Under the pieces are notes generated by a model. The model searched no databases. It had not been told where the DNA came from and was given only the letters and a program-made list of their open reading frames with translations. Of a stretch of DNA of 64,000 bases, positions 1 to 64,000 are shown piece after piece. The stretch lies in IMG/VR virus record IMGVR_UViG_3300031576_000002, positions 141,228 to 205,227 of that record. The stretch is one strand, 5' to 3'. Made by a program: the position numbers and the translations under genes. Position 1 is the first letter of the stretch; the number at the start of each line of letters is the position of its first letter.

Positions 1-2396
1 CTTAAACTGTTGTACTCCTCTTCTATGTGCTCTACGACATCGTCGAGTCCTGGCGCCAAAGCTGCGGATGAGTCCAAGATAGCGTGAGCCGCTGTAAGCA
101 GCGGCGGAAGCGTGTCAAAGTGCTCGCATAGACTGCGCAGCTTCTCGTATTTCACGGGGAGTACATCGCCCAATTCCTCGTCTAGCTGTTCCAGCAGTGA
201 TTCGACAGCAAAATCATGAGCCAACCCTCTGAGCCAGTCGCCCTGGCTGTCGCGTATGAACTTTTCTAGGTCCTCGTCACTGGCATAGTCGCCAATAAAA
301 GCCGGCCATTCATTGCTGAATTCCTTGACCCAGTCAACATTGTAGCCTTTCGATAACCACTCCATCGTGCTGACAACGCCGTAATTAGCGATCTCCTCCT
401 GAAGCGACTCTCCTTCTAAAAAGTTAGCCTTCGCAGAAGGATCCAGTTTACCAAAAACTTTTTCTACGTCATCGGCGCTCACACGATTCTTAGCGAAGAG
501 GTACTCGTAGAATCCCTCTAGCGCTCTTGCGTCTTCGGCCAGACTGTTATTTTCCGCGTACGTCTTATAGTCAGACTCGTCCATGTCTTCTACACGGCTC
601 CGCACTTCCTGTTCAAAGTTGTCCTCTACAAGATCCTCGCTCGGATCCTCCATTCTGTACTTGCCCGGCTCTTCTTGGCAGAAAAGATCATAAAGATAGT
701 CGTGGACTTCCGCGACAAAAGCTTGCTGGCGACGAGTCTCTTCCTGCTGCAAGCGCTCCTGCTCCGCAGGATTAAGCGGAATCAGTTCCAGTTGCCGCGA
801 ATCCGTCGGTATAAGGGGCTCGTACACAGGCGGCTGAAGATCTTCCTGCCCAAGAATGCCAAGCGCTGTCTTCAAGCGACTGGCGCCTTTACGGGCGCCC
901 AAATCTTTCACCCACAAGTCCGCGTACACTTCCCCGTACAATTTGATCGGGTCTTCAATTTTCTTGAAGCCCTCTTCTGCGGGCAGCTTCTCGTAGAAGC
1001 GCTCCAGCGTCTCGTCTGATGCGCCGCCCCACCGATTCGCCTGGATCTCTGCATTCGTCCAGATCAGATAGCGAATGTTGTTACGCCGTGCAGCATCCTC
1101 CAAGTAATCAATAACCATATCGGTCCAGTCGGAGAATCGGTTAATCAGCGCATTTACAATCCGGTGGACTTTCTGCTTGCTCAGTTTGTAATCCACCGCC
1201 AACTTGCCAATCACTTCTTTATCGAGGTAGCGGTAGATGCTGCGCATGAAATCGCTTTGAATGTTCTCCACCACCCACGCCTTGCCAGATTCCCCCACGC
1301 TCGGAACAGCAATCCACTCGGGTTCACCATCGATGCGGATGTAGGCAATGGCTTCGCCGTAGTGACCTGGCAAACTTTGGCCGTACAGCTTTCGCGCCAG
1401 CACCCATCCCGGTTCGCCCGCAATCTGTTTTCCGTCTGCGACAACTGCATTCCAGATTTCATCGGTAGGGTAGAACGCAAACGTATAGGGCACGTCTGAT
1501 ATTGTAGCGCCCTTGTACTCCTTCTCGCCGCGCTCGACATGAAATGTCATCGGATCTAGGCGCGCTACCGCTTCCTGAAGCTCGGCTACGGTCGCCTCTG
1601 TTCCAATCCGTGCGATAATGTCGCGCCGGATGTAACCCGGCACGTTGCGGAGCAAAGCCTCGATGTCACTCTGGATGAGCTGTTCATCGGGAGTCCGGCC
1701 CTCAAGCTGCTTCTCTACTTCTTGCACACTACGCGGAAGGTGGTCGGCGCTACCGGCATGGTCAATGTCTATTTCTTCAATTCTTGCTTCTTCTGCCTCA
1801 TCGCGCTTCTCTTGCGCGATCTCCATGAAACGCTCAAGAGTGGGAATGCCGCGGTTGGAGTAGCCTTGCGCCAAATTCATTACCACCCCAGCATCTGCAC
1901 TGACTATCCAATTATGTTGACTATTAGCTAGAAACTCCTCTCCTAGTGCGTACATGGGATCAGCGTCCGGCCAGTCTACCCCGTTCCACCATTCCTCTTT
2001 CCACGCCCGCAAGCTATCAAATAGCAGGACGTCGATTTTCGCCTGATCCAGACTGGGCAGCACAACCTTCAAAGCTGCTTCAAGTTCATCGCCGTCAAAC
2101 TTACTGCTTACGGGGTCTGCCTCTTCAAGAGCATTCCCCGCTTCCTCGCCATGATCTTTTCGGACAATGTCTACCGCTGACGACCAAATATCTTTCCCGC
2201 CGTCAATGCTTGGACGGTCCTCATCATTCCAATACTCCCATACGTCAAACTCGACATCGGTGCGTCCTACGACTACATCAGGAACAAGGTAACGTCCGTA
2301 GCGAGCGTCCGCCCCATGGTCCAAGTTCCAGATCGCCTCGTGGGGGAAGAGTTCCTCGATCGCTGCTACAACGTCTTCGCTACGAATCCCAGGCAT
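1..2396 (-). CDS. Large acidic protein, partial (runs off left edge, ~798 aa visible); polyvalent/internal-virion-protein-like
   Basis: Read manually (absent from ORF track because no stop in window): open from ATG 2396 (MPGIRSEDVVAAIEELF...) to base 3; contains WVVENIQSDF, like the E-I-Q-S-D motif of large phage polyvalent proteins; D/E-rich. Confidence 0.8.
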   Translation of the reverse strand, partial: MPGIRSEDVVAAIEELFPHEAIWNLDHGADARYGRYLVPDVVVGRTDVEFDVWEYWNDEDRPSIDGGKDIWSSAVDIVRKDHGEEAGNALEEADPVSSKFDGDELEAALKVVLPSLDQAKIDVLLFDSLRAWKEEWWNGVDWPDADPMYALGEEFLANSQHNWIVSADAGVVMNLAQGYSNRGIPTLERFMEIAQEKRDEAEEARIEEIDIDHAGSADHLPRSVQEVEKQLEGRTPDEQLIQSDIEALLRNVPGYIRRDIIARIGTEATVAELQEAVARLDPMTFHVERGEKEYKGATISDVPYTFAFYPTDEIWNAVVADGKQIAGEPGWVLARKLYGQSLPGHYGEAIAYIRIDGEPEWIAVPSVGESGKAWVVENIQSDFMRSIYRYLDKEVIGKLAVDYKLSKQKVHRIVNALINRFSDWTDMVIDYLEDAARRNNIRYLIWTNAEIQANRWGGASDETLERFYEKLPAEEGFKKIEDPIKLYGEVYADLWVKDLGARKGASRLKTALGILGQEDLQPPVYEPLIPTDSRQLELIPLNPAEQERLQQEETRRQQAFVAEVHDYLYDLFCQEEPGKYRMEDPSEDLVEDNFEQEVRSRVEDMDESDYKTYAENNSLAEDARALEGFYEYLFAKNRVSADDVEKVFGKLDPSAKANFLEGESLQEEIANYGVVSTMEWLSKGYNVDWVKEFSNEWPAFIGDYASDEDLEKFIRDSQGDWLRGLAHDFAVESLLEQLDEELGDVLPVKYEKLRSLCEHFDTLPPLLTAAHAILDSSAALAPGLDDVVEHIEEEYNSL

Positions 2397-2468
2397 TGGA
2401 CCCTCGACGCAAAAAATCGGACACGGCATCTGCCGCATCCGAGGCTACAGGACCGCAACTGAAAAGCG

Positions 2469-3176
2469 CTAAGTCGGGTTGGACTCGAAGGGAGCTTCTT
2501 CGGTCTCGGCTGCGTGAACAGCCTGCTGGAGCCTCTGAAGCAGGGTCGAGCCATTCGGCAACTTCTGGAGAACAGCTTCTACTTCTCGACGTAGATCCGA
2601 ATTCGGCTGGCGTAGCTCTGGATTGTGCAGGATCAACTGGATGGCGTCGGCCTGGTCCTTGACCCTCTTCGAGTCAAGCTTATAGCCCAGCAAGAGCCCC
2701 AGAGAGGGCACGAGAAGCTCCGTACCATGCACGGCCGTACGCGCGGACTCACCGCTCATCGCTGCATCGAGCTTGTCAGGATGGAACACCACTAGCTCGA
2801 TTACAACGCCTTCCTTGGCGTGCCGCAACTTCACGGGATCCAGGTTACCGCCCTCCCCCGTGACTCGGTCGAACCCGTACTTCTTGGAGAGCGCCATGAT
2901 TGGAGTGAGCGCGTTGTAGTCCACGGCAAAGTCAATATCCTTCGTCGCTCGCGTATAGTTGTAGACGTGCAGCGCATTGGATCCGATCAAGACGAACTCA
3001 ACTCCGGCAGCGTTCAAGAGTTTGACGGCATCCTTCATCGCTGCTGCGAAGTTGCCGCCCGCTCGGATATGGAGTCGTTGGAAAGACTCGCGGAGAAAGG
3101 TCGAGTTGAGCGCCATCACCTCATCGAGAGAGGCGGTGGGTGCCAAGCGATTCGCCAAGTTCTTGAGCCGTTCCAT
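2469..3176 (-). CDS. Nucleotidyltransferase (pol-beta superfamily, DUF6036/AbiEii-like)
   Basis: FVLIGSNALHVYNYTRATKDIDF = hhG[GS]xA...RxTxDhD signature; C-terminal K...RxKDxxD. Confidence 0.8.
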   Translation of the reverse strand: MERLKNLANRLAPTASLDEVMALNSTFLRESFQRLHIRAGGNFAAAMKDAVKLLNAAGVEFVLIGSNALHVYNYTRATKDIDFAVDYNALTPIMALSKKYGFDRVTGEGGNLDPVKLRHAKEGVVIELVVFHPDKLDAAMSGESARTAVHGTELLVPSLGLLLGYKLDSKRVKDQADAIQLILHNPELRQPNSDLRREVEAVLQKLPNGSTLLQRLQQAVHAAETEEAPFESNPT

Positions 3177-3218
3177 AGCGTGCAGTCTAGCAGAGCTTGC
3201 CCAAAAACGTCTCCGGCC

Positions 3219-3629
3219 TTACCGTTCCCGCACAGAGGTCAGGTCAACGATTTCGGCCTGTCCAAACCCCGCTCTCACCATCCACGGCTTTGGCCTTGTC
3301 CAAAGGCTGAACCGGATGATTACATCTGAAATGCGCTTGGCTGCCTTCTTAGAATCTGCCAGGATCCGCTGATCTACCACAATAACACCCAACTCATACT
3401 CCATTGCAAGAAACACGAAATCCCCTGCATTAGAAGTAATCACGATCTCCCCAGCAGCGACCGTCTTCGCGATCTGAGGATCCTTCATTCCCCCCGGTAC
3501 AGCCTTGACGGTGATGTTCACGGCCTGCAAGCTGTCCAGAATAGAAGAGACGTCTTCATCCAGGACCACACGGCCTAGGGCCATGCCGGCTCTATCAAGC
3601 ACCGCCTGAACTTTGCGAAGACGTTTCAT
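3219..3629 (-). CDS. PIN-like domain protein (DUF5615/VapC45-like)
   Basis: VVLDEDV...KDPQIA...IVITSNAGDF acidic motifs; start moved to ATG 3629 because the longer start lies within the structured RNA. Confidence 0.75.
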   Translation of the reverse strand: MKRLRKVQAVLDRAGMALGRVVLDEDVSSILDSLQAVNITVKAVPGGMKDPQIAKTVAAGEIVITSNAGDFVFLAMEYELGVIVVDQRILADSKKAAKRISDVIIRFSLWTRPKPWMVRAGFGQAEIVDLTSVRER

Positions 3630-3679
3630 CGCGATCTCAGAGATAGGCTTGGTGAGGTAGGCTAGAAGATAGTGCAAAG

Positions 3680-3800
3680 AGGGCGGCAGCATGCCACTTT
3701 CGTAGGCCCGGCTCCGCACCGGATCTACAGGAGTGTGTGGCTACATCCCGCTGCGCAGGCGCCAGGGCTTCCCAGTCCCCCGGGCACTTACTGCCGCCCT
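3680..3800 (-). ncRNA. Candidate 121-nt structured non-coding RNA (three-way junction, 5S-rRNA-like)
   Basis: 12-bp terminal stem AGGGCGGCAGUA/UGCUGCCGCCCU; arms CCCG/CGGG and GCCAC/GUGGC-UGUAG/CUACG-UCCGG/CCGGG; begins just after a TATAGT -10 box. Confidence 0.6.
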
Positions 3801-3803
3801 TCT

Positions 3804-3833
3804 ACTATACCCCTCAGAATCACGATTACGCGC
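3804..3833 (-). promoter_or_regulatory. Phage promoter GCGCGTAA-N16-TATAGT driving the ncRNA
   Basis: Matches the motif recurring across the window. Confidence 0.6.
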
Positions 3834-3951
3834 GGGCAGCCTCTACGGCCTCACCAGAAGCAACGATCTGCGTAGACTTGCGTCGAACCCTTTTTAGCGC
3901 CTCGACTTGAAGTTCGAGCGGCTGCCCGGCAGCATCGCAACCCTAACTTCT

Positions 3952-4575
3952 CTACGGCCCCAAAAGACGAATTGCTCTTCTGAGGTAGCCTGCTTGTACC
4001 GGCCCGTGCTCGCAATCATTCAGGCTCGGCCGCAAGCGGTGGTAGTAGTTCATGCGAATGGCCCAGTCCATCACACTCTTGACTCTGGACGGCTCAGGCG
4101 ACTCGCCAGGATCTCCCGTGCAGATGTAGCCTTGCAGATTGTCCTCGACGTCAAACACCTTGATTCCGTGCCCGCCCTCCCAGACAAGCCGGTGCCCGGT
4201 CTTCGGATCCTCGTCCTCGATGAGCGGCTCGACTTTGCCGTACTCACCCACGTTCGCGGGATCCGTTTCATCCCACCAGTGCGCGAGCAGATGCTTCAAC
4301 CGCGACTCTCGCCGGTGAGGCCGAATCCTTGAAGTCGTGTCCATGTAGCCAAGCCTCCGGTAGTCGAACCCTGGCAGAATAGCAATCTTCTGCTCCGGGA
4401 AATATCCACGCCTTTCCGTTACCGCGGACTGCCCCACGACCTCCGTAAACAGCGCTGGCAGCGCGGCAGGAGGAACCGTCGCAGCATGCCGGTTGTAGGC
4501 TGCGACTTCTCCACGCCCTGAGAAATCAAAGGATCCGGCTAGATGTGCAAGGATGTCATGCACGCCGTTTATCAT
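3952..4575 (-). CDS. C-terminal half of a split conserved phage protein (VHDxxxH...GExxAY...ALFTExxGQ)
   Basis: Continues the NLHFRG motif of 5067-5468; own ATG overlaps the HNH gene end. Confidence 0.75.
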   Translation of the reverse strand: MINGVHDILAHLAGSFDFSGRGEVAAYNRHAATVPPAALPALFTEVVGQSAVTERRGYFPEQKIAILPGFDYRRLGYMDTTSRIRPHRRESRLKHLLAHWWDETDPANVGEYGKVEPLIEDEDPKTGHRLVWEGGHGIKVFDVEDNLQGYICTGDPGESPEPSRVKSVMDWAIRMNYYHRLRPSLNDCEHGPVQAGYLRRAIRLLGP

Positions 4576-5089
4576 GAGGGCAGTAACCGTACAAACCGAG
4601 ACTCATATTGCAATTACAGCACAAAACCCGGTAACCCTCCGGATAGCCCTCTATTCTAAGCTCGTGAAATATCTCGCCCCTGTACCGAGATTTAGCTCTA
4701 TGCTGCCCACCCCCTCCACGGACGTGATCTAAGCACAAAAATTCGAGTAGCTCTTCCCCGCAGCATGCGCAGGCAGGGTGATCCAGCTTGCTGTAATGGC
4801 ATAGAGCTTCGTAGCGCTTGCTTCGCCGCCACTGCTTCAAATAAATTCGTCTCCTCTCCCGGAAAACAGGATCCTTTCCCCGTCGCCTGCTGTACTCTCG
4901 GAACTTCTCGGGACTAGCTTTGAAATACTCACGCGCCTGCCCCAAGACCTTCGCTCGAAACTCGGGCTCTTCGTGATACCGTTTGCGCTTGGCGGCAAGC
5001 ATGCACGCCTTGCACTTCCCGTAGGTACGGTAAAATTCTCTGCGTAGCTTAGCCGTCCCGCACCGATTACATATCTTTAGAGTGTCCAT
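4556..5089 (-). CDS. HNH (endonuclease VII-like) homing endonuclease
   Basis: N-terminal CxxC..CxxC; CACCG...LCLDHV...VLCCNCN...YGYCPH nuclease motif. Confidence 0.85.
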   Translation of the reverse strand: MDTLKICNRCGTAKLRREFYRTYGKCKACMLAAKRKRYHEEPEFRAKVLGQAREYFKASPEKFREYSRRRGKDPVFRERRRIYLKQWRRSKRYEALCHYSKLDHPACACCGEELLEFLCLDHVRGGGGQHRAKSRYRGEIFHELRIEGYPEGYRVLCCNCNMSLGLYGYCPHDKRRA

Positions 5090-5468
5090 GCACGTAGCAT
5101 AACATGAAAATACCCCGAAAGTGAAGGTTCTGATCTTGGGTAAAGAAAGGGTGCTCCGGACCTCCGGTGAATACCTTGAGCCGGTTGTTCTGCGTTACGT
5201 CCTCGACCATCTCCTCCGCATTGGCGTAAGGATTCTCGTCCACATACTCCACTTCAAACTTAGAAGTAATCCTGCGGAAAAGCTTGTCAAGATGAGCTAC
5301 GAGTGCTTGGTAGGACGGCACCGCAGACGCATCGTGAGCAGGCGCTTTCTCGTAAGCAGTAGCAACGGCTTCGAGGTATTCATCCCAGTCCACTGGCATC
5401 AACTTGGCCAAACGCTCAAGTAACTGCGCGTTTTTCTCTGGCGCAGGTGTATAGTAGTCAGCATGCAT
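5067..5468 (-). CDS. N-terminal half of the split protein (NPY...HP...NxxFRG)
   Basis: Conserved-looking part ends at FRG where the HNH insert begins; ATG lies inside the TIR of cassette 1. Confidence 0.75.
   Translation of the reverse strand: MHADYYTPAPEKNAQLLERLAKLMPVDWDEYLEAVATAYEKAPAHDASAVPSYQALVAHLDKLFRRITSKFEVEYVDENPYANAEEMVEDVTQNNRLKVFTGGPEHPFFTQDQNLHFRGIFMLCYVHGHSKDM
5426..5455 (+). promoter_or_regulatory. Phage promoter GCGCGTTT-N16-TATAGT, separated from the gene at 6712 by the cassette
   Basis: Motif match; TSD of cassette 1 overlaps the -10 box. Confidence 0.45.
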
Positions 5469-6687
5469 GACTGCTTAAGCCGCCACTTGCATAGCAGGTA
5501 AGCAGCCTTCTCGTTTCACAGAGGAACTTACAAGCGTATCCTCTCCACGAAGGGATAGCAGAGCCCGGTTTAAGACGTTTTTAGCCGCGTTGACATCTCT
5601 ATCAAGGACCAAGCCACAAGCAGAGCAGATATGGACTCTTTCACTCAAACTCTTCTTCACAGTCATTCCACATCCGCTGCACTCTTGGCTGGTGCCTCTG
5701 GGATTGACTTTTACCACTATCCTACCAGCTTCTTCCGCTTTGTAGGACAGCATGTGGAGCAACATCCCCATTCCAACATCTTTGAAGCTACGCCTGAATC
5801 CACGGCTGAGACCCTGGCTCATACCTTTCAGGTTCAAGTCTTCCACCGCAATCAGATCATACTCTTTGACCAAAGACTTAGACACTCCATCAAGAATATG
5901 CTTCCGAGTTCTTGTAACTTTCTGCCAAGCCTTAGCCAGTACCTTGACGGCTTTCCTTCTACGCTTAGATCCCTTCTGTCTCCTGGATACCGTTCTTTGA
6001 GCATGCTTGAGCTTCTTCTCGTTCTTGGCGTAAACACGTTGCCGCTCAATCAAGATGCCGTCTGAGGTAGCGACTAGAGCTTGCATGCCTAGATCAATGC
6101 CAATGACTTTGCCAGTCTTGAGAAGAGGAGCTGGAAGCGGTAGCTCACAGGATAAGACGGCGTACCAGCCGTCAGCTTCTCTTTTGACTGTGACCTCTTT
6201 AACCTTGGCATCAGGCGGAAGCTCCCGATAAGGATTCCAGCGGAAGTGTCCCAGCTTGGAAAGATGTAGCTTTTTGCTGTCAAACTTGAAACCTGACTGA
6301 TTGTATGTGAAGGAGTCGTACCGATCCCTACTCTTGAATCTGGGAAAGCCTGGCTTCTCTCCACGCTTGACTCTTCTGAAGAAAGCCTTGTACGTTTTGT
6401 CCAGTTTTTGAAGGACTGGGTGAAGAACTCTTGAATAGATCGTGTCATAGCCTTCTACCTGCTTTGAAACATACTTAAGCTCTAGGCACTGATCGTAGAA
6501 GCTGAGAGTTCTATTATGCTGCTTCCACTCCAGGATTCGTTGTTCCAAAGCACAGTTGTAGAGGAAGCGGCAGAAATCCAGAAGCCGCTGGAGATTGATC
6601 TCCTGGGCCTTGGTAGGTTGGAGGCGGAACTTGTAGGAACGGCGCACGGCTAGAGTGTATCACAAGGGAGTTAAGGAATCACGCATG
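5462..6687 (-). mobile_element. TIR-bounded tnpB cassette 1 (1226 bp, no transposase)
   Basis: Ends CATGCATGACTGCTTAA / rc CATGCGTGATTCCTTAA; flanking repeats TAGTAGTCAG (5452-5461) / TAGTAGTTAG (6688-6697). Confidence 0.85.
5475..6647 (-). CDS. tnpB: TnpB RNA-guided endonuclease, 390 aa
   Basis: YKFRLQPT...R.LYN.AL; RuvC GIDLG, AVEDL, DRDVNAAKN; Zn ribbon CSGCG/CSACG. Confidence 0.97.
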   Translation of the reverse strand: MRRSYKFRLQPTKAQEINLQRLLDFCRFLYNCALEQRILEWKQHNRTLSFYDQCLELKYVSKQVEGYDTIYSRVLHPVLQKLDKTYKAFFRRVKRGEKPGFPRFKSRDRYDSFTYNQSGFKFDSKKLHLSKLGHFRWNPYRELPPDAKVKEVTVKREADGWYAVLSCELPLPAPLLKTGKVIGIDLGMQALVATSDGILIERQRVYAKNEKKLKHAQRTVSRRQKGSKRRRKAVKVLAKAWQKVTRTRKHILDGVSKSLVKEYDLIAVEDLNLKGMSQGLSRGFRRSFKDVGMGMLLHMLSYKAEEAGRIVVKVNPRGTSQECSGCGMTVKKSLSERVHICSACGLVLDRDVNAAKNVLNRALLSLRGEDTLVSSSVKREGCLPAMQVAA

Positions 6688-6711
6688 TAGTAGTTAGTGA
6701 AGGGCTCGGCC

Positions 6712-7179
6712 ATGAGTCAACCAGTAAAAAAAATCTCACACCGCTTCACTTGGAGCGACATCATCCGGGAGTCGGCATGGGCACAGTGGATTCGTATGAC
6801 TCGGCCGCCAGGCTCGCGAATAACGCATACTCCGTGGGGGTGCATCCTCTCCGACATTCCTTCTGCCCAGCAGAAAATTGAAGCTCGAAAACTGCGCCGG
6901 GCTTACGAGTCTTGGATCGCCCAGGATGAAGAGCGTGCTCGTGACGCAGAGTTGTTCCGATTCTGGACCGCCGTGTTCCCTCCGCATCGCTTGCTCGTAG
7001 AGGTCACCGAAGCTTACGCGGCCGGCTTGCCGTACAAGAATATCCTCCGCGAGTACCGGCTACGGTTCAAAGTTCAGCCTCTCGGCTGGGCAAAGTGGGA
7101 AGCATTTGTTCGAGATCCGGAATCCGGCGGCGGAGTTCTCGTTCCATTCCGGGGTAGCCAAGAAGGAACGTCACGATAG
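6712..7179 (+). CDS. Hypothetical protein (rare plus-strand gene)
   Basis: Protein-like composition; fills a gap in minus-strand coding; downstream of a + strand promoter in the reconstructed empty site. Confidence 0.55.
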   Translation: MSQPVKKISHRFTWSDIIRESAWAQWIRMTRPPGSRITHTPWGCILSDIPSAQQKIEARKLRRAYESWIAQDEERARDAELFRFWTAVFPPHRLLVEVTEAYAAGLPYKNILREYRLRFKVQPLGWAKWEAFVRDPESGGGVLVPFRGSQEGTSR

Positions 7180-8272
7180 CGTCTGGACTCTGAAGTACCA
7201 CGTCTCTCCAAGAGAGCGGGTACTTGGAGTAGGTGAGCTTGATCCCCAGCTCTTCAAAGTTCAATCCAAGCGCTGGACCGAATTTACGAAACCGGGAAGG
7301 AAACTTTCCTATCTCCTCTTCAGGGATGTGCCCTTTGACGTCAAAAGCGAGCGATACGATCACTTCGCTATCCCTGAGACGGTACATGCCCACGGGTCCG
7401 CCAGAGGGCTTGAAAATGATGGATTCTTGATCGAACCAGTTTCCCAGCTCCACCGCATCACGCCACTCCACCCCTTCTACTAGAATCGACCGCTCCCGCT
7501 CAGCGTAGAATCCGTAGACTGGCGTCCAGGAGTACCCTCGACGTTCAAGCTCTGAAGTCAACTCTCCGTGGCGACGCCGGTTCTCGGCCCTCGACCTGTT
7601 TTCCTTTTCAGTGCGCTCCTCGATCTCCCGATCCCGCCAACGGATCCTCTCCGGTCGCGGAGAGGTCTGAAACTCCTTCTCTCGGTCACGCTGTCTCTCC
7701 CACTGTTCCGGTACCTTTGGATCGAACTTCACGGCTCTGGGGTCGGGGCGGTAAGCAGACAGAACCGTGTAGGCTGCGCCCGGCCGCTGAAGGTACTCCA
7801 GATCCGTCACGCTAATCCCCAGCAAAGCTATCGCCCGTCCGAGAATGCCGGCCTGCACCTTGGGCACGTTAGACCGCCATCCCGATCCGGGCGGCTTCTC
7901 GCGCGGATCTTTGCTGACAACCATCTCCTCCCAGAATTCCCTTACGCCAGGGCCTAGCAGTTGCCGCATCGGTCGCACGGCTTCCATGGGAACGGTTGGA
8001 TAGATGCCGTCCCCACCAAGCTGACCGCTGAGAAGATCAACTTCGACTCCACCCGGCAATAGATTCCAGTTGTGGACTTGCCCGTCTGGGAGACGGCCAT
8101 AGGCGATCTTGCCGCCTAGCTCTTGCTGCACGGCAAAGGCCACAGCAAGCGAATCCTTGGCCGTCGCTCCTTGGCTGTGAACGAGGCGCTGTACCTCTTG
8201 AAGTAGCGGCACAAAGTCGGCTGGAACTTCTCGCCCCTGCCCCAGCAGACTCAGAGCCCTGGCAAGAATCAT
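7067..8272 (-). CDS. Two-domain protein with C-terminal DUF3293-like domain
   Basis: VLSAYRP...ENRRRHGEL...L...GY...YGFY..ERSILV...AVELG..FDQESII. Confidence 0.65.
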   Translation of the reverse strand: MILARALSLLGQGREVPADFVPLLQEVQRLVHSQGATAKDSLAVAFAVQQELGGKIAYGRLPDGQVHNWNLLPGGVEVDLLSGQLGGDGIYPTVPMEAVRPMRQLLGPGVREFWEEMVVSKDPREKPPGSGWRSNVPKVQAGILGRAIALLGISVTDLEYLQRPGAAYTVLSAYRPDPRAVKFDPKVPEQWERQRDREKEFQTSPRPERIRWRDREIEERTEKENRSRAENRRRHGELTSELERRGYSWTPVYGFYAERERSILVEGVEWRDAVELGNWFDQESIIFKPSGGPVGMYRLRDSEVIVSLAFDVKGHIPEEEIGKFPSRFRKFGPALGLNFEELGIKLTYSKYPLSWRDVVLQSPDAIVTFLLGYPGMERELRRRIPDLEQMLPTLPSREAEL

Positions 8273-8294
8273 CACGTCTCCCGAAAAGCCACGC

Positions 8295-8675
8295 TCAAGG
8301 CACAGGTAGGTAAGCCTTGGCCGCACTGACCAGGAGTACGCCAAAGGTCTGGCCTACCTTGCCGAGCAGCGCGTTCAGCTTCTCGCGGTCGCAGTTGCCC
8401 CGCTGAAGCGTCGCCAGGTCCGCCTTGGAGATCTCGATCCTGGCCTCGGGAGTCAGATTCTTCATGAGCAGGTCACGGGCTTCCTGGCTCATCTTGGCGC
8501 CGCGAATGGCGTGAACGATGTCAAACCAGATGTCCTGCGCGAACGCCTTGAGAAGATCCCGGATCTCAGGATCTTCAAGCATGCCCCCGATCTCGTCTTT
8601 GATCGTGTCCCGAAACCCGAGATCGTTGAGCAGAACGCCGAGCGTGCCCTTGATGTTGTCAAGCGAGTTAGCCAT
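8295..8675 (-). CDS. Hypothetical helical protein
   Basis: SD GAGGT before ATG; overlaps upstream stop. Confidence 0.75.
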   Translation of the reverse strand: MANSLDNIKGTLGVLLNDLGFRDTIKDEIGGMLEDPEIRDLLKAFAQDIWFDIVHAIRGAKMSQEARDLLMKNLTPEARIEISKADLATLQRGNCDREKLNALLGKVGQTFGVLLVSAAKAYLPVP

Positions 8676-9249
8676 TCGATACCTCGGTTACGGGCTCCAC
8701 GGCAGGAGCCGGCTCAGATGCAGGCGGGGGCTCCGCCGGTGGAATCGGCTCCACGGGTGCAGTTTCTTCCTTGAAGAGCAGATCAAACAGGCTCCCGAAT
8801 ACTCCGCCGAGGCCCTTATGGATACCGCCCCAGATCCCTCCCAGCAGCGCCAACGGGCCAGACTCGCGGTCCAAGTGCTCGACCACTTCCTTGGCCTTCA
8901 GCGCTTCAAGGCTCATCGCCTCCTTGGCTGGAGGGCACAGGTTGGAGTCTGCCGTACAGTCGCAGGCGGTCGCTTCCGTGCGAGCGGCGAGGTCATCGAT
9001 CTCAACCGCGTAGATCCGGTAGGTCGATTCCTCTGGCATGGTCAGGGTGAGTACCTTCACCCTCGCCTCCCCGTACAGAGAGACGCGCGCTACGCACGAA
9101 GCGCACTCTTGGCAGTTCACCTCACTGTAGTCCTCTGCAAAGGCCCTGACGATGCTGACCGAGTTCGCAAAGCTCTCTTCCTGCTGAGCCGTGAACGCAG
9201 AACAGCTCGTGAGCAAAACGACGATGATCCCGGCGTAGATGGATCGCAC
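8668..9249 (-). CDS. Cys-rich lipoprotein with Pro/Glu tail
   Basis: MRSIYAGIIVVLLTSC lipobox from GTG 9249. Confidence 0.6.
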   Translation of the reverse strand: MRSIYAGIIVVLLTSCSAFTAQQEESFANSVSIVRAFAEDYSEVNCQECASCVARVSLYGEARVKVLTLTMPEESTYRIYAVEIDDLAARTEATACDCTADSNLCPPAKEAMSLEALKAKEVVEHLDRESGPLALLGGIWGGIHKGLGGVFGSLFDLLFKEETAPVEPIPPAEPPPASEPAPAVEPVTEVSNG

Positions 9250-9283
9250 GGCACCCCCCTTTACCCTAGTATCGAGGAGTTCG

Positions 9284-9850
9284 CTACTGCCGCTTCGACG
9301 GTCGTTTCCTAGGCTTCCGGGATTCCACAAGTAACCTAGCTATCTCGTCGAACTCTTTCACAGCGTCGGGATCTACGATCGCCAGCAGCGCTCTCACCGT
9401 CGCCGGCTCGAAGGCTCCGGCGTCGTGCAACGCTTGGATGTCCCACAGGTCAAGAGGCTGGTTGGCGTAGAACTTTGCCATGACCAGCAGTTCCACGGGA
9501 AAGGTAGGAGCGTTCGTCCCCCACAACGTCTTCTGCACGGGATGGTCGATCGCCGAGGCTTCGGGTTCGTCCTCGGCGAAGAGCACGTCTACACGTTCCT
9601 TCACCCCACTAGCACCTGGAGGAAGGGCGATGTAGTGGTGCGGCGCAAAAACACGGTCCACTTGGAACCCGGCTTCCCGCAACGTCTTGAGCACTCGCCC
9701 CCTATCTCCCGGGCGGAAGAATGCGTCTACGTCCGCCGTGTACCGCGCAACGCCGTGCGCGTTCACAGCGGCTCCGCCTCCGACGGCATAGTCGATGCCC
9801 GCAGGCCCGACTGCTTGCACCAGGAGCTTCAGGATCTCTGCGGCTGTCAC
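9284..9850 (-). CDS. Second nucleotidyltransferase (same family as 2469-3176)
   Basis: YAVGGGAAVNAHGVARYTADVDAF; LVMAKF...PLDLWDI. Confidence 0.82.
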   Translation of the reverse strand: MTAAEILKLLVQAVGPAGIDYAVGGGAAVNAHGVARYTADVDAFFRPGDRGRVLKTLREAGFQVDRVFAPHHYIALPPGASGVKERVDVLFAEDEPEASAIDHPVQKTLWGTNAPTFPVELLVMAKFYANQPLDLWDIQALHDAGAFEPATVRALLAIVDPDAVKEFDEIARLLVESRKPRKRPSKRQ

Positions 9851-10050
9851 GGTTCTTTCTTAGACGGCTTACTCACAGCCTTGGCCTGGAATGCCTGCAT
9901 GACCTTCTGCCGGATGAGCTGGGGATTCACGGCGACATCCACGAACCCCAAAATCTCGTAGGCCGATGTGAACCCCGACCAGGTAATGCTCACGCCCTTC
10001 CCGTCTTCTTCCGAGATCGTGATCTTGCGCGTCTTGCTGTCTTTCTTCAA
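9847..10050 (-). CDS. Small hypothetical protein coupled to the nucleotidyltransferase
   Basis: GGAGG SD before TTG 10050; GTGA overlap. Confidence 0.6.
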   Translation of the reverse strand: MKKDSKTRKITISEEDGKGVSITWSGFTSAYEILGFVDVAVNPQLIRQKVMQAFQAKAVSKPSKKEP

Positions 10051-10064
10051 GGTATCCTCCAAAT

Positions 10065-10094
10065 AGAAACGGGGACGCAAGCGTCCCCGTTTCT
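10065..10094 (-). terminator. Rho-independent terminator after the AT-hook gene
   Basis: Perfect IR AGAAACGGGGACGC-AA-GCGTCCCCGTTTCT ending in a U-rich tail on the minus strand. Confidence 0.75.
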
Positions 10095-10112
10095 CAAGCG
10101 CTGATAGCGGAC

Positions 10113-10889
10113 TCAGTCGTCGCTACCGTCATCGCCATCATCATCGTCGGTGCTGTCGTCGTCGTCACCATCATCGTCCGACGCCTCCGCCTTGGCAGTG
10201 CCCTCGTCGTCCTCTCCGCCTCCCTCGGCTGCCTCCTCTTCCTTCACCTTCTTGGCCTTCTTGACCTTCTTGGGAGCTTCCTCCTCCTCCTCAGCCTTGG
10301 CCTTCTTCACCTTCTTGGGGGCCTCCTCCGGCGCCTCAGCGGCCTTGGCCTTCTTACCCTTGCCCGTGTACTCGCCCCGGCCAACCTTCCTGAGTTCGCC
10401 CGCGTCACAGGCACGCTTGAGGTGGCCACTCGCACCCACGGCTTCGATCTCGAAGTGCTTCGCCACGTCGGTCGGGCTCACGACGTCCTTCTGCGCAGAG
10501 ACCCACTCCACGACGGCCGACATCTTGAGCCGCTTCTTCTCACTCTTTGCAACCTTCGGCTTCTCCGTACCGGCTGCCTTCACCTTGGCAGGCCGTCCGC
10601 GCTTTTTCGGCGCCTCGGTCGTCTCCTCCACCTTCACCTTGGCGGGCCGCCCCCGACGCTTCACGGGTGCGTCGCCGTCTCCCGTGGACTCGGCCGAAGC
10701 CGCCTTCACGAACGCGGAGACGAGCCCCAGTGGAATGCTGGACGCTCCCACGGTCACGTTGCCGGTGCCGTTCGCGCTGAACAGCACTTCGTCGCCCGCG
10801 TGCAGGGTCACTCGGCCACCCTTGGAGGACACGAGGCCGACGCCCTTCTGGTACTCCTGGCTCTTCGCAACTTCGATCCTGAAATCCAT
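10113..10889 (-). CDS. Histone/HMGA-like DNA-binding protein (2 AT-hooks, wHTH, acidic tail)
   Basis: KRRGRPAK and KKRGRPAK; SPTDVAKHF...GHLKRACDAGELRKVGRGEY; Asp-rich C-terminus; GGAGG SD. Confidence 0.8.
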   Translation of the reverse strand: MDFRIEVAKSQEYQKGVGLVSSKGGRVTLHAGDEVLFSANGTGNVTVGASSIPLGLVSAFVKAASAESTGDGDAPVKRRGRPAKVKVEETTEAPKKRGRPAKVKAAGTEKPKVAKSEKKRLKMSAVVEWVSAQKDVVSPTDVAKHFEIEAVGASGHLKRACDAGELRKVGRGEYTGKGKKAKAAEAPEEAPKKVKKAKAEEEEEAPKKVKKAKKVKEEEAAEGGGEDDEGTAKAEASDDDGDDDDSTDDDDGDDGSDD

Positions 10890-10970
10890 GCTGCCTCCCG
10901 ATTAGATGCGAACGACATGTTCGCTCTCACTATTGATTAGCTTGTACTCCCGTTGCTGTCAAGCCCAATC

Positions 10971-11201
10971 CTAGAAATTTCCTACATCGTGCTGATAGCC
11001 GAGGCTGTAGCGACGCGCAGAGGAATTGTTCGGGTAGCCTCGCTGCCCGGAAACGGTGGGACTCCCGTCCGTGTAGTAACACGGTACAAGCCAGATCGTG
11101 TCTACTCTCTGCTGCCGCCAGTACGCCAGCTCTCTGGCAACCTCTCCCGTCGGAATCTCGGCCCAGCCTGGAATCTTGATGACAGGTGCGCTAGTCGTCA
11201 T
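10971..11201 (-). CDS. Hypothetical protein
   Basis: ATGA overlap with upstream gene. Confidence 0.55.
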   Translation of the reverse strand: MTTSAPVIKIPGWAEIPTGEVARELAYWRQQRVDTIWLVPCYYTDGSPTVSGQRGYPNNSSARRYSLGYQHDVGNF

Positions 11202-11965
11202 GCAGCCTCCGCGTACCACCCGCAGAACTGGCACCACGTTCCGCTTGAAGGATGGCGGTAGTTGTAGATCTTCTCCACGGGCTTACACTCTTCAGGAGTC
11301 GGGCGCGTCGCGTACCGCCCCCACCAATCCCCCGGGTAGCGCTGCGGGGGATTCTCGATCAGATCGAGACACGGCTGGTGCTCGGGGTAGAACTCTCGAA
11401 TACGCCGGACAGCCTTGTGGTTATCCGGGTACACCAGCTTCCGCCGCGCCTCAATGATCTCGGAGTTGGCCTGCTCGATCGCAGCCTTCTCCTTCGTCCG
11501 CCGCTCATCAGAGAAGCGCGGATCATCGTGGAAGTGCTTCAACTCGTAGGAGGGTACCGGCCAGATTCCCGTATACCCTCTCCGCGTACCGCTCGGGTCG
11601 TAGTAGCAGTGCTTGGAGTACTGGTAATGGCTGCTGATCCAAGCCTGAACGCGCGGATGGTCCTCGGGCAGAGGAATGTAGAGTTCCCGGTGCAGCGCGT
11701 CTCGCTTCGCCTTGTGAGCCTCCCAGGTCGTGAACGAGTCTCCGGCCGATTCGATCACAAGTCCGAGCAGGATGAGCGTCGGACCTCTGGGAGGAGTGTT
11801 TCCAGCCGGGGTGTAGACGTTCTTTGTGAAGTAAGTCGGATAGCCCGGCGGGTCGCCGTAGCACCCATTTCCGGGATCCTGCTGGAGATGGTAGCTACCC
11901 GCAATCTTGGCGGTCGGGAGCTTCTCCAGGCGTTCCCGGTTGATCGTGCTCAAATCGTATTTCAT
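11198..11965 (-). CDS. Hypothetical protein with C-terminal CxxC
   Basis: AAGGAG SD before ATG 11965; TATGAT box upstream. Confidence 0.75.
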   Translation of the reverse strand: MKYDLSTINRERLEKLPTAKIAGSYHLQQDPGNGCYGDPPGYPTYFTKNVYTPAGNTPPRGPTLILLGLVIESAGDSFTTWEAHKAKRDALHRELYIPLPEDHPRVQAWISSHYQYSKHCYYDPSGTRRGYTGIWPVPSYELKHFHDDPRFSDERRTKEKAAIEQANSEIIEARRKLVYPDNHKAVRRIREFYPEHQPCLDLIENPPQRYPGDWWGRYATRPTPEECKPVEKIYNYRHPSSGTWCQFCGWYAEAA

Positions 11966-12014
11966 GGAGTCTCCTTTCAAAAATATCATACAACCGCATT
12001 CAAAAAATTTCCGG

Positions 12015-12088
12015 TGGGCACGGAAGGAATCGAACCTTCGACCACTCGGTTAAAAGCCGAATGCTCTAACCAACTGAGCTACGCGCCC
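12015..12088 (-). tRNA. tRNA-Lys(UUU)
   Basis: GGGCGCG-TAGCTCAGTTGGTTAGAGCA-TTCGG-CTTTTAA-CCGAG-TGGTC-GAAGG-TTCGATT-CCTTC-CGTGCCC-A; followed by CCG, not CCA. Confidence 0.96.
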
Positions 12089-12321
12089 GTTTTGCGCGCC
12101 TTCAGCCACTGCTCGACGTAGCGTTTCGCAGGAGCGATCGTCTTGTAAGAACGCTGGGTCTCTTCCTTGTGGCACCACGCATAGGCGCGGTAACCATAGA
12201 GTTTCCAGCACACCATTCCACCCGGCCGACCATTGGTGGTCTGGTAGCCGGTATAGTCGCCAACGCCATCATGCCGCCATCGCATACTATCCTCCGCATG
12301 CTTGCCCTTAGCTTTCTTCAA
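12079..12321 (-). CDS. Small basic hypothetical protein whose stop lies inside the tRNA
   Basis: GGAGG SD, TTGA overlap with upstream gene. Confidence 0.6.
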   Translation of the reverse strand: MKKAKGKHAEDSMRWRHDGVGDYTGYQTTNGRPGGMVCWKLYGYRAYAWCHKEETQRSYKTIAPAKRYVEQWLKARKTGA

Positions 12322-13263
12322 ATGTAGCCTCCTGCAAAGCCTCTCGCAGGATCCCCGTACTTATCCGTCAAATCAGCAGCGATTCCCTCACCGCGAAGAA
12401 ACGCTTCGATCGCTTCCGGCGGGGCACTCTGGAGTACGACCTTGCGCCGCTTGTCCGGCCCCGGACGGGGAATAGCAAGGAACGGAATGCCCTCTCTCAC
12501 TGACGCTTCCGGCAGTTCGGGCACATCGCCCCAACACTCTACAGAGTGCGGACACGCAGGAGCTTTGTTGGACGGCAGGTTCGAGTGCGCCCCGCACTTG
12601 ACTCCGAGCGCTCCCGGCAGAAGATACGCTACTACCGTGCCACCAAGCCGGGGGTGCTGGGCGGGATATTCTTCGGCCCGAATCCGTGCCAGACGTAGCA
12701 CCTCACGCGCTCGCTCGACATCTACGAGCAACTCTTGTACGGAGCGCTTCTGGAACGCGGCACGCGAAGATACGCGCCAGCTTCCCAGCAACTCCGGATC
12801 CACGCCCGGACACTCGCCCCGGTACGCTGCTCCAAGGCAATGGTCAGCAGCAGCGATCCAACGCTGCTCCAGAGTTGGCTCCTTCCCGAGCAAGGTAAGC
12901 GTCTGACCGAGCTAGGTACTCGACAGGAGGACGGCCGTAGCCGGGATCGCCCGGATGGTGATGGTCCACCATCCGAATCGAAATTCCCCGACAACTCGAT
13001 ACGTCATCAGCTTCGTCACGGTAGACCGGATTGAATCCGCACTCCACCAGGTATACGCTCGCGCCCGCAGGCACCGTTGAGATCCACGTAGCGAGCGTCA
13101 CCGTTCGTTCCGCATCCGCTACGCCTTCGCTGGCGTAGGCAACGCCCGAATGTACGCGGTACAAGCCCACGGTCGCGTACAGAACCCCCTGGCCGTGTTG
13201 CCGGAGCACGCTCTCGACCTCTTCCATCTCGGGGTCCGACGCTCCAAGAATGTAGATACTCAC
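12318..13263 (-). pseudogene. Frameshifted DHH-like phage protein (DPEM...ECG...DHH.PGDPG...[SS]LGQ...ADHC...CPG)
   Basis: Frames 12844-13263 and 12318-12893 join at ~12912 (EYL | LGQ); expected xASS residues are missing. Confidence 0.65.
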
Positions 13264-13496
13264 TGTTCTTTCTCCTGGCAGCCTGGACACCACTCGTCCG
13301 GGTGCGCCATGTAGGACCGGGCTACGGCTTGCGTGTCGAAGCAAATCACCCCGCCGTGTTCATTGCAGACAAGTTGCCACTTTCCCGCGTCTGGATCTTC
13401 GGACGGCTGGAGGCCGACCAGCGTGCCCGTACTGCGGGCGCGTGTAGCAGTCCTGATACCGTCCCAGTCTGCCGCAGCAGGATGTATTCTTGACAT
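13260..13496 (-). CDS. Small Cys/His protein
   Basis: WQLVCNEHG...HPDEWCPGCQ; GTGA overlap. Confidence 0.7.
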   Translation of the reverse strand: MSRIHPAAADWDGIRTATRARSTGTLVGLQPSEDPDAGKWQLVCNEHGGVICFDTQAVARSYMAHPDEWCPGCQEKEQ

Positions 13497-13502
13497 AAGC
13501 GG

Positions 13503-13682
13503 TCAGGGCGCAGCCTTGTGCGTAACGTAGTGCACCTTCATCGTCTTTCCCCGTCGCTCCATCTTTTCAAACACGTACCCCTTCGGAGCACCCCCCAGAG
13601 CCAGAGCAGCTCCTCCCGCGTAGGGATCTACCGTGAACTCCTTCACGATCCGCTGTCTAACTTTCTCGCCCTTTTTCTTCAC
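13503..13682 (-). CDS. 59-aa hypothetical protein (below ORF-track cutoff)
   Basis: Manual read MKKKGEKVRQRIVKEF...HKAAP; AGGGG SD; follows sigma70 promoter. Confidence 0.55.
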   Translation of the reverse strand: MKKKGEKVRQRIVKEFTVDPYAGGAALALGGAPKGYVFEKMERRGKTMKVHYVTHKAAP

Positions 13683-13726
13683 CGTTTCCCCTTTTAGCCC
13701 GTAGGCCGGTTCGCAACCTTACCGCC

Positions 13727-13755
13727 AGTATAGTCTTATGCGCCTATAGTGTCAA
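13727..13755 (-). promoter_or_regulatory. Near-consensus sigma70 promoter
   Basis: TTGACA-N17-TATACT. Confidence 0.8.
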
Positions 13756-14190
13756 GTCCTTGTGCGTGGCTCTTAACTTCTCGCGAGCCTGCTCTGCCGT
13801 CATCGTCAGCGTCCGGACAGGATCCATCGCCTTCCCACACTTCCGGCAGGGGCGTTCTACGCCATCGTCTGAGAAGCGTACCCGGTGGCACTTCGGGTTG
13901 ACGCACTGGAACATCAGACAGGCTTCCAACGTACCTTCCCTGCCCCGCTTCACCACGTCCATGAAGGATTTGACCAGCGGGCGCGTACGCTGGATGAATT
14001 CAATTTCGTCTTCTACTGCGTCACGCACGATAAGGGGCTGGTTGCGCACGGAATTGATCGTGGTATTTCGGACGCAGACTGGACACTTGATATGCCAGCG
14101 ATCGGCGCGGTGCTCGAACTCCTTACCACAGTCGCAGCGCACCTGGAGAAAGTTGACCCGAGCCGTCCATCGAGCACCCAGTAGCTTCAA
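13744..14190 (-). CDS. Double zinc-ribbon protein
   Basis: CDCG...CPVC and CVNPKC...CRKCG. Confidence 0.7.
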   Translation of the reverse strand: MKLLGARWTARVNFLQVRCDCGKEFEHRADRWHIKCPVCVRNTTINSVRNQPLIVRDAVEDEIEFIQRTRPLVKSFMDVVKRGREGTLEACLMFQCVNPKCHRVRFSDDGVERPCRKCGKAMDPVRTLTMTAEQAREKLRATHKDLTL

Positions 14191-14372
14191 GGCTGCGGAC
14201 TTTCCTCGCGCTTTTTGAACTGCCCTGACTTCTTACTGAAGGGATTCTTCCCCATCCGATAGGGATGTAGCGGACACTCTTTGCTCGTACAACGCTTGAC
14301 CTCGCTGGGAGCACCGCCCATGCACATCAAGCATAGCGCGCGAATCGCTTTCTTGCGGGACGTGTAGATCAT
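14187..14372 (-). CDS. Small phage zinc-finger protein
   Basis: KAIRALCLMCMGG...EVKRC...CPLHPYRMG. Confidence 0.75.
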   Translation of the reverse strand: MIYTSRKKAIRALCLMCMGGAPSEVKRCTSKECPLHPYRMGKNPFSKKSGQFKKREESPQP

Positions 14373-15955
14373 TTTCCCTCACGCTTGCGCGGGCTTGATG
14401 ACCATCACGGGTACACGACCGCCGCGCATCTTCAGGCATTCGTCTATCCGCTCTGCCACGTCTGCGAGCTTTTCCGCGTCCGCTTCTACTCTAGCCAGAG
14501 CTTTGGCATACTCTGCCCGCTCGAAATCTGGAAGATTGCGCAACACGATCGTCGCCGCGCTTCGGCCCAGATACACCATAGTAAGAGCCAGGTCGGATAG
14601 ATCCAGATGTCCCTCATCTATGCAGGTGTTGACAACTGCTTCAAGCCTACTCGTGGCGCGCTGCATGTCCTCCTGATAGACATCCTCTTCTGAATTCAAA
14701 ACGTCCTCCGATCCTCAAACTTGAAGCCTGCGGCTGCAAGGTGGGCGCTTACCTGCGCAATCGCGCGTGCTTGGTGAGCTGCGTACTCTACCGCGGTTCT
14801 GGGGATGTCCAGCTCCCGCTCTGAATTCTCGATCGCGTTCTCCAGGATCTTCCACGGCATCGACTCGACCAAGGCGAGGGTGTCTTCACTCACACGGCGG
14901 AAGATGAGTCCCGCGCTCGGATAGCCCCACATTTCTCCAATAGCGAGGAGGTTGACCTGGTTCTTCGTCCAGGCTACATGGACAGGGTTGAGAGCTTCAG
15001 TCGGCATTTTTGACGGCCTCCCTGACGCTGTCCAGCGTCCGCTCGATATCGCTCAGACGATCTACGATCGGCTGGACGGCTTCGTTCACATCAGAAGGCT
15101 GAGCCGTACTTCCTATCTCGCCAGAGATGTCTTCAAGCCTTTCCAAAATCTTGTCGTAGTCACCCTCGACGCTGCGGATCCGGTCGCGCAGGTAGCTGAA
15201 CTCCACCGCCATCCAGCGACGAAGTTGTTCGAGCGTCAGCTCTTCCGAATCGGCCGGCTGCACCGACGGCTGCAACGGCGACAGAACTGTAGGCTGGAGC
15301 TTTTCTGCTTTTTTCATCGAGCCCTCAGTGCGCCATACACGGCGCTGATTTTGGATGCTTAGAAGAATCGTAACGCAGGCGCAAAGTCCGGTAGAGCACG
15401 GACAAGTCCGCGTCTTCTGCGCCTCCTACTAGAATACCGTTCTTGTACACGTCGGCGCGGAATACTCGATCTGCGCCATCCCACCAGACCTCGGCCCAGA
15501 ATGCTGCCGCTGCTACGGGAGCCCAGACCGCTTGTGCCCGGAGTTGCTCTGCGGTACCAGCTTCTACTTCCAGGCCGGCGATGTCGGTCATGGTCAACGC
15601 ACTCTCGGATAGCTGAGGAGGGCGCATGTAGTTGTGCCAGCACAACTAGGTAGGCTTAGCCTTTCTACTTTCTAACTGCTCCAGATCTTTATGCGCCGCT
15701 CTCAAGGCAACAACAGAGTCCTTCAGGAAGTCGGAGATCACTTCTCGCTCCACCTGAGTCGTCGCTGTATCGAACTCTTGCCTGAGAAACTCCAACGCCT
15801 TCGTGTGCCGGTGGATCTGTCCAAGAATGCGTGCTCGTGCCTGGCGTATCTCAGATACTTTTCGCTTCTTCTTGGGCTCTTTCTTGGGCGGAAGTACCCG
15901 CGTGGACCCGAAGTCATTCATGAAGTCTTCGGCGGCTGGAAACTATCACCTTTAT

Positions 15956-17167
15956 GCGACAGAAGAGGCCGCTCTGTGCTACAGTATCGGCTATGATTCA
16001 GCTCACCCTCCGACTCAAGCTCAGGCCAACTCCTGAGCAGAAGTCTATCTTCTATACCACCTCGGAGCAGCATACTCAATCTTACAACTACGCCTGCAAC
16101 TTTGGCTGGAAGAACAGCACTGCCAACCGGATCGAGATTCATCATGGTGTCTACCGTGCCCAAAGAGAGGCGACTCAGCTTCCTTCTCAACTTGTCGTAT
16201 CCAGCATTACCAGGGCTTCTGAATCTCTAGCCTCTGCCAAAGCCTTGAGAAGGAAAAAGAAGAAAGTAGCCTGTCCAAAGTCCAAACTCTGCCCCATCCG
16301 ATACGATTCAAGATCCTCCACAGTCAATCTCAAAGAAGGCTTTGCCGCTCTAGCAACCGTATCCGGCAGACAAAGAGTCCAGTTCAAAGTCCCTGACTTT
16401 CAACTTCCATACATTGACTGGAAAGTCTGCTCTTCCGATCTTATCCGGAATAGGAAGGGTAACTACTTCCTTCATGTCGTAGTCAGCCGTGAAGAGGAAC
16501 CGTTCATACCCGTTAAGAGAACAGTCGGAGTCGATCTTGGTATCACGCATCCAGCCGTAACTTCCAAGAACAAGTTTTTGGGTAAGAGGAGCTGGAAGAA
16601 CGTAGAAAGGAGAAACTTCAAACTGAGGCGTTCCCTTCAAGCCAAAGGCACAAAATCTGCCAAGAGACATCTTCAAAAGCTCTCTGGTAGACAGAAACGT
16701 TTCCGGCGTGACTGTGACCGTGTCTTGAGTAAGCAGTTGGTCCAGTCTTGTAAGAAGGGTTCTACCTTGGTATTTGAAAACTTGAAAGAGATCCGATCCG
16801 GTAACTCCAAAGGCAAGAGGTTCAACCGGAAGCTCCACGGTTGGAGCTTTGACCAACTTCAAGCCTTTGTAGAGTACAAAGCAAAGATGAGAGGTATCCA
16901 AGTTGTTTACGTGGATCCCCGGTACACCTCTCAGAAATGCTCCAAGTGTAAGTTCAGGAGCAAGAAAAACCGGATCTCTCAAAGTAGCTTCCAGTGTCGA
17001 AGCTGCGGGTTCAGGATTCATGCTGATCTCAATGCAGCTAGAAACATACGGAAGCGGTATCTTTTTACTCAGGCTAAAAGTTTGGGTAACGGGCTTATGT
17101 CAACAAGCCTAGTGCAGAGGTCAAAAGATCATCTGCAAGCTGCCTGCTTCGGCCGGTAGTAGTTGAT
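15956..17167 (+). mobile_element. IS200/IS605-family (IS1341-type, tnpB-only) insertion
   Basis: Inserted after TTTAT (15951-15955); right end hairpin ...GCTGCCTGCTTCGGCCGGTAGTAGTTGAT; removal restores stop codon (CFLA-TAA) of the interrupted minus-strand gene; ends uncertain by a few bp. Confidence 0.75.
15993..17159 (+). CDS. tnpB: TnpB RNA-guided endonuclease (distinct lineage)
   Basis: VGVDLG, LVFENL, YTSQKCSKC, CRSCG, HADLNAARN; leaderless after TGTGCTACAGT. Confidence 0.95.
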   Translation: MIQLTLRLKLRPTPEQKSIFYTTSEQHTQSYNYACNFGWKNSTANRIEIHHGVYRAQREATQLPSQLVVSSITRASESLASAKALRRKKKKVACPKSKLCPIRYDSRSSTVNLKEGFAALATVSGRQRVQFKVPDFQLPYIDWKVCSSDLIRNRKGNYFLHVVVSREEEPFIPVKRTVGVDLGITHPAVTSKNKFLGKRSWKNVERRNFKLRRSLQAKGTKSAKRHLQKLSGRQKRFRRDCDRVLSKQLVQSCKKGSTLVFENLKEIRSGNSKGKRFNRKLHGWSFDQLQAFVEYKAKMRGIQVVYVDPRYTSQKCSKCKFRSKKNRISQSSFQCRSCGFRIHADLNAARNIRKRYLFTQAKSLGNGLMSTSLVQRSKDHLQAACFGR

Positions 17168-17658
17168 GCCAGAAAGCACTCCGGCTCTTCCGTCGCGTTC
17201 AGGTACAGGCAGCACACCTCCGTCCAGGGTCTGCCATCCGTATCGACCACTTCGGATTGCCAGCAAACCTTCTCCGGCTGGATCTCGGGACTATCGGTGT
17301 GGCAATCGAACGTACAATTCGGATTGACTCGATCGCAAGCGGACAAGAAGATCAGCAAACTGATGACCTTCACCCACCTCATCCCGTTCCAGTACATTCC
17401 CTTCCCCCGCACTTCTGCCCACCAGCGTTCCACTACAGAATTGTTAAGATACGTCTCGGCCGAGTTGTGATTCAAGACTTCCTCTCCTCCTGCCGTGAAG
17501 ACTCGAATCCGATTCCCGTAGCGTCCCTTTCCAGGAATCCGCCACCGGACGCCTCGCGGTTTCCGATCGGTGTTGCAGTAGCCTTGATCTATCTCAGCCC
17601 GCAGACCAAGGCCAGCCCCATTGATTTCGGCCGCGATAGTTTTCAATCGGCGCGACAT
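17095..17658 (-). CDS. Hypothetical protein with internal lipoprotein-like signal; native stop displaced by the IS
   Basis: MRWVKVISLLIFLSAC internal; reads into the element after CFLA. Confidence 0.6.
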   Translation of the reverse strand: MSRRLKTIAAEINGAGLGLRAEIDQGYCNTDRKPRGVRWRIPGKGRYGNRIRVFTAGGEEVLNHNSAETYLNNSVVERWWAEVRGKGMYWNGMRWVKVISLLIFLSACDRVNPNCTFDCHTDSPEIQPEKVCWQSEVVDTDGRPWTEVCCLYLNATEEPECFLASTTTGRSRQLADDLLTSALGLLT

Positions 17659-17931
17659 GTTTTCAGCACTAGGCGGCCGACTGCTCTTCCGTTGCCAATG
17701 CGCTAGCCGCGTTCTCTGCTTCCCACCGTTCCAGATCCACTTCGAACAGGCAGGTCTGCACGAACCCGATCACGGCTTCGGCACCCCGCCGCTCCAGCTC
17801 GCTGTTCCACTTCGCCTTGCGCTTGTGCTCGACCTTGCCCTCTTCCCGGATGCGTCGGGCTTCCTTGGCCTTCTTCACCTTCTCCTGCTTGCGCGACTTG
17901 GACTTTCGCATTTCAGTTGCCTCCTGATTCT

Positions 17932-17962
17932 ACTATACCGCGCCAATCTTAGAATTCCGCAC
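17932..17962 (-). promoter_or_regulatory. Phage promoter GTGCGGAA-N17-TATAGT
   Basis: Recurrent motif, followed by AGGAGG and ATG 17911. Confidence 0.7.
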
Positions 17963-17968
17963 CCCTGG

Positions 17969-18769
17969 CTATATTTCTGTCCAGGCTCGAACCCGTTCTC
18001 GGCACTCCGCCAGATACCCCTCTTGCAGGTCCAGGAAGTGCCAGGACTTGTAAAGAATGAAAGGACTGTGCGAGGTTGCGATGACCTGGAAACGCTTCGC
18101 CAGTTTGGGAACGATCTCATTCCAGAGAACCATTTGATTCGGCAGGCTCAGGCTCATGTCAGGTTCATCGAGCAGAATCGTACTCGGGCCTGTCCGTGGA
18201 AGCGTCTTCACGTACTCCGAGAACGCTGTCCAGCCCTCTACCCACAGGCTGTTATATTTCCGATCTGGATTTTTTGTAAGGTCCGGAACTTGATCCAGCA
18301 ACTCTGCGATTCTTTCAATCTTATGGATTCGCCGCTGTCCCTCGCTCGGCTTTTGCGCGATCTCCTGAATCTGGTCCTTCATCGAAGTCATGCCATCGGC
18401 AGAATTCTCGGCCCGGTCCACGAAGAAGGAAAGCCCGTCTCGATCCGCGGCTGCATTGAGAAAGGTTGGAGTCCCGTCCCATTCTATATTTGCAGTACAC
18501 TGGCCCGGTGCTCGTATGGCTAAGCAGTCTGGAAGATTGGGCGGCTTCCTCCGCAAAACCCCGATCTCGATAATGTCTCCGGGGTCAGGGTGTTTCGACC
18601 AGCCTCCTGTCGTGATCCCGCAGTAGACCCCCGTGATCTTGAGCGCAGTCGTCTTCCCGCACCCGTTCGGCCCAAAGAGAATGTTGACTCCGGGCTTGAA
18701 CTTGAGCTTGCCCTTGAACGCAGGAAGCTGCGCGGCAAAGCCCGTCTTGACTCGGAAGGACTGGATCAT
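17969..18769 (-). CDS. ABC/AAA-type ATPase
   Basis: Walker A GPNGCGKTT, signature SEGQ, Walker B ILLDEPD, H-loop TSHSP; leaderless ATG 18769. Confidence 0.9.
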   Translation of the reverse strand: MIQSFRVKTGFAAQLPAFKGKLKFKPGVNILFGPNGCGKTTALKITGVYCGITTGGWSKHPDPGDIIEIGVLRRKPPNLPDCLAIRAPGQCTANIEWDGTPTFLNAAADRDGLSFFVDRAENSADGMTSMKDQIQEIAQKPSEGQRRIHKIERIAELLDQVPDLTKNPDRKYNSLWVEGWTAFSEYVKTLPRTGPSTILLDEPDMSLSLPNQMVLWNEIVPKLAKRFQVIATSHSPFILYKSWHFLDLQEGYLAECRERVRAWTEI

Positions 18770-18820
18770 CGGACGTACTATACAGCGCGCTTCCAAAAAT
18801 ACGCACCTATCCCGTCGAGC

Positions 18821-20046
18821 CATGCGTGACTCCTTAAGCCCTCTGTGCTACCATCCAGCCATGCGGCGTTCCTACAAGTTCCGGCTTCAACCGACCAAGG
18901 CTCAGGAGATCAATCTCCAGAGGCTCCTGGACTACTGCCGCTTTCTCTACAACTGCGCTTTGGAGCAGCGTATTACAGAATACAAACAGCATAAGAGGAC
19001 TCTCAGCTACTACGATCAAGCCTTAGAACTTAAGCACGTATCCAAGCAGGTAGAAGGCTACGACACAGTCTACGCCAAAGTCTTGCAGGTTGTCCTTCAA
19101 AAACTGGATCTAGCTTACAAGGCTTTCTTCAGAAGGATCAAGCGTGGAGAGAAGCCGGGCTTTCCACGGTTCAAGAGTAGGGATCGGTACGACTCCTTTA
19201 CCTACAACCAGTCTGGTTTCAAGTTTGACAGTCAAAGGCTGCATCTTTCCAAGCTGGGCCATTTCCGCTGGAATCCTTATCGACAACTTCCACCAGACGA
19301 TAAGGTCAAAGAGGTCACAGTCAAAAGAGAAGCCGACGGTTGGTACGCAGTCTTATCCTGTGAGCTACCCCTTCCAGAACCTCTTCCCGCGACTGGAAAG
19401 GTCGTTGGTATTGATCTAGGCATGCAAGCTCTAGTTGCTACCTCAGATGGAATCGTAATTGAACGCCAACGTGTCTACGCCAAGAATGAGAAGAAGCTCA
19501 AGCATGCTCAGAGAACGGTTTCCAGAAGAAAGAAAGGCTCTAACCGTAGAAGAAAAGCAGTCAAGGTATTGGCTAAGGCTTGGCAGAAAGCTACAAGAAC
19601 TCGGAAGCATATTCTTGATGGAGTGTCTAAGCAGTTGGTACAGAACTATGATCTGATTGCGGTTGAAGACCTGAACCTGAAAGGGATGAGTCAAGGGCTC
19701 AACCGTGGATTCAGGCGTAGCTTCAAGGATGTCGGAATGGGGATGTTGCTTCACATGCTGTCCTACAAAGCGGAAGAAGCTGGTAGGATAGTGGTGAAAG
19801 TAGATCCCAGAGGAACCAGCCAGGAATGTAGTGGATGCGGAGCAACTGTGAAGAAGAGTTTGAAAGAAAGAGTTCATAACTGCTCTGCTTGTGGCTTGGT
19901 CCTTGATAGAGATGTCAACGCGGCTAAAAACGTCTTAAGCAGGGCTCTGCTATCCCTTCGTGGAGAGGATACGCTTGTAAGTTCCTCTGTGAAGCGAGAA
20001 GATTTCTTAAGTGCTGCTCAGGCAGCGGCTTAAGCAATCACGCATG
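18821..20046 (+). mobile_element. TIR-bounded tnpB cassette 2 (1226 bp, no transposase)
   Basis: CATGCGTGACTCCTTAAGCC ... GGCTTAAGCAATCACGCATG (18/20 IR); flanking CCCGTCGAGC (18811-18820) / CCCGTCGAAT (20047-20056). Confidence 0.88.
18861..20033 (+). CDS. tnpB: TnpB RNA-guided endonuclease, 390 aa, paralog of 5475-6647
   Basis: About 41 differences in 390 aa by manual count; RuvC D/E/D intact; real start ATG 18861. Confidence 0.97.
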   Translation: MRRSYKFRLQPTKAQEINLQRLLDYCRFLYNCALEQRITEYKQHKRTLSYYDQALELKHVSKQVEGYDTVYAKVLQVVLQKLDLAYKAFFRRIKRGEKPGFPRFKSRDRYDSFTYNQSGFKFDSQRLHLSKLGHFRWNPYRQLPPDDKVKEVTVKREADGWYAVLSCELPLPEPLPATGKVVGIDLGMQALVATSDGIVIERQRVYAKNEKKLKHAQRTVSRRKKGSNRRRKAVKVLAKAWQKATRTRKHILDGVSKQLVQNYDLIAVEDLNLKGMSQGLNRGFRRSFKDVGMGMLLHMLSYKAEEAGRIVVKVDPRGTSQECSGCGATVKKSLKERVHNCSACGLVLDRDVNAAKNVLSRALLSLRGEDTLVSSSVKREDFLSAAQAAA

Positions 20047-20375
20047 CCCGTCGAATCGCCGCCTGCCCAGGGACTTCGCCAGTGGGGGAGGGGTAGGAGG
20101 TCATCCGACCGCAGCTCGATCGACATCTCTAGGGCTTGGTACTCGTAGCACTCCAAGCCCGCCAGCCACCAGCCAGAGGCAATCAGCTCCTCTTCCGAGG
20201 CGTCGGTAGGATCCTGCATGCAAACGTCGAATACGATCTGCGGCTCGTCAGCCATACCGCAGGTCGTCCGCTGAAGGGCCAGGATGGCGCAGAAGAAACC
20301 GGCCGGCGCCTTGGCCTCCGCCAACATCGGAATCCGCAAGGTGTGCGCAAGTAGGAGTAAGGCTAAGGCACGCAT
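20007..20375 (-). CDS. Secreted/membrane hypothetical protein; 3' end interrupted by cassette 2
   Basis: Hydrophobic N-terminus; empty site gives ...GGDSTG-TAG. Confidence 0.55.
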   Translation of the reverse strand: MRALALLLLAHTLRIPMLAEAKAPAGFFCAILALQRTTCGMADEPQIVFDVCMQDPTDASEEELIASGWWLAGLECYEYQALEMSIELRSDDLLPLPHWRSPWAGGDSTGMRDCLSRCLSST

Positions 20376-21618
20376 GCACCTATGTTACTTGAAGCGGGAG
20401 TACAGGACTAACTTACATGGCGCTGCTTCGCTTCTCAGCGAATTCCCGGTCGGGCAACTGAAAGGCCAAGGCGAATCTGTAGTGCCGCCTCTACCATGCC
20501 CAGGTCGTCAGCAATCATGCGCTCATGCAAATCAGGAAAGACGCGCACGGTGTCCGGTAGATTGAATGCGCGCCAAATCCTACTGACCCCTGCCCCTCCT
20601 TCCGGTGTGTCGCCACCGTGGTAGATAGCTGGAACAGGACGACCTTCCCCCATCGTCATCGACACTCTACCTCGTGGGATTCCGGCGTAGTGGCCTTCCA
20701 GACCCCGTAACTGTTTCTCCCAGAGCATCCGTAGCTCTTCCAGCACAACCGGCCAAAGACTTGCGTGGTCAGAATCGGGATAGTCGCCTTCGTGAAAAGA
20801 CGTCAGATCCCAGACAAACCCATCCTCAGCCGGAATAGGCAGCCACCAGTAAATCCCTACCGCAGCTCTGCCCTTCAAGCGTAAGCGTGCAAGCCGCGCT
20901 CGCCGCAGAGAATCGCGTATTCTACTTTTTGGCGGTTCCCGCGTGGAAGGCTAGAGGCGGGGCCGCTCCAGATAGTGCAGCTTCAGCGGCTTCGGGAATT
21001 CCTGGAGGAACGTGAATCCTGCTTCTTGCACAGGAAGCTCCGCAGAGCTTGCAACTCGTAGCTTCTTCAGCAAGCGCATCGCCTGCCCGAGCGCCTTCTT
21101 CTGCCCGACCTTCTTGCTGTAGGTATCCATGTCGGTGCAAAAAGAGTAGCCGTACAGCTCGATGCCTTCGGGCGTGGTGATCCGGCATTCCGTGATCGCG
21201 GTAATGCCGCGCTCTCTGCCCGTGATCTTCAACCAGACTTGGAGTGGCTGAAAGGGTCCAGCAACGTGCTTTTTGTTTTTGTCGTAGAAGTTGAGCCCCG
21301 ACCGGAAGCATGTCCGGTAGCGGACCTTCAACCCATCGTAGTTCTCGACCTCCATGATGTCTCCTCGGATTGGACTTACTATTCCCCTGGCCTGAACTGC
21401 TCGAACGCTTCGGCGGCTTCGTAGAATGCGGGTATCTTCTCCCACAATCGTTTCAGAGCCTCTTTCTTCGTCTTTCCTCTACCCTGCAAGATCGCGCCGC
21501 TCTTTCCCCCAGCCACGCTCTTCAAGACAAGGTCGGCGTACCAACGCCTCGACTTCGGATACGCCTGCCAGAAGTTGACTTCCAGCTTGTAGGAGAGTTC
21601 GGTTTTCGCCATGGTTGT

Positions 21619-21649
21619 ACTATACCCCACGCTTTCAAGAATTCCACAC
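21619..21649 (-). promoter_or_regulatory. Phage promoter GTGTGGAA-N17-TATAGT, leaderless
   Basis: ATG (21612) 6 nt after the -10 box. Confidence 0.7.
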
Positions 21650-21945
21650 TTCGGTGTCTTCCTGCGGCCAGCCTCGCTCGTAGTAGATCAGGCGCAGCCG
21701 AGTCTCGCAGCGGGCACAGAGAAGGGCCGGAGGATCGCGGCGTGGCGCGTCTACGGCTACGCGCTCACTCATACTCTCGCCGTACCCGCAGTTACACCCC
21801 CAGCGGTAAATATCGACGCGATAGCTTGTCATTAGAAAAACAGGAAGGCGACGAGAAAGATCCAGAGCAGGATGTAGAGAACCGCTAGTACGTTCTCCAC
21901 AAAGTCCCAAACTGCTTTCTTGAACCGCGCCCAAGTTGTCATCAT

Positions 21946-22509
21946 TCAGCCCAGTACGATCAAGAGCGCGAGAGCGATGAACATCAGGCCCACCCCGGCT
22001 TCCACGGCTGTTCGCCAGAACTCCTCCTGCCGCTGCTCTCTGTAGTAGAGCCGGGACGGGACTGCTTCCGGGATTCTATACCGGAACGGATCGTAGCGAA
22101 ACGGTCTCGCGTCTCTCCTGCTTGCTGCCCACCACCAGGTCGGCTTACCCGGCTCGGCATCTGGGTGAGTCCGCATGTAGTTGTTTTCCTCGATCATGTC
22201 TTCCAGGAATGCCTCCCACCCGTAGACATGCTCAAAGCCTTTCGGCGGATCGCGGAAGTAACTGGGCTGGGTTCCGCCCCCGCTTTCGGCGGCAGAACCC
22301 GCCAGCAATTCGCAGCCTGCAAAACGATCGCTAGTCCGAGTCGGAGTTCCTGGATCTCCCGGCTCGCCGCCAGAGAAAAAGTGAAGGCGGCTCTCCCTCC
22401 AAGACACAGAAGCGGAAGTCCCGTGGATCTTCTCCAGAGCGTAGACTTCCTCGTGCTGGTGGAGAAACTGAGGACAACGGTAGAGATTCTGAATGTGTAG
22501 GTAACTCAT
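21946..22509 (-). pseudogene. Rnl2-like RNA ligase N-terminal remnant fused to unrelated sequence with a TM tail
   Basis: YLHIQNLY...VYALEKIHGTSA (motif I)...FFSGGE; downstream ligase motifs not seen. Confidence 0.6.
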
Positions 22510-23118
22510 TGGTGCTCCGTTATGTCAGCGCTTCCAGTCCGGTTTGCCGCGAAAGAAGTACATGACGTGGATTGGACACATTTCGTCCATCATGTTCTTT
22601 ACGACTGTCATCCAGTACCTGCCGCGCATACGGTAATCGTCCAGTTTCACTTTGCCCGTGCATACTAAGCACTGGGCTCGCTTAGGGCGTTTGGCAGTTT
22701 TATTTTTCGCGGCCATCAGTTCCCTCTGCGCGCAGCATCGCAGCCATCTGGTCATCTCCCTGTTGCTCGATCGCGTGCTGCGATCTATAAGCGCATGTCC
22801 GCAAACAACTCCACTCTGATATAGACGCGCAGAGCAGCAGGCCCAGCGTAGGGTCATCGCAGAAGAAAAGGGCGCGGAAGAGGAGATCGTACATGCTACC
22901 CTTGATGTTCAGAACACGGCTTGGACAAATCACCGTAGGACTTCACCTCTTTGTGGCAACGCTCACAGTAGGTTCTAAAAAGCGTTGGCATCTTCTCGAC
23001 TTCTTCACGATCAAGCCCTTCCTGCAACGCGCCCATTAGCACCAACCGCTCCACGGTGCTGAGACGCGGAATGGATGCGAGGATTTCCTGTAGCGTCATG
23101 GCTTGCTTCCCCCGAGAA

Positions 23119-23820
23119 CTACTCAAACTTCCGCTCTCGCTCCGTGCGTCGCAAAGTATCATACGCGGTTTCCCCTCGTCTCATCAGATAACTGCACCCC
23201 ATGGTTCCGCCCTTCCATGAACCTGAGCCTTCTCCCACTTCGTCACAAAACTTCACATTGATACTACGCCTGATCTTTCGCGGAAAGGGAATTTGTAGCT
23301 TCCTCGAAAGCAGGGGACGCCACTCCAGCTCATCCACCGTGACCTCTGCGCAACGTCTCTGGACTTCCCCGCTGCGCAGCGTGTAGCGATAGGGGAATTC
23401 TTCGCGGTAGAGATCATTGCGTTTGTAGTCGCTCCAGGTCTTGAATGGAACCCAAGTTCCATCCTTACGAAGAAGGTCGTAACGTATGGCTGCACCCATA
23501 TCCCAGGGCATGTGAATCAGCCACGTTCGTGAGCCCCAGTTAAGATACAGATCGCCAAGAAAGAACCCGAACCCCCAAGAGTCCATCGTCTCTTTTGGTT
23601 TCCGCCAAGCTGAGCAAACACGGAAGAATACCGACAGCCCAAACAGATCGGTGTGAAGGCCAAAGGCTTCTTCAGACAGATAGAACTTGATACTGAAGGT
23701 TGCCTGCTTCCGGAGTGTCAGCTCGCCCCAACTCATACGGTGGGTACCGTCTGCCTCCCATCGCTTTCCGCCGAGGGCGTGAAACCACTTCGGGGCTTCG
23801 TACAGACTCGCGTCACTCAT
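23119..23820 (-). CDS. Conserved Trp-rich phage hypothetical protein
   Basis: LNWG...HMPW...RRSINVKF..EVGE..GSWKGG. Confidence 0.75.
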   Translation of the reverse strand: MSDASLYEAPKWFHALGGKRWEADGTHRMSWGELTLRKQATFSIKFYLSEEAFGLHTDLFGLSVFFRVCSAWRKPKETMDSWGFGFFLGDLYLNWGSRTWLIHMPWDMGAAIRYDLLRKDGTWVPFKTWSDYKRNDLYREEFPYRYTLRSGEVQRRCAEVTVDELEWRPLLSRKLQIPFPRKIRRSINVKFCDEVGEGSGSWKGGTMGCSYLMRRGETAYDTLRRTERERKFE

Positions 23821-24572
23821 AGCCCGTCCCCCCGTACCCAGTCCTGTCCTTCGCTGTTACCTACTTCGCGCGCCTCTTCCAGCCAGCAGAGGGTGCGATA
23901 CCTACGCACTCCGCCAATCGGCCATGTCTTGATCTCGGACTCCACTTCATCATGTAACCGCCACCACGGCGTTCTCGGGTCCACCGCAGTCCACTTCTTC
24001 TCCCAGTATTCCACACGACCCTCACGCTTGAGTGCGCGTAGCGTACTGCTGATGCGGCGGTCGGGTACATGAACAACGCGCCGCAAGTCCGCCAGAGTGC
24101 TAGCACCCCCCTTGAGGGCTGCGAGCACCAAGTCTTGGAGTACGATCACTTGCACGACACCGCCACGCCCTCGCGGCTCTTGCTTACCACCACTAGACAG
24201 ACGGTCCCCTTCCAAGTTTCACACTCGTACACACGCGCATCCCGCAAGTCCTTGACATCCGAACAGATGGGAGAGTCCGAGTGGGGATCCTCTTCCACGG
24301 CAATCGCCTGCGGTTCAGTCAAATTCAGCCACACAGCCCAGATCACCACCGCTAAGAGAACGAGTGCAAGAATGCCCGGAACGCGCTCTGGAAGCTTTTC
24401 CATCATCTCCTCCACCACCGGATGAACCGGCGGATCAACCCCGAGAGCCCCACGTTGCGCCCGCACCCAAGACAATAGGCCGCAGCCCATTCGCCCTGCG
24501 GGTCATCCTCGTAACTGGTGAACCCGAACCACCAGGACCCGACGATAGGGTCGCCGTACTTGCAGTTGTGTC

Positions 24573-25043
24573 TCATGCCCACCTCCACGGCTGCAAGCCA
24601 AGCAATCTTAAAAGCATCCGTTCCAAGTATCCGTTTTCCACATTATACCCCACCAACCTGGCCCACTCCTCCCCGCCTCGCTTCGACATCCGCTTTTCTT
24701 CCGCAAACCATCCGGCGCATAATTCACGCCTATCCGCAAATTCCGCCAGAACCCCACGCGCCTCCGCGACAGCAAGATAGGTACGCTTGCTGGCGCATAT
24801 TTGACCGTCTCCTACAAGAAGGGCACCGCGAAGCTCAACCCTAGCGACAACAGTGCCGTACCCGTACCGGAGTGCATCAATCGCCCGGTTACTACCAGTG
24901 AGCGCACGGGGGCCATAACTGGTTGGCGCCGCAACCGTGTGCGTATCACCGCTAACAATCTTCTGGCCGTCGTAGTTACCATCACTAAAATGCCAACCGC
25001 CCGTGTACCCTGCTTCAACCCGTTGAAAATTTTGGCTTTTCAT
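24573..25043 (-). CDS. Conserved phage hypothetical protein
   Basis: GWHF...IDALRYG.G.VVARVELRG pattern; ATGA overlap. Confidence 0.65.
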   Translation of the reverse strand: MKSQNFQRVEAGYTGGWHFSDGNYDGQKIVSGDTHTVAAPTSYGPRALTGSNRAIDALRYGYGTVVARVELRGALLVGDGQICASKRTYLAVAEARGVLAEFADRRELCAGWFAEEKRMSKRGGEEWARLVGYNVENGYLERMLLRLLGLQPWRWA

Positions 25044-25914
25044 GACGACTTGAGCCTCTCGTACAGTCTGTTGTCCAGTAGTTCGGCCGGCGCCGGATTA
25101 CCCCACCCCAGGTCAAGCGATACAACGGGCACCTCTTCCGCCCCTGTCGCGAATATCCAGATATGGAAGAACGCGGTCCAGTGATGCTTTGGTACATTTG
25201 CACTCTTCCGAAACGGCTGCCGCACAATTGCCCTGCCCGTGTACTCTGCGCTCACAACTTGGACCCGTAGGCCATACTCACGGCAGTCCGCGGCCTGCTG
25301 TTCCAACTTCTGGATGAAGTCGGCAGCATCGCTAGCCGCTAGAAGGCGGGGCCAGAACTGAGTCATGGGGTGTAGTCCCCGCTGGGATTCTTGGCGAATC
25401 GGGGTTTGAGTTCGCGCATGCGATCTTCAAACCACCGGGCGTTATCTTCTTGCGATTCTTTGCAAGCTTCAATCGCTTGCTCCTGGGCTTGCCGGAAGCC
25501 TTCGGCAAGGGCTCGCTCATGGGCAAGGGTCGCCCGCTCAGTGACGTAGCGGCAGTATTCACATCTTTCGACATAGTGACATTCGCCGGAGCGGGCGTGG
25601 GAAAAGCACGGGATCATCTTACACCTCCGGTACTACCTTCCAGGCACGAAATTCCGTCTTGCCCTCTAGCGGGTGCGAAAACTTCTGGCCCGGCCTTGGG
25701 GGTGGAACCTCTAGCGGCGGCATTTCTTCTACCTCGTAGCCGCGCCCCATCAGGTACCGGATCACGCTGGCGGCGTAGTCTGTCGGCACCGAACGCAGCA
25801 CCTTCTCCCCGGGGTCGGAATAGCTGACGGCAAACTCGGCCGCCATCGCCAGCGCCACGACGTCTGGGTCGATGTATGGTTGCCGTGTGCCCCAATAGGT
25901 AGATTTCGGCATCG

Positions 25915-27312
25915 CTACACCTCCATCAGCGCGCGCAGCTCGGGATCCTGCGTGTCGGCGCGGAACGTGAAGCCTGTAGAATGGGGATGTCCACCCCCGC
26001 CATAGCGCTTGGCCAAGAGGCTGATGTCGAGGCGCTCCGGCTTGGAGCGAAGCGAGGCTTCGTACTGCGGTATTACCTCCCTGCCAACGAACTGGTACGC
26101 TTCTGCGTATTCAGTACAACCACAATTCTCTACCATGCACTTGACCTTGGCATCCAAAAACAATTGATGCCCTCCGTTCCTATGGCCACAGATACAGAAC
26201 TTCAAAGCTTCTAAATCGTCAGTTTCCTCCAAATACCGCTCAAACGCAGTCTTCGGTTGTCCTTCTGCCGCCACGTCCTCCACCCGCCGAATGCACGCGG
26301 CGAAGTCGATGTCGTGCTTCAGGTAGAGGTGCTCGCATACCTCGTCCCGGAGGACGGACGTGCGGACCGCGAGACCACTCAATCTGGCGAACACTTCCCT
26401 TGGTTTGAATGGGTCACCGGGACACCCACATATACAGCCCGCTACTGTACACTTAAGAGTCTGCAAGCTTTTCGTTCCCCGGTACTTGTCCTGCATCTCG
26501 TGCTCACTAATTTTATGGTGGCAGAGACAGACACCAGTTCCGCTCCCCCGCAGGGTTACGGGCCTCGCCCCCTGGGCGATCTGCTCGACGAGTTTCTGCT
26601 GAGCCCGCAGGATGGCGGTGCCCTGTTCCGCCAGTCGGGCCATCAGGTAGCTATCTCCATCCGGAGTCGGATCGTTCGTTTGCGTGAGGTTTTCCCACCA
26701 CGACTGGAACGTCATGGGAAAGCTGCGGATCGCCGCGTTGACCTCGCGCGAATTGGGAAGTTTCCATCGCCACAAGTCTCGATCTTGGACGACCCGGACG
26801 AGCAAAGGGGAAGGATGGCCATACTCCTCTGGCATGTACCCCGTCTCGTAAACTACACGCTTCATCCACTCGACGAAGGATTCGGCAGCCGAGCCTATCG
26901 AAGATGGTTCGTCGCCGAACGACAGCAGAACTCCCGATTTGATGTCCCGAATCCACGTAGCGTACTGCCACGCCAGCCACGCGCCCGAATGATCCATGTC
27001 GAAAAAGCAGAAGTCCAAGTCTTTCAACTCATCGGCCGCGCTTTTGTGGTGGTCCAGCACGACCAGGCTCCTGGCCCGCTGCTTCATATCCAGCAGGGTG
27101 ACGCGCGGGTAGCTAAGGTCCACGATGATGACGTCGCGGCCCTGCACGTCGGGAGGAGGCAGGTGGTAGCCGCCGGGGACGAATTCGGCGTCCTTGAGGC
27201 CACCCCACATTTCCAAAACGAACCTGGCGCAGTAGCCATCCTGACAACCAATGTCCTCCCCTTTTTCGTTCTTGGTGCCGTGGTAGAGGACGAGTGTGTT
27301 CTTGTCATTCAT
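25915..27312 (-). CDS. DHH/DHHA1 phosphoesterase with inserted Cys/His modules
   Basis: VLYH...CQDG, IVDLS, VLDHHK, SGA, DRDLW, SLRS, GGGGH. Confidence 0.9.
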   Translation of the reverse strand: MNDKNTLVLYHGTKNEKGEDIGCQDGYCARFVLEMWGGLKDAEFVPGGYHLPPPDVQGRDVIIVDLSYPRVTLLDMKQRARSLVVLDHHKSAADELKDLDFCFFDMDHSGAWLAWQYATWIRDIKSGVLLSFGDEPSSIGSAAESFVEWMKRVVYETGYMPEEYGHPSPLLVRVVQDRDLWRWKLPNSREVNAAIRSFPMTFQSWWENLTQTNDPTPDGDSYLMARLAEQGTAILRAQQKLVEQIAQGARPVTLRGSGTGVCLCHHKISEHEMQDKYRGTKSLQTLKCTVAGCICGCPGDPFKPREVFARLSGLAVRTSVLRDEVCEHLYLKHDIDFAACIRRVEDVAAEGQPKTAFERYLEETDDLEALKFCICGHRNGGHQLFLDAKVKCMVENCGCTEYAEAYQFVGREVIPQYEASLRSKPERLDISLLAKRYGGGGHPHSTGFTFRADTQDPELRALMEV

Positions 27313-28956
27313 TTTGGTTGGTCTTTCCAGCCCGCACTGAAGTCGTCCAATACAAAAAGGACTTCAGACTTGCACATGATCGGCTCTGTGGCGGCCCGCA
27401 TCTTAGTCATGAAGGCGGCGTCCTCCGCCTCCATTTCCTTCCCTACTTCATCAGCCCGCACCATGCCGTCGATCGCCATGAACATCAGGGAATCGTCTAC
27501 CTCGATGGTGTTGCCCCCAAGGTCGATGAACGAATGCAAGGTTCCTTGTTTGTCCACCCCTCGGAACACCATGAGGTTGATTGATGGAACCGAGAAGCCG
27601 ACGCCTTGGTAGCACTTGTCCTCACACTCGATCTCGGGGGAGAGGTAGACCATCAGCGGGCCTTCATTTTCGTTCATGTTTCTTTCCGCGGGATTAACCT
27701 GGCGCACAACGTCTCTAGAATGCGATGGTCCTCCAGGTACTCGATCTAAGCCACCATGGATTTGGCCCGATACCAAGCATAGTGCTCCGCCAAAATTTCG
27801 AGCCAAAGCTCGAAGTAGCTCATCCTGATTTCCTCTGGGCATCCCACATGTCCACCCCCACGACGATACCGTGCAGGTAGATCATGAGGCTTGCGGCTAG
27901 CGCAATAACCGCCTTGGGTAACTCCGGCACGACCTCGGGTTCCCGAAGCATCAGCGCTAGGTACATCGTCCAGCACGAAACGAACAACACCACCGTGACG
28001 CCGCGTAGCCAGCGGCCCAGCAACTTTGTCTCTTTCGGTGTCATGCTCATCTCAGGACCAAGCCGTTCGACCAAATGGTCACAGATTTCATTATCGTGTC
28101 GAAGACCGCCCGCTCCTGTCGGACCGCACGATGAAACTCCTCCACATCATCCCGACACAAATCCACGGGGCGACGCCCATCCATGATCGCGTCCCAGACC
28201 TTGATACGTCGGGCCTCCAACACCCACATGAGACGATCTCTCAAGACGGCCCCGAACACCAAGGCCTCGGATTTACTCACGGTCGGTACCATTTGATTCC
28301 CCCCAATCCCTTCCGTCGTACTGCCCCACCAGAGATAATACACCAACCAGTAGTGCAACCAGACCTACACTACCGTCTCGAACAACCGCTTAGTGTCTTC
28401 GGTCTCGTCGATCCAAGTGGCGCCACACCAGTAGCAGTGGCGGTGCAGATGCTCGCGCCCAGGGCAGTCCGAGCAGCACCTTTCCCACGGGCGGAAGAGG
28501 AAGCGCTCGATCAAGCGGCTGAGCCACCAGGGTTGTCCAGGCGCCCAGCAGGTCGCGAGTTCCGATTCGACCCCGCACTTGCGACACTGGCCCTGGGTGC
28601 CGGGCAGCCCCCGATAGCCCCAGGGGTAGCCCACGGGGGCCAGCGGGGGGATGCGCTCGACAAACGATGGGCGTGGCCCCTGGATCGTCACGGTAGAATC
28701 CTTCCCCAGTACCGTCCGTGCGACCGCTGGACCGCCGCCAAGGACTCGCCCCGCAGCACCACGACCTCGACATGGGACTTGTCCCTAGCCTCCTCGCGAT
28801 CAATCCGGAAGCGCTCTGCCAGAGCTTCACGGCCCCGCGTACCGAAGTCTTCCAGCCGCAGGAGCTTGCCCGCGGGCCGGTCGTACACGATGAGGAAGTT
28901 GAGCATCTCCATAGATAATACACCAGCGCACGCCGGAATATGCGCCGTGCTTCGCG

Positions 28957-29256
28957 CTACGCCTGGTATTTGCGCCACAATCGGCTACTCACAGTCTTGG
29001 AGGGTTTCCAAGCTGAGCACGCGCGAAACAGTTCTGCTTCCGTCGCGTTCCGGACGTTATCCCCGTTGCCCGTGCCCTTTAGCTGGTTGCACCAGCCATG
29101 CACCGCCTGTGTGTTCTCTAGCGTGTCCTTGCCGCCTTGCGATCTTGGAATGATGTGATCTACGGTAGCGTTGCGCCGATGCAGCTTTCTACCGCACAGG
29201 GCGCACACGTTCCCTTGATCTTTCATATTCTTGTCTAGCAAGTGTCGGTAGCTCAA
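28957..29256 (-). CDS. HNH endonuclease
   Basis: CALCG...TVDHIIPRSQGG...N...H..CNQLKG. Confidence 0.88.
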   Translation of the reverse strand: MSYRHLLDKNMKDQGNVCALCGRKLHRRNATVDHIIPRSQGGKDTLENTQAVHGWCNQLKGTGNGDNVRNATEAELFRACSAWKPSKTVSSRLWRKYQA

Positions 29257-29545
29257 GCCTCAGTTCTCTCGTGGTGGCAGATCCCGCTGGTACGTGACCA
29301 ACTCGCCAGCACCATTACGGAAAATGATCTCGATACAATCGTCCACTACTTTGAACAGTGCAGCTATGTGGCCATCCGTACCGAGCAGCACAGCCGCCTG
29401 GTACTCCCTGGAATCAAGTGCGGCGTAGATGCGGGCCAGGGCGGCGTCGAGCGGAAGCGACTCGCTCTCTTGCACCGTCAGGCAGACGCGCTTCCCGTCG
29501 CGGAAGAACGGGACCGTCAGGGGACCTTCGTCTTCATTCACGGCA

Positions 29546-30610
29546 CTAGGCCACCTTGTAAATGAGATGCCCGAACTCAGGGCGAAGAAACTTTCCTTCT
29601 TGCCGACTGCTGAACAGTCCCTGCCGCATCTCGAATTTCTCACCTGTTTCAAGCTGCTTGTACTTGACGGAAGCAGCGTGAGCTGGGAATCTGCTCGGGT
29701 CACTGGACTCCCTCACGGTAGAGAACAGTTGCACGATCCAGCCGTCCACCTCCGTCTCCGTATGACCCGACCCACGCCCGCAGTCCAACTTGTACATCTG
29801 ACCCCAGAAGGTCGGATCCTGCCACGAATCGGCAATGCGGTGGATCAAAGATGCAACCCGCTTGATCCAATAGAGTTGCGTCTTTGTCTGATCGTAAGTA
29901 TCAAGAATGTTGATGTCCCTGCCAGACCAGCTACCGCTGTGCTTGCTGTACGGGACGGCCGCCACTTCGTACTGGTTCTCCATTCGCGGAAAAAAGATTG
30001 ACTGCAACTTGTCCCACGAACTACGCAACAGCTCCCAGTCATCCCGCGACCCTTGGACGTCAATTGCGGGAAAACCGCACAAAGTCGTGGAGTAGTAGTA
30101 GTAAGGACTCACCATGTCGGCGAGAGCGGCGTACCGTGCGAATCGTTCGCGCTCACCTGAAGTCGTGAACTCGGGGAAAAAAGTGCTGGTGTCGGTAGGA
30201 ACGTACTTCTTCAGTTCCTCAATCAAACTGTCCATCGGCATCGTGTCCATGGAGCCCGATACGACTACTACCAAGGCTTTGTCCTCCCGTGTCGTAAACA
30301 AATCCCGAAAGGCAGCAGGATCTTTCGATACCATCTCCGTCAGCTCGCACAGGATCGTGTACCAGATGATGTCCGGCGTCACAACGATTCCTTGGTGCGT
30401 TGCCCAAGCGTATGTGAGGTAGTCCACCCAGTTGCGGTGAAAGACTTCGCCCGTCAGGTTGTGCTTGATTAGGTTTGGCTTCTTGCCTTTTGGCTTTTCG
30501 CGATGTCGCTGACTGAACAGATCCAGCGTTTCCGATGCCCGTCCCAGCGCTCGCTTTGAACCGTGTTTCCGAGGCACAACTTCCAGGTTTTCATCCAAGT
30601 TCAGAATCAT
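29546..30610 (-). CDS. DUF4419-like protein
   Basis: AWATHQGIVVTPDIIW...FTTS...TLCGFPAIDVQGSRDDW...GSG...VDGWI. Confidence 0.75.
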   Translation of the reverse strand: MILNLDENLEVVPRKHGSKRALGRASETLDLFSQRHREKPKGKKPNLIKHNLTGEVFHRNWVDYLTYAWATHQGIVVTPDIIWYTILCELTEMVSKDPAAFRDLFTTREDKALVVVVSGSMDTMPMDSLIEELKKYVPTDTSTFFPEFTTSGERERFARYAALADMVSPYYYYSTTLCGFPAIDVQGSRDDWELLRSSWDKLQSIFFPRMENQYEVAAVPYSKHSGSWSGRDINILDTYDQTKTQLYWIKRVASLIHRIADSWQDPTFWGQMYKLDCGRGSGHTETEVDGWIVQLFSTVRESSDPSRFPAHAASVKYKQLETGEKFEMRQGLFSSRQEGKFLRPEFGHLIYKVA

Positions 30611-33036
30611 TTCAATCTCCTATCGTTGACTGTCACCATCCCAAGTCCTTCTTGACGTCTTCTGGGTCGCATCCCCAGCGCTTGCGGAACCCGATCCTGA
30701 GTCGATCCGCCAGTGAGAAGAGGAACAAAGAGATACCGAAATGAACCCCCATCAAGACGCCAGCAGTACGATCCCGCAGACCGAGCCACACGACAAACGC
30801 AAGCACCGCCCCAAAGGCCCCCACGTTGAGCCCCAGGCACGCGAGGCCCGTCCGCCGCACGTCGCGCTGGAGGGATCGGGTCTTGATGCCGTCAGGCTTC
30901 ATCGTCCCACTTGCCCTCCGGCCATCCCGTAGCGTCGCCCCACTCTTCCCGCTTCCATCCGTTTTCGCCATCAACTGGGTCCAGCAGCGCCCGGTGGGTT
31001 GCGCAGGCGTCGGGTGGATCGCAGGCGTCCGCCTTCGACTTCGCGGCAATATCCGCGAGGATAGCGCGTTTCTCGTCTTCGAGTTTGGACTCGTCGATCC
31101 CGAAGAATTCGGCCAGCAATGACTTGATGCTGAAGGGCACCGGAATCAGTTCGTCCTGCCGCAGCCCGCAGCGCCGCTCTCCATCTTGGTCACAACGGTC
31201 GTCATGCCGATGGTACTTCGCCAGCGTGAGGCCCTTGCGGAAACTCGACACGAGCCAGTCGAGTAACTCCCCACATGCCTGGGACTTGTCCGCCACCAGG
31301 CGCAGCTTATCGTGTTCAGTCATTCTACCTCTCGCCTACTTCGGGCGAGCGTGCGCCAAACCAGAAGATACATCCGCCGCTCTATGGCGTTCGTGCTCTG
31401 ACATTCGATTCCAAAGTTTATCCATCTGGCCCAGTATTGCATCCACGGCTTCGGACTCGTCCTCATCTATCGGCACCAACTCGTGCAGCAGCTTGATGTA
31501 TTCTTCGTAGTCAGCGTTCATGTCTTCCCGGCGCAACTCGGGCTCCGCTCGAATATCGGGCAGCTCGCCAAAGTCCTTTTGGGTAGAGCTGCCCGAATAG
31601 GAGGGTTCTCTTCATCTCGTAACTCGATCGGGGAGTTGGCAACGCACCAACTCGGCTGCGTCGTGCGCCCGCACCCGGGACTCACCCTTGAACCAGACGC
31701 AGTCAGGATCATACAACTGATCCTCCAGTTGGTTTTCTGCCTTCCTCCAGACTTGCTCTTCGTCCTCTCCCCACCACAGTTGCAACTCAGTGATTCCTAG
31801 TCCACCAGTTCCTCGTGCCACAACCCACATGTCGCCCCCTATTTCTTCTTCGCCGCCTTCGGCTTCGCTGCCTTGACGAGCGCACGGCACAGCGCCTCAT
31901 TCAGCGTCTTGCCCTGGACCCAATCCGTAAGTGCGTCGTGGGAATGGCAGGATCCAACCTTCCACTCATCGCGCAGGTGCGAAATATGGAGGTCGCCATC
32001 GGGCAAGCGGTAGACGAGTTCTTCGATCAGGTCAGGAATCGTACTCGGATCTCTGGACGGCCAGCGTGCGCACATGTTTGGGTACACTTTCCAAACGTCG
32101 CGATCAAGCTTTATCGGATCTGGAATCTTCATGTGGTATGTCTTTCCTGCCCCGTAAAGGATTATACACCGACAGACCGCCAAAGTAGCGGTCGTAGAAC
32201 TCGTGGATCTTGTCGTCAGCTTCCAGCACCGGCAGCACGTCCTGGGGGTTGTAGTAGCGCGGCGCCAGGACAAGGGCTGCCGGGGCTGCGTCCGCGCTTC
32301 TATCGGCGATGAGTTTCATCGGCGTGGTCGGGTAGACTTCTTACGGTCGCGCCAACTCTGCACCCAGAACACCGATAGCTGCACCGGATTCACCAGGTAG
32401 AAAGTGAAACCATCATCGGCTGGAACATTGAGGAAATTCCAGTCCTGCTCTCGCTTGCACCACTCCCTGTATGAAACTAGGGAACCCTTGTCTACTTGAG
32501 TTTGGTAATGATAGTCGCGAAACCACCTCTGTCCTCGGAACCACTCATACCGCGCGTGATCCTGAATGAAATAGGTGCCAAGAATCTTTTTCTCGAAAAA
32601 GTAGATGATGACATCGGCCATGAGACGGTATTGATAGAGGGCTGCAAGCGCGGCTTCGTTCTTCCCGTACTCAGAGGAATCCAGCACTGCCGGCAAATAC
32701 GCACTGGCTTCCGCAAGCGCCCACTCCGTATGCTGGAGCTGGAGTTTCTTGAGTTGCTTCATCAGACGCGCAGGATTCCCGTGGCTGACCCAAAAGCCTG
32801 TGGGTATCTTGGTGCTCATTTTTCGTCATCCTGGAAGATCAACCACAGGATCTCGCGTGCCGCGGCGTTCCGAACCGAGATGTCGGTCAAGCCGTAGCGA
32901 TCGTGCAGCAACATCGCGACGTTCGCGACGTAGCCCTGGAAGAACCCGGGGTCCGCTTCGAAGGCGTCGCGCATCACTTGGCATGCTTCAGCCTCGCGCC
33001 ACGCTTGCGCGGCCCATCCTCGTGCTTCCGATTCGG

Positions 33037-33521
33037 TCATGACCTCTCCTCCACAGTTCGCACTTGAAGTATCGAGCGCATTATGCTGGGCACATTTGTG
33101 CAATCGGACAGAAAGTCTACGGTAAGCTTCCCAAGCACTTCCCCATCAGTCGGTTCCCGCCGCAACTTTTTCGCCATCTGGGTGCGAACACCTTGAACGT
33201 GAAGGCGCGCCATACCTTCCCGGAGCAAGAGTTCGCGCTGTTCTTCCGGAGTCAGTAAAAGTTGTAGAAGATCGAACGGACGAACCAAGTAGCGCCAGCT
33301 CACAAGACGGCCATGCTCAAACCGGAGGGCTACATCGAAGTAGGTTGTCTTTGCGTGGGCATCGCACCACACGGTCGCGTCCTCTTCAAACGCTTCCGTG
33401 TCGGGCAGTCGGGTCTTAACCCGCGCACGTAGCACTTGAACTGGGCCTCGACGTTATCTCGTGCCATACCGCAGGTAGGGCACTTCCACCCGTCGATGAA
33501 GGCACTGTCAAACATTCCCAT
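33037..33521 (-). pseudogene. Frameshifted MGMFD-CxxC phage protein
   Basis: MGMFD..KCPTCG..QFK (33330-33521) continues in frame 33037-33435 after ~33415. Confidence 0.55.
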
Positions 33522-33674
33522 GGTTCACCTCGGCTTTCGGTTCTGGAGGAGGACATACACAGCACGAATCGTCTTGGTCCTCCGGCCGTCCATCGCGGCA
33601 CTCAGGACACATCAAGCCGCACCGATACCCACCATCCCCGATCCGGTGCTGCCCTCGCCCGCAATCTTCCTGCT

Positions 33675-34499
33675 TCACGGTGGAATAATCGGATCCGCCT
33701 CGTGAAAAATGACGTCTACACGGTTGGTAACGGAACTGAATTTGGGAAGAGTCAGAAGAACAACGTCCGATCTTTCGACTGACAGATTTGGATTCTGACG
33801 GGCGTCATGTTTGGGCGGCAGTCGATCAATTTCTTCTGGGGCAAATGGGCGATTGACGGTCCGCCGTTGGTAGAAACTACCGCGTTTGAGAGGCGCTGCC
33901 AGATCATTCCAATTGTAACCCTTCTGGAACAGCATTTCTTGCATGTCTGACTGCTTCTTACCGTGCAGCTCTTTGTGAGAAAAATGAGCACGAGCCAGCA
34001 TCTGGACGCTGTTTTTGGCAGCGTCTTGCTCTCGCCACAATACCGCGTTCGCGGCCTCCCACAACGTAGGCACTGTGTAAGCTCGGCAATCAAACGAAAC
34101 TCTCGCCCATTCTTCATCGTGACGTCTAATAAATAGCGGCCCCTGGAGGACAAAGGCGGTGGTTGCCATTGAAGCGATGACCGATACCAATTTCTGGATT
34201 CGGCCGTTGAAGAAAATCTCACTCGCGTAGGAGTCGGAGTACAGCACCAAGGTGATTTCGTCGGACTGGCAGTATCCGATTCGAGCGTTGGTTTGTTCGA
34301 CGAGATGACGAGTGACCGCCCTCATCAAGTTGACAAATCCGACGTCAAAGGGACGCTCTAGGCCAACGGTGAAAGTATGAAAAGAACGGCCGTCGATACG
34401 AACAATAACAGGCAGCAAAGGCATAAACTTCTCACCTGCATGGATACTTTCCAGCATTTTCATCCGGTCGCCCAAATCATCGGGGCCTGGATAACCCAT
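33675..34499 (-). CDS. thg1: tRNA(His) guanylyltransferase Thg1-like protein (3'-5' polymerase)
   Basis: LGDRMK..E, VRIDGRSFHTFT, YCQSDEI, FDCR, WREQDA.KNS, NWND, KRG. Confidence 0.95.
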   Translation of the reverse strand: MGYPGPDDLGDRMKMLESIHAGEKFMPLLPVIVRIDGRSFHTFTVGLERPFDVGFVNLMRAVTRHLVEQTNARIGYCQSDEITLVLYSDSYASEIFFNGRIQKLVSVIASMATTAFVLQGPLFIRRHDEEWARVSFDCRAYTVPTLWEAANAVLWREQDAAKNSVQMLARAHFSHKELHGKKQSDMQEMLFQKGYNWNDLAAPLKRGSFYQRRTVNRPFAPEEIDRLPPKHDARQNPNLSVERSDVVLLTLPKFSSVTNRVDVIFHEADPIIPP

Positions 34500-36815
34500 G
34501 TTTCTCACGGAGTCTCTCCCTCCTGCTTCACTTGAACACCAGGACAGCCTTCTGGTCACCCGGGATCTTATCGAGCACGTCCTGCATCTTGATGTTGCGC
34601 CCGCTCAGGATCTCGGCCACCAGCGGGTGGGGATCCTTCCCGAAAGACCCCAACTCGTGCGTCCAGACGGACCGTCCAACCAGCGCTTCTAAGCGCTCGT
34701 GCACCAGCTCAAACGGAACCGTCAGGGGGGTCATGAACAAGAGGCTCAGCTCTTCGGCCCGCTCTTCACGAGGCGCCGCCCGGACCGACTCCATCGTGCT
34801 GCGCAGCCGCGCTCGGCAAGCCTCGCACCACTCCTTCGCCCCTACCTTCTGGTTGCAAATCCCACAGGTTCTCGTGCCCAGTTCGGCGCTCATGTCAGCG
34901 CTCCATTCCGTTTTGTTAGTTTCGTTACAGCGTCAAGGACTCGAAGCAAGAAATCATTTCTCTGTTTATACTCCGGAAATAGACGATCCCACACTTTGCA
35001 CTCTTTCGACGTTCGGTCTGCCTCTGCATGACAGTCCGTAAAATCCAATTCTTCCACATGACGGAGCAGACTTGCGTCTTTTTCTACGCAAGACAGACAG
35101 TGTTCAACTACCGTAGCAACGTAGTCGTCTCTCTTCCTTGTTCTTGGCCAGTAGAATTTAGTCTCTCCGGCGCTATCAACGAGGAAGAACGAAAATGATC
35201 TCAAAGTGACGAACACTGGACTGCCAACTTCTATCGCGGCGCCACATCCCGAGCAGAAATGTTTCTTGCCAGATGGATCCATGTCAGTTCTCCAACGGGT
35301 TCGGCTCGACAATCTTGGTTCGGAAGGGCCACCAGCAGGGCGCCACCCACACGACTCCGGTTGGCCCCGCGGCCCGCTCGATTCTCTTGCCATCGGGCAG
35401 GTAGGCAACGCCTGGCCCTCGTAGAAACTCTACCAGGTGCCACCCCAGCCAAATCTTCAGGCGAGGGAACCGGCCGAGGCTGGAATGTTGGTACATGCCC
35501 GGTGCCCCCTCACCAGTCACAGGGCGTGACCTTCCCGCTCTTGATGTGCTTCTCTGCCCGAAGTATCACTTCACGCAGCATCTTTGCACGCGCGGCTAGG
35601 TCGTCCAGCGCATCCTTCCTCGTGTCGCCCTCGCCTTCGATCAACGCCATCCCTACGGGATTCATGATGGCGGCTCGCCACCACGTCTGCCTTCGCCCTA
35701 CGACTACTTCCCCGAGGGTCTTGTCTAAAAAATCAATGAACACGCTACTTGGCTTCTTCATGGCTCGTCCTCTCGCTCAGTCAGCTCGAACCGAATCGAG
35801 TCGCCCAGCACGATAACTTGACCGCAGCCCTCGACAGGACACACGCCCCCAACACCCGGATCCTTGAACGCTTCCGACTTGCTCTGCTCTCTGTGAGCCG
35901 GGCAGTAGTTCTCGTACTTCGCCACCACGTAGCTCCAACCCTTCGTCTTGCCTGCGGACTCGGGTAGCGTGCCGGTGAGGCCCAAGAGGATGCCGACGAG
36001 CCCTTCATGCCCGGGTGGTCGCCGTTCATGCGTCAGGCCGGTCTTGAGATCGTGGTAAGGAGCGAGTCGGCAATCCTGCACCTGAATGGCCGGATCCATC
36101 AGCAATGTTTCGTTGCACCAAACTCGCTGCTGGATCAGACTCGCTATTGCGTCGCGGTCCGTTTTGGTTGCCCGGTTCATCACCTCGATGATGCGGCGGG
36201 CGATCAGGCGGTTGACGGAGTCGGGTGTAGGGGAGTCGCGCGTCATGCCTTCTACGCAACCACGATACCCTCCTCCACACTCGTGAACTACTATGGCGCA
36301 ACCATCTGCAATCTTGCGCTGCTCCTCATCACAGGCATGGCAATCGGCTATCAAACCGGAAAGAGACTCACGTTTTACCGCCACGAACTCGTGGTTCAAC
36401 TGGTCCATCAGTGGGTCAGCCATTGGGCGTTCCTTTCCCGGCCAAGATGCCATACGCAAGACACCCAAACCGCATATCGTCATCGGTCTCGCCCGGCACG
36501 AACCTCTTGCGGCAAAGGTTGATGTCTACTATCTCAAAGCCTGCGGGAATTGCGTGGTACCATTCGCCTGGAAACAGCAGCAACACACCGCCACTAGCGT
36601 CCAGTTCATCCCAAGGGCGCAGCCCCATCTCGCACAACGCAAGATATGACATGGTGCGGAGCGACTCCCAGTCGCAGGGAGCGCACGCTGGGATCGGAGC
36701 ACCGGCCTCGCGCTCAAACTGCGGCGTCACGATGTTGACTGGATCGTCAGGGCCAGCGCCAATAGCACGCCGAAGCCGGGCGGCCAACTTGGACTCCCGT
36801 CCACTCTGTAGTAGA

Positions 36816-37208
36816 TCAGCCATGATTCTCACAGTTTTCCTTTCGCCGGCCGCAGCAGAAGCAAACACCTATCAAGGACAAATTCTCTTCATCCTCTGCC
36901 AACCTCTTAGCAAAGGCTGCGTCTTCTTCCGGGGTGTAGCTTTCTGGACTCGGGTTCCAGATACTAAGTTCATTGTGAAACTTGCCGACATCAAACGCGC
37001 TCCACCCGGAAGGAATCTCTTTTCCCGTCTTAGTCCAGTTTCTTCTAGCGTCAGATTTGCTCTTGAAGGCCATCAGCATAACCAGCAAGTCGTACATATC
37101 AGTAGTTGGCTCCACCGTAATTACTTCTTCTTCGTCGGGAAAAATCAGCTTTTTATCCCCTTCTTTGAGATTTCCAAGTACCATCACGTTCAACACACGC
37201 TTTTTCAT
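36816..37208 (-). CDS. Protein with S4-like (TyrRS C-terminal-like) RNA-binding motif
   Basis: MYDLLVMLMAFKSKSDARRN...VGK resembles LLV..G...SKSEARR...GK. Confidence 0.5.
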   Translation of the reverse strand: MKKRVLNVMVLGNLKEGDKKLIFPDEEEVITVEPTTDMYDLLVMLMAFKSKSDARRNWTKTGKEIPSGWSAFDVGKFHNELSIWNPSPESYTPEEDAAFAKRLAEDEENLSLIGVCFCCGRRKENCENHG

Positions 37209-37977
37209 TTCGGCATTTCGGCTGGCAGTACGGGCCGTGGGAAGCACGACAGCGTGATACCCGACGAATCGCTAACGAAGAAACATACTTCTGCGTCCGA
37301 CCAACATCTCGTAATCACTGCTCCAAATCTTCCACCCTGTTGCACCCATTCGTCGCACTGTCTACCCCCCGCGACCTCGGGCTGGGGCGCTGGCGCAGCA
37401 GGGGGCTGATTCAACTTGCTCGTGTCCAGGGTTGAACGTGGCGCGACGACGGCCTGGACCAGCATGCCACCACCCGCGGCGAACAAGGTTAACCCAAAAA
37501 CTAAGAAATACTCGGTGCGTTTCATTTTGCCCTCCGCTTCCTCAGTTCTGCCGCACGATCGGCTGCCTTCGTAAGCCGTGCGCTGGCCCGCGTGAATTGA
37601 TGAGCCCGGTAACGCAGGGATACTTCCAGCTTGCGCAGAGCCGCGACTTCAGTGTCGGCGTATTCAACCGCTGTCTCCGGTCTGTTTGAGTGTGTTCTCG
37701 CAGTAGCCGCCCAATCAAGTTTCGACCAGCCAGGTATACGATTATAATTCTTTGTCCAAACTTTCATGTGCGCCGCTTTCTCGGTTGAAAGTCTTGCCAG
37801 TACTCCGACCGTATCCCGGGCTTCACTCCGCTCAGAGCCAGCAGAGCGTCCTGGAGTCCAGCCGCGTACCCACCCTCAAACCCTTCACGTGCGAACCCGC
37901 GGGGATAAATCAAATATGCATTGCGGGAGGCCGCGATTGACTCGTCTACACGCTTGATCGCTTTCAGGATGTTGCGC

Positions 37978-38524
37978 TTAGACATCGGTCTTTAGCTCCA
38001 GTGGCCGTGCGCCAATGCGCTCAACCCGCGTGATGGCCGCCACGTCCCAGATGCAACCCGAGGCGCAATCCCAGCCGTAGTACCACAGCATTCCAGGGTG
38101 CAGCCGCAGACCCCACTGGTACGGCGCGATTTCGATCCCGGCATACCGCTCGGCTACCGCGTGCCAGTCCGGCGGATCCGAATAATACGGCCGGGCCTGG
38201 GGAACAAACTCGTGGTGGAATGCGAGCAAACTCCTCCTCGCTGCGGATCACCAAGATCCGGTCCAGCGCGACCTCGAAGCGGTACCAGTGGGGGCGGAGG
38301 CCAGAGAGGAAACTCTCGGCCTGGCACCACTCTATCCATGAGTTACCGACGCCGTACCAGACACCTGGCGGCTTTCCATTTGGCCGCGCCTTGAACTCCG
38401 CGAGAGACTGGAGCACCAGCGCGTCCTCATCGGAGCTATGGATCCTGTCGTCTGGCCCCACGGCTTCCGGCACCATGCAGAAGCGGTTCTCTCCCTGCGC
38501 GGAAGGACACGCGACGTAGGCCAC
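37978..38524 (-). pseudogene. Frameshifted conserved viral protein (KPxGxW...W..WC / DW..VA..Y.GIEI...WYYGWDCASGCIW)
   Basis: One extra T at GAG-TTTG-CTC (~38228) separates two halves of one family pattern. Confidence 0.65.
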
Positions 38525-40187
38525 AGGGTTAACCTCCGGCTGCATCAACGTCCTCACACACGGTCGAGTTCCCCTCGGTGCAGCACTCGGAAGCCCAAGT
38601 AGTTCCATCCACACGCTCCCCTGAGTAGATAATACACCGCGCAGGATCAGATTCTACGCCGCAGCCAAGCAGGAGCACTACCACCGCCCAGCAAATAACA
38701 TCAATCACATTCATACCACATCTCCCCTCGGCGCCGCTCGACAAGAACTCCACCTTCGTCGAACAGTCCGAGATCAAGATTCGTCGTGCGGCATAGGTGA
38801 CGGTATGCCAACCACGCCTGTTTGAGATCATCTGCAAGAACAAGATCGACGGGGAACTCGGCCAGCGGAGAGTTCCAAGCGATACGGATGGGATAAATCA
38901 AACTGTTTACCGGGTAGTGCCCCTTGGGCCTGATAGCGAACATCACTTCCTCGGCAGTACCAGCTTACGGATTTTGGGGCGTATCTGCTGACGTATCTTC
39001 CAAAGATCAAAGGATCCTTGCGCGTTTAGCCACACATCAGGCGACGTGCGGAAGGCTACCCCCAGCCGAGATGGTCGCGGATCTTGGCCTGCATCTGGGC
39101 GAGGTCGCGTTCAGTTGGAACGCTATCCTCAGAACTCTTGGCCGGTTCTACTCCATGTGCCCCGTACTTCTCCTTCCAGCACTCCAAGCAGAGCCCGTCG
39201 AATTCAACGTGGAACCGCTCATACTCTCCGGAAGAAAAACCACAGGCATGGCAGGTAACCCGGCGGGCACGAGGCTGACTACTGGAGGACTCTTTCAAAT
39301 CGCTCATGGCTCCCTCGGATACAACCGTGCTAACTCTTTCACTGCCCACCGAATTCGACCTACATCGTACAAAGTCAGAGGCTCTCCGGTTAACGCCAGG
39401 CCCGTCGTATACGTTTTGTACGGAGCGATCAGAGTCACCAACTGCTTCAGTTCTTCCGGCACTCCAGCGGCCTCAATCGCTTCAGCAATAGACATAGACG
39501 GATGCTCACGGCTAACCCAATTTGTACCCGCAAGAAGTAGTTTTTCGTGCCTAGTCATGGCTTCCTCGACAGAGTTGACCGATGCGCTGCTTCAATCCCT
39601 CGCGCAGCATCCCCTTGATTGTCTCGATCGCAGTATCCGGATTCGCCAGTACCTCGCGCGTCCATGTCTTCGTGGCTTCTCGCTCCGCTCGCAAGCTCGC
39701 CACCTTGGCCCCGTGGTAGGCGGGATCAAGGCAAAGATAGATCGGATGCAGGTTCATCTCTTGGAGCATGGGCTTGCAGAGATTCAGCAACGCTTGTACG
39801 AATCGCTCTTCGCGTGCCCCGACATTACAATACAATTCAAATACGTCGATTCGGCAGCCGGGTGGATCCTCAATCCTGCGGTACCCTACGAGCACCTCTT
39901 CATCAAGTAGCAGGCGAACGGCATTCCGCACGATCTCAAGTCCAGCTTCGATGGCGGGTGATTTATTCATGGGCCGATCCTATCTGTGCGACCGTGGCGA
40001 CGTGCTGGACCGTACACCTGTTCCCAGCACACGCGCTTTGAGTTTCCGCTAGCCCGGCAATGGTCGTAGGCATCACGCGACGGGTTCACGACTTTGGGCG
40101 CCAACACACACAGCACGAGTAGAACGAAGAGCGCCGCTACCAGGAGCGCACACGCTTTGAACTGTTCTCGTGCGCGTGTATCCATAT

Positions 40188-40597
40188 TTACTTTGTAGAC
40201 GCCCAACCAGCCGCCCGTACTTCTGCCATCCACGGTGGATCTTCGTCAGGCAGTCCCAGCGCCTTCCGAATTGGCTTCCGGTCTTCGTAACTTTCAGCCG
40301 TAGCGAGCAGCACTTTCTTAGGCACTGGACGCAACGGAGGCCCATGGGCGTTGTCCGCCCAGCACTTTCCATCTGCGTCAATCGCCCACGTAGAAGGAAT
40401 GTCCCAGCCTTTGTGGTGAAGAAATCCATGCCCGCGCAGAGGAAGGGGGGGGGGGGGGGAAACTTCTTGCTGATGTCGAACACGACGCGGCCGCCTGGTA
40501 CCGGAAGTCGTGCCAACCCCTCCTGCACGTGTCCATTTACACGATCCCGCGCGTAGTTCATGACGGGATCGAATCCGAGCGGTAGCTTGACAGCCAT
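40188..40597 (-). pseudogene. Gene switched out of frame by a C15 tract
   Basis: With C13 or C16 it reads ...KKFP(n)LPLRGHGFLHHKGWDIP...PPWMAEVRAAGWASTK-TAA(40188), ending 2 nt before the next ATG (40185). Confidence 0.7.
40445..40459. repeat. G15 homopolymer (C15 on coding strand)
   Basis: Longest homopolymer seen in the window. Confidence 0.95.
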
Positions 40598-41141
40598 CTC
40601 AGCCTCCGTTCTCTTCCGCCTGCATTTCATCGGCACAGTCCGCAGCATTCAGAAGCTGCTTGGCAAACGCACGAACTGCGGGCGTAGAAGCGGTCCAAGT
40701 CATCGAAGCAGAGCCAGACTGAATCTGGAACTGGACGCCTTGGACGCCGAGGATCCGCATGATCTTGATGGAAGGAAAATCGCAGCCGCGTGAAGGAGGG
40801 GACGGCGGAGAGAGAGGCGGCTTCACCTCTTCCGGCTTGGTGCTTTTCTCTCTAATCATGGCGCTTGGCCCCGTAGACCCGCTCGACAAAGTGCCGCGCC
40901 TCCGAGGCGCACTCCTTATCCATTTGCCGCTTCTCCGCTTCCGCTGCCTTCTTGGTCGCCACGATATAGCACGGCTCCCGGCCTGGACCGTAACGCAGGG
41001 CCGCCTCACAGTAGATGCCCCATCCCAAGGCAACAAGCTCTGGCGCAGGCACTTGGCGACTACGTTTCGACTTGGAGGTGGACTTGCGACTGCGTGAAAG
41101 AGAGGGCTTCAATCCTCCCGGCTTGATGTTCTTTTCTTTGG

Positions 41142-41450
41142 TCATGTCTTTCTCGTACGCACAGGCAAGGCACAACAGTCGGAAAAATTTACAAGGTCGC
41201 GGAAGAAATAGCGACCGGATAAGGCAACGGCAGCCGCTTCATCCATGCCACGCAAAGTTGAAGTCCAAATCCAATTTGGTTGCGGATTGATTCTAACAAT
41301 CACTACGGCTTCATCAACAGTAGGCAATCGCCAGTCCGAGAAGCCTCCTTCCCGATAAGACTTGGCGTACCTCTTGGCAGCATTCCAGTCCAAACGATGG
41401 CTTGAAAAAGTTGCTACCTGCAACTCGGTCTTGATTGCGCTCTTGGTCAT
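41142..41450 (-). CDS. DUF1566 (Lcl C-terminal, CLec-fold) domain protein
   Basis: LDWNAAKRYA...GGFSDWRLPTVDE...WTST...ALPVR. Confidence 0.85.
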   Translation of the reverse strand: MTKSAIKTELQVATFSSHRLDWNAAKRYAKSYREGGFSDWRLPTVDEAVVIVRINPQPNWIWTSTLRGMDEAAAVALSGRYFFRDLVNFSDCCALPVRTRKT

Positions 41451-42019
41451 ACTCTTGCCCCATCCGCGCTATACCCCCGCCCATGAACCGCGACTGAGAA
41501 ATAGGTTCCATCATCCGCACGGAACTCAGCTCGTTCCGTGCTGGGATTGTCTGAGAGGATCTGCTGAAGCAGCGACACCGCGAGCATCTGAGCATTGCGC
41601 TGGTCCACCCGAACCATGATGTTATTGGGGCCTTTCCTATCCTTCCACTGCACGATCTCCAGCTTGAGGACCGGCTTCGGCATGGGCTCGGTAGAGGCGC
41701 GCTTCGGCTTTTCCGAGGACTTGCAACTGCGCACCGGCAAAGCGCGGCCGTCGTAGGAGTGGCCCTGGTCGAAGAAGCCGGAGTAGCCAAAGCTGAGGCC
41801 GACGTAAGCCGCCTCCGAGCCGCGCGATTCGGAGGTCCAAACCCACACTGGTTGTGGATTGGTTCTGGCGATCTCTTTCGCCTCAGCAATAGTAGGAAGA
41901 CGCCAATCAGTATGACCGCCTTCTCGGTAGTCCTTGGCGTATTCCGCCGCCTGCTTCCAAGTCAGATAGACGCTCGTCGTGGGCGCTACCTGCAATTCAG
42001 CCTTTGCTCGCTTAGTCAT
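41447..42019 (-). CDS. DUF1566 domain protein with C-terminal extension
   Basis: LTWKQAAEYA...GGHTDWRLPTIAE...WTSE...RALPVR. Confidence 0.85.
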   Translation of the reverse strand: MTKRAKAELQVAPTTSVYLTWKQAAEYAKDYREGGHTDWRLPTIAEAKEIARTNPQPVWVWTSESRGSEAAYVGLSFGYSGFFDQGHSYDGRALPVRSCKSSEKPKRASTEPMPKPVLKLEIVQWKDRKGPNNIMVRVDQRNAQMLAVSLLQQILSDNPSTERAEFRADDGTYFSVAVHGRGYSADGARV

Positions 42020-42060
42020 CTCAATCCTTCCAGTTGCAGTCGAACACGGATCTGCCCTTT

Positions 42061-42505
42061 TTACACCTGAACTTCTTGCAAAGAATCGGGCGGACCAGAA
42101 GGATCAAGTGCAGGATCGAGCGCCAGCACGATGTCGCCATCCTTGATCGGGATTGAAGCTCGCCCCCCAACCACCGGCTCCGCCACCGACGCGATCTCAT
42201 TGTTCCGCATGTTGCTCAGCAGGATCGAGTCCTCGGGGCGGGCATCCTGCTCGACCTGCTGGAGCGTCCGTACCCGACACCCGATAAAGTACCGCGGGCT
42301 CCGCGCGCGGCTCGAAGTCCTCTGGCCCTCTTGCCCTCGTGGTGAACTGGAAGCAGTAGGGAGTGGCTCCGTAGCGCTCGACAATCCCACGGGCCATATG
42401 ACGAGCTGAATCGACATCCCACTGATCGATCTCGCGAGACGTCTCCTCCGCGAAGAGGGCGCCGGGGCTGTAGAACGTGACAAAGTGCTTTGTAGGGCTA
42501 GACAT
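42061..42505 (-). pseudogene. Frameshifted conserved phage protein (KHFVTFYSPG...ERYGATPY...ILLSNM..N)
   Basis: Frames 42197-42505 and 42061-42627 join at CCGCGCGCGG (~42305). Confidence 0.65.
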
Positions 42506-42528
42506 TGAAGTCTCCTTGGCTCGAACTT

Positions 42529-42559
42529 ACTATACCGGCGCGATCTTATTTTTACACAT
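42529..42559 (-). promoter_or_regulatory. Phage promoter ATGTGTAA-N17-TATAGT
   Basis: Shares GTAAAAATAAGA with the 43339 copy. Confidence 0.75.
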
Positions 42560-43338
42560 CTGTCTTTCAGAAGACTTGAAGGAGCGCAGAAGTGAGCCCC
42601 GGTCGCGGCCCGTTCAACAACACTCACTTGTCGGCTGCGCCACTATCCACCAGTGCCGCAATTCACCGGTTATCGGAAACTCATGGCGAAACCTATCCGC
42701 GCTCCTTCAAATCCTCTGTGTAGCCTGGAATCGGATTCTCTTCCCGCCACGCGACCAATTCGACGTATGGGGGCTTAACATCGCTCCAAACCGCGTTTAG
42801 CCGCAGTTCAACCGTTTCTTTTATCGCAGCTTCAAAAAATTGGAGCGTAGTATCCCGGGCTGCGGGAAACTCCTTTCGCGCAATCCGCTCAAATCTCACC
42901 CAGCCAAAACTAAGATCTGAGCAGCGATGAATGAAATGCCCCCGCTCAAACTGCGCCCCGTAGTAACTCGGGGCGCCATCCTTCTCAGGATCGTAGGGGC
43001 GCGTCAGGATCCTTTCGTCCTCGATCATATCGTTGAGCACGTCAGAATAGGCCGCGCTCACGCCGCAGCCAGAGCACTTGAGGAAGATGCGCCAGTGATC
43101 GCCTTTGGCCAGCATCAGGACTCCTTGAGTGGAAACAACTTCTCCCACTCTGCCCCCGAGCACTCTTTGCAGGTACGGATGCAACCGTCGGGGTGGTCAG
43201 CCCGCAATCCGGCTCGGCGGAACCAGTCGCCACAGTAGAAGCGGTGGAGAAATCCCAACGCAACGACGACTTTCTCCAATCGGTCGATGCGATCTTCAAT
43301 CTTCATAGGACTTCCCCTTCCTACTACCCGCGCTAACT

Positions 43339-43369
43339 ACTATACAACTCGATTCTTATTTTTACGCAC
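43339..43369 (-). promoter_or_regulatory. Phage promoter GTGCGTAA-N17-TATAGT
   Basis: Recurrent motif. Confidence 0.75.
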
Positions 43370-43601
43370 GGGCTTGCAATTCTTTTTTGGGATCGTCCTC
43401 GCTGCCATGTGGCCGCCCGGAAGCGTACCCACGTAGTACAGCAGCTCCACCTCCGCCATGACAATCTGGAGTCGCAAGCGATTCTCTGCTTCCGCCTTGG
43501 TACTGCCAGAACTGCTGATAATGCCCTCTCCCGTTTCTGCTACGGTGAGCGCCGCGTTCCACCGGAAGGCCGCTGCGGGGGGTTCCCCCGTCTTCCACGT
43601 T

Positions 43602-44441
43602 TCAACTTGAAAGAGTGGCATTCGCGCCTCCGCCTTTGTTAGTTACGATCACGCTGTAGGTTCCAGTTCCGATCGCCTGCGGTCGCGTCTCTACCTTGCA
43701 CGCTTCGCTCTTCTCCAACGTATAAACCGCAAGCTTGCGCTGCTCGTCCGTCCAGTAGTGGAAGCGGACATTCATAAAGTTCCGGTAGAACGGCCCCAGG
43801 TAGACTTCCTTGCCGTACTCTTGCGTAGCTCGCTGCACGAGCTTCAAACATTCCGCCTGGCTCTCGGGACTGGTGGGATCCAGCAGCGGCGAACCTGGCA
43901 GCGGAATCTCGGCGGGTGCGACACCTGCAACCCGCACAGCGGTCTTCGCTTTGACCCGCTCCGTCACGTCAAAGAAATCCCAGCAGTTCTCCTCGCCGAC
44001 CAAGTTGAGAAGATCCGTGGACAGCGTGTCTTGTCCCGCGACCACGATCAGGCTCAGCCCCGCTTCCAAAATCCTACGAGCCAGCGGCATGTAGTCGCGG
44101 TCCCCGCCCACGATCACGAACTGATCGCAGAGTCCAGCTCGCAGCGAATCTTGCGCGTCCAGCGATAGCTCGATGTCGGCACTCGACTTGCCCCGCTTCG
44201 CCTGCACGTAGATCGGCGTCACGCCAATGGTTTGGAGCGCACCTTGCGCTCCTACCATGCCCACGTCCTCCCAGTCAGCGTACGCTCTCCTCAGCACCAC
44301 CTTCTCTACCTCTCCCGTCAGAGTACGGAGCAGCTTTCGGATCTGCTCAATCGTGTAGCCTCCAGGTTGCGGTAGCTGCGCGCGTAGGTTCTGCACTGCC
44401 CGAAGTACATTCTCGTAGTCGATGTAAACCGCAGTACGCAT
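43602..44441 (-). CDS. NYN domain (LabA/DUF88-like) ribonuclease
   Basis: AVYIDYENV, RAYADW, KSSADIEL..D, GGDRDY.PL. Confidence 0.9.
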   Translation of the reverse strand: MRTAVYIDYENVLRAVQNLRAQLPQPGGYTIEQIRKLLRTLTGEVEKVVLRRAYADWEDVGMVGAQGALQTIGVTPIYVQAKRGKSSADIELSLDAQDSLRAGLCDQFVIVGGDRDYMPLARRILEAGLSLIVVAGQDTLSTDLLNLVGEENCWDFFDVTERVKAKTAVRVAGVAPAEIPLPGSPLLDPTSPESQAECLKLVQRATQEYGKEVYLGPFYRNFMNVRFHYWTDEQRKLAVYTLEKSEACKVETRPQAIGTGTYSVIVTNKGGGANATLSS

Positions 44442-44771
44442 ATTAGACACCCCTCTTGGCTTGAGCCTCGCACTCGTCGAGTGCATCAATCACGTCGATC
44501 CAGGCTGTCGCGTTCTCGTTCTCGACCTCCTCCAGCTCCTTCCTCCAGTCCGGGTTGCGTTGGTCAAGCGTCTCCAGCAGGACTCTGGCCGCTTCCACCA
44601 GCCGGTCGCAGGGAGACGGTTCCTTCTGGGGCTCAACAATCGACGGCAATGGCGTCGATTTTGGGCCGTAGACTGCTTTCTGCGGCTGGGCCGGACTACG
44701 ACGGCCACTTCGCGGTGACTGCCTCCCCAGGGCCTGGCCTGGCCGCACTTTCGCCTCTGCACGCTTCTTGG

Positions 44772-45077
44772 TCATTTCTTGCCTCGTTTTATTTTGGCTA
44801 GGGTGGTACCAACACTTTTTCGTGCCCATCCCGTCCGTTCCGCGATCTGCTGAATCTTCAATCCTTCTGCTTTCAGTTTCTTCAGCTTCTCGATTTCCAC
44901 AATGCGGCGGTGCGGTTCAACGCCGAGCTGGGGTAGCCGCTCACGGATCGCGGAAATCTGCGATCCGTCCATGCACGCAGTCTTGAGGAGGGAGAGACCC
45001 GCTCTATGCAACTTCAGAATTTCTTCGTCTGGCAGCATTCTTAGTCTTTCTCTCGCACGCACCCTGTCGCGCATCAA
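44772..45077 (-). CDS. Tandem HTH DNA-binding protein
   Basis: LHRAGLS...IRERL; GLKIQQIAERTGW; paralog of 52024-52320. Confidence 0.7.
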   Translation of the reverse strand: MMRDRVRARERLRMLPDEEILKLHRAGLSLLKTACMDGSQISAIRERLPQLGVEPHRRIVEIEKLKKLKAEGLKIQQIAERTGWARKSVGTTLAKIKRGKK

Positions 45078-46399
45078 CCGCTTTCAGAATCAACACAAAA
45101 CGGTCTGAATCATCTTTTCCTCGCCACCGTGTACACCAGCGGCGATAAGCTCCTGTGACCAGCGCCATATCCTCTAGCATTCCACAGACTCTGAGATCTT
45201 CAAGTGCTTCTGGCATCAGAGATGTTACAACTTCTTTTTGGCGTAGATAGGTCTTCCGGACCTCGCTCAACTTTCGCGGGGCTCTCTTTTTAGCTGGGCG
45301 CTTTGTTGCCATTACTCACGCCCCTTAATCAACTTCTTGAGCTTGGACAGCGTCCGTTCCAGCCGCTCCATTCGGTGCTCGACCAGGTGACTCTTCATCA
45401 TCGCACCGACTAGCGTGTCGTTCCCCTGAGCGCTGTCAATCGTGTACCCACAGTAGCGACAGCGCAGCCAGAACTTCTCTGCACTCCCCCCGTCTTGAAC
45501 CACGTTTCGGTCGGGAGAGGAGTCGTGCGTTTCGTACCGCCAGCGGAAATCTACATAGCCCGCTCCGACGCGGAACTCATAGGCACAGGGAGAACTCGTC
45601 AAATGCTCCAGCACTTTCCGATCCGTCAGCGGTAGCCGCGCCCAAACTTTCTCACCGGGGTCGAGGAACTTCGTAGACTTGGAATCTTGCCGAAGCGCTG
45701 CGCGGATTGCTACGTCGCACGCAATCGCATACTTCTCTGTCGCGTGCCTGGACTCGGCAGGTAGCTCGACTTTGAGGATTTTTTCAGCCACGGTCGAGTA
45801 CCTGGTCGATGAGCGCGTGAAGCTGCTCTCGCAGCAGAGCACGCTGAACCGGATCTTTCAAGGCAGCGTCTGGAATTTCGGCGCGGAACTTGAGCACTCG
45901 CCCCGTACCTAGAAAGAGAGATCCGTCCCATCCGTGGGAGAACGCTTTGGGAACTGGCACATCTTCTACCCGAGCCGGCGATTCCATGTCAATCCTCCAA
46001 TCTGATCTTGGGCAGCGGATCCGGCGCAGTCTTCATCGGCGTGTCAAAGCAGACTTTCACTCCACCTTCGGGGTGTTCCTTCCAGCTAACGGCGTGCCGA
46101 ATCACCTGGAGTAGGTCGTAGGAGCGTTTCGCCTCCACGGCGAGAGCAGACTCCGTACACCCCAAGGAGCCGCTGTCCAGCCCGTACAGGACCTTCCTCA
46201 AAAGAGCGAACGCCTCGTTCACCTCCCACGAGTACATCTTATCCAGGTCCGGCCACTGTCCATTCGACATGGGACGGTTAGAACGGATATATCTGATCTC
46301 GACTAGCTGCCCCATGTGAATGCGGCCGTGCAGGTCCAGCGCATTCAACAGTGCGTCTACCTGCTCTCGCGTGAGTTCCAGAGTGATCTTCATAATTGT

Positions 46400-46430
46400 A
46401 CTATACAACCCGCGTCAGAATTTTTCCCAC
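46400..46430 (-). promoter_or_regulatory. Phage promoter GTGGGAAA-N17-TATAGT, leaderless
   Basis: ATG (46393) 6 nt after the -10 box. Confidence 0.7.
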
Positions 46431-46627
46431 TACCCGCCTTCCAGCTCGCGCTCCTCGGCCAGCCATCCGGGAATCGTAACTGACTCTCCGTCGCGGTCTA
46501 CGATCTGGGAGAGTGGAATCCAGACCTGACGGCCGTCCTGCTCAACTAGCAGGGCTCGATCCGTCTCGCGAACGATTCGTACTTCGCAGCGCACGCTGGC
46601 GTCATCTTCAAATCCATTGAATCTCAT
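46430..46627 (-). CDS. Small conserved phage beta-protein
   Basis: ETDRALLV...VWIPLSQI...IPGWLA. Confidence 0.75.
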   Translation of the reverse strand: MRFNGFEDDASVRCEVRIVRETDRALLVEQDGRQVWIPLSQIVDRDGESVTIPGWLAEERELEGG

Positions 46628-48153
46628 TTGGGCACCTCCTTGTGGAGCATGTCTGCGGCTCTTACGCGCTTCTTGGCAATCTTGGCGTAGCTCTCATCCT
46701 GCTCGATGCCATAGTACCGGAAGCCTTCCAAGAGAGCTGCTACTCCAATCGAACCTGAACCTGCGAACGGATCGAGAACTTTACCGTTGGGCGGGGTAAT
46801 GAGGCGGCAAAGGTAACGGCAGAGCTTGATGCTCTTCACAGTCGGATGCCCGTTGACTTCTCCCGGGTCGAGCCCAAAGTTGCGATCCTTCTTGGAAGAC
46901 TTACTGCAATAGAAAAATCTCGATACTGTTGCTCCGGGGAAATCCAGTTGGCGCACCGCGCAAGAAGGAACGCAGGCAAATAGCGGAATAGCCTCATTAC
47001 CGCCTTCACCTGCGAAGGTCGTATCTGGCCCAGTCATTCGCTTGAGTTCACCAAAAATAATATCCTGCGATTCCCCTTTACTATTTTTTCGCACGGCCGT
47101 ACCAGTCTTCACTTTCATAGTTCCGACTTCCCGGCACAGAGGGTCGTGAGAAAGAACCAAATTTGCCGGCCACCTGCCCTTCGTAGAAAGCCGTTCTCCT
47201 ACAGGCTTAGCCTCTTCATACGAAGAGCCATGCCACGGCTTCCCTTTGCCCTTGCCTGACTTGAACCAGGACTCTGGGTACTCCGCTTTCCAGTCTGCTC
47301 GTACACGACAACCGTCGATGTTAAGACCGCCAACGCCGTGCTTGAGAACATTGGCAGCAATCGTGGGTTCGGAGATTGGCTTCTGGACCAGAATCCAGAA
47401 CTCTGCGGCAGGCTTTAACGCAGTTCCGTAACCCGCCCAAGGCTCTGCCTCTTCTGTACCAATAGATCGAATCTCTTCTTCACGGCTCTGAGACTTGGAA
47501 CCGGGACGTTTTGCAAAATCTTGACCGCCTGAACGTGCGTGCCGGATCTTTCCTACTACGTCTCCGAGTTTTGGGTAGACTTTTTCTGCCCAGGCAGGAA
47601 CTGCATCAAACTCCGCACAGATCCGCGCAAACCTTTCCGCAGTTGGAATTTGGGGGCATGGCGTATTCTCCCCAAGCCAGTGGTCTACTTGGCGAGGAGT
47701 GACGCCAGACGCTTTCGCTACTTCTTCCCGAGAGCCGAGGCCCTTCAACCAAGAAACTATTTCTTCCGCATCTACCCTACGCTTATCGATCTGTTTGGCG
47801 ATAGTAGAACTTTTCGGAAATCCGACTCCAAATAAATGTGTAACTATATCTTTCACTTGGAATCCTGACCATTCGATCGCCGTCATCGTCCAGTGCGACG
47901 TTCTCGGAATCGCCCAGACAAGCGCGTAGCCTCCAGGCTTCAAAACACGGTGGCACTCCCGTAGAATCTCGGTCAGCCAGCCAATCCACTGCTTTCGACC
48001 GCCTTTCGCAGAGTCCCACTTTGCGGGCAGGAACGAAATTCCTGCCGGCGGATCTGTGACGACGGAGTGGAAACGGTTATCGGGTAAACGCCGCAGAACT
48101 TCCAAGGCGTCTCCGTGAACTACCCGGTATCGACGTTTCGGTTTCTCAGCCAT
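46624..48153 (-). CDS. DNA amino-methyltransferase (N4C/N6A, beta class) with inserted HTH
   Basis: GDALEVL..TDPPAG; GFPKS; GTALKPA; GRWPAN; RFFYC; HPTVK; VLDPFAGSGS. Confidence 0.92.
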   Translation of the reverse strand: MAEKPKRRYRVVHGDALEVLRRLPDNRFHSVVTDPPAGISFLPAKWDSAKGGRKQWIGWLTEILRECHRVLKPGGYALVWAIPRTSHWTMTAIEWSGFQVKDIVTHLFGVGFPKSSTIAKQIDKRRVDAEEIVSWLKGLGSREEVAKASGVTPRQVDHWLGENTPCPQIPTAERFARICAEFDAVPAWAEKVYPKLGDVVGKIRHARSGGQDFAKRPGSKSQSREEEIRSIGTEEAEPWAGYGTALKPAAEFWILVQKPISEPTIAANVLKHGVGGLNIDGCRVRADWKAEYPESWFKSGKGKGKPWHGSSYEEAKPVGERLSTKGRWPANLVLSHDPLCREVGTMKVKTGTAVRKNSKGESQDIIFGELKRMTGPDTTFAGEGGNEAIPLFACVPSCAVRQLDFPGATVSRFFYCSKSSKKDRNFGLDPGEVNGHPTVKSIKLCRYLCRLITPPNGKVLDPFAGSGSIGVAALLEGFRYYGIEQDESYAKIAKKRVRAADMLHKEVPK

Positions 48154-51100
48154 CTACCTGTACCTTTTCCCAGCAGCCCGCTCAACGTGGAAAAAGGCAG
48201 CGGCTCCGCAGCCAGCGCAGAACGGCGTGGTGCGCGTTTTCGGCTTCGCTTGCTGCAACGTAGTCCTCGTATACCTGGCAGTACGCATTGAAGTGGTAGA
48301 ACCCCGCTCTGACCCACCACTTACGAGCTGGATCGCTCGACACCCAAGTCGTCAGACTAACAGTAACTTGCAAGCCGTCATGCCAAAAATCATCTCGCCA
48401 CCCGAGCGGCGGGGACATTCCTTTCACCCCAGCAGGATGAATGATTTCAATTGGCCTGCTCATGTTTTCCCCGCGGTGTCTTCCTCTGACTACTATACCC
48501 AGACCAGAGTGAAATTTTACACGTCACGGCATGAGCGCCTTGTTCGCAGGATCCTCCCACGTCCTTCCTAACAATCCGGACAGGAGAGCCTCCGCTTTGA
48601 TTGCTTCGACCTGCTGGCGCATATTGCGCTCGATCTCGAATCGAACGCGGTAGTGTTTCTCGGCGTCTCTCAGATGAGAGGCCAACCGTTTGAGGCGTGG
48701 AATAGTTTTTTCCGCTTCGTCCCGAAACTTGACAAGGCTATCCCGTGCGGTCAGAGATTGAGGAATCCACTCCTTGATCTCTTCCGCCCGCTGCGCCAGC
48801 AGCTCTGCCATGTGCTCAAGCGACTCGCTCAGATTCAAGTTACGCCTCCCGGTCTACCGTCTCCGTCCGGAGGTAGATCCAGGTTCCGTTCAAGTCGCAG
48901 TCCGTCCCCGCAGAAAGCATTTTGGTATAGCGCCGAACTTCCCCCGTCGTCGTACAGCGATAGACATACCACGTCTCCCGGATCATCCACACGAAAAGGA
49001 GAGGTAGGAGAAAGCGCATGTATTAGTTCCTGTGGGAGCTATCAATGCGGTCCAGCAGATTCTGGTACTTCGACTTCTTCTTGCCGCCTCTTTCGTCCCG
49101 TAGCGCTTGCACTCCGACTAGCGCTAAATCCTCCAGCAGTTGCTTGGGCAGCCTGCGCGTAAACTCCTCAACGGTAACTCCGTCGATGTAGTGAACGCCC
49201 TTCCTGACTTCTACTGCGTGCTCTTTCCCTGCAATCCTTACTTTCCCCTTCGCAGCTTTCACGGCTTATGATCCAGTGCTGCGTGGACAACGCGAAAGGA
49301 TCCCCCGCAGAGTTGGCAATCCCCTGGAGCACCAGGATGTTTCTCCGCGTGCATTGTGACCAGCGCCGAGAACAGGACTTCGAGCAGTCCGCGCTCGACC
49401 GTGACCAGCGCGGGATCGCGGACGGAGAGGGCGCGGATCGCGGCGGCAAGCGTCTCGGGATGCACCCGCTTATTCTGGCGTTCGGTTCGCCCGGCAGAAT
49501 CGCAAATCCTCGCCGCCTCTGCGAGCGCCGCCTCGCGGGCGCGCTGGACGATGGCCGCGACGTGCGCGCATCGGTCTGCGGTATGTGGAGTACCATCGCC
49601 TTCATCCCAGATCCAATCACCCTCGCGCGGCATCCACCAGAGATTCCGAATGCAGACCGGACACGGCCTGCAATCCTTGACCATGTAGCGATCGGATACT
49701 GCGCACGGAGATGCCGGGATCACGATTTTGTTTCCGCGCATGTATGGCTCGTAGCTCACGACTCACCTCCCAGCTCTTCCCATAGAGGGGCTGCGTAGCA
49801 GACCGAACCCCCTTCGCCATCCTCGGTGGCAGCATCGTGGATCCACTCCACATCATGCTCCGATTCGTATCGGATCGCTTCGAGTTCGGTAGCGCAGTTT
49901 CGCTTGCACACTAGCTGCGCAGCTTCCAGCATCCCGTCGCGCTTGCCTTTCCGGTAGGTGTAGTTACACGCCTCTTTGCAGTCGGCCACGTTCACGGCTC
50001 CCCTCGCAGCACGTCATGGATCCGAGCAGCGTCGCAGTCCGCCTGTTCCGGGTGATACCAGTCACCGTCGAGGACTTCGAGAGGGTGTTCCTCTCGGCAC
50101 CACTCGCACACCATCTTAGCCGCCGCGCGCATGCCATCGCGGTGGGCGTCGGCGTTCGCAGCCCACGCCTCGCGGAGCTGCGCGCAGAGCCAGCGGGTCT
50201 CATCGCCGTACTCGCAAACGCTGGTAAACAGGTCGTCGTCCAGCCCTGCCTCAATCCTGAACAGCTTTTCCTCGTTGGTCATGGTGCGTCCCTCCTCGAC
50301 TCTCCGAATTTCATCGTGCGCCTTCGCGCCCACCACCACGGGGCCTGCTCCCATCCGGTCGGACGCTCGAAAACCGAGGTCCCGTTCCCGTGCTCGTTCG
50401 CAGCCCCGAGCCACCCACGTACAGCGCGGAACCGAACGCCGGCCCGGATCGGTGGACCCCGTACCCAGTGCCGATGCCGGTGGCAGAGCACGATCTGCTG
50501 GCCTTGATTTGAATCCCCGGTCAATGAGTCGAACGCGAGCAGGCACGCACTAGCCGACGCCCAGCGGCCCGAGCAGCGCTTGCCGGCGCGCGTGATGGCG
50601 ATGCAGCGGGCGTGGCGGTAGTCGGTCATTGCTTCCTCGCGATCCGGTAGAGCCCGACCAAAATGTCAAACCCCTGCGCACACGCGATCCCCAGCACGAA
50701 CCCGCTGACCATATCGTCGGTCATCTCTTCCCCCTCACGCGCACGGCGGCAGCGACCACCGGCACGGCAGATCGGCCACCGTCCGCCGCCCATTCTGCGG
50801 CATGGCAAAGCGGGACGCGCATTGCCTCCACCGCATCCAGCAGCGCGGTTACCCCGCTGCGCTCGCGGCAGCGCGCCCGGGTGTGGGGGGATCCGTGCTC
50901 TTCACGCGCTGACTGCTTGACGCTGGCCTTGTCTGCCGAAACGATCAACCAGCATCCACAACCCACGCAGCGGATCATGGCTTTCCCTCCCGAGACCGCG
51001 CAGCGGATTCGCGGATCCGCGCCTCGTGCGCAGCCTCGTGGCGGAGCAGGTCCTCAGTCGGAGCACCGTCTGCGAGCATCCGGAGCGTTTGCCCGACCTT

Positions 51101-51186
51101 CTCCGTGCACGGCTTGCAGATCACCAGGCTCGGCGGGGCGGGCGGCACGCCGCACCCATTGGCGCACGACTTGAGCGGCTTTCTCA

Positions 51187-51747
51187 TCACGGCTTCCACT
51201 CCAGGGCGCGGATGCGTGCCGCCACCTCTTGGACTACCAGGATCGGGTTCCGTCCCTCTGTCTCGACCTTTTCACTATCGGACGCTGCCAGCTCGCGCGC
51301 CTTGTCGAACCCGCGGCGCTCGGCGGTATCCACTTCGGCTTTCAGCTTCCGCACGCGATCGACAATGCTCGGGCTGCATTTCGATCCGTGCGCGCCACAC
51401 TCACCGACTACGGCCTCCAAATCCACCTGCAACCGCTCGTAAGCGTCGGCCAGGTATTCGAGCGCCTTGGAGTTCTGCGCCATCTCCTGCACGCCCGCGA
51501 TCAGCGCGGGGAGCGCGTTGACGGCGGCCAGGATCAGGTCGCAATCCTCGTCCGCCAATTCCGGGCAATGATCGGACTCGTCGGAGTTGCAACCCGCGCA
51601 CGCTACGGACTTATCATCCGTGCGAATCACGAAGACCACGCCACACGAAACGTCATCTTCGCGGGAAAACCTCCACTCGCCCGGAGTCGCCTTCGCACGC
51701 AACTCTTCGAGCCGGTCGCACAGTTCCAGCAGGTCGGCGGCGGTCAT
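51187..51747 (-). CDS. Ead/Ea22-like phage protein
   Basis: LEELRAKATPGEW...D..LILAAVNALPALI. Confidence 0.65.
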   Translation of the reverse strand: MTAADLLELCDRLEELRAKATPGEWRFSREDDVSCGVVFVIRTDDKSVACAGCNSDESDHCPELADEDCDLILAAVNALPALIAGVQEMAQNSKALEYLADAYERLQVDLEAVVGECGAHGSKCSPSIVDRVRKLKAEVDTAERRGFDKARELAASDSEKVETEGRNPILVVQEVAARIRALEWKP

Positions 51748-52023
51748 GGCTGCACCTCCCTCGATGTCCACAACGCAAACTCCTCGCGTCCAGCGCGGCC
51801 CCGGAACTCGGCAGCGGCTACTATGAGCGCATTTGCTGCGGCACTCTTTTCGACCGTACTTCCGAATTCCGGAAGCTTTCCCACACTCTGCTCACAGTAG
51901 TACGCGCACTCGTGGAAAGCGGCGATCCGGGCCTTCTTGGTGTCCGTGCTCATCGCTTCCCCCTCACGCGCGCGCTTCTTCCGATCGGAACTTCTGCGAT
52001 GCTTGCGCCGCAACCTGAACATT

Positions 52024-52320
52024 TCATCGCTTCTCTCCATCCAGCACGACGGTACGGCCACGATTAGAACGAAGCCAGTTACGAATCGTGTGGGGATTCC
52101 ATCCGGTCTGCTGTGCAATCTGCTTTTGATTGAGACCTTGCTTGAGCAGTTTACGGAGCCGCTTCGCATCGATCACCTTGCGCCTGCCTCTCAGCGGAAC
52201 TTTGACGCCCAGTTCCTCCAAGCGTTCTCGCACTTCGTAGTTAGGAATGCCGGCGATTGTTGCGATCCTGAGAATCGACAATCCCCGCTTGCGCAGGTCG
52301 AGAAGTTCCGCATCATTCAT
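52024..52320 (-). CDS. Tandem HTH DNA-binding protein
   Basis: LRKRGLSILRIA...VRERL; GLNQKQIAQQTGWNPHTIRNWL. Confidence 0.75.
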   Translation of the reverse strand: MNDAELLDLRKRGLSILRIATIAGIPNYEVRERLEELGVKVPLRGRRKVIDAKRLRKLLKQGLNQKQIAQQTGWNPHTIRNWLRSNRGRTVVLDGEKR

Positions 52321-52552
52321 GTTCTGCTTTCCGTGCCGTCCCGCGTAGTTCAGGCCGATACCACAGGCCGTCTTCGCTAAGACCAACTTGCAAGTCCTCA
52401 CCACATTTCGAGCAAAACGTCTGCTGGCCTACAGTCCAAGAAGGTCCAACTCCTTGACACCGCTCTTCAGCAGTAAATCCAACTAGAAACACTCCTGCCC
52501 CGCACTGAGGACAAGTAAGCATTGCAACTTCTTCGGCATCGTCCACACTAGA

Positions 52553-52583
52553 ACTATACACCGGAGACTCCAAGATTCCACAC
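52553..52583 (-). promoter_or_regulatory. Phage promoter GTGTGGAA-N17-TATAGT, leaderless
   Basis: GTG 6 nt after the -10 box. Confidence 0.7.
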
Positions 52584-53845
52584 GGCCTCCCGGTTCATCG
52601 GCGGCCTTTGTTTGCTGCCACTTCTGCCATCAAAATGTCCGCGGCGATAATTCCGGTCATGGACGCAACGCTCAGCACTTGCATGGCGGCAGAGTTGACT
52701 CCTGCTCGGTGGCTCTCTGCTTTGAGCTTCTGCTCGAACTTGCTCAGACACTCGCTGGTGTTATTCAGTTGCTCGGACTTATCGAGCAGCGCATTCCCAG
52801 GCGACGCTTTCTTACTTGGCCTTTTCACCGTCTTCCTCCGCAGAGCACGTATGAAAATAGGAAGAGCTTGGATCGCCTTGCGCCGTGGTATCACGCAGGG
52901 CTCCGCACTTGGGACACGGCTGCCAAGCTCCGAGGCTGAGGGGGAGCGTGACAGGCTGAAAGTATCTATCGCGCTCGTCCAGCAACTTTGAAACTATGCC
53001 GGCGACACGCCTGGGCATATCTTCGTCTATGAGCATGTTAGGAATCACAGCTTTCGCAAGCTCAACCCAGGCCCCTCTGCGCTCTGCCTGCGGGTCGGGA
53101 TAGACGTACAATGGAAGGTTGGTAGGAATAGCCAAGGTGAAATTGACGAACATCGTGCATGCACATTTGAGCGTTCCGCCTCCTTGGCAGGCCGTGGAGG
53201 TTGCATGAGCAGAACGCGGATGCTGGCAGCTTGCACAAAGGTCTTCACTCGTCATCGTAATGTCCATGCTCTAAACCCCTTCCGTGTGAATAGAACCGTC
53301 CGCTTGAAACCGATGCTTCCTTCTACGATCGCCTACGCGGGACTCTGCCGCCGTCCAGTGCGCGGGACGAGGAAGTATGATCGTCTGCCGTGCTTCGTCC
53401 ACTCGGCATCGTGCAAACAGCTCCGCTAGCTCTGGCGTACTTGCTTCCGCGATAATCGTGTGGGGCTTCGACCAGGGCGTGGACTGGACAATGTAAGAAG
53501 TCCCGGCCTCGGACTCCTGCGCGTTCACACTCCACTTCTCTTCGCCACAGCCCTTGTTATTGCGAAGGTCGAGGGTGTAGCGATAGAGTCGAAAATCCTC
53601 GATCCGAACTGCATCCACCTGTACTTCCTGCCCGACTCCGCCCAACTTCTCGGCTAGCAGTGCAGCATCCTCTCGCCGGGAAAAGAAAACCTCGAAGTCA
53701 CTCGCCGTCCCTCCAACTCGAAATACGATGCTCCCTTTCTTCTCAACCGGTGCCATGGGCCTTCTCCTCTTCGCTCAGGACTTCCTGAACTCTGCGCAGC
53801 GCGGCCACAGTCCAGTACGCAAGCCCCTCCGCCGGGCGCAAGGCG

Positions 53846-54826
53846 TCAAGAACTTGCTGGCTGTACTTGGTCTCGTCCAGTCCATTCAGCAGTCGCGCCA
53901 GATTGTCGAATGTCAGTATCAACCGCAGCAGCGTCTCTTGGTCGATTTTCAACTCGTTGTTCAAGAGCCCCTCCTCCGACGACATACGATTTATCCACGA
54001 ACCCATCTTTGCCAGCTAGATGCGCGCTCCACCAGAATACTCCCGTAGCCCGCTGCTTGAAGTGCCCACGCCGCCAATGCTTGCGCGGACTGTCATGCGG
54101 TCGCCTGCTATCCGTATGGATGCTCTCCCGCAGGCTCGCGTCGAGGTGCAAAATGTGATAGCCGAGCAGCGGCGCCTTTCCCGCCTTGGCGCGCTTCTTC
54201 TGGACTTTCGGGGGGCACTCTCCCTTCTTCCAGGTCACTCCGCTTCGTAGGTTGACTAGCTTGAGAAAGCCCGCGGTCGAAGATGCGAACTCGCATAGAC
54301 ATACTTCCTGCAATTTCTGAAAAGGCATTTCCAGAACTTCGGTAGTGCCATTTTCATACACCATCAGCTTGCTTGCCGTCGAATTCGCGTCTGGAAGCCC
54401 AATCTCGAAGTCGCCATGTTCAGGACTGTAGTGAATCAGCACCACATCGCCGAGAAACCCTTTGGCTTGCTCGATCTCGACCCAAAAGAAAGATGCGACT
54501 GTTCCCGGCTCGATCTCGCGGAGCATCATGCAAGAGCGCCCAATCGGCTGCATCTCAGACTTCGCATCGATCTGCTTCCGCGTCTCGTCCAGGTGGTAGT
54601 CGCGCAGCGTTCCCAGGTCCACCCACACCTGCGGGTAGGGAAGTCTTGTGAGCGTGGGATCGGTTGGTACATTGAACGCCGCCCACACCAGCGTAGGATC
54701 CTCGGCTTTGAAAACAGGTACTGGCTTGTTCAGGCTGAAGTCTCTGTCCCAGACCAGGTTCCTGCCGTCCTTCACGGGAAGATCCTTTGCGCGCTTCAAG
54801 ACTGCGATCAGATCGTCTACGAACAT
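53846..54826 (-). CDS. Conserved phage protein with SPRxHxRRGH motif
   Basis: SPRKHWRRGHFK...FWW..H..G. Confidence 0.8.
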   Translation of the reverse strand: MFVDDLIAVLKRAKDLPVKDGRNLVWDRDFSLNKPVPVFKAEDPTLVWAAFNVPTDPTLTRLPYPQVWVDLGTLRDYHLDETRKQIDAKSEMQPIGRSCMMLREIEPGTVASFFWVEIEQAKGFLGDVVLIHYSPEHGDFEIGLPDANSTASKLMVYENGTTEVLEMPFQKLQEVCLCEFASSTAGFLKLVNLRSGVTWKKGECPPKVQKKRAKAGKAPLLGYHILHLDASLRESIHTDSRRPHDSPRKHWRRGHFKQRATGVFWWSAHLAGKDGFVDKSYVVGGGALEQRVENRPRDAAAVDTDIRQSGATAEWTGRDQVQPASS

Positions 54827-55089
54827 TACCTGCCCTTAAGACTGGAAACTTGATCCATCAAGTAGATTTGATCCTGCGCCAGGTTCTCAAAATTCTGATT
54901 CGTCTTGTCCAGCTCTTGCAGCAAGACTTTCGCGTTCCCTTGCTGCACGCTGATGATCTGCTCGGCCAACTTGGCCGGTCCGGCGTACTCCCGTAGAAGC
55001 TCGATCTCTTCCCTCTGCGTCTTGACTACGTGCAGCAGAAAGAGCACCAGGACCACCCCTAGGAATGTCGTCAGGCGTCGCACACGTAC

Positions 55090-55120
55090 ACTATACAACT
55101 GCTGCCTGGCGTTTACGCAC
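55090..55120 (-). promoter_or_regulatory. Phage promoter GTGCGTAA-N17-TATAGT, leaderless
   Basis: GTG (55083) 6 nt after the -10 box. Confidence 0.7.
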
Positions 55121-55551
55121 TCAGGAAGGCACGCACTCTGGAGCCGAGCTTCTTGCGGGAGCGGTCCAGAACGATCACGGCACCGACGAGCTGCCGGATG
55201 TCTCGCGGCGGATCTCCTACGAACGCAGAGTCAAAGTCTTCTCGCTTCTCAAACACGAATTCGCAGGCTCTCTTACGTGCCGAGGGTTTCAGCGCCGCCT
55301 GCAAGCCGTGCCGGGTCATCCTGAAAATCGGCCTACCCCTTCCTTCCGGTAGCTCGACTGGAGACTTCCCCACAATCATAGTCAGCGGAGCACGCTCAGG
55401 AGACCAGAGAACGAAATGGATGTAGCCTACGACAAGCTCTTTCGTAACCTTCACCCTGCACGTAGTACATGCTGACGGCTGGACCGGAATCCCTTTTGCT
55501 GGAACCTTTCCCGCATCGCGATCGGTGCGAATGATCGCGGCCTCGATCAGA

Positions 55552-55875
55552 TCATCCCGGCTCACGGACATGCTCCGTTACGCCCTCATGGTCGGGCGGA
55601 TTCCACTTGCGATCTCTGTTCTCCGCCATCTTTGCGGCTACGTGAGCAAGCAGATCAATAGCGCGCATTCCGGCTAGATCCGAGAGTCCCATGAGAAGTA
55701 TGAATATGTCCGCGACTTCGACACAGTAGGACGAATCATTAGCGGCGTAGGCTTTTCGGAACTCTTCCACCTCTCGAACTAGGTGCGCAACTTTTCCTTC
55801 TACCGTTCCGTTCGGGAACGTAGAGCGGCTCCAGGACGTAATGTCGCAGAACACTTCTTCAAATCGGTCGCGCAT
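55552..55875 (-). CDS. dATP/dGTP pyrophosphohydrolase (DUF550, MazG-like)
   Basis: WS..TFP...HL.REVEE...EVADIFILL...KM..N..RKW. Confidence 0.85.
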   Translation of the reverse strand: MRDRFEEVFCDITSWSRSTFPNGTVEGKVAHLVREVEEFRKAYAANDSSYCVEVADIFILLMGLSDLAGMRAIDLLAHVAAKMAENRDRKWNPPDHEGVTEHVREPG

Positions 55876-56486
55876 CGCTACCTACTATACCCTGCACACT
55901 TAGGCTTCTTGCACGCCTTCGCGTCTTGATCCGCCGTCGCGTTGGCGAGACAGATCCGCTCGATCTCGGCAGGCCGAGATGCTTCTAGCTTGCGCAAATG
56001 GCAAATGCCGTGCTTCTTGGAATACCAGAAGCACTCACGGGGGTAGACAGGCTGGCTAGCGGACAACGCGACCCTCTCGGCTCGCGCGCCAGGATAAACC
56101 GCCTCAGCTTAATCGTCAATCAAAGTGACGAATTATGCGGGCCAGACGCTCATGGATGCCTGGAACTCGCTCCCATTCGTCCGTCTGCGCGGCATCTTCT
56201 GCTGCCGCATCGGTGTCGATGTAGCGCTCCAGATCTTCCCCAAAGACTGCTCGCAGGTCTTCTGGATTGTCGAGCAGCTCGTTCAACTCGGACTGCGCTC
56301 TAGCCTCGATCAAGCTCTCGCCCAGTAGGTCGCCGGCAGCGTCTCGTACCATGCTGCGCATTTCCGGCTCCAGGTCTTCTCGCAGCCGGTCATAGTCGAG
56401 ATGCCTCGCCAGCCAAACAGGATCGAATGTCTCAGGCTGCTCGTGTAGATCGGCGGTGAGCTGCCTTACGAGTTCTCTGAATAGGG

Positions 56487-57011
56487 TCAAGGCGGATTCC
56501 GGCTGCTTTCACTTTGATCGTTGACGATATTGAGTGTACGCATCACCGTATCATCAAGGTGATAGAATGTTGCAGTTCTTGCGATTCGATCAATCTTGAA
56601 CCGGCCTTTTCCGGCGGCGAGCACTTCCTCGAAGAGTTGGCCCACGGTAATGTCTCCGCTGCCCGTGTCGGTGTTGGGCACGATCACATTCAGGAAGTCT
56701 GCCAGTACGATCGTAGACCCCCCTGCTGTCGAGGTCGCGGTTCCGATCGGGGTCTTGGTTGCGTCTCCATCCTCCTCAAAGCGTATCAGTAGAAGTCCTT
56801 CGGTATCGCTCGGGATGGCTACAGTTGCTTGATGAAGACCTGGAAAGTTTGGACTCTGCTCTGTCAAGGCGATTTCGTGATTCACAGTACGAGGCGGATT
56901 CGTAAATGCGAGAGCTACGTCGTCCCAGATCTGGCCGCTCTCGTTGAGCACCAGCGCGATGACAGGACTGCCAATCTGTGCAGGATCGGTGTATCGGATA
57001 AGAAGGGCCAT
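56487..57011 (-). CDS. Probable virion structural protein
   Basis: Beta-rich, T/D-rich; adjacent to fibre-like gene. Confidence 0.55.
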   Translation of the reverse strand: MALLIRYTDPAQIGSPVIALVLNESGQIWDDVALAFTNPPRTVNHEIALTEQSPNFPGLHQATVAIPSDTEGLLLIRFEEDGDATKTPIGTATSTAGGSTIVLADFLNVIVPNTDTGSGDITVGQLFEEVLAAGKGRFKIDRIARTATFYHLDDTVMRTLNIVNDQSESSRNPP

Positions 57012-57026
57012 GACTGGATCCTGTCG

Positions 57027-58562
57027 TTAGGTTTGAGTCCCCACCACTGTACCGCCTGTATCAGTTGCATCGGTCGGGGCCGTCGTGCCAATCCGCAAAG
57101 TACTGACACCGGCGCCTCCGGTGTCGTCCACCCAGAGGTAGTTGTCCTTGCCCGAAAGGGACTGGATTTTGAGATACGGCATCTTGCTAGTACCACTAGT
57201 TTGAGCAATCAACTCAGCAAAGGTGCGGACTGCCCCCGCACCCTTACCCCATCCAAGTGAAAGGCTATTGATGGCTTGGACAGAGAGTGGGCGGCCGTAG
57301 AGCGTACCCGGAGCAGACGCGGGATCAGATCCAATCCGCAGCGTGCCCACCGACTCATCAAGCAGAACTTGTCCACCCACAAGAATCTCAACATCGTCGA
57401 GCGCGGGCGAAGGCTTCTTGCCAAGATGCAGAGCGCCAGCAACTGTACCCGAACCACCTACCAGCCCAGCCCGCACAGATGCGGTAATCGCTTTGCCTGT
57501 TGTAGGTACCGTTCCCATGGTAGCGATGGGGCCGGCTGCTGACGAAGTGGACAAGAATAGTGACGGAAATCTGTCGTTTCCGCCGCCACCGATCGGAGAC
57601 CCGATCACCGTAAGCCATGGATCTCCTGCCCCGCCGGGAGGTGCCAACCACAGCAAAGGGTCTGGATACGTCGGAGCGGTATCCCAGTCAAATGGGCCGA
57701 AACCCTGCGTTGCGAGAATAAGACTGCCACCACTGCCTGCCAGGTTTATGTGCTGGGGGTCTGGCGCACCACCGAACGCATTTCCCAGCGAGATCACATT
57801 CGTATTTACGGGAAATGTACCGGAAGGGCTGAATAGAGGTTCATCTCCAAGTGCGGGTTGATGGATCACCAACCCTGCACCCGTATTGAAGCTAGCAATC
57901 CCCAAAAAGTGCTGAACCGCTGGGGGTACCGCCCCAGCACCGTGGAGCAGCAACCACGATGGCATGCCTACGCCGCCTGCCGACCCTACGGTATCGAAGA
58001 CCTCCAACAAATCACCACCGTTGAGATCCCCTCGAAACTGAGAGGGGGAACTTACCAGAATTGAAGGCCCAGACCCCGGACTTGGGGTGCCGCCAATCGA
58101 AGGGATGGTCGTACCGATCGGAACAAATCCAATGAAGGGCACGGGCAGAGCACCCGCCCCTCCCGCTGGATCACCCAGCAGGACAAGACCGACGCCATCT
58201 ACAGTCGGATCTCGCAGCGCAATCGTGCCCGCAGTCGGGTGAACGATCTGGCCGGTTTTGGCAGCGGAGTTGACGTTCCAAATAATGTCGCCGTCCGCAT
58301 TCGCGAGGATGTCGCTGACGGTCGAAAGATTCAGATCACCGACAGGCTCAATCGTGATCGAGCCTGAACTCGTCAGGTGGATAGACGTGTTTCCAACGAT
58401 CTCCAGCGCACCATCAGAGGCAATCAGCTCGCCCGACAGTTCGAGCGTAGCTCCGCCAGTATCAACGAGCCGAACAGGTCCGTCGATCAGCGGAATCGTA
58501 CGTCCGACCCGATAGGCTCGGGCCAGTGAAGGAGTAAGGGGAGTGCCACCTACGGATGCCAT
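57027..58562 (-). CDS. Gly/Pro/Thr-rich fibre-like structural protein
   Basis: 511 aa; C-terminus YLWVDDTG..LRI.TTAPT...GTVVGTQT of phage fibre/baseplate type. Confidence 0.6.
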   Translation of the reverse strand: MASVGGTPLTPSLARAYRVGRTIPLIDGPVRLVDTGGATLELSGELIASDGALEIVGNTSIHLTSSGSITIEPVGDLNLSTVSDILANADGDIIWNVNSAAKTGQIVHPTAGTIALRDPTVDGVGLVLLGDPAGGAGALPVPFIGFVPIGTTIPSIGGTPSPGSGPSILVSSPSQFRGDLNGGDLLEVFDTVGSAGGVGMPSWLLLHGAGAVPPAVQHFLGIASFNTGAGLVIHQPALGDEPLFSPSGTFPVNTNVISLGNAFGGAPDPQHINLAGSGGSLILATQGFGPFDWDTAPTYPDPLLWLAPPGGAGDPWLTVIGSPIGGGGNDRFPSLFLSTSSAAGPIATMGTVPTTGKAITASVRAGLVGGSGTVAGALHLGKKPSPALDDVEILVGGQVLLDESVGTLRIGSDPASAPGTLYGRPLSVQAINSLSLGWGKGAGAVRTFAELIAQTSGTSKMPYLKIQSLSGKDNYLWVDDTGGAGVSTLRIGTTAPTDATDTGGTVVGTQT

Positions 58563-58611
58563 AAGTCCACTATCCCGTAAATACGCCGAGTTCTGTTAAG
58601 CTCTCGTACGC

Positions 58612-58785
58612 CTAGTTCTCCTGCCTTCGATACTCCCGCTCGATCTCTCGCGACCGCTCCCACGCTCTTGCAGAACCGACCGCTAGCGCCAATGCCGCGA
58701 CTCTTAGGATCTCGGAAACGACCCCGCAGATAGCACCCGCAAGTCCGAGAACCCATGCAAAAGCAAGAAGCGCCAGTCTTTCCAC
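58612..58785 (-). CDS. 57-aa membrane protein
   Basis: Manual read MERLALLAFAWVLGLAGAICGVVSEILRVAALALAVG...RRQEN. Confidence 0.5.
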   Translation of the reverse strand: MERLALLAFAWVLGLAGAICGVVSEILRVAALALAVGSARAWERSREIEREYRRQEN

Positions 58786-59506
58786 GCACTCAGCTTATCC
58801 GAGGGCGGGGACGCCGCTTTAGGTCATAGTCGGGCGGATGTTGCTCAGGTCTTCCCGCGACGAGAGCGTGGCGCCCACCGATCGAATCGGTGACAGCTCG
58901 GTCGTCACCCGCATCTTGAAACGGTTCAAGATGTTGGGGCTCTTCTGAAGGTTCTCGATCAACTTCTCGGACAGTGCCGTACGGATCTCTTCGGCTGTGC
59001 CGAAGTCCCACTTCTGCGCGAAAAGGATGCGCTCCAGCGCCGCACGCAGATCCGCTTCGACGTTGTCGGGAAGACTGATGACCCGGTGCAGAATCTGGGC
59101 TTTCTGGAGCCGCGCGGCAAGGTACGCATAGAGCGTAGTCTTGATCGCCTCGTAGCCCTTCTCCTTGAGCGTCCGGTCAAAGAATTCCGGCGTGGGTGGG
59201 ACGAACTCCAGCTTTCCATTTGCCCTTACGCAGATCAACATTCGCCAGCCTCCATTCCGGTAATAAACCCCTGCATCAGCTTCTCTATCACGCCTAGACT
59301 CTCGTGCAGAGATTCGTCCAGTTCATCCAGATCTTCCGGTGTACACGCGCCCCGTCGAATACCATAGCCTCGAATGAGTTGTGCGACAAGTTTGAGGAGT
59401 GCGTAGTCATCTACTACGGACAAGCCGTCTTCCGCTAGAACGCTGATGATGCGTTCTGCGGCAACCGCCATCTGATTGGTCGTCGGATCTGCCATGACCC
59501 TTAGTA

Positions 59507-60067
59507 TTATACACGCGCCCCGCGTGTAGCTTTCGCTTTCGTGGCCTGCTTGACCGCCTCTACTGCATAATAGCTCGGTCGGGTAGGATCTCCTGCTGGA
59601 GCGCCCCACCCCTCCATCGGTGTAATCTGAATAACGGTAAGGCCCGCTTGTTCGGTCATAACTCGGGCACCTGCGTCGGTAAAGCGAAAGTAATCTTCTG
59701 GATCCCGATGGACAGGCTGGCAGAACGCTGCATGCCAGAGCAGTTGACCTTGGGGCCTCAACACTCTCGCGAATTCCTGTAGAGCCTGCCATGGAGCGTA
59801 GACATGTTCGAGAAGTGCTAGGGCAAGGACACGGTCGAAGCTCTGCTCTCGGAACGGTAGGTAGACACAATCTGCTCTGACGCTCGAAGACTCCTCTCGC
59901 TTTTCTGTATGGAAGTCAGCACATATATGCCGCGCCTTCTGAGATGAGATCTCTTCTGTCTTTGGATAACGGCCAGAGCCTACTTCCAAGACTCGGGCGC
60001 CTTCAGGGATCGCCAAGATCCAGTTGACAAAGACCTTATCGCTGTGACGGTCTGCCCAGATAGGCAA
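59507..60067 (-). CDS. Class I SAM-dependent methyltransferase (Methyltransf_11-like)
   Basis: VLEVGSG, LPFREQSFD, LLEHV..P, RVLRPQG, DYFRFT. Confidence 0.88.
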   Translation of the reverse strand: MPIWADRHSDKVFVNWILAIPEGARVLEVGSGRYPKTEEISSQKARHICADFHTEKREESSSVRADCVYLPFREQSFDRVLALALLEHVYAPWQALQEFARVLRPQGQLLWHAAFCQPVHRDPEDYFRFTDAGARVMTEQAGLTVIQITPMEGWGAPAGDPTRPSYYAVEAVKQATKAKATRGARV

Positions 60068-60118
60068 GGTTACGCTACCTAGTTGTGCTGCTACAACTAG
60101 GCAGGGTAATCCTGCCTA

Positions 60119-60526
60119 TCAGAGCCTCGGATCCGTCACGGTGTAGGCTGCTACCAGATCCTTGAGAAGGATCAGGTTTACATGCGCGGGAATCCGCAGC
60201 AACCACTCCGCACCAGCCTTCTGTATTTGCAGTCGGATTGTGAGTGCATCCCCGTTTGTACTTTTCAGAATTCTTAGTTGATTGATCGGGTTCGAGCTGA
60301 TCTCACCCTCTTGGTCAGTCTTCACCATAACAGTATCGATCGCTACGAGATCGTGAACATTGAAGTGCGGCGGCTTGTACACTGTTACCGTTACTTCTAC
60401 TTCTGGAACGGGGTATCCAGTGAGATCGCGGACGTTCCCCTTGATCGTGATGAACCGATCAAAGGGAAGATGAAATCCCTGGCTGACGTAGAAACCTTCC
60501 GTGTACAACGAAAGGGCGGTGAGCAC
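60119..60526 (-). CDS. Probable structural protein (beta-sandwich-like)
   Basis: IKGNVRDLTG.PV...VKTDQEG. Confidence 0.5.
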   Translation of the reverse strand: MLTALSLYTEGFYVSQGFHLPFDRFITIKGNVRDLTGYPVPEVEVTVTVYKPPHFNVHDLVAIDTVMVKTDQEGEISSNPINQLRILKSTNGDALTIRLQIQKAGAEWLLRIPAHVNLILLKDLVAAYTVTDPRL

Positions 60527-60806
60527 TAGGGCGCCCCGACCGACACCGTAGTCTGCGTTTGCCGCATTTCCTCGACGCCAGGTGGCGGAGTCTTCGCGGC
60601 CTGAGTTGCTGCATTCATCTGATCCACGATACTGCGCGCCATCGTGCTCGCCTCTGAATTGCTGAGCCCTGAGATGTAGATCGTGTAGCGGCCCCGCGAA
60701 TCCCGGATCTTGAAGTAGAAGGCGGGCAGCGCTTCATTCGGCCGAATGGGCAGCGCGCTGTACGTCTGCGCCAATTTACGAATTGCGGCTTGAAGCAAAC
60801 GCACGG

Positions 60807-61937
60807 TCACTCCGTCACGGGCTCGATGCGCACGCGGCTGGGGAAGGATTCGATCTGTCCGAGCAGATTCTTGACGAAGATTTCCTTCTCGGAGTCCAGC
60901 TCTCCCGCGTCGAGAATCTTCTCCAGCCCCTCAACCAGAAGGTCGATTTCCGCAAATCCCATCTCCACTGGAACAGCTTCCTCTCCATCTTCTACGAACT
61001 CGCCCTCTTCAGGAGCCTCATCGACCATCGTATCGAGAAAGCTCTCCTCGGCACCCGGAGCCTCGTCAAGCCACTCGGCAGCTTCCTCCTCATCGAGAAT
61101 GGAATCCACGATGCCCTCGTCTTCCATCTCTAGCGGCTCTTCCTCCGCTTCCTCTTCGGACTCGTCCTTCTCTTCGGCCTCTTCCTCCTCGGGCTCCTCT
61201 TCCTCCTCGTCCTCATCTTCGTCCTTGGCGGCTGCAAGACGATCGAGGAGAGCTGCCTGAGTGGGATACTTCTTCTTGACGGGCTCGGTCTTGACCCGCG
61301 TCTGCGGATCCAGCTCGACTTCGTAGCGCTCCTTGTCTGTGCCTTCGTCCTTCACGTCAGTCACCTTGACCTTCTCACCAGGCTCGACATGATCGGCGCT
61401 TCGGATCAGCTCGTCCAAGATTCCCATGGCCCTCCCCCTTCTACCGCTCGCACTCGATGTCAAATTGCTGTAGTCCATGCCGCAGTCACGGCAGCGGTAG
61501 TGGACACGTTTGCCCAGCGTTCCCATCGGAGCATTCTCGGCGCCGCAGGTCGGGCACGCAGCTATGTCTTCTACCGCCTGATCGGCAAAATCGACGTCAT
61601 GTTCTGGACAAGAACCAGGCGTGTCGCATTCACCCTCTTCGTGTGCAGCAACGCGATTGCGCCTGCTTTCATTTCTGCCGGAAATCATTTCTCGGAGCAG
61701 CTTCACAACCTGACTTCCGTCTTTTTCTTCCACATCTGCCCAAAAGTCTTTCACATCTTTTGTCACTTGTGCCTGAGTATACTGACTGCCCATCTCATTA
61801 TGCTCGCGCTTCATGTCGTCCCACTCGTTAAGCCATGCCCTAGCATTCGCTTCGTCGTCTGACACTTCCTGCGAAACTTCCTCGCCTTCAGGCTCATCTT
61901 CCAAAGCTGCGCGCTGGATGCTGTCAAGTAACGACAC
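60807..61937 (-). CDS. Very acidic multi-segment protein with zinc ribbon (scaffold/inner-head-like)
   Basis: CPTCG...CRDCG; E/D tracts; GAGGT SD. Confidence 0.7.
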   Translation of the reverse strand: MSLLDSIQRAALEDEPEGEEVSQEVSDDEANARAWLNEWDDMKREHNEMGSQYTQAQVTKDVKDFWADVEEKDGSQVVKLLREMISGRNESRRNRVAAHEEGECDTPGSCPEHDVDFADQAVEDIAACPTCGAENAPMGTLGKRVHYRCRDCGMDYSNLTSSASGRRGRAMGILDELIRSADHVEPGEKVKVTDVKDEGTDKERYEVELDPQTRVKTEPVKKKYPTQAALLDRLAAAKDEDEDEEEEEPEEEEAEEKDESEEEAEEEPLEMEDEGIVDSILDEEEAAEWLDEAPGAEESFLDTMVDEAPEEGEFVEDGEEAVPVEMGFAEIDLLVEGLEKILDAGELDSEKEIFVKNLLGQIESFPSRVRIEPVTE

Positions 61938-61946
61938 GGCTACCTC

Positions 61947-62453
61947 CTAAATGTCCACGATCGTAGTCGTGACCGATGCTACGTCACCTGAGAACGCACG
62001 GTAGCTGAATTCCATCCGAAGTGCTTTCGCGTGCGGAAGCGGCCAGTCGATCCGGTCAATCATTCCTGCCTTCACATTTCTGCTAGGAATATCCACCGAA
62101 GCAAAGGCGGTCTCGAAAGCCCGCGTTTTCTCCCACTCGTCTACGAAGCCGCCGCGGTAGAAAAGGCCGTACTCTTCCACAATGTTCAACGAAGACGGAA
62201 TCACGTAGGCACGCCAGAGCAGAAGTCGGTCGGTCAAGTCCGGCGTCAGCAGCGTATCGAGGTCTGCCGCCGTGAACGTATGCGTGTAGATCCCGGGCGC
62301 CTGTGTGAGATCGGTCATTACAATGTTGCTGGTAATGACCGTATCCGTCAGGGGGTCGATCAAGTCGAGGCGCACGTCCAGCGCGGCGTCGAACTCCGTT
62401 ACGATTGTAACGGACTCGATCGCTTTGTAGATCGCGCGGGGAGAAGCGATCAA
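61947..62453 (-). CDS. Probable structural protein
   Basis: GGAG SD, TTGA overlap, PGIY beta motif. Confidence 0.6.
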   Translation of the reverse strand: MIASPRAIYKAIESVTIVTEFDAALDVRLDLIDPLTDTVITSNIVMTDLTQAPGIYTHTFTAADLDTLLTPDLTDRLLLWRAYVIPSSLNIVEEYGLFYRGGFVDEWEKTRAFETAFASVDIPSRNVKAGMIDRIDWPLPHAKALRMEFSYRAFSGDVASVTTTIVDI

Positions 62454-63277
62454 GTCTCCTCCCAGGGGAACGATACGAAGTTCACGTGCACAGAGATTTC
62501 ACCGCCCGGATCTTCGTTCGGATTGGGTTGTACAGCCACTCGAATCCAGTCGCCTTGATCGAGTCGTAGCAAATTGAGCGAGGCAAAGTACGATTGCGTT
62601 TGCGGTACTCGCACACGCCGGAAAAAGATTTCCGGGCTTCCTTCACGCTTCAAGTAAATGTGAACGGTCTCGTCCCCACCAGTCGCGGTCACTTCCAGGT
62701 TCTCCAAGTAGACCGTTCGATCGCTCGGAATCTGGAAGAAAATCACGTCCTGCTCAAGGCCCGAGGTGGGAACCGCGCTCACGTTGAACGCTTGGTCGCG
62801 CATGTGACGGCGTGTACTTGCCTGGAGAAAATCACCGTCGCTGTTCTGATCGCGGAGCCCATCTCGAATGTACATCTGCCCGACATAACCCGGAGGAGTT
62901 CCTCCCAGCCACGCAACGCCTTCGTTCACGACGTCCACGACGATGAGCGTGTCTGGGTCGAAGAGCTGGGCCGAGGTCACTCCCGGAGTCAAGGGCTCGG
63001 ACAGGAACGTGACCTGATGCTGGAACGTGGCGCCCATCGCAATCGAACTAGGCAGGTCGATCGCTTCCATCGCAGGATCTTGGATGTAGCGCCCGTCCGC
63101 AAGCTGGAGATGTCCTCGGATGTGGTAGGTCGGCGAAGTCCAGGTTGCGCCGCCCGGAGGAGATCCACCGTTCGTGATCTCGACCAAACAGTCTAGCTTG
63201 CCTCGAACACCGCCCGGAATATCAACCGGATGGCGCTTACGCATCCAGAGAATGCGCGTGTACGCAAGATCAGCCAT
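62450..63277 (-). CDS. Probable structural protein (Ig-like domains)
   Basis: VEITNGG..TW...VDVVNEGVAW. Confidence 0.6.
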   Translation of the reverse strand: MADLAYTRILWMRKRHPVDIPGGVRGKLDCLVEITNGGSPPGGATWTSPTYHIRGHLQLADGRYIQDPAMEAIDLPSSIAMGATFQHQVTFLSEPLTPGVTSAQLFDPDTLIVVDVVNEGVAWLGGTPPGYVGQMYIRDGLRDQNSDGDFLQASTRRHMRDQAFNVSAVPTSGLEQDVIFFQIPSDRTVYLENLEVTATGGDETVHIYLKREGSPEIFFRRVRVPQTQSYFASLNLLRLDQGDWIRVAVQPNPNEDPGGEISVHVNFVSFPWEET

Positions 63278-63518
63278 GGTTCCCGGCCTCCAGCATTCGG
63301 ATCGCTCGCTTCAGTGGAGAGCGCGCTACAAACACCCGCCAGCCGTCTCTTATGTCCGCGACGATGTCCTTCTCATTTTCCATGCGGCGCAGCGCGGTAA
63401 AGAGCGTGCTACGGTCTAGGCCCAAAATCCCGCCGATCTCCTTGGCCGCCATGATGCGCCTTCGCCCCAGGAGTTCGAGAACCTGGAGTCGGATAGACTC
63501 GTGGCTCCAGTGTGTCAC
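63270..63518 (-). CDS. Winged-helix DNA-binding protein
   Basis: IRLQVLELL...AKEIGGILGLDRSTLFTALRRME. Confidence 0.7.
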   Translation of the reverse strand: MTHWSHESIRLQVLELLGRRRIMAAKEIGGILGLDRSTLFTALRRMENEKDIVADIRDGWRVFVARSPLKRAIRMLEAGNHG

Positions 63519-63552
63519 GGAAAAAGTTTAAGCGGCGAAAGATAAATCAGGG

Positions 63553-64000
63553 TTAAGCCTTGATGCGCAAGCGTGCAGAGCTGCCGGACAAATCATCTGG
63601 GAGTGCTACATTGTAACGCTCTTCGCGCAAGAGTTTGACAGGATCTGCACGCACGACATGGTGTCTACCCTGCAACCCTCGGGAGGTCCAGGCGCCTTCG
63701 AAGCTCTGAATCACCACGTCCAGGGTCTCATCTGAGACCGCCGAGAACAGTAGTGGGTAGTCCAGCTCGATCTCGGTGGGGCTCACCCGCGCCGCAAATC
63801 GAGCGGTGCCCACGATCTCTGCCGTCTTCTGACGGTGCAGCCACACTTCAACGACAGGCGGCGGAGCTTGTGTCGGGTTACCTGTCATGGACAGCCCCAG
63901 GCGCACCGCCATCGTGTCGAATACTCCGAGGAAGGTCTCGTAGCACATACGGCAGAAGCGCCCTGCCGTCGCCGTGCCAAAAGGAGCCAGCGTGGGCTGC
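63553..64000 (-). CDS. Probable structural protein, partial (open past right edge)
   Basis: Frame open from the window end: ...GRFCRMCYETFLG CxxC motif. Confidence 0.6.
   Translation of the reverse strand, partial: QPTLAPFGTATAGRFCRMCYETFLGVFDTMAVRLGLSMTGNPTQAPPPVVEVWLHRQKTAEIVGTARFAARVSPTEIELDYPLLFSAVSDETLDVVIQSFEGAWTSRGLQGRHHVVRADPVKLLREERYNVALPDDLSGSSARLRIKA

Follow-up and report, generated by a model that had tools for sequence, protein, structure and literature searches.

A GC-rich segment closed by a terminal helix as a candidate structured 5' leader of a PIN-like operon in an orphan phage

A candidate structured leader ahead of a PIN-like gene

A segment of about 120 nucleotides on the minus strand of an uncultivated phage genome (~3800-3680) is read here, tentatively and with a likelihood that we place a little short of one half, as the cis-acting structured 5' leader of the mRNA of a PIN-like operon. 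The segment follows a promoter that belongs to a family recurring in the phage, its two ends form a helix, it is a GC island, it is non-coding, and no terminator was found between it and the PIN-like gene. All positions refer to the window, by which we mean the whole 64-kb stretch of DNA that was analysed; it makes up the final 64 kb (bases 141228-205227) of a 205-kb linear IMG/VR record whose completeness is estimated at 85 %. The source of the contig is a cave metagenome, and the sole public run that contains the sequence is apparently the source sample, no RNA-seq run being listed; read mapping recovered only the source contig, with no variants. The phage is an orphan, and its portal protein has no close relative in IMG/VR.

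Almost all genes in the window, and the candidate RNA with them, are carried by the minus strand. Read 5' to 3' on that strand, a 207-aa gene ends with its stop at 3952, a 320-nt gap follows, and the PIN-like ORF comes next. Both the promoter (3833-3804) and the candidate RNA fall within this gap, and no plausible ORF was found between 3630 and 3951; a non-coding gap of this length is unusual for so tightly packed a genome. The gene upstream of the gap showed no synteny; its relatives, 200-220 aa in length, are distantly related proteins of phages, and some of them bear names from the TARA ocean survey. A 29-nt direct repeat (3841-3869 and 3950-3978, 72 % identity) amounts to a copy of the last codons and stop of this upstream gene within the gap, and it is only marginally above chance, 7 of 300 shuffles having given an equally good repeat.

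A recurrent promoter family predicts the transcription start

The -10 hexamer of the promoter, TATAGT (3809-3804, minus), is followed by an A, matching the family consensus (G)TATAGTA, and 24 nt upstream of it lies the block GCGCGTAA (3833-3826, minus), for which the family consensus is GTGCGTAAAA. The minus strand of the phage has 24 copies of TATAGT; at about 12 of these sites a GTGCGTAAAA-like sequence is found ~24-25 nt upstream and an A stands after the hexamer, which gives the family a layout of GTGCGTAAAA, about 13 nt, and (T)G TATAGTA. The first T of TATAGT lies at window positions 55889, 55095, 52558, 48497, 46405, 43344, 42534, 21624, 18782, 17937 and 3809 (all minus), and two more members are at genome positions 122432 and 121194. 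In order to score the candidate-RNA promoter, a matrix was built from the 12 sister sites with this one left out. The promoter reached 13.6 bits with a fixed spacer and 22.7 bits with a two-block PWM that allowed the spacer to vary by ±1. The minus strand holds 13 sites reaching 22.7 bits, this one included, whereas neither the plus strand nor any of 20 shuffled genomes contains one. The segment's description as promoter-driven in the original prediction is thereby upheld, and the promoter can be called real in that its motif recurs across the phage.

The start codon of a long ORF lies 2-8 nt past the hexamer in eight of the 12 sister promoters (6-8 nt in seven of them), indicating leaderless mRNAs, and the remaining four have Shine-Dalgarno-type leaders of 20-32 nt. 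From the positions of these start codons, the transcription start is predicted at about the seventh nucleotide after the hexamer, which for the candidate RNA would be ~G3797 (3796-3799, minus). The candidate-RNA promoter is the odd one out in the family, since the next GTG (3719) follows only after 84 nt, with no ribosome-binding site, and the ATG at 3629 after 174 nt. In a phage that is otherwise leaderless, a leader of this length suggests that the putative nuclease is expressed differently from its neighbours. The promoter family with its leaderless starts is the more solid by-product of this work; it can be used for annotating the orphan genome, and it hints at a host that uses leaderless translation. 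Two further minus-strand TATAGT sites of the same genome, outside the window at ~39113 and ~61577, have a common GGGCTTGCCTCAAAATT within a few bases. This sequence folds as a hairpin just upstream of the start codon, and the two sites may be further promoter-proximal hairpin leaders of the phage.

A closing helix is confidently predicted and the interior fold is not

The arms AGGGCGGCAG and CTGCCGCCCT (3680-3689 and 3791-3800) make up a perfect 10-bp inverted repeat, which in the minus-strand RNA gains one G-U and one A-U pair to give the 12-bp closing stem that had been proposed. This helix, designated P1 (5' strand 3800-3789, 3' strand 3691-3680, both minus), was identified from the inverted repeat and by folding. 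Its pair probabilities are ~1.0, except for the two terminal A-U pairs (0.75-0.76), and its length would be 9-12 bp depending on the true start. P1 was retained when the entire leader and the start of the ORF were folded together. TATAGT ends 3 nt upstream of P1, and P1 begins 0-3 nt from the predicted transcription start; a start at G3797 would keep nine of its pairs, with the first nucleotide already paired. The occurrence of a 10-bp repeat arm within ±4 nt of a promoter start, with its partner 50-200 nt away, is estimated at ~1e-3 per promoter and at ~1.5 % over the 13 promoters.

Between the strands of P1 (3788-3692, minus), the minimum free energy (MFE) structure consists of four hairpins, at 3786-3752, 3751-3727, 3722-3708 (5 bp, loop GCGGA) and 3707-3693 (GAAA loop). 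All four are ambiguous, with pair probabilities of 0.5-0.75, and alternative folds within 1.5 kcal/mol rearrange them; the closing helix is the sole part of the fold that the models predict with confidence. The two arms off a three-way junction that had been drawn for this RNA are accordingly found as one of several near-isoenergetic folds and not as a settled structure. The stability of folding is barely above what composition gives: z was -2.6 against dinucleotide shuffles (123-nt version), -2.1 against GC-matched native windows by regression on GC, with 112 of 8518 windows folding equally well or better, and -1.3 for the 120 nt counted from the predicted start. The 121-nt segment is a GC island (68.6 %, compared with 50 % and 56 % in its flanks) that lies in the top 1.4 % of genome windows. 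Because of G-U pairs, the minus strand (-63.4 kcal/mol) folds better by 8 kcal/mol than the plus strand (-55.4 kcal/mol).

The downstream genes and the 3' side of the fold

The gene behind the segment encodes a PIN-like (VapC45 / DUF5615-like) protein of 136 aa when started at ATG 3629 (3629-3219, minus). Longer versions of this ORF have been called, a mechanical one from GTG 3719 (166 aa) and a public gene from ATG 3692 (157 aa), which would overlap the candidate RNA; both are probably too long, judging from the relatives. The protein has no word-level relatives. An exhaustive HMMER search gave 74, mostly of 120-140 aa, whose alignments begin at residues 34-36 of the 157-aa form, and the family alignment shows the N-terminus of the 136-aa form to be of the usual length. 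An alternative start is the conserved Met 16 (ATG 3584, minus), which is nearly invariant in that alignment. Since the ORF start indicated by the family alignment is 3629 or a position after it, 3680-3800 is non-coding, and the start at 3719, which would have undermined the RNA interpretation, is not the real one according to the relatives.

The PIN-like protein itself had no Pfam, PHROG or PADLOC match. DUF5615 was found in four and Mut7-C in two of 26 relatives. An AlphaFold (AF2) model (pLDDT 88) gave as its best AFDB matches proteins named 'VapC45 PIN like domain' or 'DUF5615' (TM 0.55-0.69, probability 1.0); the PDB, queried with the fold as well as with the sequence, gave nothing informative. 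D24, E25, D50, T65, N67 and D70 are invariant or nearly so in the family and are all kept here, among them the catalytic-type acidic residues D24, E25, D50 and D70. The fold matches, the relatives and the conserved residues together make 'PIN ORF' a fair label. A nucleotidyltransferase-like ORF (3176-2469, minus) begins 42 nt after the PIN-like stop, in the same apparent operon. Its similarity to DUF6036 / DUF2204 is weak (E 6e-4, below the Pfam cut-off), and no PDB or PADLOC match was found for its product. The next ORF, of 1156 aa, had no family match. A second weak nucleotidyltransferase-like ORF of the MNT / AbiEii / DUF6036 type lies at 9284-9850 (minus) in the accessory region, and like that at 2469-3176 it is below Pfam cut-offs.

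Between the fold and the start codon lies an unstructured spacer of 50 nt (3679-3630, minus; 50 % GC) with no clear Shine-Dalgarno sequence. The 3' flank of the candidate RNA reads CUCUUUGCACUAUCUUCUAG... and has no U run, so that the U-rich flank of the original prediction was not recovered, and a terminator scan of 3800-3219 (minus) returned no terminator-like site. In the absence of a terminator, transcription should continue into the PIN-like gene, and the discrete 121-nt RNA that had been envisaged would exist only after processing. The segment thus has the promoter of its own that a stand-alone small RNA gene would have, with no 3' end defined by an intrinsic terminator, and it is placed as a cis-acting 5' leader would be, behind a promoter and ahead of the transcript's first ORF, all on one strand and uninterrupted by a terminator. 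Folding of the whole leader with the ORF start revealed no expression platform, that is, no alternative pairing with the start region.

Comparison with 5S rRNA and other RNA families

In order to compare the segment with described RNA families, Rfam 15 (4227 families) was searched. At the gathering threshold, the whole window gave tRNA-Lys alone, and at E <= 10 the 501-nt and 141-nt queries gave only noise: sroE at 19 bits within the PIN-like ORF, a 12-bit match to JUMPstart on the other strand, and fragments of lncRNA models from mammals. The 5S rRNA family (RF00001) had no match at the gathering threshold, which we take to be ~38 bits, or at E <= 10, including with the 141-nt query, for which scores of ~9 bits were listed. 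The proposed 5S mimicry therefore finds no support from the family model. The segment does share with 5S rRNA a length of ~120 nt, 5' and 3' ends that form the closing helix of a branched fold, and two short end motifs, GGCGGCAGUA and CGAAAGUGG..CUGCC, whose likeness to 5S is one by eye that brings no covariance-model score. Where 5S rRNA has a three-way junction (loop A) from which helices II-III and IV-V branch, together with motifs in loops C and E, the segment has no defined junction, P1 being the only confident element, and no loop C, an absence that had been remarked on from the start. Nor is it part of an rRNA operon; it follows a phage promoter of its own and leads into an mRNA. The question of phage mimicry of ribosomal RNA is not opened by this candidate.

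Rfam models for SRP, Y RNA, 6S, riboswitches and ribozymes were equally silent at E <= 10, so that the comparison with 5S, SRP, Y RNA and ribozymes proposed with the original prediction gave nothing. A hammerhead was rejected by eye, the segment having CUGUAGA and not CUGAUGA, with the wrong spacing, and the resemblance of GGCGGCAG to ops/JUMPstart is the 12-bit match on the wrong strand. With Y RNA and YrlA, the partners of Ro60, the candidate has in common that it is a small RNA with a long 5'-3' terminal stem, and a retron msr-msd would likewise have inverted repeats, which are present here. Both readings were dropped because the phage has no TROVE/Ro60 gene, in keeping with the lack of an Rfam match to Y RNA, and no reverse transcriptase (no RVT_1 anywhere in the 205-kb record). 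A Ro60 is on record from a Thermus phage (PMC12135203). A type III toxin-antitoxin RNA was also rejected, as there are no tandem direct repeats and no terminator before the toxin gene.

Search for relatives of the candidate RNA

Relatives of the candidate RNA were sought in several collections, and none was found in any set searched. In its own genome the RNA is single-copy, both by blastn and with a covariance model built from the candidate RNA itself (R1), and the element is phage-encoded. No match was found by blastn among INPHARED phages or PLSDB plasmids, nor in IMG/VR with one exact 23-mer and two exact 18-mers. An 8+8 pattern of P1 had at least 120 chance matches in IMG/VR, and none of those listed was similar by blastn or nhmmer. 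The 10+10 pattern of P1 matched at least 120 loci in GTDB genomes; those among the matches listed were of two kinds, neither of which shares the interior. One kind consists of coding regions kept in relatives, for instance those of thymidylate synthase in eleven Akkermansia species and, in Micromonospora, of a P-loop protein. The other consists of MITE-like repeats that are present several times in one and the same MAG. R1, applied to the first 100 of these GTDB loci, scored at most 30 bits, compared with 150 for the candidate itself. The MITE-like elements are 112-132 bp long with long terminal inverted repeats, start with AGGGCGGCAG, end with CTGCCGCCCT and have an interior unrelated to the phage RNA; among the matches listed, a Thermoanaerobaculia MAG has at least seven copies, and two other sets have at least four each.

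The loci of PIN-like homologues were also examined. At the ten for which DNA was available, no comparable upstream RNA was seen and R1 had no match; upstream of the homologues lie a small zinc-ribbon ORF, gaps of ~100 nt, or other genes that adjoin or overlap. As these upstream regions are short or coding and hold no such RNA, the leader is not conserved along with the gene. One instance that lacks homologues offers no covariation and defines no class, and the new ncRNA class that had been considered is not claimable from one unconserved instance with marginal thermodynamic support.

A predicted role in cis for the leader

In the mechanism that we propose, a promoter of the GTGCGTAAAA...TATAGTA family would initiate at ~G3797, and the stretch would make up the first ~120 nt, in folded form, of a 5' leader of ~170 nt on an mRNA that codes for the PIN-like nuclease, the nucleotidyltransferase-like protein and probably the 1156-aa ORF. 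The first transcribed bases would pair with 3691-3680 once this 3' strand emerges, ~110 nt later. P1 would then close a compact GC-rich domain with no free 5' end, and RNA polymerase would proceed into the PIN-like gene with no terminator in its way. The most likely role of a domain that caps the mRNA of the PIN-like / nucleotidyltransferase-like operon would be a cis-acting one: the paired 5' terminus could shield the transcript against 5'-end-dependent RNases, and the leader may set the level or the timing of expression of a potentially toxic nuclease. Just as well, the domain might serve as a binding platform for a regulator.

A base-paired first nucleotide protects transcripts from RNase E and RppH in proteobacteria and from RNase J in many other phyla, and 5' stabilisers are known from the E. 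coli ompA 5' UTR, from Bacillus ermC and aprE, and from phage SP82. The candidate resembles these in having a helix at or a few nucleotides from +1, no single-stranded 5' end, and a cis position before the coding region with no terminator; it differs in being much larger and multi-branched, in belonging to no sequence family and in being known from sequence alone. It also has in common with putL and putR of phage HK022 that a structured RNA forms the first part of a phage operon transcript. The put RNAs are two-stem elements of ~70 nt with defined RNA polymerase contacts that act in promoter-proximal antitermination, and no terminators were identified downstream of the candidate leader. If the fold is real, a jumbo-type phage would be equipping a single operon with a long structured leader against a background of almost entirely leaderless transcripts. 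Such an exception would suggest that a potentially toxic gene pair, the PIN-like nuclease and the nucleotidyltransferase-like enzyme, is under special control.

Alternative explanations

The stretch may instead have no function at the RNA level, a chance inverted repeat of 10-12 bp having come to lie in a GC-rich spacer after a real promoter; we hold this to be doubtful and yet a substantial possibility, in which case the spacer could have been left behind when a gene was lost or when mobile DNA moved through this region full of HNH and TnpB genes. Perfect inverted repeats of at least 10 bp spaced by 50-200 nt number 12 in the window, and 21 overlapping 10-mer matches occur at this spacing, compared with a mean of ~11 in shuffles, which is near the chance rate. 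The z-scores of just -1.3 to -2.6, the ill-defined interior, the lack of a homologue in any set searched and surroundings rich in mobile elements (HNH and TnpB genes) would all be expected of such a spacer. However, chance does not readily explain why one arm of the repeat falls at the start predicted for a promoter that was defined independently, why the GC island stands out between AT-richer flanks, or why so packed a genome has a 320-nt non-coding gap here. The candidate rises above noise because of the repeat arm at the promoter start, the GC island and the minus-strand folding advantage, and on balance we give purposeful RNA structure somewhat more than an even chance. The terminal inverted repeats and the foreign GC content could also belong to a DNA-level element, namely a MITE, a recombination site or an operator with the 10-bp repeats as its borders, and unrelated multi-copy elements with the same termini do exist in some bacterial MAGs. 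This is very unlikely, as the element is single-copy in the phage, the repeats are just 10-12 bp long and the interior is unrelated to the MAG elements; a MITE in particular was rejected, for neither multiple copies nor a target-site duplication in the flanks was found.

Among readings in which the RNA is functional, it could be a stand-alone or processed small RNA that is cut from the leader, possibly by the PIN-like nuclease, and acts in trans, either as a type III-like RNA antitoxin or inhibitor of the PIN-like protein or as a substrate or decoy for the nucleotidyltransferase-like enzyme. Its place directly upstream of a PIN-fold gene is that of the antitoxin in toxin-antitoxin pairs, no protein partner is encoded there, the domain is compact and self-contained, and this PIN-like copy keeps D24, E25, D50 and D70. 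Nevertheless, this reading is unlikely: a terminator and tandem repeats are both missing, PIN-like homologues elsewhere share no conserved partner, whether RNA or protein, and PADLOC gave no match. Its most specific version, a single-member phage ncRNA that is released by processing and works with the two enzymes behind it, as an antitoxin or inhibitor of the PIN-like protein or as a tRNA-minihelix-like substrate or decoy of the nucleotidyltransferase, is more improbable still; the 12-bp terminal helix has the length of an acceptor plus T stem. An ncRNA is located upstream of AbiF in phage (PMC12373285), and the candidate shares with this RNA and with ToxI/ToxN the arrangement of a promoter-driven ncRNA set directly before a nuclease-like toxin gene in a phage. 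It differs from both in having no tandem repeats and no terminator before the gene, in its PIN-like fold in place of ToxN or Abi_2, and in the lack of a conserved RNA-protein pairing among the PIN-like homologues. A phage-encoded mimic or decoy of 5S rRNA is scarcely credible, as the length of ~120 nt, the paired ends and the short linear likenesses are outweighed by the silence of RF00001, the interior that does not settle into the 5S three-way junction, the missing loop C motif and the missing ribosomal context. The cis-acting leader of the PIN-like operon mRNA is retained as the best explanation.

Genomic surroundings

Several further features of the window were noted. A gene of the phrog_3170 family is split in two (N-half 5070-5468, C-half 3955-4575, both minus), an unsplit homologue elsewhere having 229 aa. 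An HNH / endonuclease-VII-type ORF (4559-5089) lies exactly between the halves and overlaps both of their ends, and the C-half has an ATG start of its own. Rfam gave no group I intron signal in 3955-5468, and the HNH ORF appears to be a free-standing homing endonuclease, with the phrog_3170 gene as the target it has split. The 64 kb also contain three TnpB / IS605-OrfB-type genes (5475-6647, minus; 15954-17159, plus; 18633-20033, plus), and the Rfam IS605-orfB motifs did not fire at any of them. A tRNA-Lys (UUU) gene is found at 12013-12088 (minus), and a tRNA-Arg (UCG) gene elsewhere in the phage genome. An ORF of 258 aa (10113-10889, minus) combines lysine/alanine-rich AKKxK repeats with a tail that is rich in Asp and extremely acidic. 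On both strands, the local structure of greatest stability in the window is a long imperfect hairpin at 60054-60125 (z ~-5), with 33-nt arms that are 82 % complementary and a 6-nt loop, and the second most stable local fold lies at 44580-44720 (plus; z ~-4.1).

What the first reader, a model, noticed from the sequence alone, without database searches (positions are those of the whole stretch)
3804..59536. Recurring phage promoter GTGYRDAA-N17-TATAGT, often leaderless
Seen: -10 boxes at 3804, 5450(+), 17932, 18777, 21619, 42529, 43339, 46400, 48492, 52553, 55090 and 55884, plus a TATAAT variant at 59506. All follow a G and have a GTG(C/T)-rich upstream box instead of TTGACA (spacer 16-17), unlike the canonical sigma70 promoter at 13727. 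Several put ATG/GTG 6-7 nt after the -10. Inference: a regulon read by a phage sigma factor or activator (the tandem-HTH paralogs at 44772 and 52024 are candidates), in a host that translates leaderless mRNA.
Basis: partly seen in the sequence, partly recalled or inferred. Interest (0 to 1): 0.6.

Follow-up and report, generated by a model that had tools for sequence, protein, structure and literature searches.

The report
Phage-specific promoter class, often leaderless
A 205-kb uncultivated phage carries about a dozen copies of its own two-part promoter signal (GTGYGKAA, 16 bases, GTATAGTA), half of them placed so that the messenger RNA starts at the start codon, and the phage's single sigma-factor gene, which lies outside the window, is the most likely reader.

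Summary
On the coding (-) strand, GTATAGTA occurs 15 times in the closed 205-kb genome where 1.8 are expected, and once on the other strand. It is the most intergenic-enriched k-mer. Eleven sites lie in the window. Eight or nine of those carry a GTGYGKAAWW box exactly 25 nt upstream of the hexamer (leave-one-out, Fisher p 8e-21). Eight of 18 sites have ATG or GTG 6-8 nt after the hexamer that opens an ORF of at least 77 aa, against a 5.5% baseline. The sites at 5450(+) and 59506 are not members.

A second, canonical class (TTGACA-N17-TAGACT-like) also exists, and its -35 and -10 elements never mix with those of the first class. Two such promoters sit in tandem upstream of the only sigma-like gene in the genome: 203 aa, ECF-like, genome 55,679-56,290, outside the window. 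I found no phage RNA polymerase, MotA or AsiA, and no third motif.

The best model is a cascade: host sigma-A reads canonical promoters, the phage sigma is made, and it reads the GTG-box/TATAGT promoters.

No RNA data, no close relatives and no known host are available, so which factor reads the promoters remains inferred (about 0.5). I rate this a new member of a known kind.

The parts
55883..55914 (-). Class II promoter. Partial box GTGCAAGAAG, then GTATAGTA. ATG at 55875, 8 nt after the hexamer, opens a leaderless 107-aa ORF (55552-55875).
   Evidence: The ORF matches PF04447 (MazG-like), residues 13-106 to profile positions 6-94 of 97. A TTGACG-N17-TATCCT match lies about 200 nt upstream at 56091-56119.
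55089..55120 (-). Class II promoter. Box GTGCGTAAAC, then GTATAGTG. GTG at 55083, 6 nt after the hexamer, opens an 85-aa ORF.
   Evidence: leave-one-out p 2.3e-3.
52552..52583 (-). Class II promoter. Box GTGTGGAATC, then GTATAGTT. GTG at 52546, 6 nt after the hexamer, opens a 77-aa ORF with weak zinc-ribbon matches. The HTH paralog gene follows.
   Evidence: (p 1.4e-4).
48491..48522 (-). Class II promoter. Box GTGTAAAATT, then GTATAGTA. A 28-nt leader runs to the ATG at 48463. The operon includes the DNA methylase at 46624-48153.
   Evidence: p 1.7e-4.
46399..46430 (-). Class II promoter. Box GTGGGAAAAA, then GTATAGTA. ATG at 46393, 6 nt after the hexamer, is also the independently called gene start (134 aa).
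   Evidence: p 1.1e-4.
43338..43369 (-). Class II promoter. Box GTGCGTAAAA, then GTATAGTA. A 32-nt leader runs to the start at 43306.
   Evidence: p 1.9e-4.
42528..42559 (-). Class II promoter. Box ATGTGTAAAA, then GTATAGTA. A 23-nt leader with AAGGAG runs to the ATG at 42505.
   Evidence: p 7e-3.
21618..21649 (-). Class II promoter. Box GTGTGGAATT, then GTATAGTA. ATG at 21612, 6 nt after the hexamer, is also the independently called gene start (77 aa).
   Evidence: p 2.4e-5, the best box.
18776..18807 (-). Class II promoter. Box GTGCGTAT shifted by 1 nt, then GTATAGTA. ATG at 18769, 7 nt after the hexamer, is in frame with the AAA-ATPase ORF and gives a 266-aa product.
17931..17962 (-). Class II promoter. 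Box GTGCGGAATT, then GTATAGTA. A 20-nt leader with AGGAGG runs to the ATG at 17911.
   Evidence: p 1.3e-4.
3803..3834 (-). Site with GTATAGTA but only a weak box (CGCGCGTAAT). It is intergenic, 84 nt upstream of the GTG at 3719.
   Evidence: leave-one-out p 0.17. A member by its -10 only.
11984..12015 (-). It lies just after tRNA-Lys.
   Evidence: PWM scan, upstream listing, tRNA.
13727..13755 (-). Class I (canonical) promoter: TTGACA-N17-TATACT.
   Evidence: It is one of six perfect TTGACA-N17-TAnnnT sites in the genome, all intergenic and all on the coding strand.
44772..45077 (-). Tandem-HTH protein, paralog 1. It lies inside the operon of the promoter at 46400.
52024..52404 (-). Tandem-HTH protein, paralog 2. 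It lies just downstream of the promoter at 52553.
   Evidence: (HTH_23, E 1e-7).
5449..5456 (+). GTATAGTA on the non-coding strand with no box and no ORF. Not supported as a member.
   Evidence: 1 observed against 1.8 expected on that strand.
59506..59513 (-). TGTATAAT with no box, overlapping a hairpin stem, 10 nt before the ATG at 59495. Membership is not supported; it may be a promoter with a -10 element only.

Best explanation
The sites are transcription start signals of a phage-specific promoter class (class II). The consensus is GTGYGKAAWW, 15 nt, then K-G-TATAGT-A, with the RNA starting about 7 nt after the hexamer. In about half the cases this falls on the A or G of the start codon, giving leaderless mRNA. 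The others have short leaders with a Shine-Dalgarno sequence.

The phage has no RNA polymerase of its own. Early after infection, host RNA polymerase with its primary sigma would read the phage's canonical TTGACA-N17-TAnnnT promoters (class I). Two of these stand in tandem in front of the phage's only sigma gene, a 203-aa two-domain ECF-like protein at genome 55,679-56,290, outside the window.

That sigma then loads onto host core polymerase. Its region 4 would read the GTG box and its region 2 the G-TATAGT-A element. This would turn on the accessory-gene region in the window (methylase, MazG-like, NYN nuclease, HTH proteins and many small ORFs). Through sites with no box or a weaker one at genome 122,427 and 121,189, it would also turn on the head of the structural module.

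Shown by sequence statistics: the motif, its strand and intergenic bias, its spacing, the start-codon geometry, the second promoter class, and the sigma gene with its promoters. Inferred: that the sites fire, the timing, and which sigma reads them.
For: Motif statistics:
- GTATAGTA is found 15 times against 1.8 expected on the coding strand only.
- It is the top intergenic k-mer.
- The box scores Fisher p 8e-21 by leave-one-out.

Promoter geometry:
- 8 of 18 sites have ATG or GTG 6-8 nt downstream opening an ORF of at least 77 aa, against a 5.5% baseline.
- Four of these coincide with gene starts that were called without any knowledge of the motif.
- One is a full-length MazG-like domain.
- Sites without this geometry have 20-45-nt leaders with a Shine-Dalgarno sequence.

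Two promoter classes that do not mix:
- Six perfect TTGACA-N17 sites pair with TAGACT, TAGATT, TACTAT, TATACT or TACGAT, never with TATAGT.
- Of 12 intergenic GTG boxes, 7 are followed at the fixed distance by TATAGT; the other five are not class II sites (one is the 59506 TGTATAAT site itself).
- The window segment 41-60.5 kb has no excess of canonical promoters: 7 found against 6.6 expected.

The sigma candidate:
- It is the only full-length sigma-like ORF in the genome.
- It matches TIGR02937 at E 2.8e-7 over positions 4-162 of 165, and Sigma70_r4 at E 1e-4.
- Its nearest homologs are bacterial ECF sigmas at 25-27% identity.
- The language-model neighbours that carry a Pfam family are all sigma-70/ECF.
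- Two canonical promoters lie in its 137-nt upstream gap.

Other supporting points:
- The genome is closed: the ends overlap by 227 bp.
- It has no T7-like RNA polymerase hit and no DFDGD motif, and no MotA or AsiA.
- No third enriched motif exists that the sigma could read instead.
- The composite motif is absent, even with one mismatch allowed, from five Acidobacteria genomes that hold the closest TnpB homologs.
Against: - There is no transcript evidence. No run on record as RNA holds this DNA.
- The sigma falls below the curated cut-offs of every model, and its region 2.3-2.4 is diverged.
- A TAnnnT-type -10 is typical of group 1-3 sigmas, not ECF sigmas, whose -10 is usually CGT-like (my own knowledge).
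- The closest relative by capsid protein (L068) uses GTG-TATAAT or GTG-TATTAT at gene boundaries, also with a leaderless start. A G-prefixed -10 may therefore be a trait of the host's primary sigma.
- Several genome sites have the -10 element but no box.
- Anti-restriction-type genes (methylase, SAM-lyase-like) would be expected to be early, yet they sit behind class II promoters.
- The host is unknown, so its own promoter consensus could not be examined.
- The non-mixing argument is weakened by a palindrome that constrains the -10 of some class I promoters.
Confidence: 0.5

Rival explanations
1. Host primary-sigma holoenzyme reads the strong G-TATAGT-A element without needing a -35 element. 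The GTG box is the binding site of a phage activator that replaces -35 recognition. This would be a promoter-class switch of the T4 AsiA/MotA or Thermus phage P23-45 gp39 kind. The phage sigma would serve something else.
For: - TATAGT is a near-consensus primary-sigma -10 element.
- The relative L068 has GTG-TATAAT sites with no shared box and a leaderless start.
- Box-less GTATAGTA sites exist in this genome.
- A single 9-10-bp non-palindromic box at the -35 position resembles a MotA box.
- Switches from the -10/-35 class to an extended -10 class by small phage proteins are documented (PMC4124052).
- Two tandem-HTH paralogs are available as candidate binders.
Against: - No MotA or AsiA homolog was found.
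- TG is never at -15/-14, so the sites are not canonical extended -10 promoters.
- The -10 is far more invariant than in class I: TATAGT in all 11 sites, and no other TAnnnT follows any box.
- The HTH paralogs are themselves behind class II promoters.
- The only recognisable transcription factor found behind a canonical promoter is the sigma; most other class I-downstream proteins scanned had no Pfam match.
- No other motif is left for the sigma to read.
Confidence: 0.25
2. The sites are this phage's strong early promoters, read by unmodified host polymerase. The reader would be either the host's primary sigma, with the box acting as a non-canonical upstream element, or a host alternative sigma. 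No phage factor would be involved.
For: - The class dominates a region of many small accessory and anti-restriction-type genes, which looks like an early region.
- The host is unknown, so its sigma repertoire cannot be excluded.
- Known phage early promoters can deviate from TTGACA (my own knowledge of T4).
Against: - Perfect TTGACA-N17-TAnnnT promoters in the same genome show what the host primary sigma reads.
- A conserved box unrelated to TTGACA needs a specific reader.
- The motif is absent from five candidate-host-phylum genomes.
- Dependence on a host alternative sigma is rare for lytic phages (my own knowledge).
Confidence: 0.15
3. The motif is not a promoter. It would be a translation-associated or protein-binding repeat, comparable to the start-associated sequences of some mycobacteriophages, or an operator.
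For: The motif lies close to start codons. No transcript data exist.
Against: - The distance to the start codon falls into two groups: 6-8 nt, or 20-45 nt with a separate Shine-Dalgarno sequence. This fits a -10 element and not a ribosome signal.
- The motif has a T-A-n-n-n-T core and a bipartite layout with sigma-like spacing.
Confidence: 0.05

Closest known systems
Promoters of phage-encoded sigma factors: phiEco32 gp36 and Salmonella phage 7-11 (PMC4331800); Bacillus phage SPO1 gp28 and gp33/34 (my own knowledge)
   Same: The phage carries a diverged sigma-70-family gene. A well-conserved, low-copy motif lies in intergenic regions on the coding strand and differs from host-type promoters. 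In phage 7-11 the sigma gene is predicted to be reached from host-type promoters (PMC4331800). SPO1 middle promoters are likewise bipartite.
   Different: The phiEco32/7-11 motif is a single 12-bp element (TGTGATGTTATA) with no -35 box. The sigma here shows no detectable sequence relation to those sigmas. Many transcripts here are predicted to be leaderless. Nothing has been tested experimentally.
T4 middle promoters (MotA box plus sigma-70 -10, with AsiA) and the Thermus phage P23-45 gp39 switch to extended -10 promoters (PMC4124052)
   Same: A good -10 element is combined with a non-TTGACA element, or none, at the -35 position. These promoters coexist with canonical -10/-35 promoters in one genome, which suggests a temporal switch.
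   Different: No MotA or AsiA homolog was found. The box is centred near -33 rather than -30. There is no TG at -15/-14. The -10 is invariant rather than generic TAnnnT.
ECF (group 4) sigma promoters: GGAAC/T, 16-18 nt, CGT/GTT
   Same: The candidate reader is an ECF-like two-domain sigma. The box contains G(G/T)AA(W) at about -33 to -29, and the spacing is rigid.
   Different: There is no AAC core. The -10 is an 8-bp TATAGT-type element and not CGT-like.
Leaderless expression from a -10 element adjacent to the ORF, as in Deinococcus-Thermus, Actinobacteria and Thermus phages (PMC3160421, PMC12340547)
   Same: A TAnnnT element lies 6-8 nt before ATG or GTG with no Shine-Dalgarno sequence.
   Different: Here this is tied to one phage-specific promoter class and coexists with leaders that use a Shine-Dalgarno sequence. 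The host is unknown. A weak hint points to Acidobacteriota, where 10-19% of genes were predicted leaderless (PMC3160421).

Membership tests
Sigma-70-family promoter (general) | A -10 hexamer T-A-n-n-n-T placed about 7 nt upstream of the transcript start | tested here: inconclusive
   The hexamer is invariant. The start site is inferred only from start codons 6-8 nt downstream. No RNA data exist.
Canonical primary-sigma -10/-35 promoter | TTGACA-like -35 element 16-18 nt upstream of the -10 | tested here: not met
   At 17-nt spacing the hexamer reads GYGKAA, matching 2 of 6 positions. The tool's sigma-70 scan does not call these sites.
Extended -10 promoter | TG at -15/-14 (TGnTAnnnT) | tested here: not met
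   The -15/-14 dinucleotides are GG, TT, GT, CG or CT and never TG. Instead K-G occupies -14/-13.
Phage-sigma-dependent promoter class | The phage encodes a sigma-70-family protein | tested here: met
   TIGR02937 at E 2.8e-7 over nearly the full model; Sigma70_r4 at E 1e-4; Sigma70_r2 at 14 bits. All fall below the curated cut-offs. Homologs and language-model neighbours that carry a family are ECF sigmas.
Phage-sigma-dependent promoter class | A conserved motif distinct from host-type promoters, intergenic and co-directional with genes | tested here: met
Phage-sigma-dependent promoter class | The holoenzyme with the phage sigma initiates at the motif | not testable with these tools
   This needs in vitro transcription or a reporter assay.
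T4 MotA/AsiA sigma appropriation | MotA-like activator and AsiA-like co-activator are encoded | tested here: not met
   PF09114 and PF09010 give no match at E up to 1 in the closed genome. Analogues unrelated in sequence are not excluded.
ECF sigma promoter | AAC core in the -35 element and a CGT-type -10 | tested here: not met
   The box is GTGYGKAAWW with no conserved C. The -10 is GTATAGTA.
Leaderless mRNA | The start codon lies at the transcript's 5' end and no Shine-Dalgarno sequence is present | tested here: inconclusive
   The geometry is met at 8 of 18 sites (p 2.4e-6), and one ORF is supported by a full-length domain. The 5' ends have not been mapped.

The most novel reading that the evidence does not exclude
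An orphan two-domain (ECF-like) sigma of a 205-kb phage has acquired a new specificity. It would read a housekeeping-style TATAGT -10 element extended to 8 bp, together with a new -35 box, GTGYGKAA. It would drive a regulon made largely of leaderless mRNAs, as the second tier of a host-sigma-to-phage-sigma cascade, in an uncultured and possibly acidobacterial host. If so, this is a ready-made orthogonal sigma/promoter pair, and the first transcription programme inferred for this widespread family of environmental myoviruses.
Probability: 0.4. Interest if true: 0.55.

Novelty: new member of a known kind. Interest (0 to 1): 0.45.

Why it matters
The finding gives a concrete, testable sigma-promoter pairing in a phage lineage that has no cultured member. 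It predicts transcription units, and corrected leaderless start codons, for about a dozen operons. It also shows that the unknown host must translate leaderless mRNA. If the pairing holds, it adds a new specificity to the sigma-70 family and a possible orthogonal expression part. If the rival holds (host sigma plus a phage activator), it would be a new sigma-appropriation system unrelated in sequence to MotA/AsiA.

Tried and rejected
- **Megablast of 20 kb against cultured phages:** no match. DNA polymerase reaches only about 27% identity to Bacillus phages.
- **Exact composite motif in IMG/VR:** 36 contigs with one match each, mostly AT-rich, consistent with chance. No relative with several sites was found.
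- **Relatives found through window proteins:** none usable. Relatives found through the capsid protein: 65 loci at 34-52% identity with GC 40-68%, none enriched for GTATAGT around the structural genes. The long ENA contigs had no DNA on hand.
- **Sigma homologs in relatives:** the sigma is absent from three complete relatives. Some relatives encode their own unrelated sigma-70-family proteins.
- **Motif hunt in the complete relative G009:** inconclusive, because my gene caller performs poorly at 43% GC.
- **Sigma homolog searches:** only itself in the 90% clusters and two weak bacterial ECF hits among the representatives.
- **Single-sequence AlphaFold model of the sigma:** poor, pLDDT 46, so not used.
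- **RNA evidence:** the only holder is the source cave metagenome (two runs of one sample), and neither run is on record as RNA.
- **Host search:** TnpB homologs point weakly to Acidobacteriota at 41-47% identity. A search of 20 kb against 401 genomes of that phylum gave only short weak matches and no spacer-like hit.
- **Archaeal TATA/BRE reading of the A/T-rich box:** considered and rejected. The phage has an SLT peptidoglycan-lytic domain, Shine-Dalgarno sites and a sigma-70-family gene.
- **Z-genome idea, raised by the MazG-like gene:** no PurZ was found.
- **Rfam:** only tRNA-Lys.
- **Dyad and k-mer searches for a third motif:** noise only.


Full report
**Context.** The window is the last 64 kb of a 205,227-bp IMG/VR virus record. 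The record's two ends overlap by 227 bp with one mismatch, so the assembly is closed, with a unit length of about 205,000 bp. GC content is 56%. My own ORF and codon-score gene caller finds 297 genes, 292 of them on the - strand, covering 91% of the sequence.

The phage is a myovirus. It has a major head protein (phrog_2522, E 2e-47) and a tail sheath. It also encodes a family A DNA polymerase with a UDG domain, a UvrD-like helicase, SbcCD, a RecA with an intein, and an SLT-domain tail protein.

The window itself holds mostly small genes of unknown function. It also holds a DNA methylase, a protein with SAM-lyase/DUF3293 matches, an NYN nuclease, a MazG-like pyrophosphohydrolase, an AAA ATPase, two TnpB-like genes (the genome has three) and one tRNA-Lys. 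The only sequencing runs that hold this DNA are from one cave metagenome sample, and neither is on record as RNA.

**Checking the observation.** TATAGT occurs 18 times in the window against 6.7 +/- 2.6 in shuffles.

On the coding strand of the whole genome, GTATAGTA occurs 15 times with 1.78 expected (p 8.6e-10). On the other strand it occurs once, at window 5450. GTATAGT is the most intergenic-enriched 7-mer: 13 of 18 copies lie in the 9% of the genome that is intergenic.

I aligned the eleven - strand window sites on the hexamer. This shows G at -1 in 11 of 11, K at -2, and A at +6 in 9 of 11. It also shows an upstream box whose first G lies 25 nt before the hexamer, with consensus GTGYGKAAWW. 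The counts are G9, T9, G9, then A8, A11, W11.

The sites are not copies of one repeat, because their spacers and flanks differ. In a leave-one-out test, a box matrix built from ten sites scores the eleventh better than all but a fraction below 3e-3 of genome positions, for eight sites. The Fisher combined p is 8e-21. Sites 3804, 18777 (shifted by 1 nt) and 55884 are weak.

The box by itself is not enriched, with 44 matches on one strand and 30 on the other. Of the seven GTATAGT sites outside the window, only the one at genome 122,427 has the box.

**Evidence that the sites are promoters.** Eight of the 18 coding-strand GTATAGT sites have ATG or GTG 6-8 nt after the hexamer that opens an ORF of at least 77 aa. 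The baseline for all TANNNT hexamers is 5.5% (p 2.4e-6).

Four of these starts (window 21612, 46393 and 55875; genome 122,419) were already the starts chosen by the gene caller, which knew nothing of the motif. The ORF starting at 55875 aligns with the MazG-like family PF04447 from profile position 6, so the leaderless start gives a full-length domain.

The remaining sites sit 20-45 nt before start codons that have AGGAGG-type Shine-Dalgarno sequences. Distances of either 6-8 nt, or 20-45 nt with a ribosome site, are what a -10 element predicts and what a translation signal does not.

The site at 5450(+) has no box and no ORF, and it matches the chance expectation. The site at 59506 (TGTATAAT) has no box. 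I do not count either as a member. A likely extra member is at 11985: a GGAAAT box followed by TTG-TATGAT-A.

**A second promoter class.** Six perfect TTGACA-N17-TAnnnT sites lie in intergenic DNA on the coding strand. They are at window 13727 and at genome 56,383, 56,319, 14,168, 9,999 and 6,899. Three of them share a palindrome (CAGTCTnATTAGACTG) across the -10. One (9,999) is itself followed by a leaderless ATG.

Their -10 hexamers are TAGACT, TAGATT, TACTAT, TATACT and TACGAT, never TATAGT. Conversely, of the 12 intergenic GTG boxes, seven are followed at the fixed distance by TATAGT, and the other five are not class II sites. The two classes therefore differ in both elements and do not mix.

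The window segment 41-60.5 kb shows no excess of canonical promoters or terminators. There, class II is the only enriched signal.

**Who reads class II.** The closed genome shows no T7-like RNA polymerase hit, although that control search rang in no genome. It has no DFDGD catalytic motif in any frame, and no MotA or AsiA.

It has exactly one full-length sigma-like ORF, at genome 55,679-56,290, 203 aa. This ORF matches TIGR02937 at E 2.8e-7 over positions 4-162 of 165, and Sigma70_r4 at E 1e-4. All matches fall below the curated cut-offs.

It keeps the DxxQE core-binding motif and the region 4 helix-turn-helix, but its region 2.3-2.4 is diverged. Its only detectable homologs among 1.8 billion representatives are two bacterial ECF sigmas at 25-27% identity, one of them next to a Ser/Thr kinase. 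A profile that includes it hits ECF sigma structures. The language-model neighbours that carry a Pfam family are all sigma-70/ECF.

The 137-nt gap upstream of this gene holds two of the six canonical promoters. K-mer and dyad searches found no third motif that this sigma could read instead.

The simplest model is therefore a cascade: host primary sigma reads class I, the phage sigma is made, and it reads class II.

This makes them unlikely initiators. They could be later regulators, for example binding the class I palindrome, but that is speculation.

**Points against the main model.** A TAnnnT-type -10 is more typical of group 1-3 sigmas than of ECF sigmas. The closest relative by capsid protein (63% identity, locus L068) has three GTG-TATAAT or GTG-TATTAT sites at gene boundaries, one with a leaderless GTG and none with a shared box. 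A G-prefixed -10 could therefore reflect the host's primary sigma.

That favours the main rival. In it, host holoenzyme reads the -10 and a phage activator binds the box, in the manner of T4 MotA/AsiA or the P23-45 gp39 switch (PMC4124052).

Against that rival: TG is never at -15/-14, the -10 is invariant, no activator gene was recognised behind a class I promoter, and the sigma would be left without a target.

The composite motif is absent, even with one mismatch allowed, from five Acidobacteria genomes that carry the nearest TnpB homologs. However, the host assignment is weak, resting on 41-47% identity and no spacer-like match in 401 genomes.

**Comparison with what is known.** The logic matches phage-sigma promoter classes inferred or shown for phiEco32 and phage 7-11 (PMC4331800) and for SPO1. 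The sequence of the motif, the bipartite form with a housekeeping-like -10, and the high share of leaderless starts are particular to this phage.

Relatives of this myovirus family are common in metagenomes (118 capsid homologs). Some encode their own unrelated sigmas. None shares this sigma or this motif.

**Verdict.** The promoter reading is very likely correct (about 0.9). The factor that reads the promoters is unresolved: phage sigma about 0.5, host sigma plus a phage activator about 0.25, host polymerase alone about 0.15. I rate this a new member of a known kind, of moderate interest.

All gene coordinates outside tool outputs come from my own heuristic gene caller and carry that caveat.

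Noticed in passing
window 60051-60128 (- strand); also genome about 126,278-126,355, 61,592-61,669 and 54,958-55,035, and a related copy near window 15,600-15,680: A nested inverted repeat of about 65-78 nt occurs in five copies, mostly intergenic: GATAGG...CCTAGTTGTGG-loop-CCACAACTAGG...CCTATC. It folds at up to -46 kcal/mol on the transcribed strand, and the outer stems differ between copies. Two copies (55,025 and 61,659) begin with TAGGTAGTATAAT. Its function is unknown; possibilities include an RNA processing or terminator element, a DNA cruciform, or a mobile element.
   Followed up: partly
window 5475-6647 (-) and 18861-20033 (+); genome 2747-3919 (-): Three paralogous genes of about 390 aa look TnpB/IS605-like. 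One is among the very few + strand genes. Their nearest genomic homologs (41-47% identity) are mostly in Acidobacteriota MAGs, which is the only hint of the host.
   Followed up: partly
genome 56,319-56,412, 14,168-14,197 and 9,999-10,028 (outside the window): Canonical TTGACA-N17-TAGACT promoters share a palindrome, CAGTCTnATTAGACTG, that overlaps the -10. This looks like an operator for shutting off the early class.
   Followed up: no
genome 39,075-39,121 and 61,535-61,580 (outside the window): Two GTATAGT sites are followed by the same leader hairpin, GGGCTTGCCTCAAAATTYGAG...GAGGCAAAGCC. A third partial copy lies upstream of the gene at 37,847.
   Followed up: no
whole record, ends: Bases 1-227 repeat at 205,001-205,227 with one mismatch. 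The record is therefore a closed genome or has a short terminal repeat, although it is listed as linear and 85% complete.
   Followed up: yes
genome 21,112-24,396 and 49,808-51,688 (outside the window): Inteins are present: a LAGLIDADG/intein-splicing insertion in a 1094-aa protein, and an intein within a RecA-like protein.
   Followed up: no
window 28292-28330 and 28906-28935 (-): Two nearby sites share CTGGTGTATTATCT. The second lies 8 nt before an ATG. They may be further promoters with a -10 element only, of the GTG-TATWAT kind seen in the relative L068.
   Followed up: no
genome 135,359-136,029 (outside the window): A 671-nt stretch has no called gene. It is preceded by a class II-like site with TTTAGT (genome 136,081) and contains a TTGTCA-N18-TATTAT match. 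It has no Rfam hit.
   Followed up: no
window 55552-55875 (-): A MazG-like dATP/dGTP pyrophosphohydrolase (PF04447, the family that includes MazZ of Z-genome phages) is present, but no PurZ was found in the genome.
   Followed up: yes

What the first reader, a model, noticed from the sequence alone, without database searches (positions are those of the whole stretch)
3952..5468. Intron-less HNH endonuclease splits a gene exactly within its FRG|VHD motif
Seen: deleting 4565-5112 (548 bp) gives TTT CGG GGC GTG CAT GAC = NLHFRGVHDILAH. The insert is an 18-nt AT-rich piece containing an extended -10 (TGTTATGCT) plus the HNH ORF. An 8-bp direct repeat CGTGCATG (5087-5094, 4557-4564) overlaps the HNH ATG and TGA and is in the same codon phase (V-H) in both halves. 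There is no room for a group I/II ribozyme and it is not an intein. The 3' half has its own ATG (4575). Established: free-standing homing endonucleases can split genes into two complementing polypeptides (Aeh1 nrdA/mobE). Inference: a split protein, or rejoining by bypassing, recombination or unusual splicing at the repeat.
Basis: partly seen in the sequence, partly recalled or inferred. Interest (0 to 1): 0.75.

Follow-up and report, generated by a model that had tools for sequence, protein, structure and literature searches.

The report
HNH endonuclease gene splits phage gene
A selfish free-standing HNH endonuclease gene has landed in the most conserved motif of an uncharacterised phage gene and cut it into two intact reading frames, a rare but already described "genes-in-pieces" arrangement.

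Summary
On the minus strand of a 205-kb cave-metagenome phage record, a 548-bp insert (5112..4565) splits one gene into an N-piece (5468..5067) and a C-piece (4575..3952). The insert is an 18-nt leader plus a 177-codon HNH gene. The pieces align end to end with several hundred uninterrupted homologues, at R-G|V-H-D. In a confident model of the closest intact homologue, this point lies mid-helix, among four invariant residues. No ribozyme, intein, split intein or unusual RNA fold is present, and the three frames differ. Both pieces keep every invariant residue and diverge in the proportion normal for the family.

New findings:
- The junction repeat extends to an imperfect 21-mer, with a third copy inside the HNH gene.
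- The same gene is also interrupted after codon 9 by a TnpB transposon, whose right end supplies the present ATG through a derived C-to-T change.
- Two HNH paralogues elsewhere sit beside a scar of their target gene.

Most likely the gene is expressed as two polypeptides, like Aeh1 nrdA-a/mobE/nrdA-b. Function of the pieces is inferred, not shown. This is a new member of a known kind, of moderate interest.

The parts
6688..6713 (-). Orphaned original 5' end of the host gene. It reads ATG GCC GAG CCC TTC ACT AAC TAC TA (MAEPFTNYY). The TnpB element cut it off. Its last 10 nt (6697..6688, CTAACTACTA) are the left copy of the target-site duplication.
   Evidence: Removing the element and one duplication copy puts this ATG in frame with the N-piece. 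This is an inference from the sequence.
5462..6687 (-). TnpB-only insertion sequence of 1226 bp. It has imperfect 18-bp terminal inverted repeats (CATGCGTGAyTCCTTAAG ... CTTAAGCrrTCAyGCATG) and carries tnpB at 6647..5475. Its right end contains the present start codon of the N-piece.
   Evidence: TnpB identity: Pfam OrfB_IS605 and Cas12f1-like_TNB, NCBIfam guided_TnpB at 2.6e-90. Boundaries come from aligning the 3 copies in the genome.
5452..5461 (-). Right copy of the target-site duplication (CTGACTACTA). It now encodes residues 3-6 of the N-piece.
5067..5468 (-). N-piece of the host gene, 133 codons. Residues 14-119 are homologous to the family. The last 14 residues (IFMLCYVHGHSKDM) and the stop codon are read from the insert.
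   Evidence: It is 48% identical to P0053 residues 9-112, and the invariant Y, Y, N, R and near-invariant P, P, H are all kept.
4565..5112 (-). The 548-bp insert: an 18-nt leader (5112..5095), 5 nt (CGTGC), and the HNH ORF up to the junction with host sequence.
   Evidence: It is absent from all other homologues seen.
4556..5089 (-). Free-standing HNH endonuclease gene of 177 codons. It has an N-terminal CxxC...CxxC zinc ribbon, a helical basic region and a C-terminal HNH core. Its last three codons (CGT GCA TGA) are read from host-gene sequence.
   Evidence: PHROG 1035 and 2255 at about 2e-7. 35% identity over 97% of its length to Streptomyces phage Galactica gp103, annotated 'HNH endonuclease'. 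All invariant columns of A3 are kept. In the AF2 model (pLDDT 85) the weak best structural matches are HNH domains.
5087..5107 (-). Junction repeat copy A, TCATGTTATGCTACGTGCATG. It ends with the HNH ATG. In the N-piece frame it reads M-L-C-Y-V-H.
   Evidence: the repeat finder D5; exact 8-mer.
4557..4577 (-). Junction repeat copy B, TCATGATAAACGGCGTGCATG. It starts with the C-piece ATG and ends in the HNH TGA. In the C-piece frame it reads M-I-N-G-V-H.
   Evidence: the repeat finder D5, 16 of 21 identical to copy A, spacing 530.
5000..5009 (-). Third copy, GGCGTGCATG, inside the HNH ORF at codons A-C-M of the zinc ribbon. Ten nt are identical to the C-junction copy.
   Evidence: Its meaning is unexplained.
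3952..4575 (-). C-piece of the host gene, 207 codons. M-I-N come from the insert. Residues 5-83 are homologous to the family (VHD...H...GE...ALFTEVVGQ...QK...D...G). Residues 84-207 or so are a lineage-specific extension of unknown nature. The ORF overlaps the HNH ORF by 20 nt.
   Evidence: It is 72% identical to P0053 residues 113-191 and keeps all 14 invariant or near-invariant residues. The extension has no informative match.

Best explanation
A free-standing HNH homing-endonuclease gene of the mob/seg type, carried neither in an intron nor in an intein, inserted into the most conserved stretch of an uncharacterised phage gene. The insertion point lies between the Gly and Val codons of R-G|V-H-D.

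The insert brings a stop codon 14 codons past the break, which ends the N-piece. It also brings an ATG three codons before the break. That ATG is formed by the CAT codon of the endonuclease's invariant C-terminal His plus the next G, and it starts the C-piece. The C-piece ORF overlaps the end of the HNH ORF by 20 nt, so translational coupling is possible.

The host gene is therefore expressed as two polypeptides. If the protein is still active, they must reassemble without a covalent bond around a helix broken in the middle of a putative metal-binding H-D-x3-H motif. [quoted passage not shown]

Shown here: the insertion, the collinearity of the pieces, the absence of splicing machinery, and the intactness of all three ORFs. 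Inferred: that both pieces are made and assemble, and that the endonuclease targets the uninterrupted allele.
For: **Collinear pieces.** phrog_3170 profile 114-207 matches the N-piece and 201-272 the C-piece. Alignments A1 and the pairwise check agree.

**Homologues are uninterrupted.** The N-piece finds 649 representative homologues. Every genomic locus inspected is continuous.

**The HNH gene looks functional and free-standing.** PHROG HMM hits are at about 2e-7. An annotated HNH homologue covers 97% of it. All invariant HNH positions are kept. Its relatives P0201, P0202 and P0206 sit between genes in phage contigs.

**No splicing apparatus.**
- No Rfam intron at E up to 10.
- Insert RNA fold z = +0.54.
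- Frame offsets are +1 and +1, and 548 mod 3 = 2 (coordinates).
- The tails are only 14 and 3 residues long.

**Neither piece is decaying.** All 21 invariant or near-invariant family positions are kept. Identity to the nearest relative P0053 is 48% for the N-piece and 72% for the C-piece. That ratio, 1.50, matches the family mean of 1.46 +/- 0.27, and both pieces are closer to P0053 than any other member is.

**Expression appears to have been rescued at the second interruption.** The right end of the TnpB element reads TCATGCATG in this copy, while the other five termini read TCACGCATG. The derived T creates an in-frame ATG six nt after the tnpB stop.

**Precedent.** In Aeh1, mobE splits nrdA, overlaps nrdA-b, and leaves insertion-derived tails that are essential for assembly (Crona et al. 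2011, PMC3045599; Friedrich et al. 2007, cited).
Against: - There is no expression or protein evidence. No RNA run was listed, and only DNA contigs of one sample hold the locus.
- No close relative (over 75% identity) exists in any collection searched. Presence/absence polymorphism and the age of the insertion are therefore unknown, and a very recent insertion would also leave both pieces intact.
- The break lies mid-helix, at A112|V113 of helix 104-121 in the P0053 model. This is a harsher place than the inter-strand loop split in Aeh1 NrdA.
- No Shine-Dalgarno sequence precedes the C-piece ATG, although many genes of this phage lack one.
- The gene has been hit by two mobile elements, which is also what a dispensable gene would show.
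Confidence: 0.55

Rival explanations
1. The same insertion event happened, but the host gene is simply inactivated. The two ORFs are still open only because the insertion or insertions are recent, and the pieces are non-functional remnants of a dispensable gene.
For: Two independent mobile elements sit in one gene. The break is in the middle of the helix that carries the invariant R, H, D and H. The family has no known function and is absent from many phages, so it may be dispensable. No relative is close enough to date the event.
Against: Both downstream pieces have in-frame ATGs placed within a few codons of the breaks, and one of them was made by a derived point change in the IS end. No stop, frameshift or loss of a conserved residue occurs in 340 codons. 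Divergence of the two halves is proportionate. The three IS copies differ by about 10% at the protein level, which suggests some age if they diverged in place, though that is uncertain.
Confidence: 0.3
2. The gene is rejoined at the DNA level. Recombination or replication slippage between the two 21-nt junction repeats (8 nt of them exact) deletes 530 bp in part of the population. This restores one in-frame ORF that reads FRG-IFM(L/I)(C/N)(Y/G)-VHD.
For: The repeats are direct, share one codon phase, and flank the HNH ORF exactly. A 530-bp deletion is in frame (coordinates).
Against: The product would carry six extra residues inside the invariant helix, which no homologue has (A2). No contig with such a joint exists in the only sample, although contigs drop rare variants. 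Eight bp of identity is a poor recombination substrate.
Confidence: 0.05
3. The pieces are rejoined during expression by one of three routes: ribosomal bypass from the first repeat to the second, two +1 frameshifts that make an N-HNH-C fusion, or an unknown RNA splicing reaction.
For: There is only the phase-matched repeat, plus the fact that N to HNH and HNH to C are both +1 shifts at C-ATG contexts.
Against: The gap of 530-548 nt is about ten times larger than any known bypass (T4 gene 60 skips 50 nt; from my own knowledge). No stop follows a take-off codon. There is no ribozyme and no unusual structure. The intervening ORF is an intact, conserved endonuclease that is translated in its own frame.
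Confidence: 0.03
4. The insert is a degenerate group I or II intron, or an intein or split intein, that carries an HNH gene.
For: HNH genes are common cargo of phage group I introns and of some inteins (established knowledge). 'Fractured genes' with a homing endonuclease gene between split-intein halves are known (Dassa et al. 2009, PMC2677866).
Against: Only 23 nt of the insert lie outside the HNH ORF. There is no Rfam hit. Fold z is +0.54. The insert is not in frame with its flanks. The tails of 14 and 3 residues are far too short for split-intein halves and lack the Cys/Ser and His-Asn boundary residues.
Confidence: 0.01

Closest known systems
Aeromonas phage Aeh1 nrdA-a / mobE / nrdA-b 'genes in pieces' (Friedrich et al. 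2007 PNAS; Crona et al. 2011 NAR, PMC3045599)
   Same: - A free-standing HNH-family endonuclease gene is inserted in a conserved, active-site-coding part of a phage gene.
- There is no intron or intein.
- New stop and start codons and short terminal tails come from the insertion.
- The endonuclease ORF overlaps the downstream piece.
- Conserved residues are shared out between the two polypeptides.
   Different: - The host gene is an uncharacterised family (phrog_3170), not ribonucleotide reductase.
- The break is mid-helix rather than between two strands.
- The tails are shorter (14 and 3 residues).
- The HNH protein is not a close MobE relative. Relatedness was not tested beyond the shared PHROG and HNH motifs.
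- The same gene also carries a TnpB element.
- Function of the pieces is untested here.
T4 topoisomerase subunit genes 39 and 60 separated by mobA, and seg/mob 'intronless homing' (Edgell et al. 2010 review, PMC2988022, listed; details are from my own knowledge)
   Same: A free-standing endonuclease gene sits between two pieces of what is one gene in related phages, and the pieces work as separate subunits.
   Different: T4 gene 60 also needs a 50-nt translational bypass, and nothing comparable is seen here. The T4 split lies between domains.
Fractured genes: split inteins flanking a free-standing homing endonuclease gene (Dassa et al. 2009, PMC2677866)
   Same: The gene halves are separated by an endonuclease ORF in environmental phage-like DNA.
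   Different: Those halves end and begin with split-intein modules that ligate the protein. Here there are no intein modules.
Intron-encoded HNH endonucleases of phages (I-HmuI, I-TevIII; Bastillevirinae introns, PMC11878797, listed)
   Same: An HNH gene interrupts a conserved coding site.
   Different: There is no ribozyme around the ORF, so the mRNA cannot be spliced.

Membership tests
Free-standing HNH homing endonuclease gene (mob-like) | Intact HNH (beta-beta-alpha-metal) nuclease motif | tested here: met
   PHROG 1035 and 2255 hits at E about 2e-7. All invariant columns of A3 are kept: CxCCGE, FLxxDH, GG, LCxNCN, G-CPH. A homologue annotated HNH covers 97% of the protein. Pfam and NCBIfam do not recognise it. 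Structural matches to HNH domains are consistent but weak, Z up to 3.6.
Free-standing HNH homing endonuclease gene (mob-like) | Not embedded in a self-splicing intron or an intein | tested here: met
   No Rfam match. Fold z +0.54. Only 23 non-ORF nt lie in the insert. Its frame differs from both flanks.
Free-standing HNH homing endonuclease gene (mob-like) | Present in some and absent from other closely related genomes at the same site (homing polymorphism) | tested here: inconclusive
   All homologues found lack the insert, but the nearest is only 48-72% identical. No HNH-minus allele appears in the sample's contigs.
Free-standing HNH homing endonuclease gene (mob-like) | The enzyme cleaves the uninterrupted allele near the insertion site | not testable with these tools
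   This needs an in vitro cleavage assay.
Genes-in-pieces (Aeh1 nrdA type) | Two ORFs that are collinear and non-overlapping with one uninterrupted family | tested here: met
Genes-in-pieces (Aeh1 nrdA type) | Stop and start codons and terminal tails created by the insertion, with the endonuclease ORF overlapping the downstream piece | tested here: met
   The N-piece has a tail of 14 residues plus TAA. The C-piece has an M-I-N head. The overlap is 20 nt.
Genes-in-pieces (Aeh1 nrdA type) | Both pieces kept under constraint | tested here: inconclusive
   All conserved residues are kept and divergence is proportionate. Without close relatives, time since insertion cannot be separated from constraint.
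Genes-in-pieces (Aeh1 nrdA type) | The pieces assemble into an active protein | not testable with these tools
   This needs co-expression, pull-down and an activity assay. The family has no known activity.
Group I / group II intron | Ribozyme core flanking or surrounding the ORF | tested here: not met
   and the insert anatomy.
Intein / split intein | In-frame insertion with N- and C-terminal splicing blocks, or N-intein and C-intein modules on the two pieces | tested here: not met
   548 nt is not a multiple of 3. The three ORFs use three frames. The tails are 14 and 3 residues without the boundary residues.
Programmed translational bypass (T4 gene 60 type) | Matched take-off and landing codons some tens of nt apart, a stop after the take-off codon, and a take-off hairpin | tested here: not met
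   The gap is 530-548 nt and holds a conserved ORF. No stop follows GGT or CAT. There is no special structure.

The most novel reading that the evidence does not exclude
The imperfect 21-nt direct repeats bracket the HNH ORF, share one codon phase, and have a third copy inside the ORF. On the most novel reading they are a functional part of the element rather than a scar. They could be operator-like mimics of the target site through which the endonuclease regulates itself, as I-TevI does. They could instead be the substrate for a rejoining event, by DNA deletion or a very long ribosomal or RNA bypass, that makes a single-chain protein with six extra residues.
Probability: 0.05. Interest if true: 0.8.

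Novelty: new member of a known kind. Interest (0 to 1): 0.4.

Why it matters
Characterised cases in which a free-standing homing endonuclease cuts a gene in two and the pieces still work are very few; Aeh1 nrdA is the reference case. This locus offers a second, cleaner natural test. The break lies inside an alpha-helix and next to the invariant H-D-x3-H residues of a widespread family of unknown function. That family occurs in T4-like cyanophages, cluster C mycobacteriophages, Bastillevirinae, and many large multidomain proteins. The insertion marks the most conserved site of the family, which is likely its active site.

If the pieces do complement, the case would show how far fragment complementation can neutralise selfish-element damage. 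The same gene also carries a TnpB transposon whose end has mutated to supply a start codon, which makes this a compact example of a host gene adapting to two different parasites. For annotation, it warns that the three ORFs should be read as one interrupted gene plus a mobile nuclease.

Tried and rejected
**Close relatives with or without the insert.**
- Scans of viral contigs with the HNH protein, P0053 and the C-piece returned only distant, uninterrupted loci. A scan with alignment A1 failed for lack of a conserved block.
- The phage collection has no DNA match.

**Other split members of the family.** None is an endonuclease insertion.
- P0101 is cut by a contig end. P0136 is not on record.
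- P0209 and P0210 are pieces separated by only 124 nt on one short scaffold, too little for an inserted gene. P0214 is followed immediately by the downstream piece in a 2x-coverage contig, so it looks like a frameshift.
- The two places in Bacillus phage P59 are its terminal repeats.

**Function of the host family.**
- Pfam, NCBIfam and PDB sequence searches gave nothing.
- The AF2 model is confident (pLDDT 86) but has no solved-structure match: Foldseek E above 0.7 and VIA Z below 3. AFDB clusters hold only uncharacterised proteins.
- Weak leads were not substantiated: Coq4-like at ESM Atlas score 0.64, and minimal zinc peptidases and YbeY at Z 2.2-2.8.

**Other checks.**
- Read evidence: there is one sample, held as DNA contigs only, and no RNA run was listed.
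- A chimeric origin of the two halves was rejected, because the ratio of identity to P0053 is the family norm.
- A link between the IS terminal repeat (CATGCGTGA) and the junction 8-mer (CGTGCATGA) was considered. The motifs differ, so I treat this as coincidence.
- dN/dS was not computed. The nearest relative is too distant and synonymous sites are saturated.
Full report
**Context.** The window is bases 141228-205227 of a single 205,227-bp IMG/VR virus record. The record is linear and about 85% complete. The only runs that hold the locus come from one cave metagenome sample. G+C is 56%. The finding lies on the minus strand, in a run of genes that all point the same way.

**Observation.** Reading 5700..3700 on the minus strand and listing ORFs confirms every coordinate.
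- The N-piece, 5468..5067 (133 aa), ends ...NLHFRG-IFMLCYVHGHSKDM-stop.
- The HNH ORF, 5089..4556 (177 aa), starts 23 nt before that stop, in the +1 frame.
- The C-piece, 4575..3952 (207 aa), starts M-I-N-G-VHDILAH... It begins 20 nt before the HNH stop, again in the +1 frame.

Removing 5112..4565 (548 bp, two more than a multiple of three) joins TTT CGG GG to C GTG CAT GAC. The 8-mer CGTGCATG sits at 5094..5087 and 4564..4557.

**One gene in two pieces.**
- PHROG family 3170 (function unknown) matches the N-piece over profile positions 114-207 and the C-piece over 201-272.
- The C-piece finds 50 homologues and the N-piece finds 649 cluster representatives. Typical members are single proteins of about 205-230 residues that read NL(K/Q)(L/F)R(A/G)VHDxxxH without interruption (A1; A2).
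- The closest, P0053 (233 aa), is encoded as one ORF on three metagenome contigs.
- Other uninterrupted loci are in a viral contig, about 200 cluster C mycobacteriophages such as Rizal gp102, and Bacillus phage P59.
- The window's break falls between P0053 A112 and V113.

**Where the break lies in the fold.** An AlphaFold2 model of P0053 built on 45 homologues is confident: mean pLDDT 86, and above 93 through residues 21-180. The break is in the middle of helix 104-121. That helix carries four of the ten invariant residues of the family (R111, H114, D115, H119). The N-piece keeps R. The C-piece keeps H, D, H and the downstream invariant G-E and E.

The fold has no significant solved relative, and no Pfam, NCBIfam or PDB sequence match. 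Function is therefore unknown. The H-D-x3-H...E pattern suggests a metal site, but that is an inference. Weak Coq4-like and mini-zincin leads were not substantiated.

**The insert.** The HNH ORF matches PHROG endonuclease VII and HNH families at about 2e-7. It is 35% identical over 97% of its length to an annotated HNH endonuclease of Streptomyces phage Galactica. It keeps every invariant position of its small family, including CxCCGE, FLxxDH, LCxNCN and G-CPH (A3). Its AF2 model (pLDDT 85) gives only weak structural matches, but these are almost all HNH domains aligned on residues 85-177.

Its relatives sit free-standing between genes in phage contigs. Two paralogues (31-39% identity) lie in tandem elsewhere in this genome.

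Nothing else fits in the insert, because only 23 nt precede the ATG.
- Rfam finds no intron at E up to 10.
- The insert RNA folds no better than shuffled sequence, z = +0.54.
- The frames exclude an intein.
- The 14- and 3-residue tails exclude split inteins.

**State of the pieces.** All 21 invariant or near-invariant positions of A2 are kept. Identity to P0053 is 48% for the N-piece and 72% for the C-piece. That looked asymmetric, but the same ratio (1.50) is the family norm, at 1.46 +/- 0.27 over 44 members. Both pieces are closer to P0053 than any other member is. The two pieces therefore share one history, and neither shows extra divergence.

- The 8-mer is the exact core of an imperfect 21-nt direct repeat, 16 of 21 identical: 5107..5087 TCATGTTATGCTACGTGCATG and 4577..4557 TCATGATAAACGGCGTGCATG. 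By my binomial estimate, 8 matches in the 13 extension positions has a chance probability of about 0.006.
- Both copies are in the same codon phase in the host pieces (M-L-C-Y-V-H and M-I-N-G-V-H).
- Copy A ends in the HNH start codon. Copy B begins with the C-piece start codon and ends in the HNH stop codon.
- A third copy, GGCGTGCATG, lies inside the HNH zinc-ribbon codons at 5009..5000. The 8-mer occurs only 11 times in the whole genome.
- The C-piece ATG is made from the CAT codon of the invariant His of the HNH C-P-H motif plus the next G. The last three HNH codons are read from host sequence.

I cannot say how the repeat arose. A scar of insertion, a remnant of an earlier occupant, and a target-mimic operator all remain open.

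**A second interruption of the same gene.** The tnpB ORF directly upstream (6647..5475) is one of three copies about 90% identical in protein sequence in this genome. Aligning the copies with their flanks and listing the termini defines a 1226-bp element, 6687..5462. It has imperfect 18-bp terminal inverted repeats and is flanked in each copy by an 8-10-bp direct duplication.

In the window copy, the right end contains the ATG at 5468. Removing the element and one duplication copy places an upstream ATG (6713..6711) in frame: MAEPFTNYY-TPAPEKNAQ.... So the transposon sits after codon 9 of the original gene.

Five of the six termini read TCACGCATG, and only this right end reads TCATGCATG. That derived T creates the in-frame ATG, six nt after the tnpB stop and in the same frame as tnpB. 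This reading is an inference from three copies. It fits selection to keep the downstream gene translated, and it is the best indirect argument that the gene still matters.

**A parallel case in the same genome.** The two HNH paralogues (G000 102,953-104,098) sit between a 46-codon stub and a complete AdoMetDC-like gene. The stub matches the gene's first 41 codons at only 23 of 41 residues and 67 of 123 nt. It is therefore the scar of a replaced, diverged allele. This shows that this HNH family moves together with flanking target sequence in this phage lineage, as homing endonuclease genes do.

**Mechanism and rivals.** The best-supported reading is a genes-in-pieces arrangement like Aeh1 nrdA-a/mobE/nrdA-b. 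There too the endonuclease gene overlaps the downstream piece, active-site residues are divided between the pieces, and insertion-derived tails are essential for assembly (PMC3045599).

I put the insertion itself, with no intron or intein, at about 0.9, and continued function as two polypeptides at about 0.55. The main rival (0.3) is that the gene is simply dead and too recently hit to show decay. The mid-helix break and the two insertions favour this rival. The two well-placed start codons and the clean ORFs count against it.

Rejoining by deletion between the repeats (0.05) would add six residues inside the invariant helix and is not seen in the sample's contigs. Bypass, double frameshift or unknown splicing (0.03) has no support beyond the repeat. 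No RNA data exist.

**Verdict.** This is a real, well-delimited and correctly interpreted feature. It is a new example of a known but rarely documented phenomenon, in a gene family of unknown function, with some instructive extra detail. Interest is moderate.

Noticed in passing
window 5462-6687 (-), window about 18820-20050 (+), and G000:C1 about 2734-3959 (-): There are three copies, about 90% identical in protein, of a TnpB-only element. It has imperfect 18-bp terminal inverted repeats (CATGCGTGAyTCCTTAAG) and 8-10-bp flanking direct duplications. By my own knowledge this is unlike classical IS200/IS605 or IS607 elements, which have neither. Two more distant tnpB genes lie at window 15954-17159 and at G000 38020-38589. 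The sample's contigs hold further variants at higher depth.
   Followed up: partly
window 5466-5470: The right end of the window's IS copy reads TCATGCATG, while the other five termini read TCACGCATG. The derived T makes the in-frame ATG now used by the host gene's N-piece. It lies six nt after the tnpB stop and in the same frame as tnpB.
   Followed up: yes
L003 2247..374 (-), which is G000:C1 about 102423-104296: Two tandem HNH paralogues sit between a 46-codon stub and a full AdoMetDC-like gene. The stub is a strongly diverged duplicate of that gene's first 41 codons (23 of 41 aa, 67 of 123 nt). It is the scar of allele replacement next to the endonuclease genes.
   Followed up: partly
window 5000-5009 (-): A third copy of the junction motif (GGCGTGCATG) lies inside the HNH ORF. 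An 8-nt complement (GTGCAAGG / CCTTGCAC) links its upstream flank to the C-piece just after the junction. The meaning is unknown and it may be chance.
   Followed up: partly
window 6712-7179 (+) and 6711-6713 (-): A 155-codon plus-strand ORF with protein-like composition starts at an ATG that overlaps, within one CATG, the inferred original ATG of the host gene on the other strand. It also overlaps the 3' end of the 425-codon minus-strand gene by 113 nt. It has no homologue in the phage collection, so whether it is a real gene is unclear.
   Followed up: partly
window 7067-8344 (-): A 425-aa protein matches DUF3293, the S-adenosylmethionine lyase family (28.0 bits, exactly at the cut-off) and YunG. 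It may be a SAM-degrading anti-restriction function, in a genome that also encodes an AdoMetDC-like protein.
   Followed up: no
window 46624-48153 (-): An N6/N4 DNA methyltransferase of 509 aa has its two Pfam-matched parts about 270 residues apart. The insert between them has weak helix-turn-helix matches.
   Followed up: no
window 3955-4326 (-): The C-piece carries a C-terminal extension of about 120 residues that most family members lack. It has no informative sequence or structure match. Other members carry unrelated extensions or sit inside proteins of 500-2400 residues with GNAT or HEAT domains.
   Followed up: partly

Follow-up and report, generated by a model that had tools for sequence, protein, structure and literature searches.

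TnpB cassettes with IS4-family ends and 10-bp flanking duplications in a large phage genome

On the current view of TnpB, an RNA-guided nuclease, it earns its place by bringing back transposons whose excision leaves no break, such as IS605 and IS607, and its benefit to a cut-and-paste DDE transposon has been raised as an open point (2026 review). Elements of the IS200/IS605 family have no terminal inverted repeats, generate no duplication, and insert beside a 4-5-nt motif (PMC13565253, PMC4810608). In the stretch of 64,000 nucleotides analysed here (the window), two tnpB genes lie instead between inverted repeats, each pair of which is flanked by a direct repeat of its own. What kind of element carries these genes? 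Does it belong to a family that cuts and pastes, and, if so, from where would the transposase be supplied? Or are the repeats incidental to an ordinary TnpB-only insertion?

Three TnpB cassettes of 1226 bp each are present in one large phage genome, a 205-kb viral contig, and two of them are in the window. Copy 1 occupies 5462..6687 on the minus strand and copy 2 occupies 18821..20046 on the plus strand. Copy 3 is elsewhere on the contig (L003 2961-4186) and adds to the two that the original prediction had described. The gapless alignment of copies 1 and 2 spans exactly 1226 bp, and their similarity ends at the outer CATG on both sides. All six ends of the three copies start with CATG. The predicted inverted repeats are confirmed over 20 bp, matching at 18/20 positions in copy 2, 17/20 in copy 3 and 15/20 in copy 1, for which 14/17 had been given before. 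In the window the repeat pattern is present at 4 places, where 0.1 would be expected, and both termini of copy 2 fit it with 0 mismatches. The left repeat of copy 2, CATGCGTGACTCCTTAAGCC, is at 18821..18840 (plus strand), and the right repeat, at 20027..20046 (minus strand), holds the tnpB stop codon TAA (20031-20033). In copy 1 the right-end repeat CATGCATGACTGCTTAAGCC (5462..5481, plus strand) was found as a match to the repeat pattern, and the left-end repeat CATGCGTGATTCCTTAACTC (6668..6687, minus strand) by the pattern and the inverted-repeat comparison. The sole gene in each copy is tnpB; there is no transposase inside the cassette. The right end of copy 1 has A at position 6, where all other ends have G, and this A makes an ATG on the gene strand at 5468-5466, in frame with ORF 5067-5468.

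Each copy has its own 10-bp flanking direct repeat, as had been proposed for the two in the window. In copy 2 the left duplication, CCCGTCGAGC (18811..18820), agrees with the right one, CCCGTCGAAT (20047..20056), at 8/10 positions, the first 8 bases being identical. In copy 1 the plus-strand sequences TAGTAGTCAG on the right-end side (5452..5461) and TAGTAGTTAG on the left-end side (6688..6697) agree at 9/10, as do GGTGGAGCGG and GGTGGAGCGA beside copy 3. At a fixed junction, the binomial chance of at least 8/10 is 4e-4 and that of at least 9/10 is 3e-5. Empirically, among 62,690 window positions compared at 1226-bp spacing, 8/10 was reached at 44 and 9/10 at 2. The joint chance of the three duplications is about 4e-13, if the three count as independent. 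The duplications differ from one another, and the three insertion sites are unrelated. Joining the flanks with one repeat gives reading frames encoding MAEPFT[D/N]YYTPAPEK... and ...GG[D/G]STG-stop, so that removal of the element plus one repeat does restore sensible coding at both window sites. The duplications are imperfect in all three copies, with 4 mismatches in 30 bp, which suggests old insertions and cassettes that have perhaps lost their mobility. The 4-5 bases that precede the duplications are CTTCA, CCTAT and TTCCC; these have no motif in common and so give no sign of a fixed target-adjacent motif for homing. Neither an empty-site relative nor a related phage was detected by megablast of 17-22 kb against INPHARED (zero matches), and tblastn with a 511-aa window protein for related phages likewise gave zero matches. 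IMG/VR searched with both flanking proteins returned only the contig itself, and a PHROG family is absent for 9/10 proteins tested between 7 and 18 kb.

Which transposons have such ends? The repeat consensus was used as a pattern to search metagenomes and genomes. Any match to this pattern translates to M-R-D-x-L-S, and sorting therefore required a subsequent L-[LTIV]-[DE]. The matches proved to be the exact termini of elements of 1459-1514 bp at 15 or more loci, at least 12 of them metagenomic and 3 from genomes. These elements encode PF01609 transposases of 440-460 aa, which score 119-231 bits on NF033592, the NCBIfam IS4-family model (cut-off 115), and all of which keep the Y, R, E and K residues of the Y(2)R(3)E(6)K signature. 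At locus L093 the right-hand end of the element agrees with the left end of copy 2 at 20/20 positions, and the right end of copy 3 matches the end and inner flank of L057 at 22/25 positions, counted by eye. In L057 and L045 the transposase gene stops at the same CTTAAG TAA inside the right-hand repeat, according to the ORF coordinates and end sequences. Relatives on long contigs, found through their proteins and not through the pattern, also have CATG at their ends, and perfect 10-bp duplications flank them at three sites (L127, L128 and L129); the duplication of L121 is 9/10. An element of the IS4 clade adjoins a phage tail tape-measure gene (L128, L130). The ends of ISHvo12, from Haloferax volcanii, are CATCCGTGTTCGGTTAAGCG and CATTGGTGTTCGGTTAAGCA, and its 10-bp duplication, CTCTCCAGAG, is perfect. 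Most IS4 relatives on short metagenome contigs had no duplication; chimeric assembly was demonstrated for L038/L057 and is assumed elsewhere.

CAT ends and duplications of about 10 bp are published features of the IS4 family (PMC2266710). Membership can be judged by a duplication of about one helical turn (8-13 bp), by ends starting 5'-CA(T), and by ends homologous to those of elements bearing a YREK transposase. The cassettes have 10 bp at 3/3 copies, the expected start at all six ends, and termini homologous to such elements, with L093 as the closest case. The evidence supports the reading of the cassettes as non-autonomous IS4-family elements carrying TnpB, and with it the transposase-less cut-and-paste cassette of the original prediction. 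The inverted-repeat ends and 10-bp duplications of IS4 type argue that an ordinary IS605-type TnpB has become the cargo of a transposon of another kind. The cassettes and their IS4 relatives (ISHvo12, ISHme2, ISH5 and an uncultured clade comprising L045, L049, L057, L082, L093, L127 and L128) have in common the CATG start, a ..GTG....TTAAGC.. core, the 10-bp duplication and a coding frame that enters the right-hand end. They differ in that the cassette lacks a transposase, has tnpB as its cargo, and is 1226 bp long compared with about 1460-1510 bp. In addition, both cassette ends are of the right-hand type, with A at position 9, where T is found in most left-hand IS ends.

The IS231 group had been suggested as the source of the ends. 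Its end consensus is CAT-------AA--TAA---, with a duplication of 10-12 bp and a distribution mostly in the Bacillus cereus group, while the ISH8 consensus is CAT-----------T-----, with a 10-bp duplication, no target specificity, and hosts among archaea and proteobacteria (PMC2266710). The cassette ends have the CAT and the TAA (15-17) of IS231, but positions 11-12 are TC, TG, GT or CG and not AA; against ISH8, the CAT, T15 and 10-bp duplication all fit. The nearest named transposases, at 36-40% identity, are those of haloarchaeal ISHvo12, ISHme2 and ISH5. The best 25 plasmid matches to a related transposase are all haloarchaeal, and Bacillus records match but rank below these 25. By end sequence and by named relatives, then, IS231 is not the best-fitting subgroup, and this part of the original prediction does not stand.

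The cargo is a typical TnpB. In copy 2 the gene comprises 390 codons and a stop (18861..20033, plus strand); in copy 1 it has a GTG start (5475-6647, minus strand). Both encode 390-aa proteins with HTH_OrfB_IS605, OrfB_IS605 and Cas12f1-like_TNB domains (Pfam), and their RuvC D, E and D residues and zinc finger align with the catalytic residues and zinc finger of ISDra2 TnpB (8EXA, E 5e-52), which bears out the intact nuclease predicted earlier, including its TAA within the right end. Among the three tnpB copies dN/dS is 0.10-0.14, with dS at 0.45-0.6 and D/E/D kept. TnpB is thus intact and under purifying selection. Copies 2 and 3 are 100% identical over some stretches, a sign of gene conversion within one genome. 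RNA constraint was considered as the cause of the high 3' identity between copies 1 and 2 and was set aside, the three-way comparison pointing to mosaic gene conversion. The nearest TnpB relatives (L012, L013 and L015) are 49-55% identical. Neither in these nor in the distant viral L004, L005 and L011 were terminal inverted repeats above background (12-13/16) found, which suggests that the IS4 ends are specific to the present lineage.

An extended -10-like motif, TGCTACCAT (18846..18854, plus strand), was read by eye from the sequence 6 nt upstream of the copy 2 ATG. Its relatives occur at the equivalent position in copy 1, copy 3, a second TnpB type and L013. The promoter claimed for the left end is therefore visible as a motif and putative as a promoter, since a two-hexamer promoter scan makes no call there. 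From the 6-nt distance, the tnpB mRNA would be leaderless. At the other end of the gene, the consensus fold of the three copies outlines a probable omegaRNA scaffold at 19830..20046 (plus strand). A terminal hairpin is predicted at about 20001-20039, and its 3' arm is the inner part of the right repeat; compensatory pairs are seen at alignment columns 174/208 and 187/194, in a consensus fold of only 3 sequences. A GGAGAGG...CCUCUGUGAAGCGAGAA motif is common to the cassette and its relatives L012 and L013. The single-sequence fold z-score of the region is only -1.6, and neither the gathering nor the E-value threshold of Rfam yielded a guide-RNA family; what is given here as the extent of the guide RNA is a prediction. 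The guide of a TnpB is the DNA immediately 3' of the right end. By analogy with this biology, 20047-20062 would be the guide of copy 2, and its first 10 nt are the right-hand duplication. A guide beginning after the duplication, as in Fanzors, was also considered. A 10-bp duplication would keep both motif and target at the occupied site, so that with such a start the element would cut itself, and this arrangement was rejected.

From where would a transposase be supplied? The window and those parts of the contig that were read, outside which about 130 kb of it lies, yielded no IS4 transposase. There was no DDE domain in the large window ORFs tested and no further match to the end pattern in the 205-kb contig. 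A search of IMG/VR with a profile of seven IS4 transposases, for which one peptide pattern was usable, gave no confirmed match, and BLAST of the 40-bp left end against plasmids gave none. Mobilization presumably occurs in trans. In the mechanism that we propose, both cassette ends (20-23 bp) resemble the right-hand end, distal to the transposase, in an IS4 clade, and they enclose no more than a short putative promoter, a canonical ISDra2-like tnpB and its probable 3' guide-RNA scaffold. An IS4-family DDE transposase acting in trans, whose most likely source is IS copies on the host chromosome, would bind both ends, excise the cassette and paste it into a 10-bp staggered cut, which would account for the 10-bp duplications. 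The tnpB gene would be transcribed as a leaderless mRNA from the extended -10 motif. Because the scaffold would end at the cassette boundary, its last hairpin built on the right repeat, the guide would be flanking DNA that starts with the duplicated 10 bp. Vacant copies of that site, for instance in a co-infecting relative or after excision, could then be cut by the nuclease, and recombinational repair of the cut would copy the cassette back in, which would give TnpB a homing role. Taken as a whole, an IS4-family cassette with a transposase in trans and homing by TnpB is the best explanation, and we consider it likely to be correct. More tentatively, and with some doubt on our part, a canonical bacterial-type TnpB and its guide RNA may have been grafted into a jumbo-phage IS4 cassette, with the right repeat rebuilt as the last stem of the scaffold and a guide that starts inside the 10-bp duplication, and may act as a gene drive into the unoccupied genomes of co-infecting relatives. 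If true, this would be a prokaryotic counterpart of the adaptation of Fanzors to cut-and-paste transposons, and it would explain why three old copies are intact under strong purifying selection.

Are the cassettes still moving? They may be fossils, old insertions by an IS4 transposase that no longer transpose and are kept for the sake of TnpB, which could serve for homing or gene drive against co-infecting relatives or could have been recruited by the phage to a function of its own. The imperfect duplications at 3/3 copies, compared with the perfect ones of active relatives, point in this direction. So does a dS as high as that between the copies, yet with the low dN/dS and the exact 1226 bp kept, and so do the gene conversion within one genome, the base change in the copy 1 right end that gives the interrupted gene an in-frame start, and the failure to find a transposase nearby. 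However, complementarity between the ends persists at 15-18/20, their match to live IS4 ends reaches 20/20, and a transposase could reside in the host or in the 130 kb of contig beyond the parts read. We regard loss of mobility as a possibility, though a somewhat doubtful one. It shares its origin with the main explanation, and only present activity differs.

Could the cassettes be ordinary IS200/IS605-type TnpB-only elements, moved as single-stranded DNA by a Y1 TnpA, with the inverted and direct repeats incidental? Their likeness to the TnpB-only IS1341 group extends to protein family, domain order, 3' guide-RNA motif and compact size; the TnpB is a typical ISDra2-like member, its nearest relatives have no terminal inverted repeats, and there is a subterminal hairpin at the right end. 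Against this, the family lacks terminal inverted repeats and duplications (PMC13565253, PMC4810608), the cassettes contradict it in these two features and in having no common 4-5-nt motif to their left, the three different 10-bp duplications would have to arise by chance, and the ends are those of IS4 elements. This origin is highly improbable. We give as little credence to spread by TnpB-guided cleavage and recombination alone, with no transposase and with flanking repeats that arise from repair. Guide-directed cleavage of vacant sites does retain TnpB elements (PMC10690162), and the mosaic identity between the copies indicates that recombination occurs. But homing targets the same site and could not create three unrelated insertion sites, and it leaves unexplained both the ends identical to IS4 termini and a fixed 10-bp duplication equal to that of the IS4 relatives.

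The IS231A transposase moves MIC231 in trans, and MIC231, like the present cassette, is a transposase-less IS4-family element with two ends around a cargo. The MIC231 are mobile insertion cassettes of the Bacillus cereus group in which IS231 ends surround passenger genes (refs B2, B3 in PMC2266710). They differ from the present cassette in subgroup (its ends fail AA 11-12 of IS231), in host range and in cargo, which here is an RNA-guided nuclease whose predicted RNA scaffold overlaps one end. ISL2, IS630 and IS1031 are members of the IS5 and IS630 families and make duplications of 2-3 bp. These three are the DDE partners recorded for TnpB (review PMC13565253), and Altae-Tran et al. (2023) described the DDE-associated TnpB branches DDE-1 to DDE-6, as well as solo TnpBs whose ends are those of elements that do encode a transposase (PMC10691335). 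As in DDE-1 to DDE-6, a prokaryotic TnpB here lies within an inverted-repeat transposon, with the 3' end of tnpB near the transposon end. IS4 is mentioned in the main text of that paper only in a mobility comparison (PMC10691335).

Fanzor1 is found in IS4-type elements of Ectocarpus siliculosus virus 1, namely ESv-2 (ISvEsV1_1) and ESvi-1A/B (PMC3627910), and in a two-copy Fanzor1-only element of Spodoptera frugiperda ascovirus 1a (PMC10711439). Like the cassettes, these place a TnpB-family nuclease in a viral genome between inverted ends with duplications, some without a transposase. Unlike them, they are from eukaryotic viruses, have a rearranged RuvC site and have duplications of 8 bp or shorter; the cassette has a canonical bacterial-type TnpB, a prokaryotic virus as its carrier and a 10-bp duplication that is too long to become part of a fixed scaffold. 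The idea of such a cassette, for which the original prediction drew a parallel to Fanzors, is less new than it was taken to be, DDE-linked TnpBs (PMC10691335) and IS4-type Fanzor1 (PMC3627910) having been published. The cassettes link an ordinary IS605-type TnpB to the IS4 family, a combination for which Fanzor1 from an algal virus is the only earlier report, and a prokaryotic virus appears to have reached the solution proposed for Fanzors, in which the terminal repeat is absorbed into the predicted guide-RNA scaffold. It follows for annotation that TnpB-only genes of phages are not all IS605 derivatives. The system is compact and testable: the cassette measures 1226 bp and its ends are defined, candidate partner transposases come from elements with near-identical ends, and three guide/target pairs occur naturally.

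The window, which forms the final 64 kb of a 205,227-bp IMG/VR contig, contains two elements of 1226 bp, copy 1 at 5462–6687 on the minus strand and copy 2 at 18821–20046 on the plus strand. They align over 1226 bp with zero gaps, and their likeness ends at the outer CATG on both sides. The two elements of the original prediction are thus real, and a protein search added a third, copy 3, which is exactly 1226 bp and lies on the same contig outside the window (L003 2961–4186). Each encodes one 390-residue protein with all three TnpB domains present, its RuvC D, E, and D residues and zinc finger aligning with those of ISDra2 TnpB. The left end is 40 bp, comprised of a 20-bp repeat followed by TGCTACCAT, 6 bases ahead of the start codon. 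We read TGCTACCAT as a putative extended -10 element that would give a leaderless tnpB mRNA; a simple promoter scan made no call at this sequence. At the other end, the stop codon of tnpB is the TAA of CTTAAG, within the right repeat. The paired ends are complementary at 15/20 positions in copy 1, 18/20 in copy 2, and 17/20 in copy 3.

All three copies are flanked by 10-bp direct repeats, each copy having its own. Written on the tnpB strand, the left and right repeats are CTAACTACTA and CTGACTACTA for copy 1 (9/10 identical), CCCGTCGAGC and CCCGTCGAAT for copy 2 (8/10), and GGTGGAGCGG and GGTGGAGCGA for copy 3 (9/10). At a fixed junction, a match of at least 8/10 has a binomial probability of 4e-4, and one of at least 9/10 a probability of 3e-5; at the cassette spacing, 44 of 62,690 window positions reach 8/10 and 2 of 62,690 reach 9/10. 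Joining the flanks with a single repeat brings back sensible reading frames at 3/3 sites. The copy 3 site is a stop/start overlap (GCGATGA), where, through the duplication, the upstream gene keeps its end and the downstream gene its ribosome-binding region. Separate repeats, low chance expectation, and restored frames at three sites together identify these as target-site duplications, a feature that IS200/IS605 and IS607 elements lack (PMC13565253; PMC4810608). The observation of TnpB cassettes with inverted-repeat ends and target duplications is confirmed. With 4 mismatches in the 30 bp of the three duplications, the insertions are not recent. The mismatches touch one element end (1–2 bases) in copy 2 (window 18819–18820), in copy 3 (L003 2960), and in a pseudogene IS4 copy, L121, which has a 9/10 duplication and a stop codon in its transposase gene. 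This could reflect either a duplication of 8–9 bp plus extra bases or mutation.

Where do these ends come from? Public viral, metagenome, and species-genome collections were searched with the consensus of the six cassette ends, CATGYRTGAYNNCTTAAGCC. Among viral contigs the pattern occurs nowhere beyond this contig, apart from a single fortuitous match at the start of a gene. Of 89 metagenome matches 80 were listed; at least 12 of these coincide exactly with the terminus of a ~1.46–1.51-kb element, 42 fall on a coding motif in the DNA polymerase III tau/gamma gene, and 4 belong to this contig. The conserved ..MRDxLSLLDQ.. coding stretch of polymerase III tau/gamma fits the pattern in many bacteria (e.g. 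L022, L024, L025), and is a trap for searches with this repeat. Species genomes gave 16 matches, of which at least 3 are such element termini (Deltaproteobacteria, Planctomycetota, and Patescibacteria assemblies). TnpB is absent from the loci with matching termini. The elements there encode 440–460-residue proteins with a PF01609 DDE domain that score 119–231 bits on the NCBIfam IS4-family model (cut-off 115), and in which the signature motif of IS4 transposases, Y(2)R(3)E(6)K (PMC2266710), is invariant. These transposases support the predicted IS4-family nature of the ends, and with it the interpretation of the copies as IS4-type cassettes.

The resemblance to individual elements is close. 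The right-hand end of the element at metagenome locus L093 equals the copy 2 left end at 20/20 positions, and the end and inner flank at L057 are identical to the copy 3 right end at 22/25 (counted by eye). ORF coordinates and end sequences place the stop of the L057 and L045 transposase genes at the same in-repeat TAA as that of tnpB. Position 9 is A in both cassette ends, as in the right-hand ends of IS4 elements, whereas their left-hand ends mostly have T. The cassettes would presumably be mobilized in trans.

The subgroup is less certain. The original prediction favored IS231, which has the end consensus CAT-------AA--TAA--- and duplications of 10–12 bp (PMC2266710). The cassettes agree with most of this consensus but differ at positions 11–12, and they fit fully that of the ISH8 subgroup, CAT-----------T-----, with 10-bp duplications (PMC2266710). 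Among plasmids, the nearest named transposases are those of the haloarchaeal ISHvo12, ISHme2, and ISH5 (36–40% identity); the pHV1 copy of ISHvo12 is bounded by CATCCGTGTTCGGTTAAGCG and CATTGGTGTTCGGTTAAGCA and flanked by a perfect duplication, CTCTCCAGAG. The cassettes are probably nearer to these haloarchaeal elements than to IS231, and of the ISH8 subgroup.

On short metagenome contigs, the IS4 elements mostly have no duplication. At least one pair of such contigs is demonstrably chimeric around the element: L038 and L057 share one flank, beside which the element end is inverted in L038. Short contigs around a multi-copy element can thus be assembly chimeras, which would account for the missing duplications there. 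Relatives of the L093 transposase were therefore taken from long contigs. Here CATG ends and perfect 10-bp duplications were seen at three independent insertions (GGGGCCGCAG, GACGAGAAGC, and ACGCGCCGAC). One of the three, a complete IS4 element, has a phage tail tape-measure gene ~1.3 kb away (L128, L130; 59-kb ERZ25039482 contig_4811), which shows that this clade does reach phage or prophage DNA. Another copy (L127; GCA_016711215.1, 774-kb contig) lies ~1.2 kb from a cas2 gene in a local repeat, with GGGGCCGCAGCTTGGTAGCTG present twice within 60 bp.

DNA identity among the three cassettes is 85–87%, with dS of 0.45–0.6. Their dN/dS of 0.10–0.14 indicates purifying selection on TnpB in all three. 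Copies 2 and 3 are 98–100% identical at cassette positions 701–750 and 801–1000 (window about 19521–19570 and 19621–19820; L003 about 3661–3710 and 3761–3960) and 68–92% identical in all other 50-nt windows; copies 1 and 3 are most alike around positions 151–300. Such mosaic identity points to gene conversion among the copies within one genome. The copy 1 right repeat (window 5462–5481) has one base unique among all ends, TCATGCATG versus TCACGCATG in copies 2 and 3. On the gene strand this substitution gives rise to an ATG in the reading frame of the interrupted gene (ORF 5067–5468, minus strand), which now begins MHADYYTPAPEK rather than MAEPFT[D/N]YYTPAPEK. This looks like repair of the interrupted gene's expression after insertion. 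The copy 2 left end (18821–18840), read outwards on the minus strand, is GGCTTAAGGAGTCACGCATG, in which a Shine-Dalgarno-like AAGGAG is followed, after a spacer, by an ATG at the extreme tip. That ATG is in frame with a downstream AAA-ATPase gene (ORF 17969–18823, minus strand; AAA_21, AbiEii-like). The native start of this gene is likely the ATG opening MIQSFRVK near 18772, and the in-frame link may be chance.

The final 217 nt of the three copies share a common fold, in which the 13 innermost nt of the right repeat form the 3' arm of the last hairpin, with compensatory changes at two of that hairpin's pairs. A GGAGAGG...CCUCUGUGAAGCGAGAA motif ahead of this hairpin is common to the cassettes and the nearest TnpB relatives, L012 and L013, in which a hairpin and, after it, a few bases occupy the equivalent position. 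Resting on three sequences with a z-score of -1.6, the fold hints at a guide-RNA scaffold; Rfam had no family match for the cassette 3' region. If the fold holds, the scaffold would stop where the cassette does, and the duplicated 10 bp would be the first part of the guide. A layout in which the guide begins after the duplication was rejected, since the occupied site would stay cleavable. No motif is common to the sequences just upstream of the three duplications, meaning that the target-adjacent motif is loose or that some copies are not competent for homing. We infer a homing role for the cassette TnpB.

TnpB is common in phages, with 610 matching INPHARED records. DDE-transposase-linked TnpBs with inverted ends, and solo derivatives, were described in 2023 (PMC10691335), and their partners have been named as ISL2, IS630, and IS1031 (PMC13565253). 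In an algal virus, Fanzor1 is found within IS4-type elements with 8-bp duplications (PMC3627910), and an ascovirus has two copies of a Fanzor1-only element with inverted ends, the repeat of which is predicted to enter the RNA scaffold (PMC10711439). A full-text literature search found no account of a prokaryotic TnpB within a cassette of the IS4 family, or of one in a phage, and the viral, metagenome, and genome collections scanned held no second example.

A second, unrelated TnpB of 388–401 aa (window 15954–17198, plus strand; Pfam TNB, OrfB_IS605) is about 30% identical to the cassette TnpB and single-copy in the contig. Its left end has the 11-mer CTCTGTGCTAC in common with the cassettes, at equal distance from the start codon. 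Complementarity between its ends (ATGCGACAGAAGAG and ACGCGACGGAAGAG) is 13/16, the background level of such scans, and no duplication was seen at them. A PHROG family was absent in 9 of 10 ORFs tested between 7 and 18 kb of the window. Phage-family matches among the window genes are a DHH phosphoesterase (25915–27312), a tRNA-His guanylyltransferase homologue (33675–34559), and an N6/N4 DNA methylase (46624–48153), all on the minus strand. Also on this strand are the single tRNA gene of the window, tRNA-Lys(UUU) at 12013–12088, and a gene for a protein with weak DUF3293 and SAM-lyase-like matches (7067–8344).
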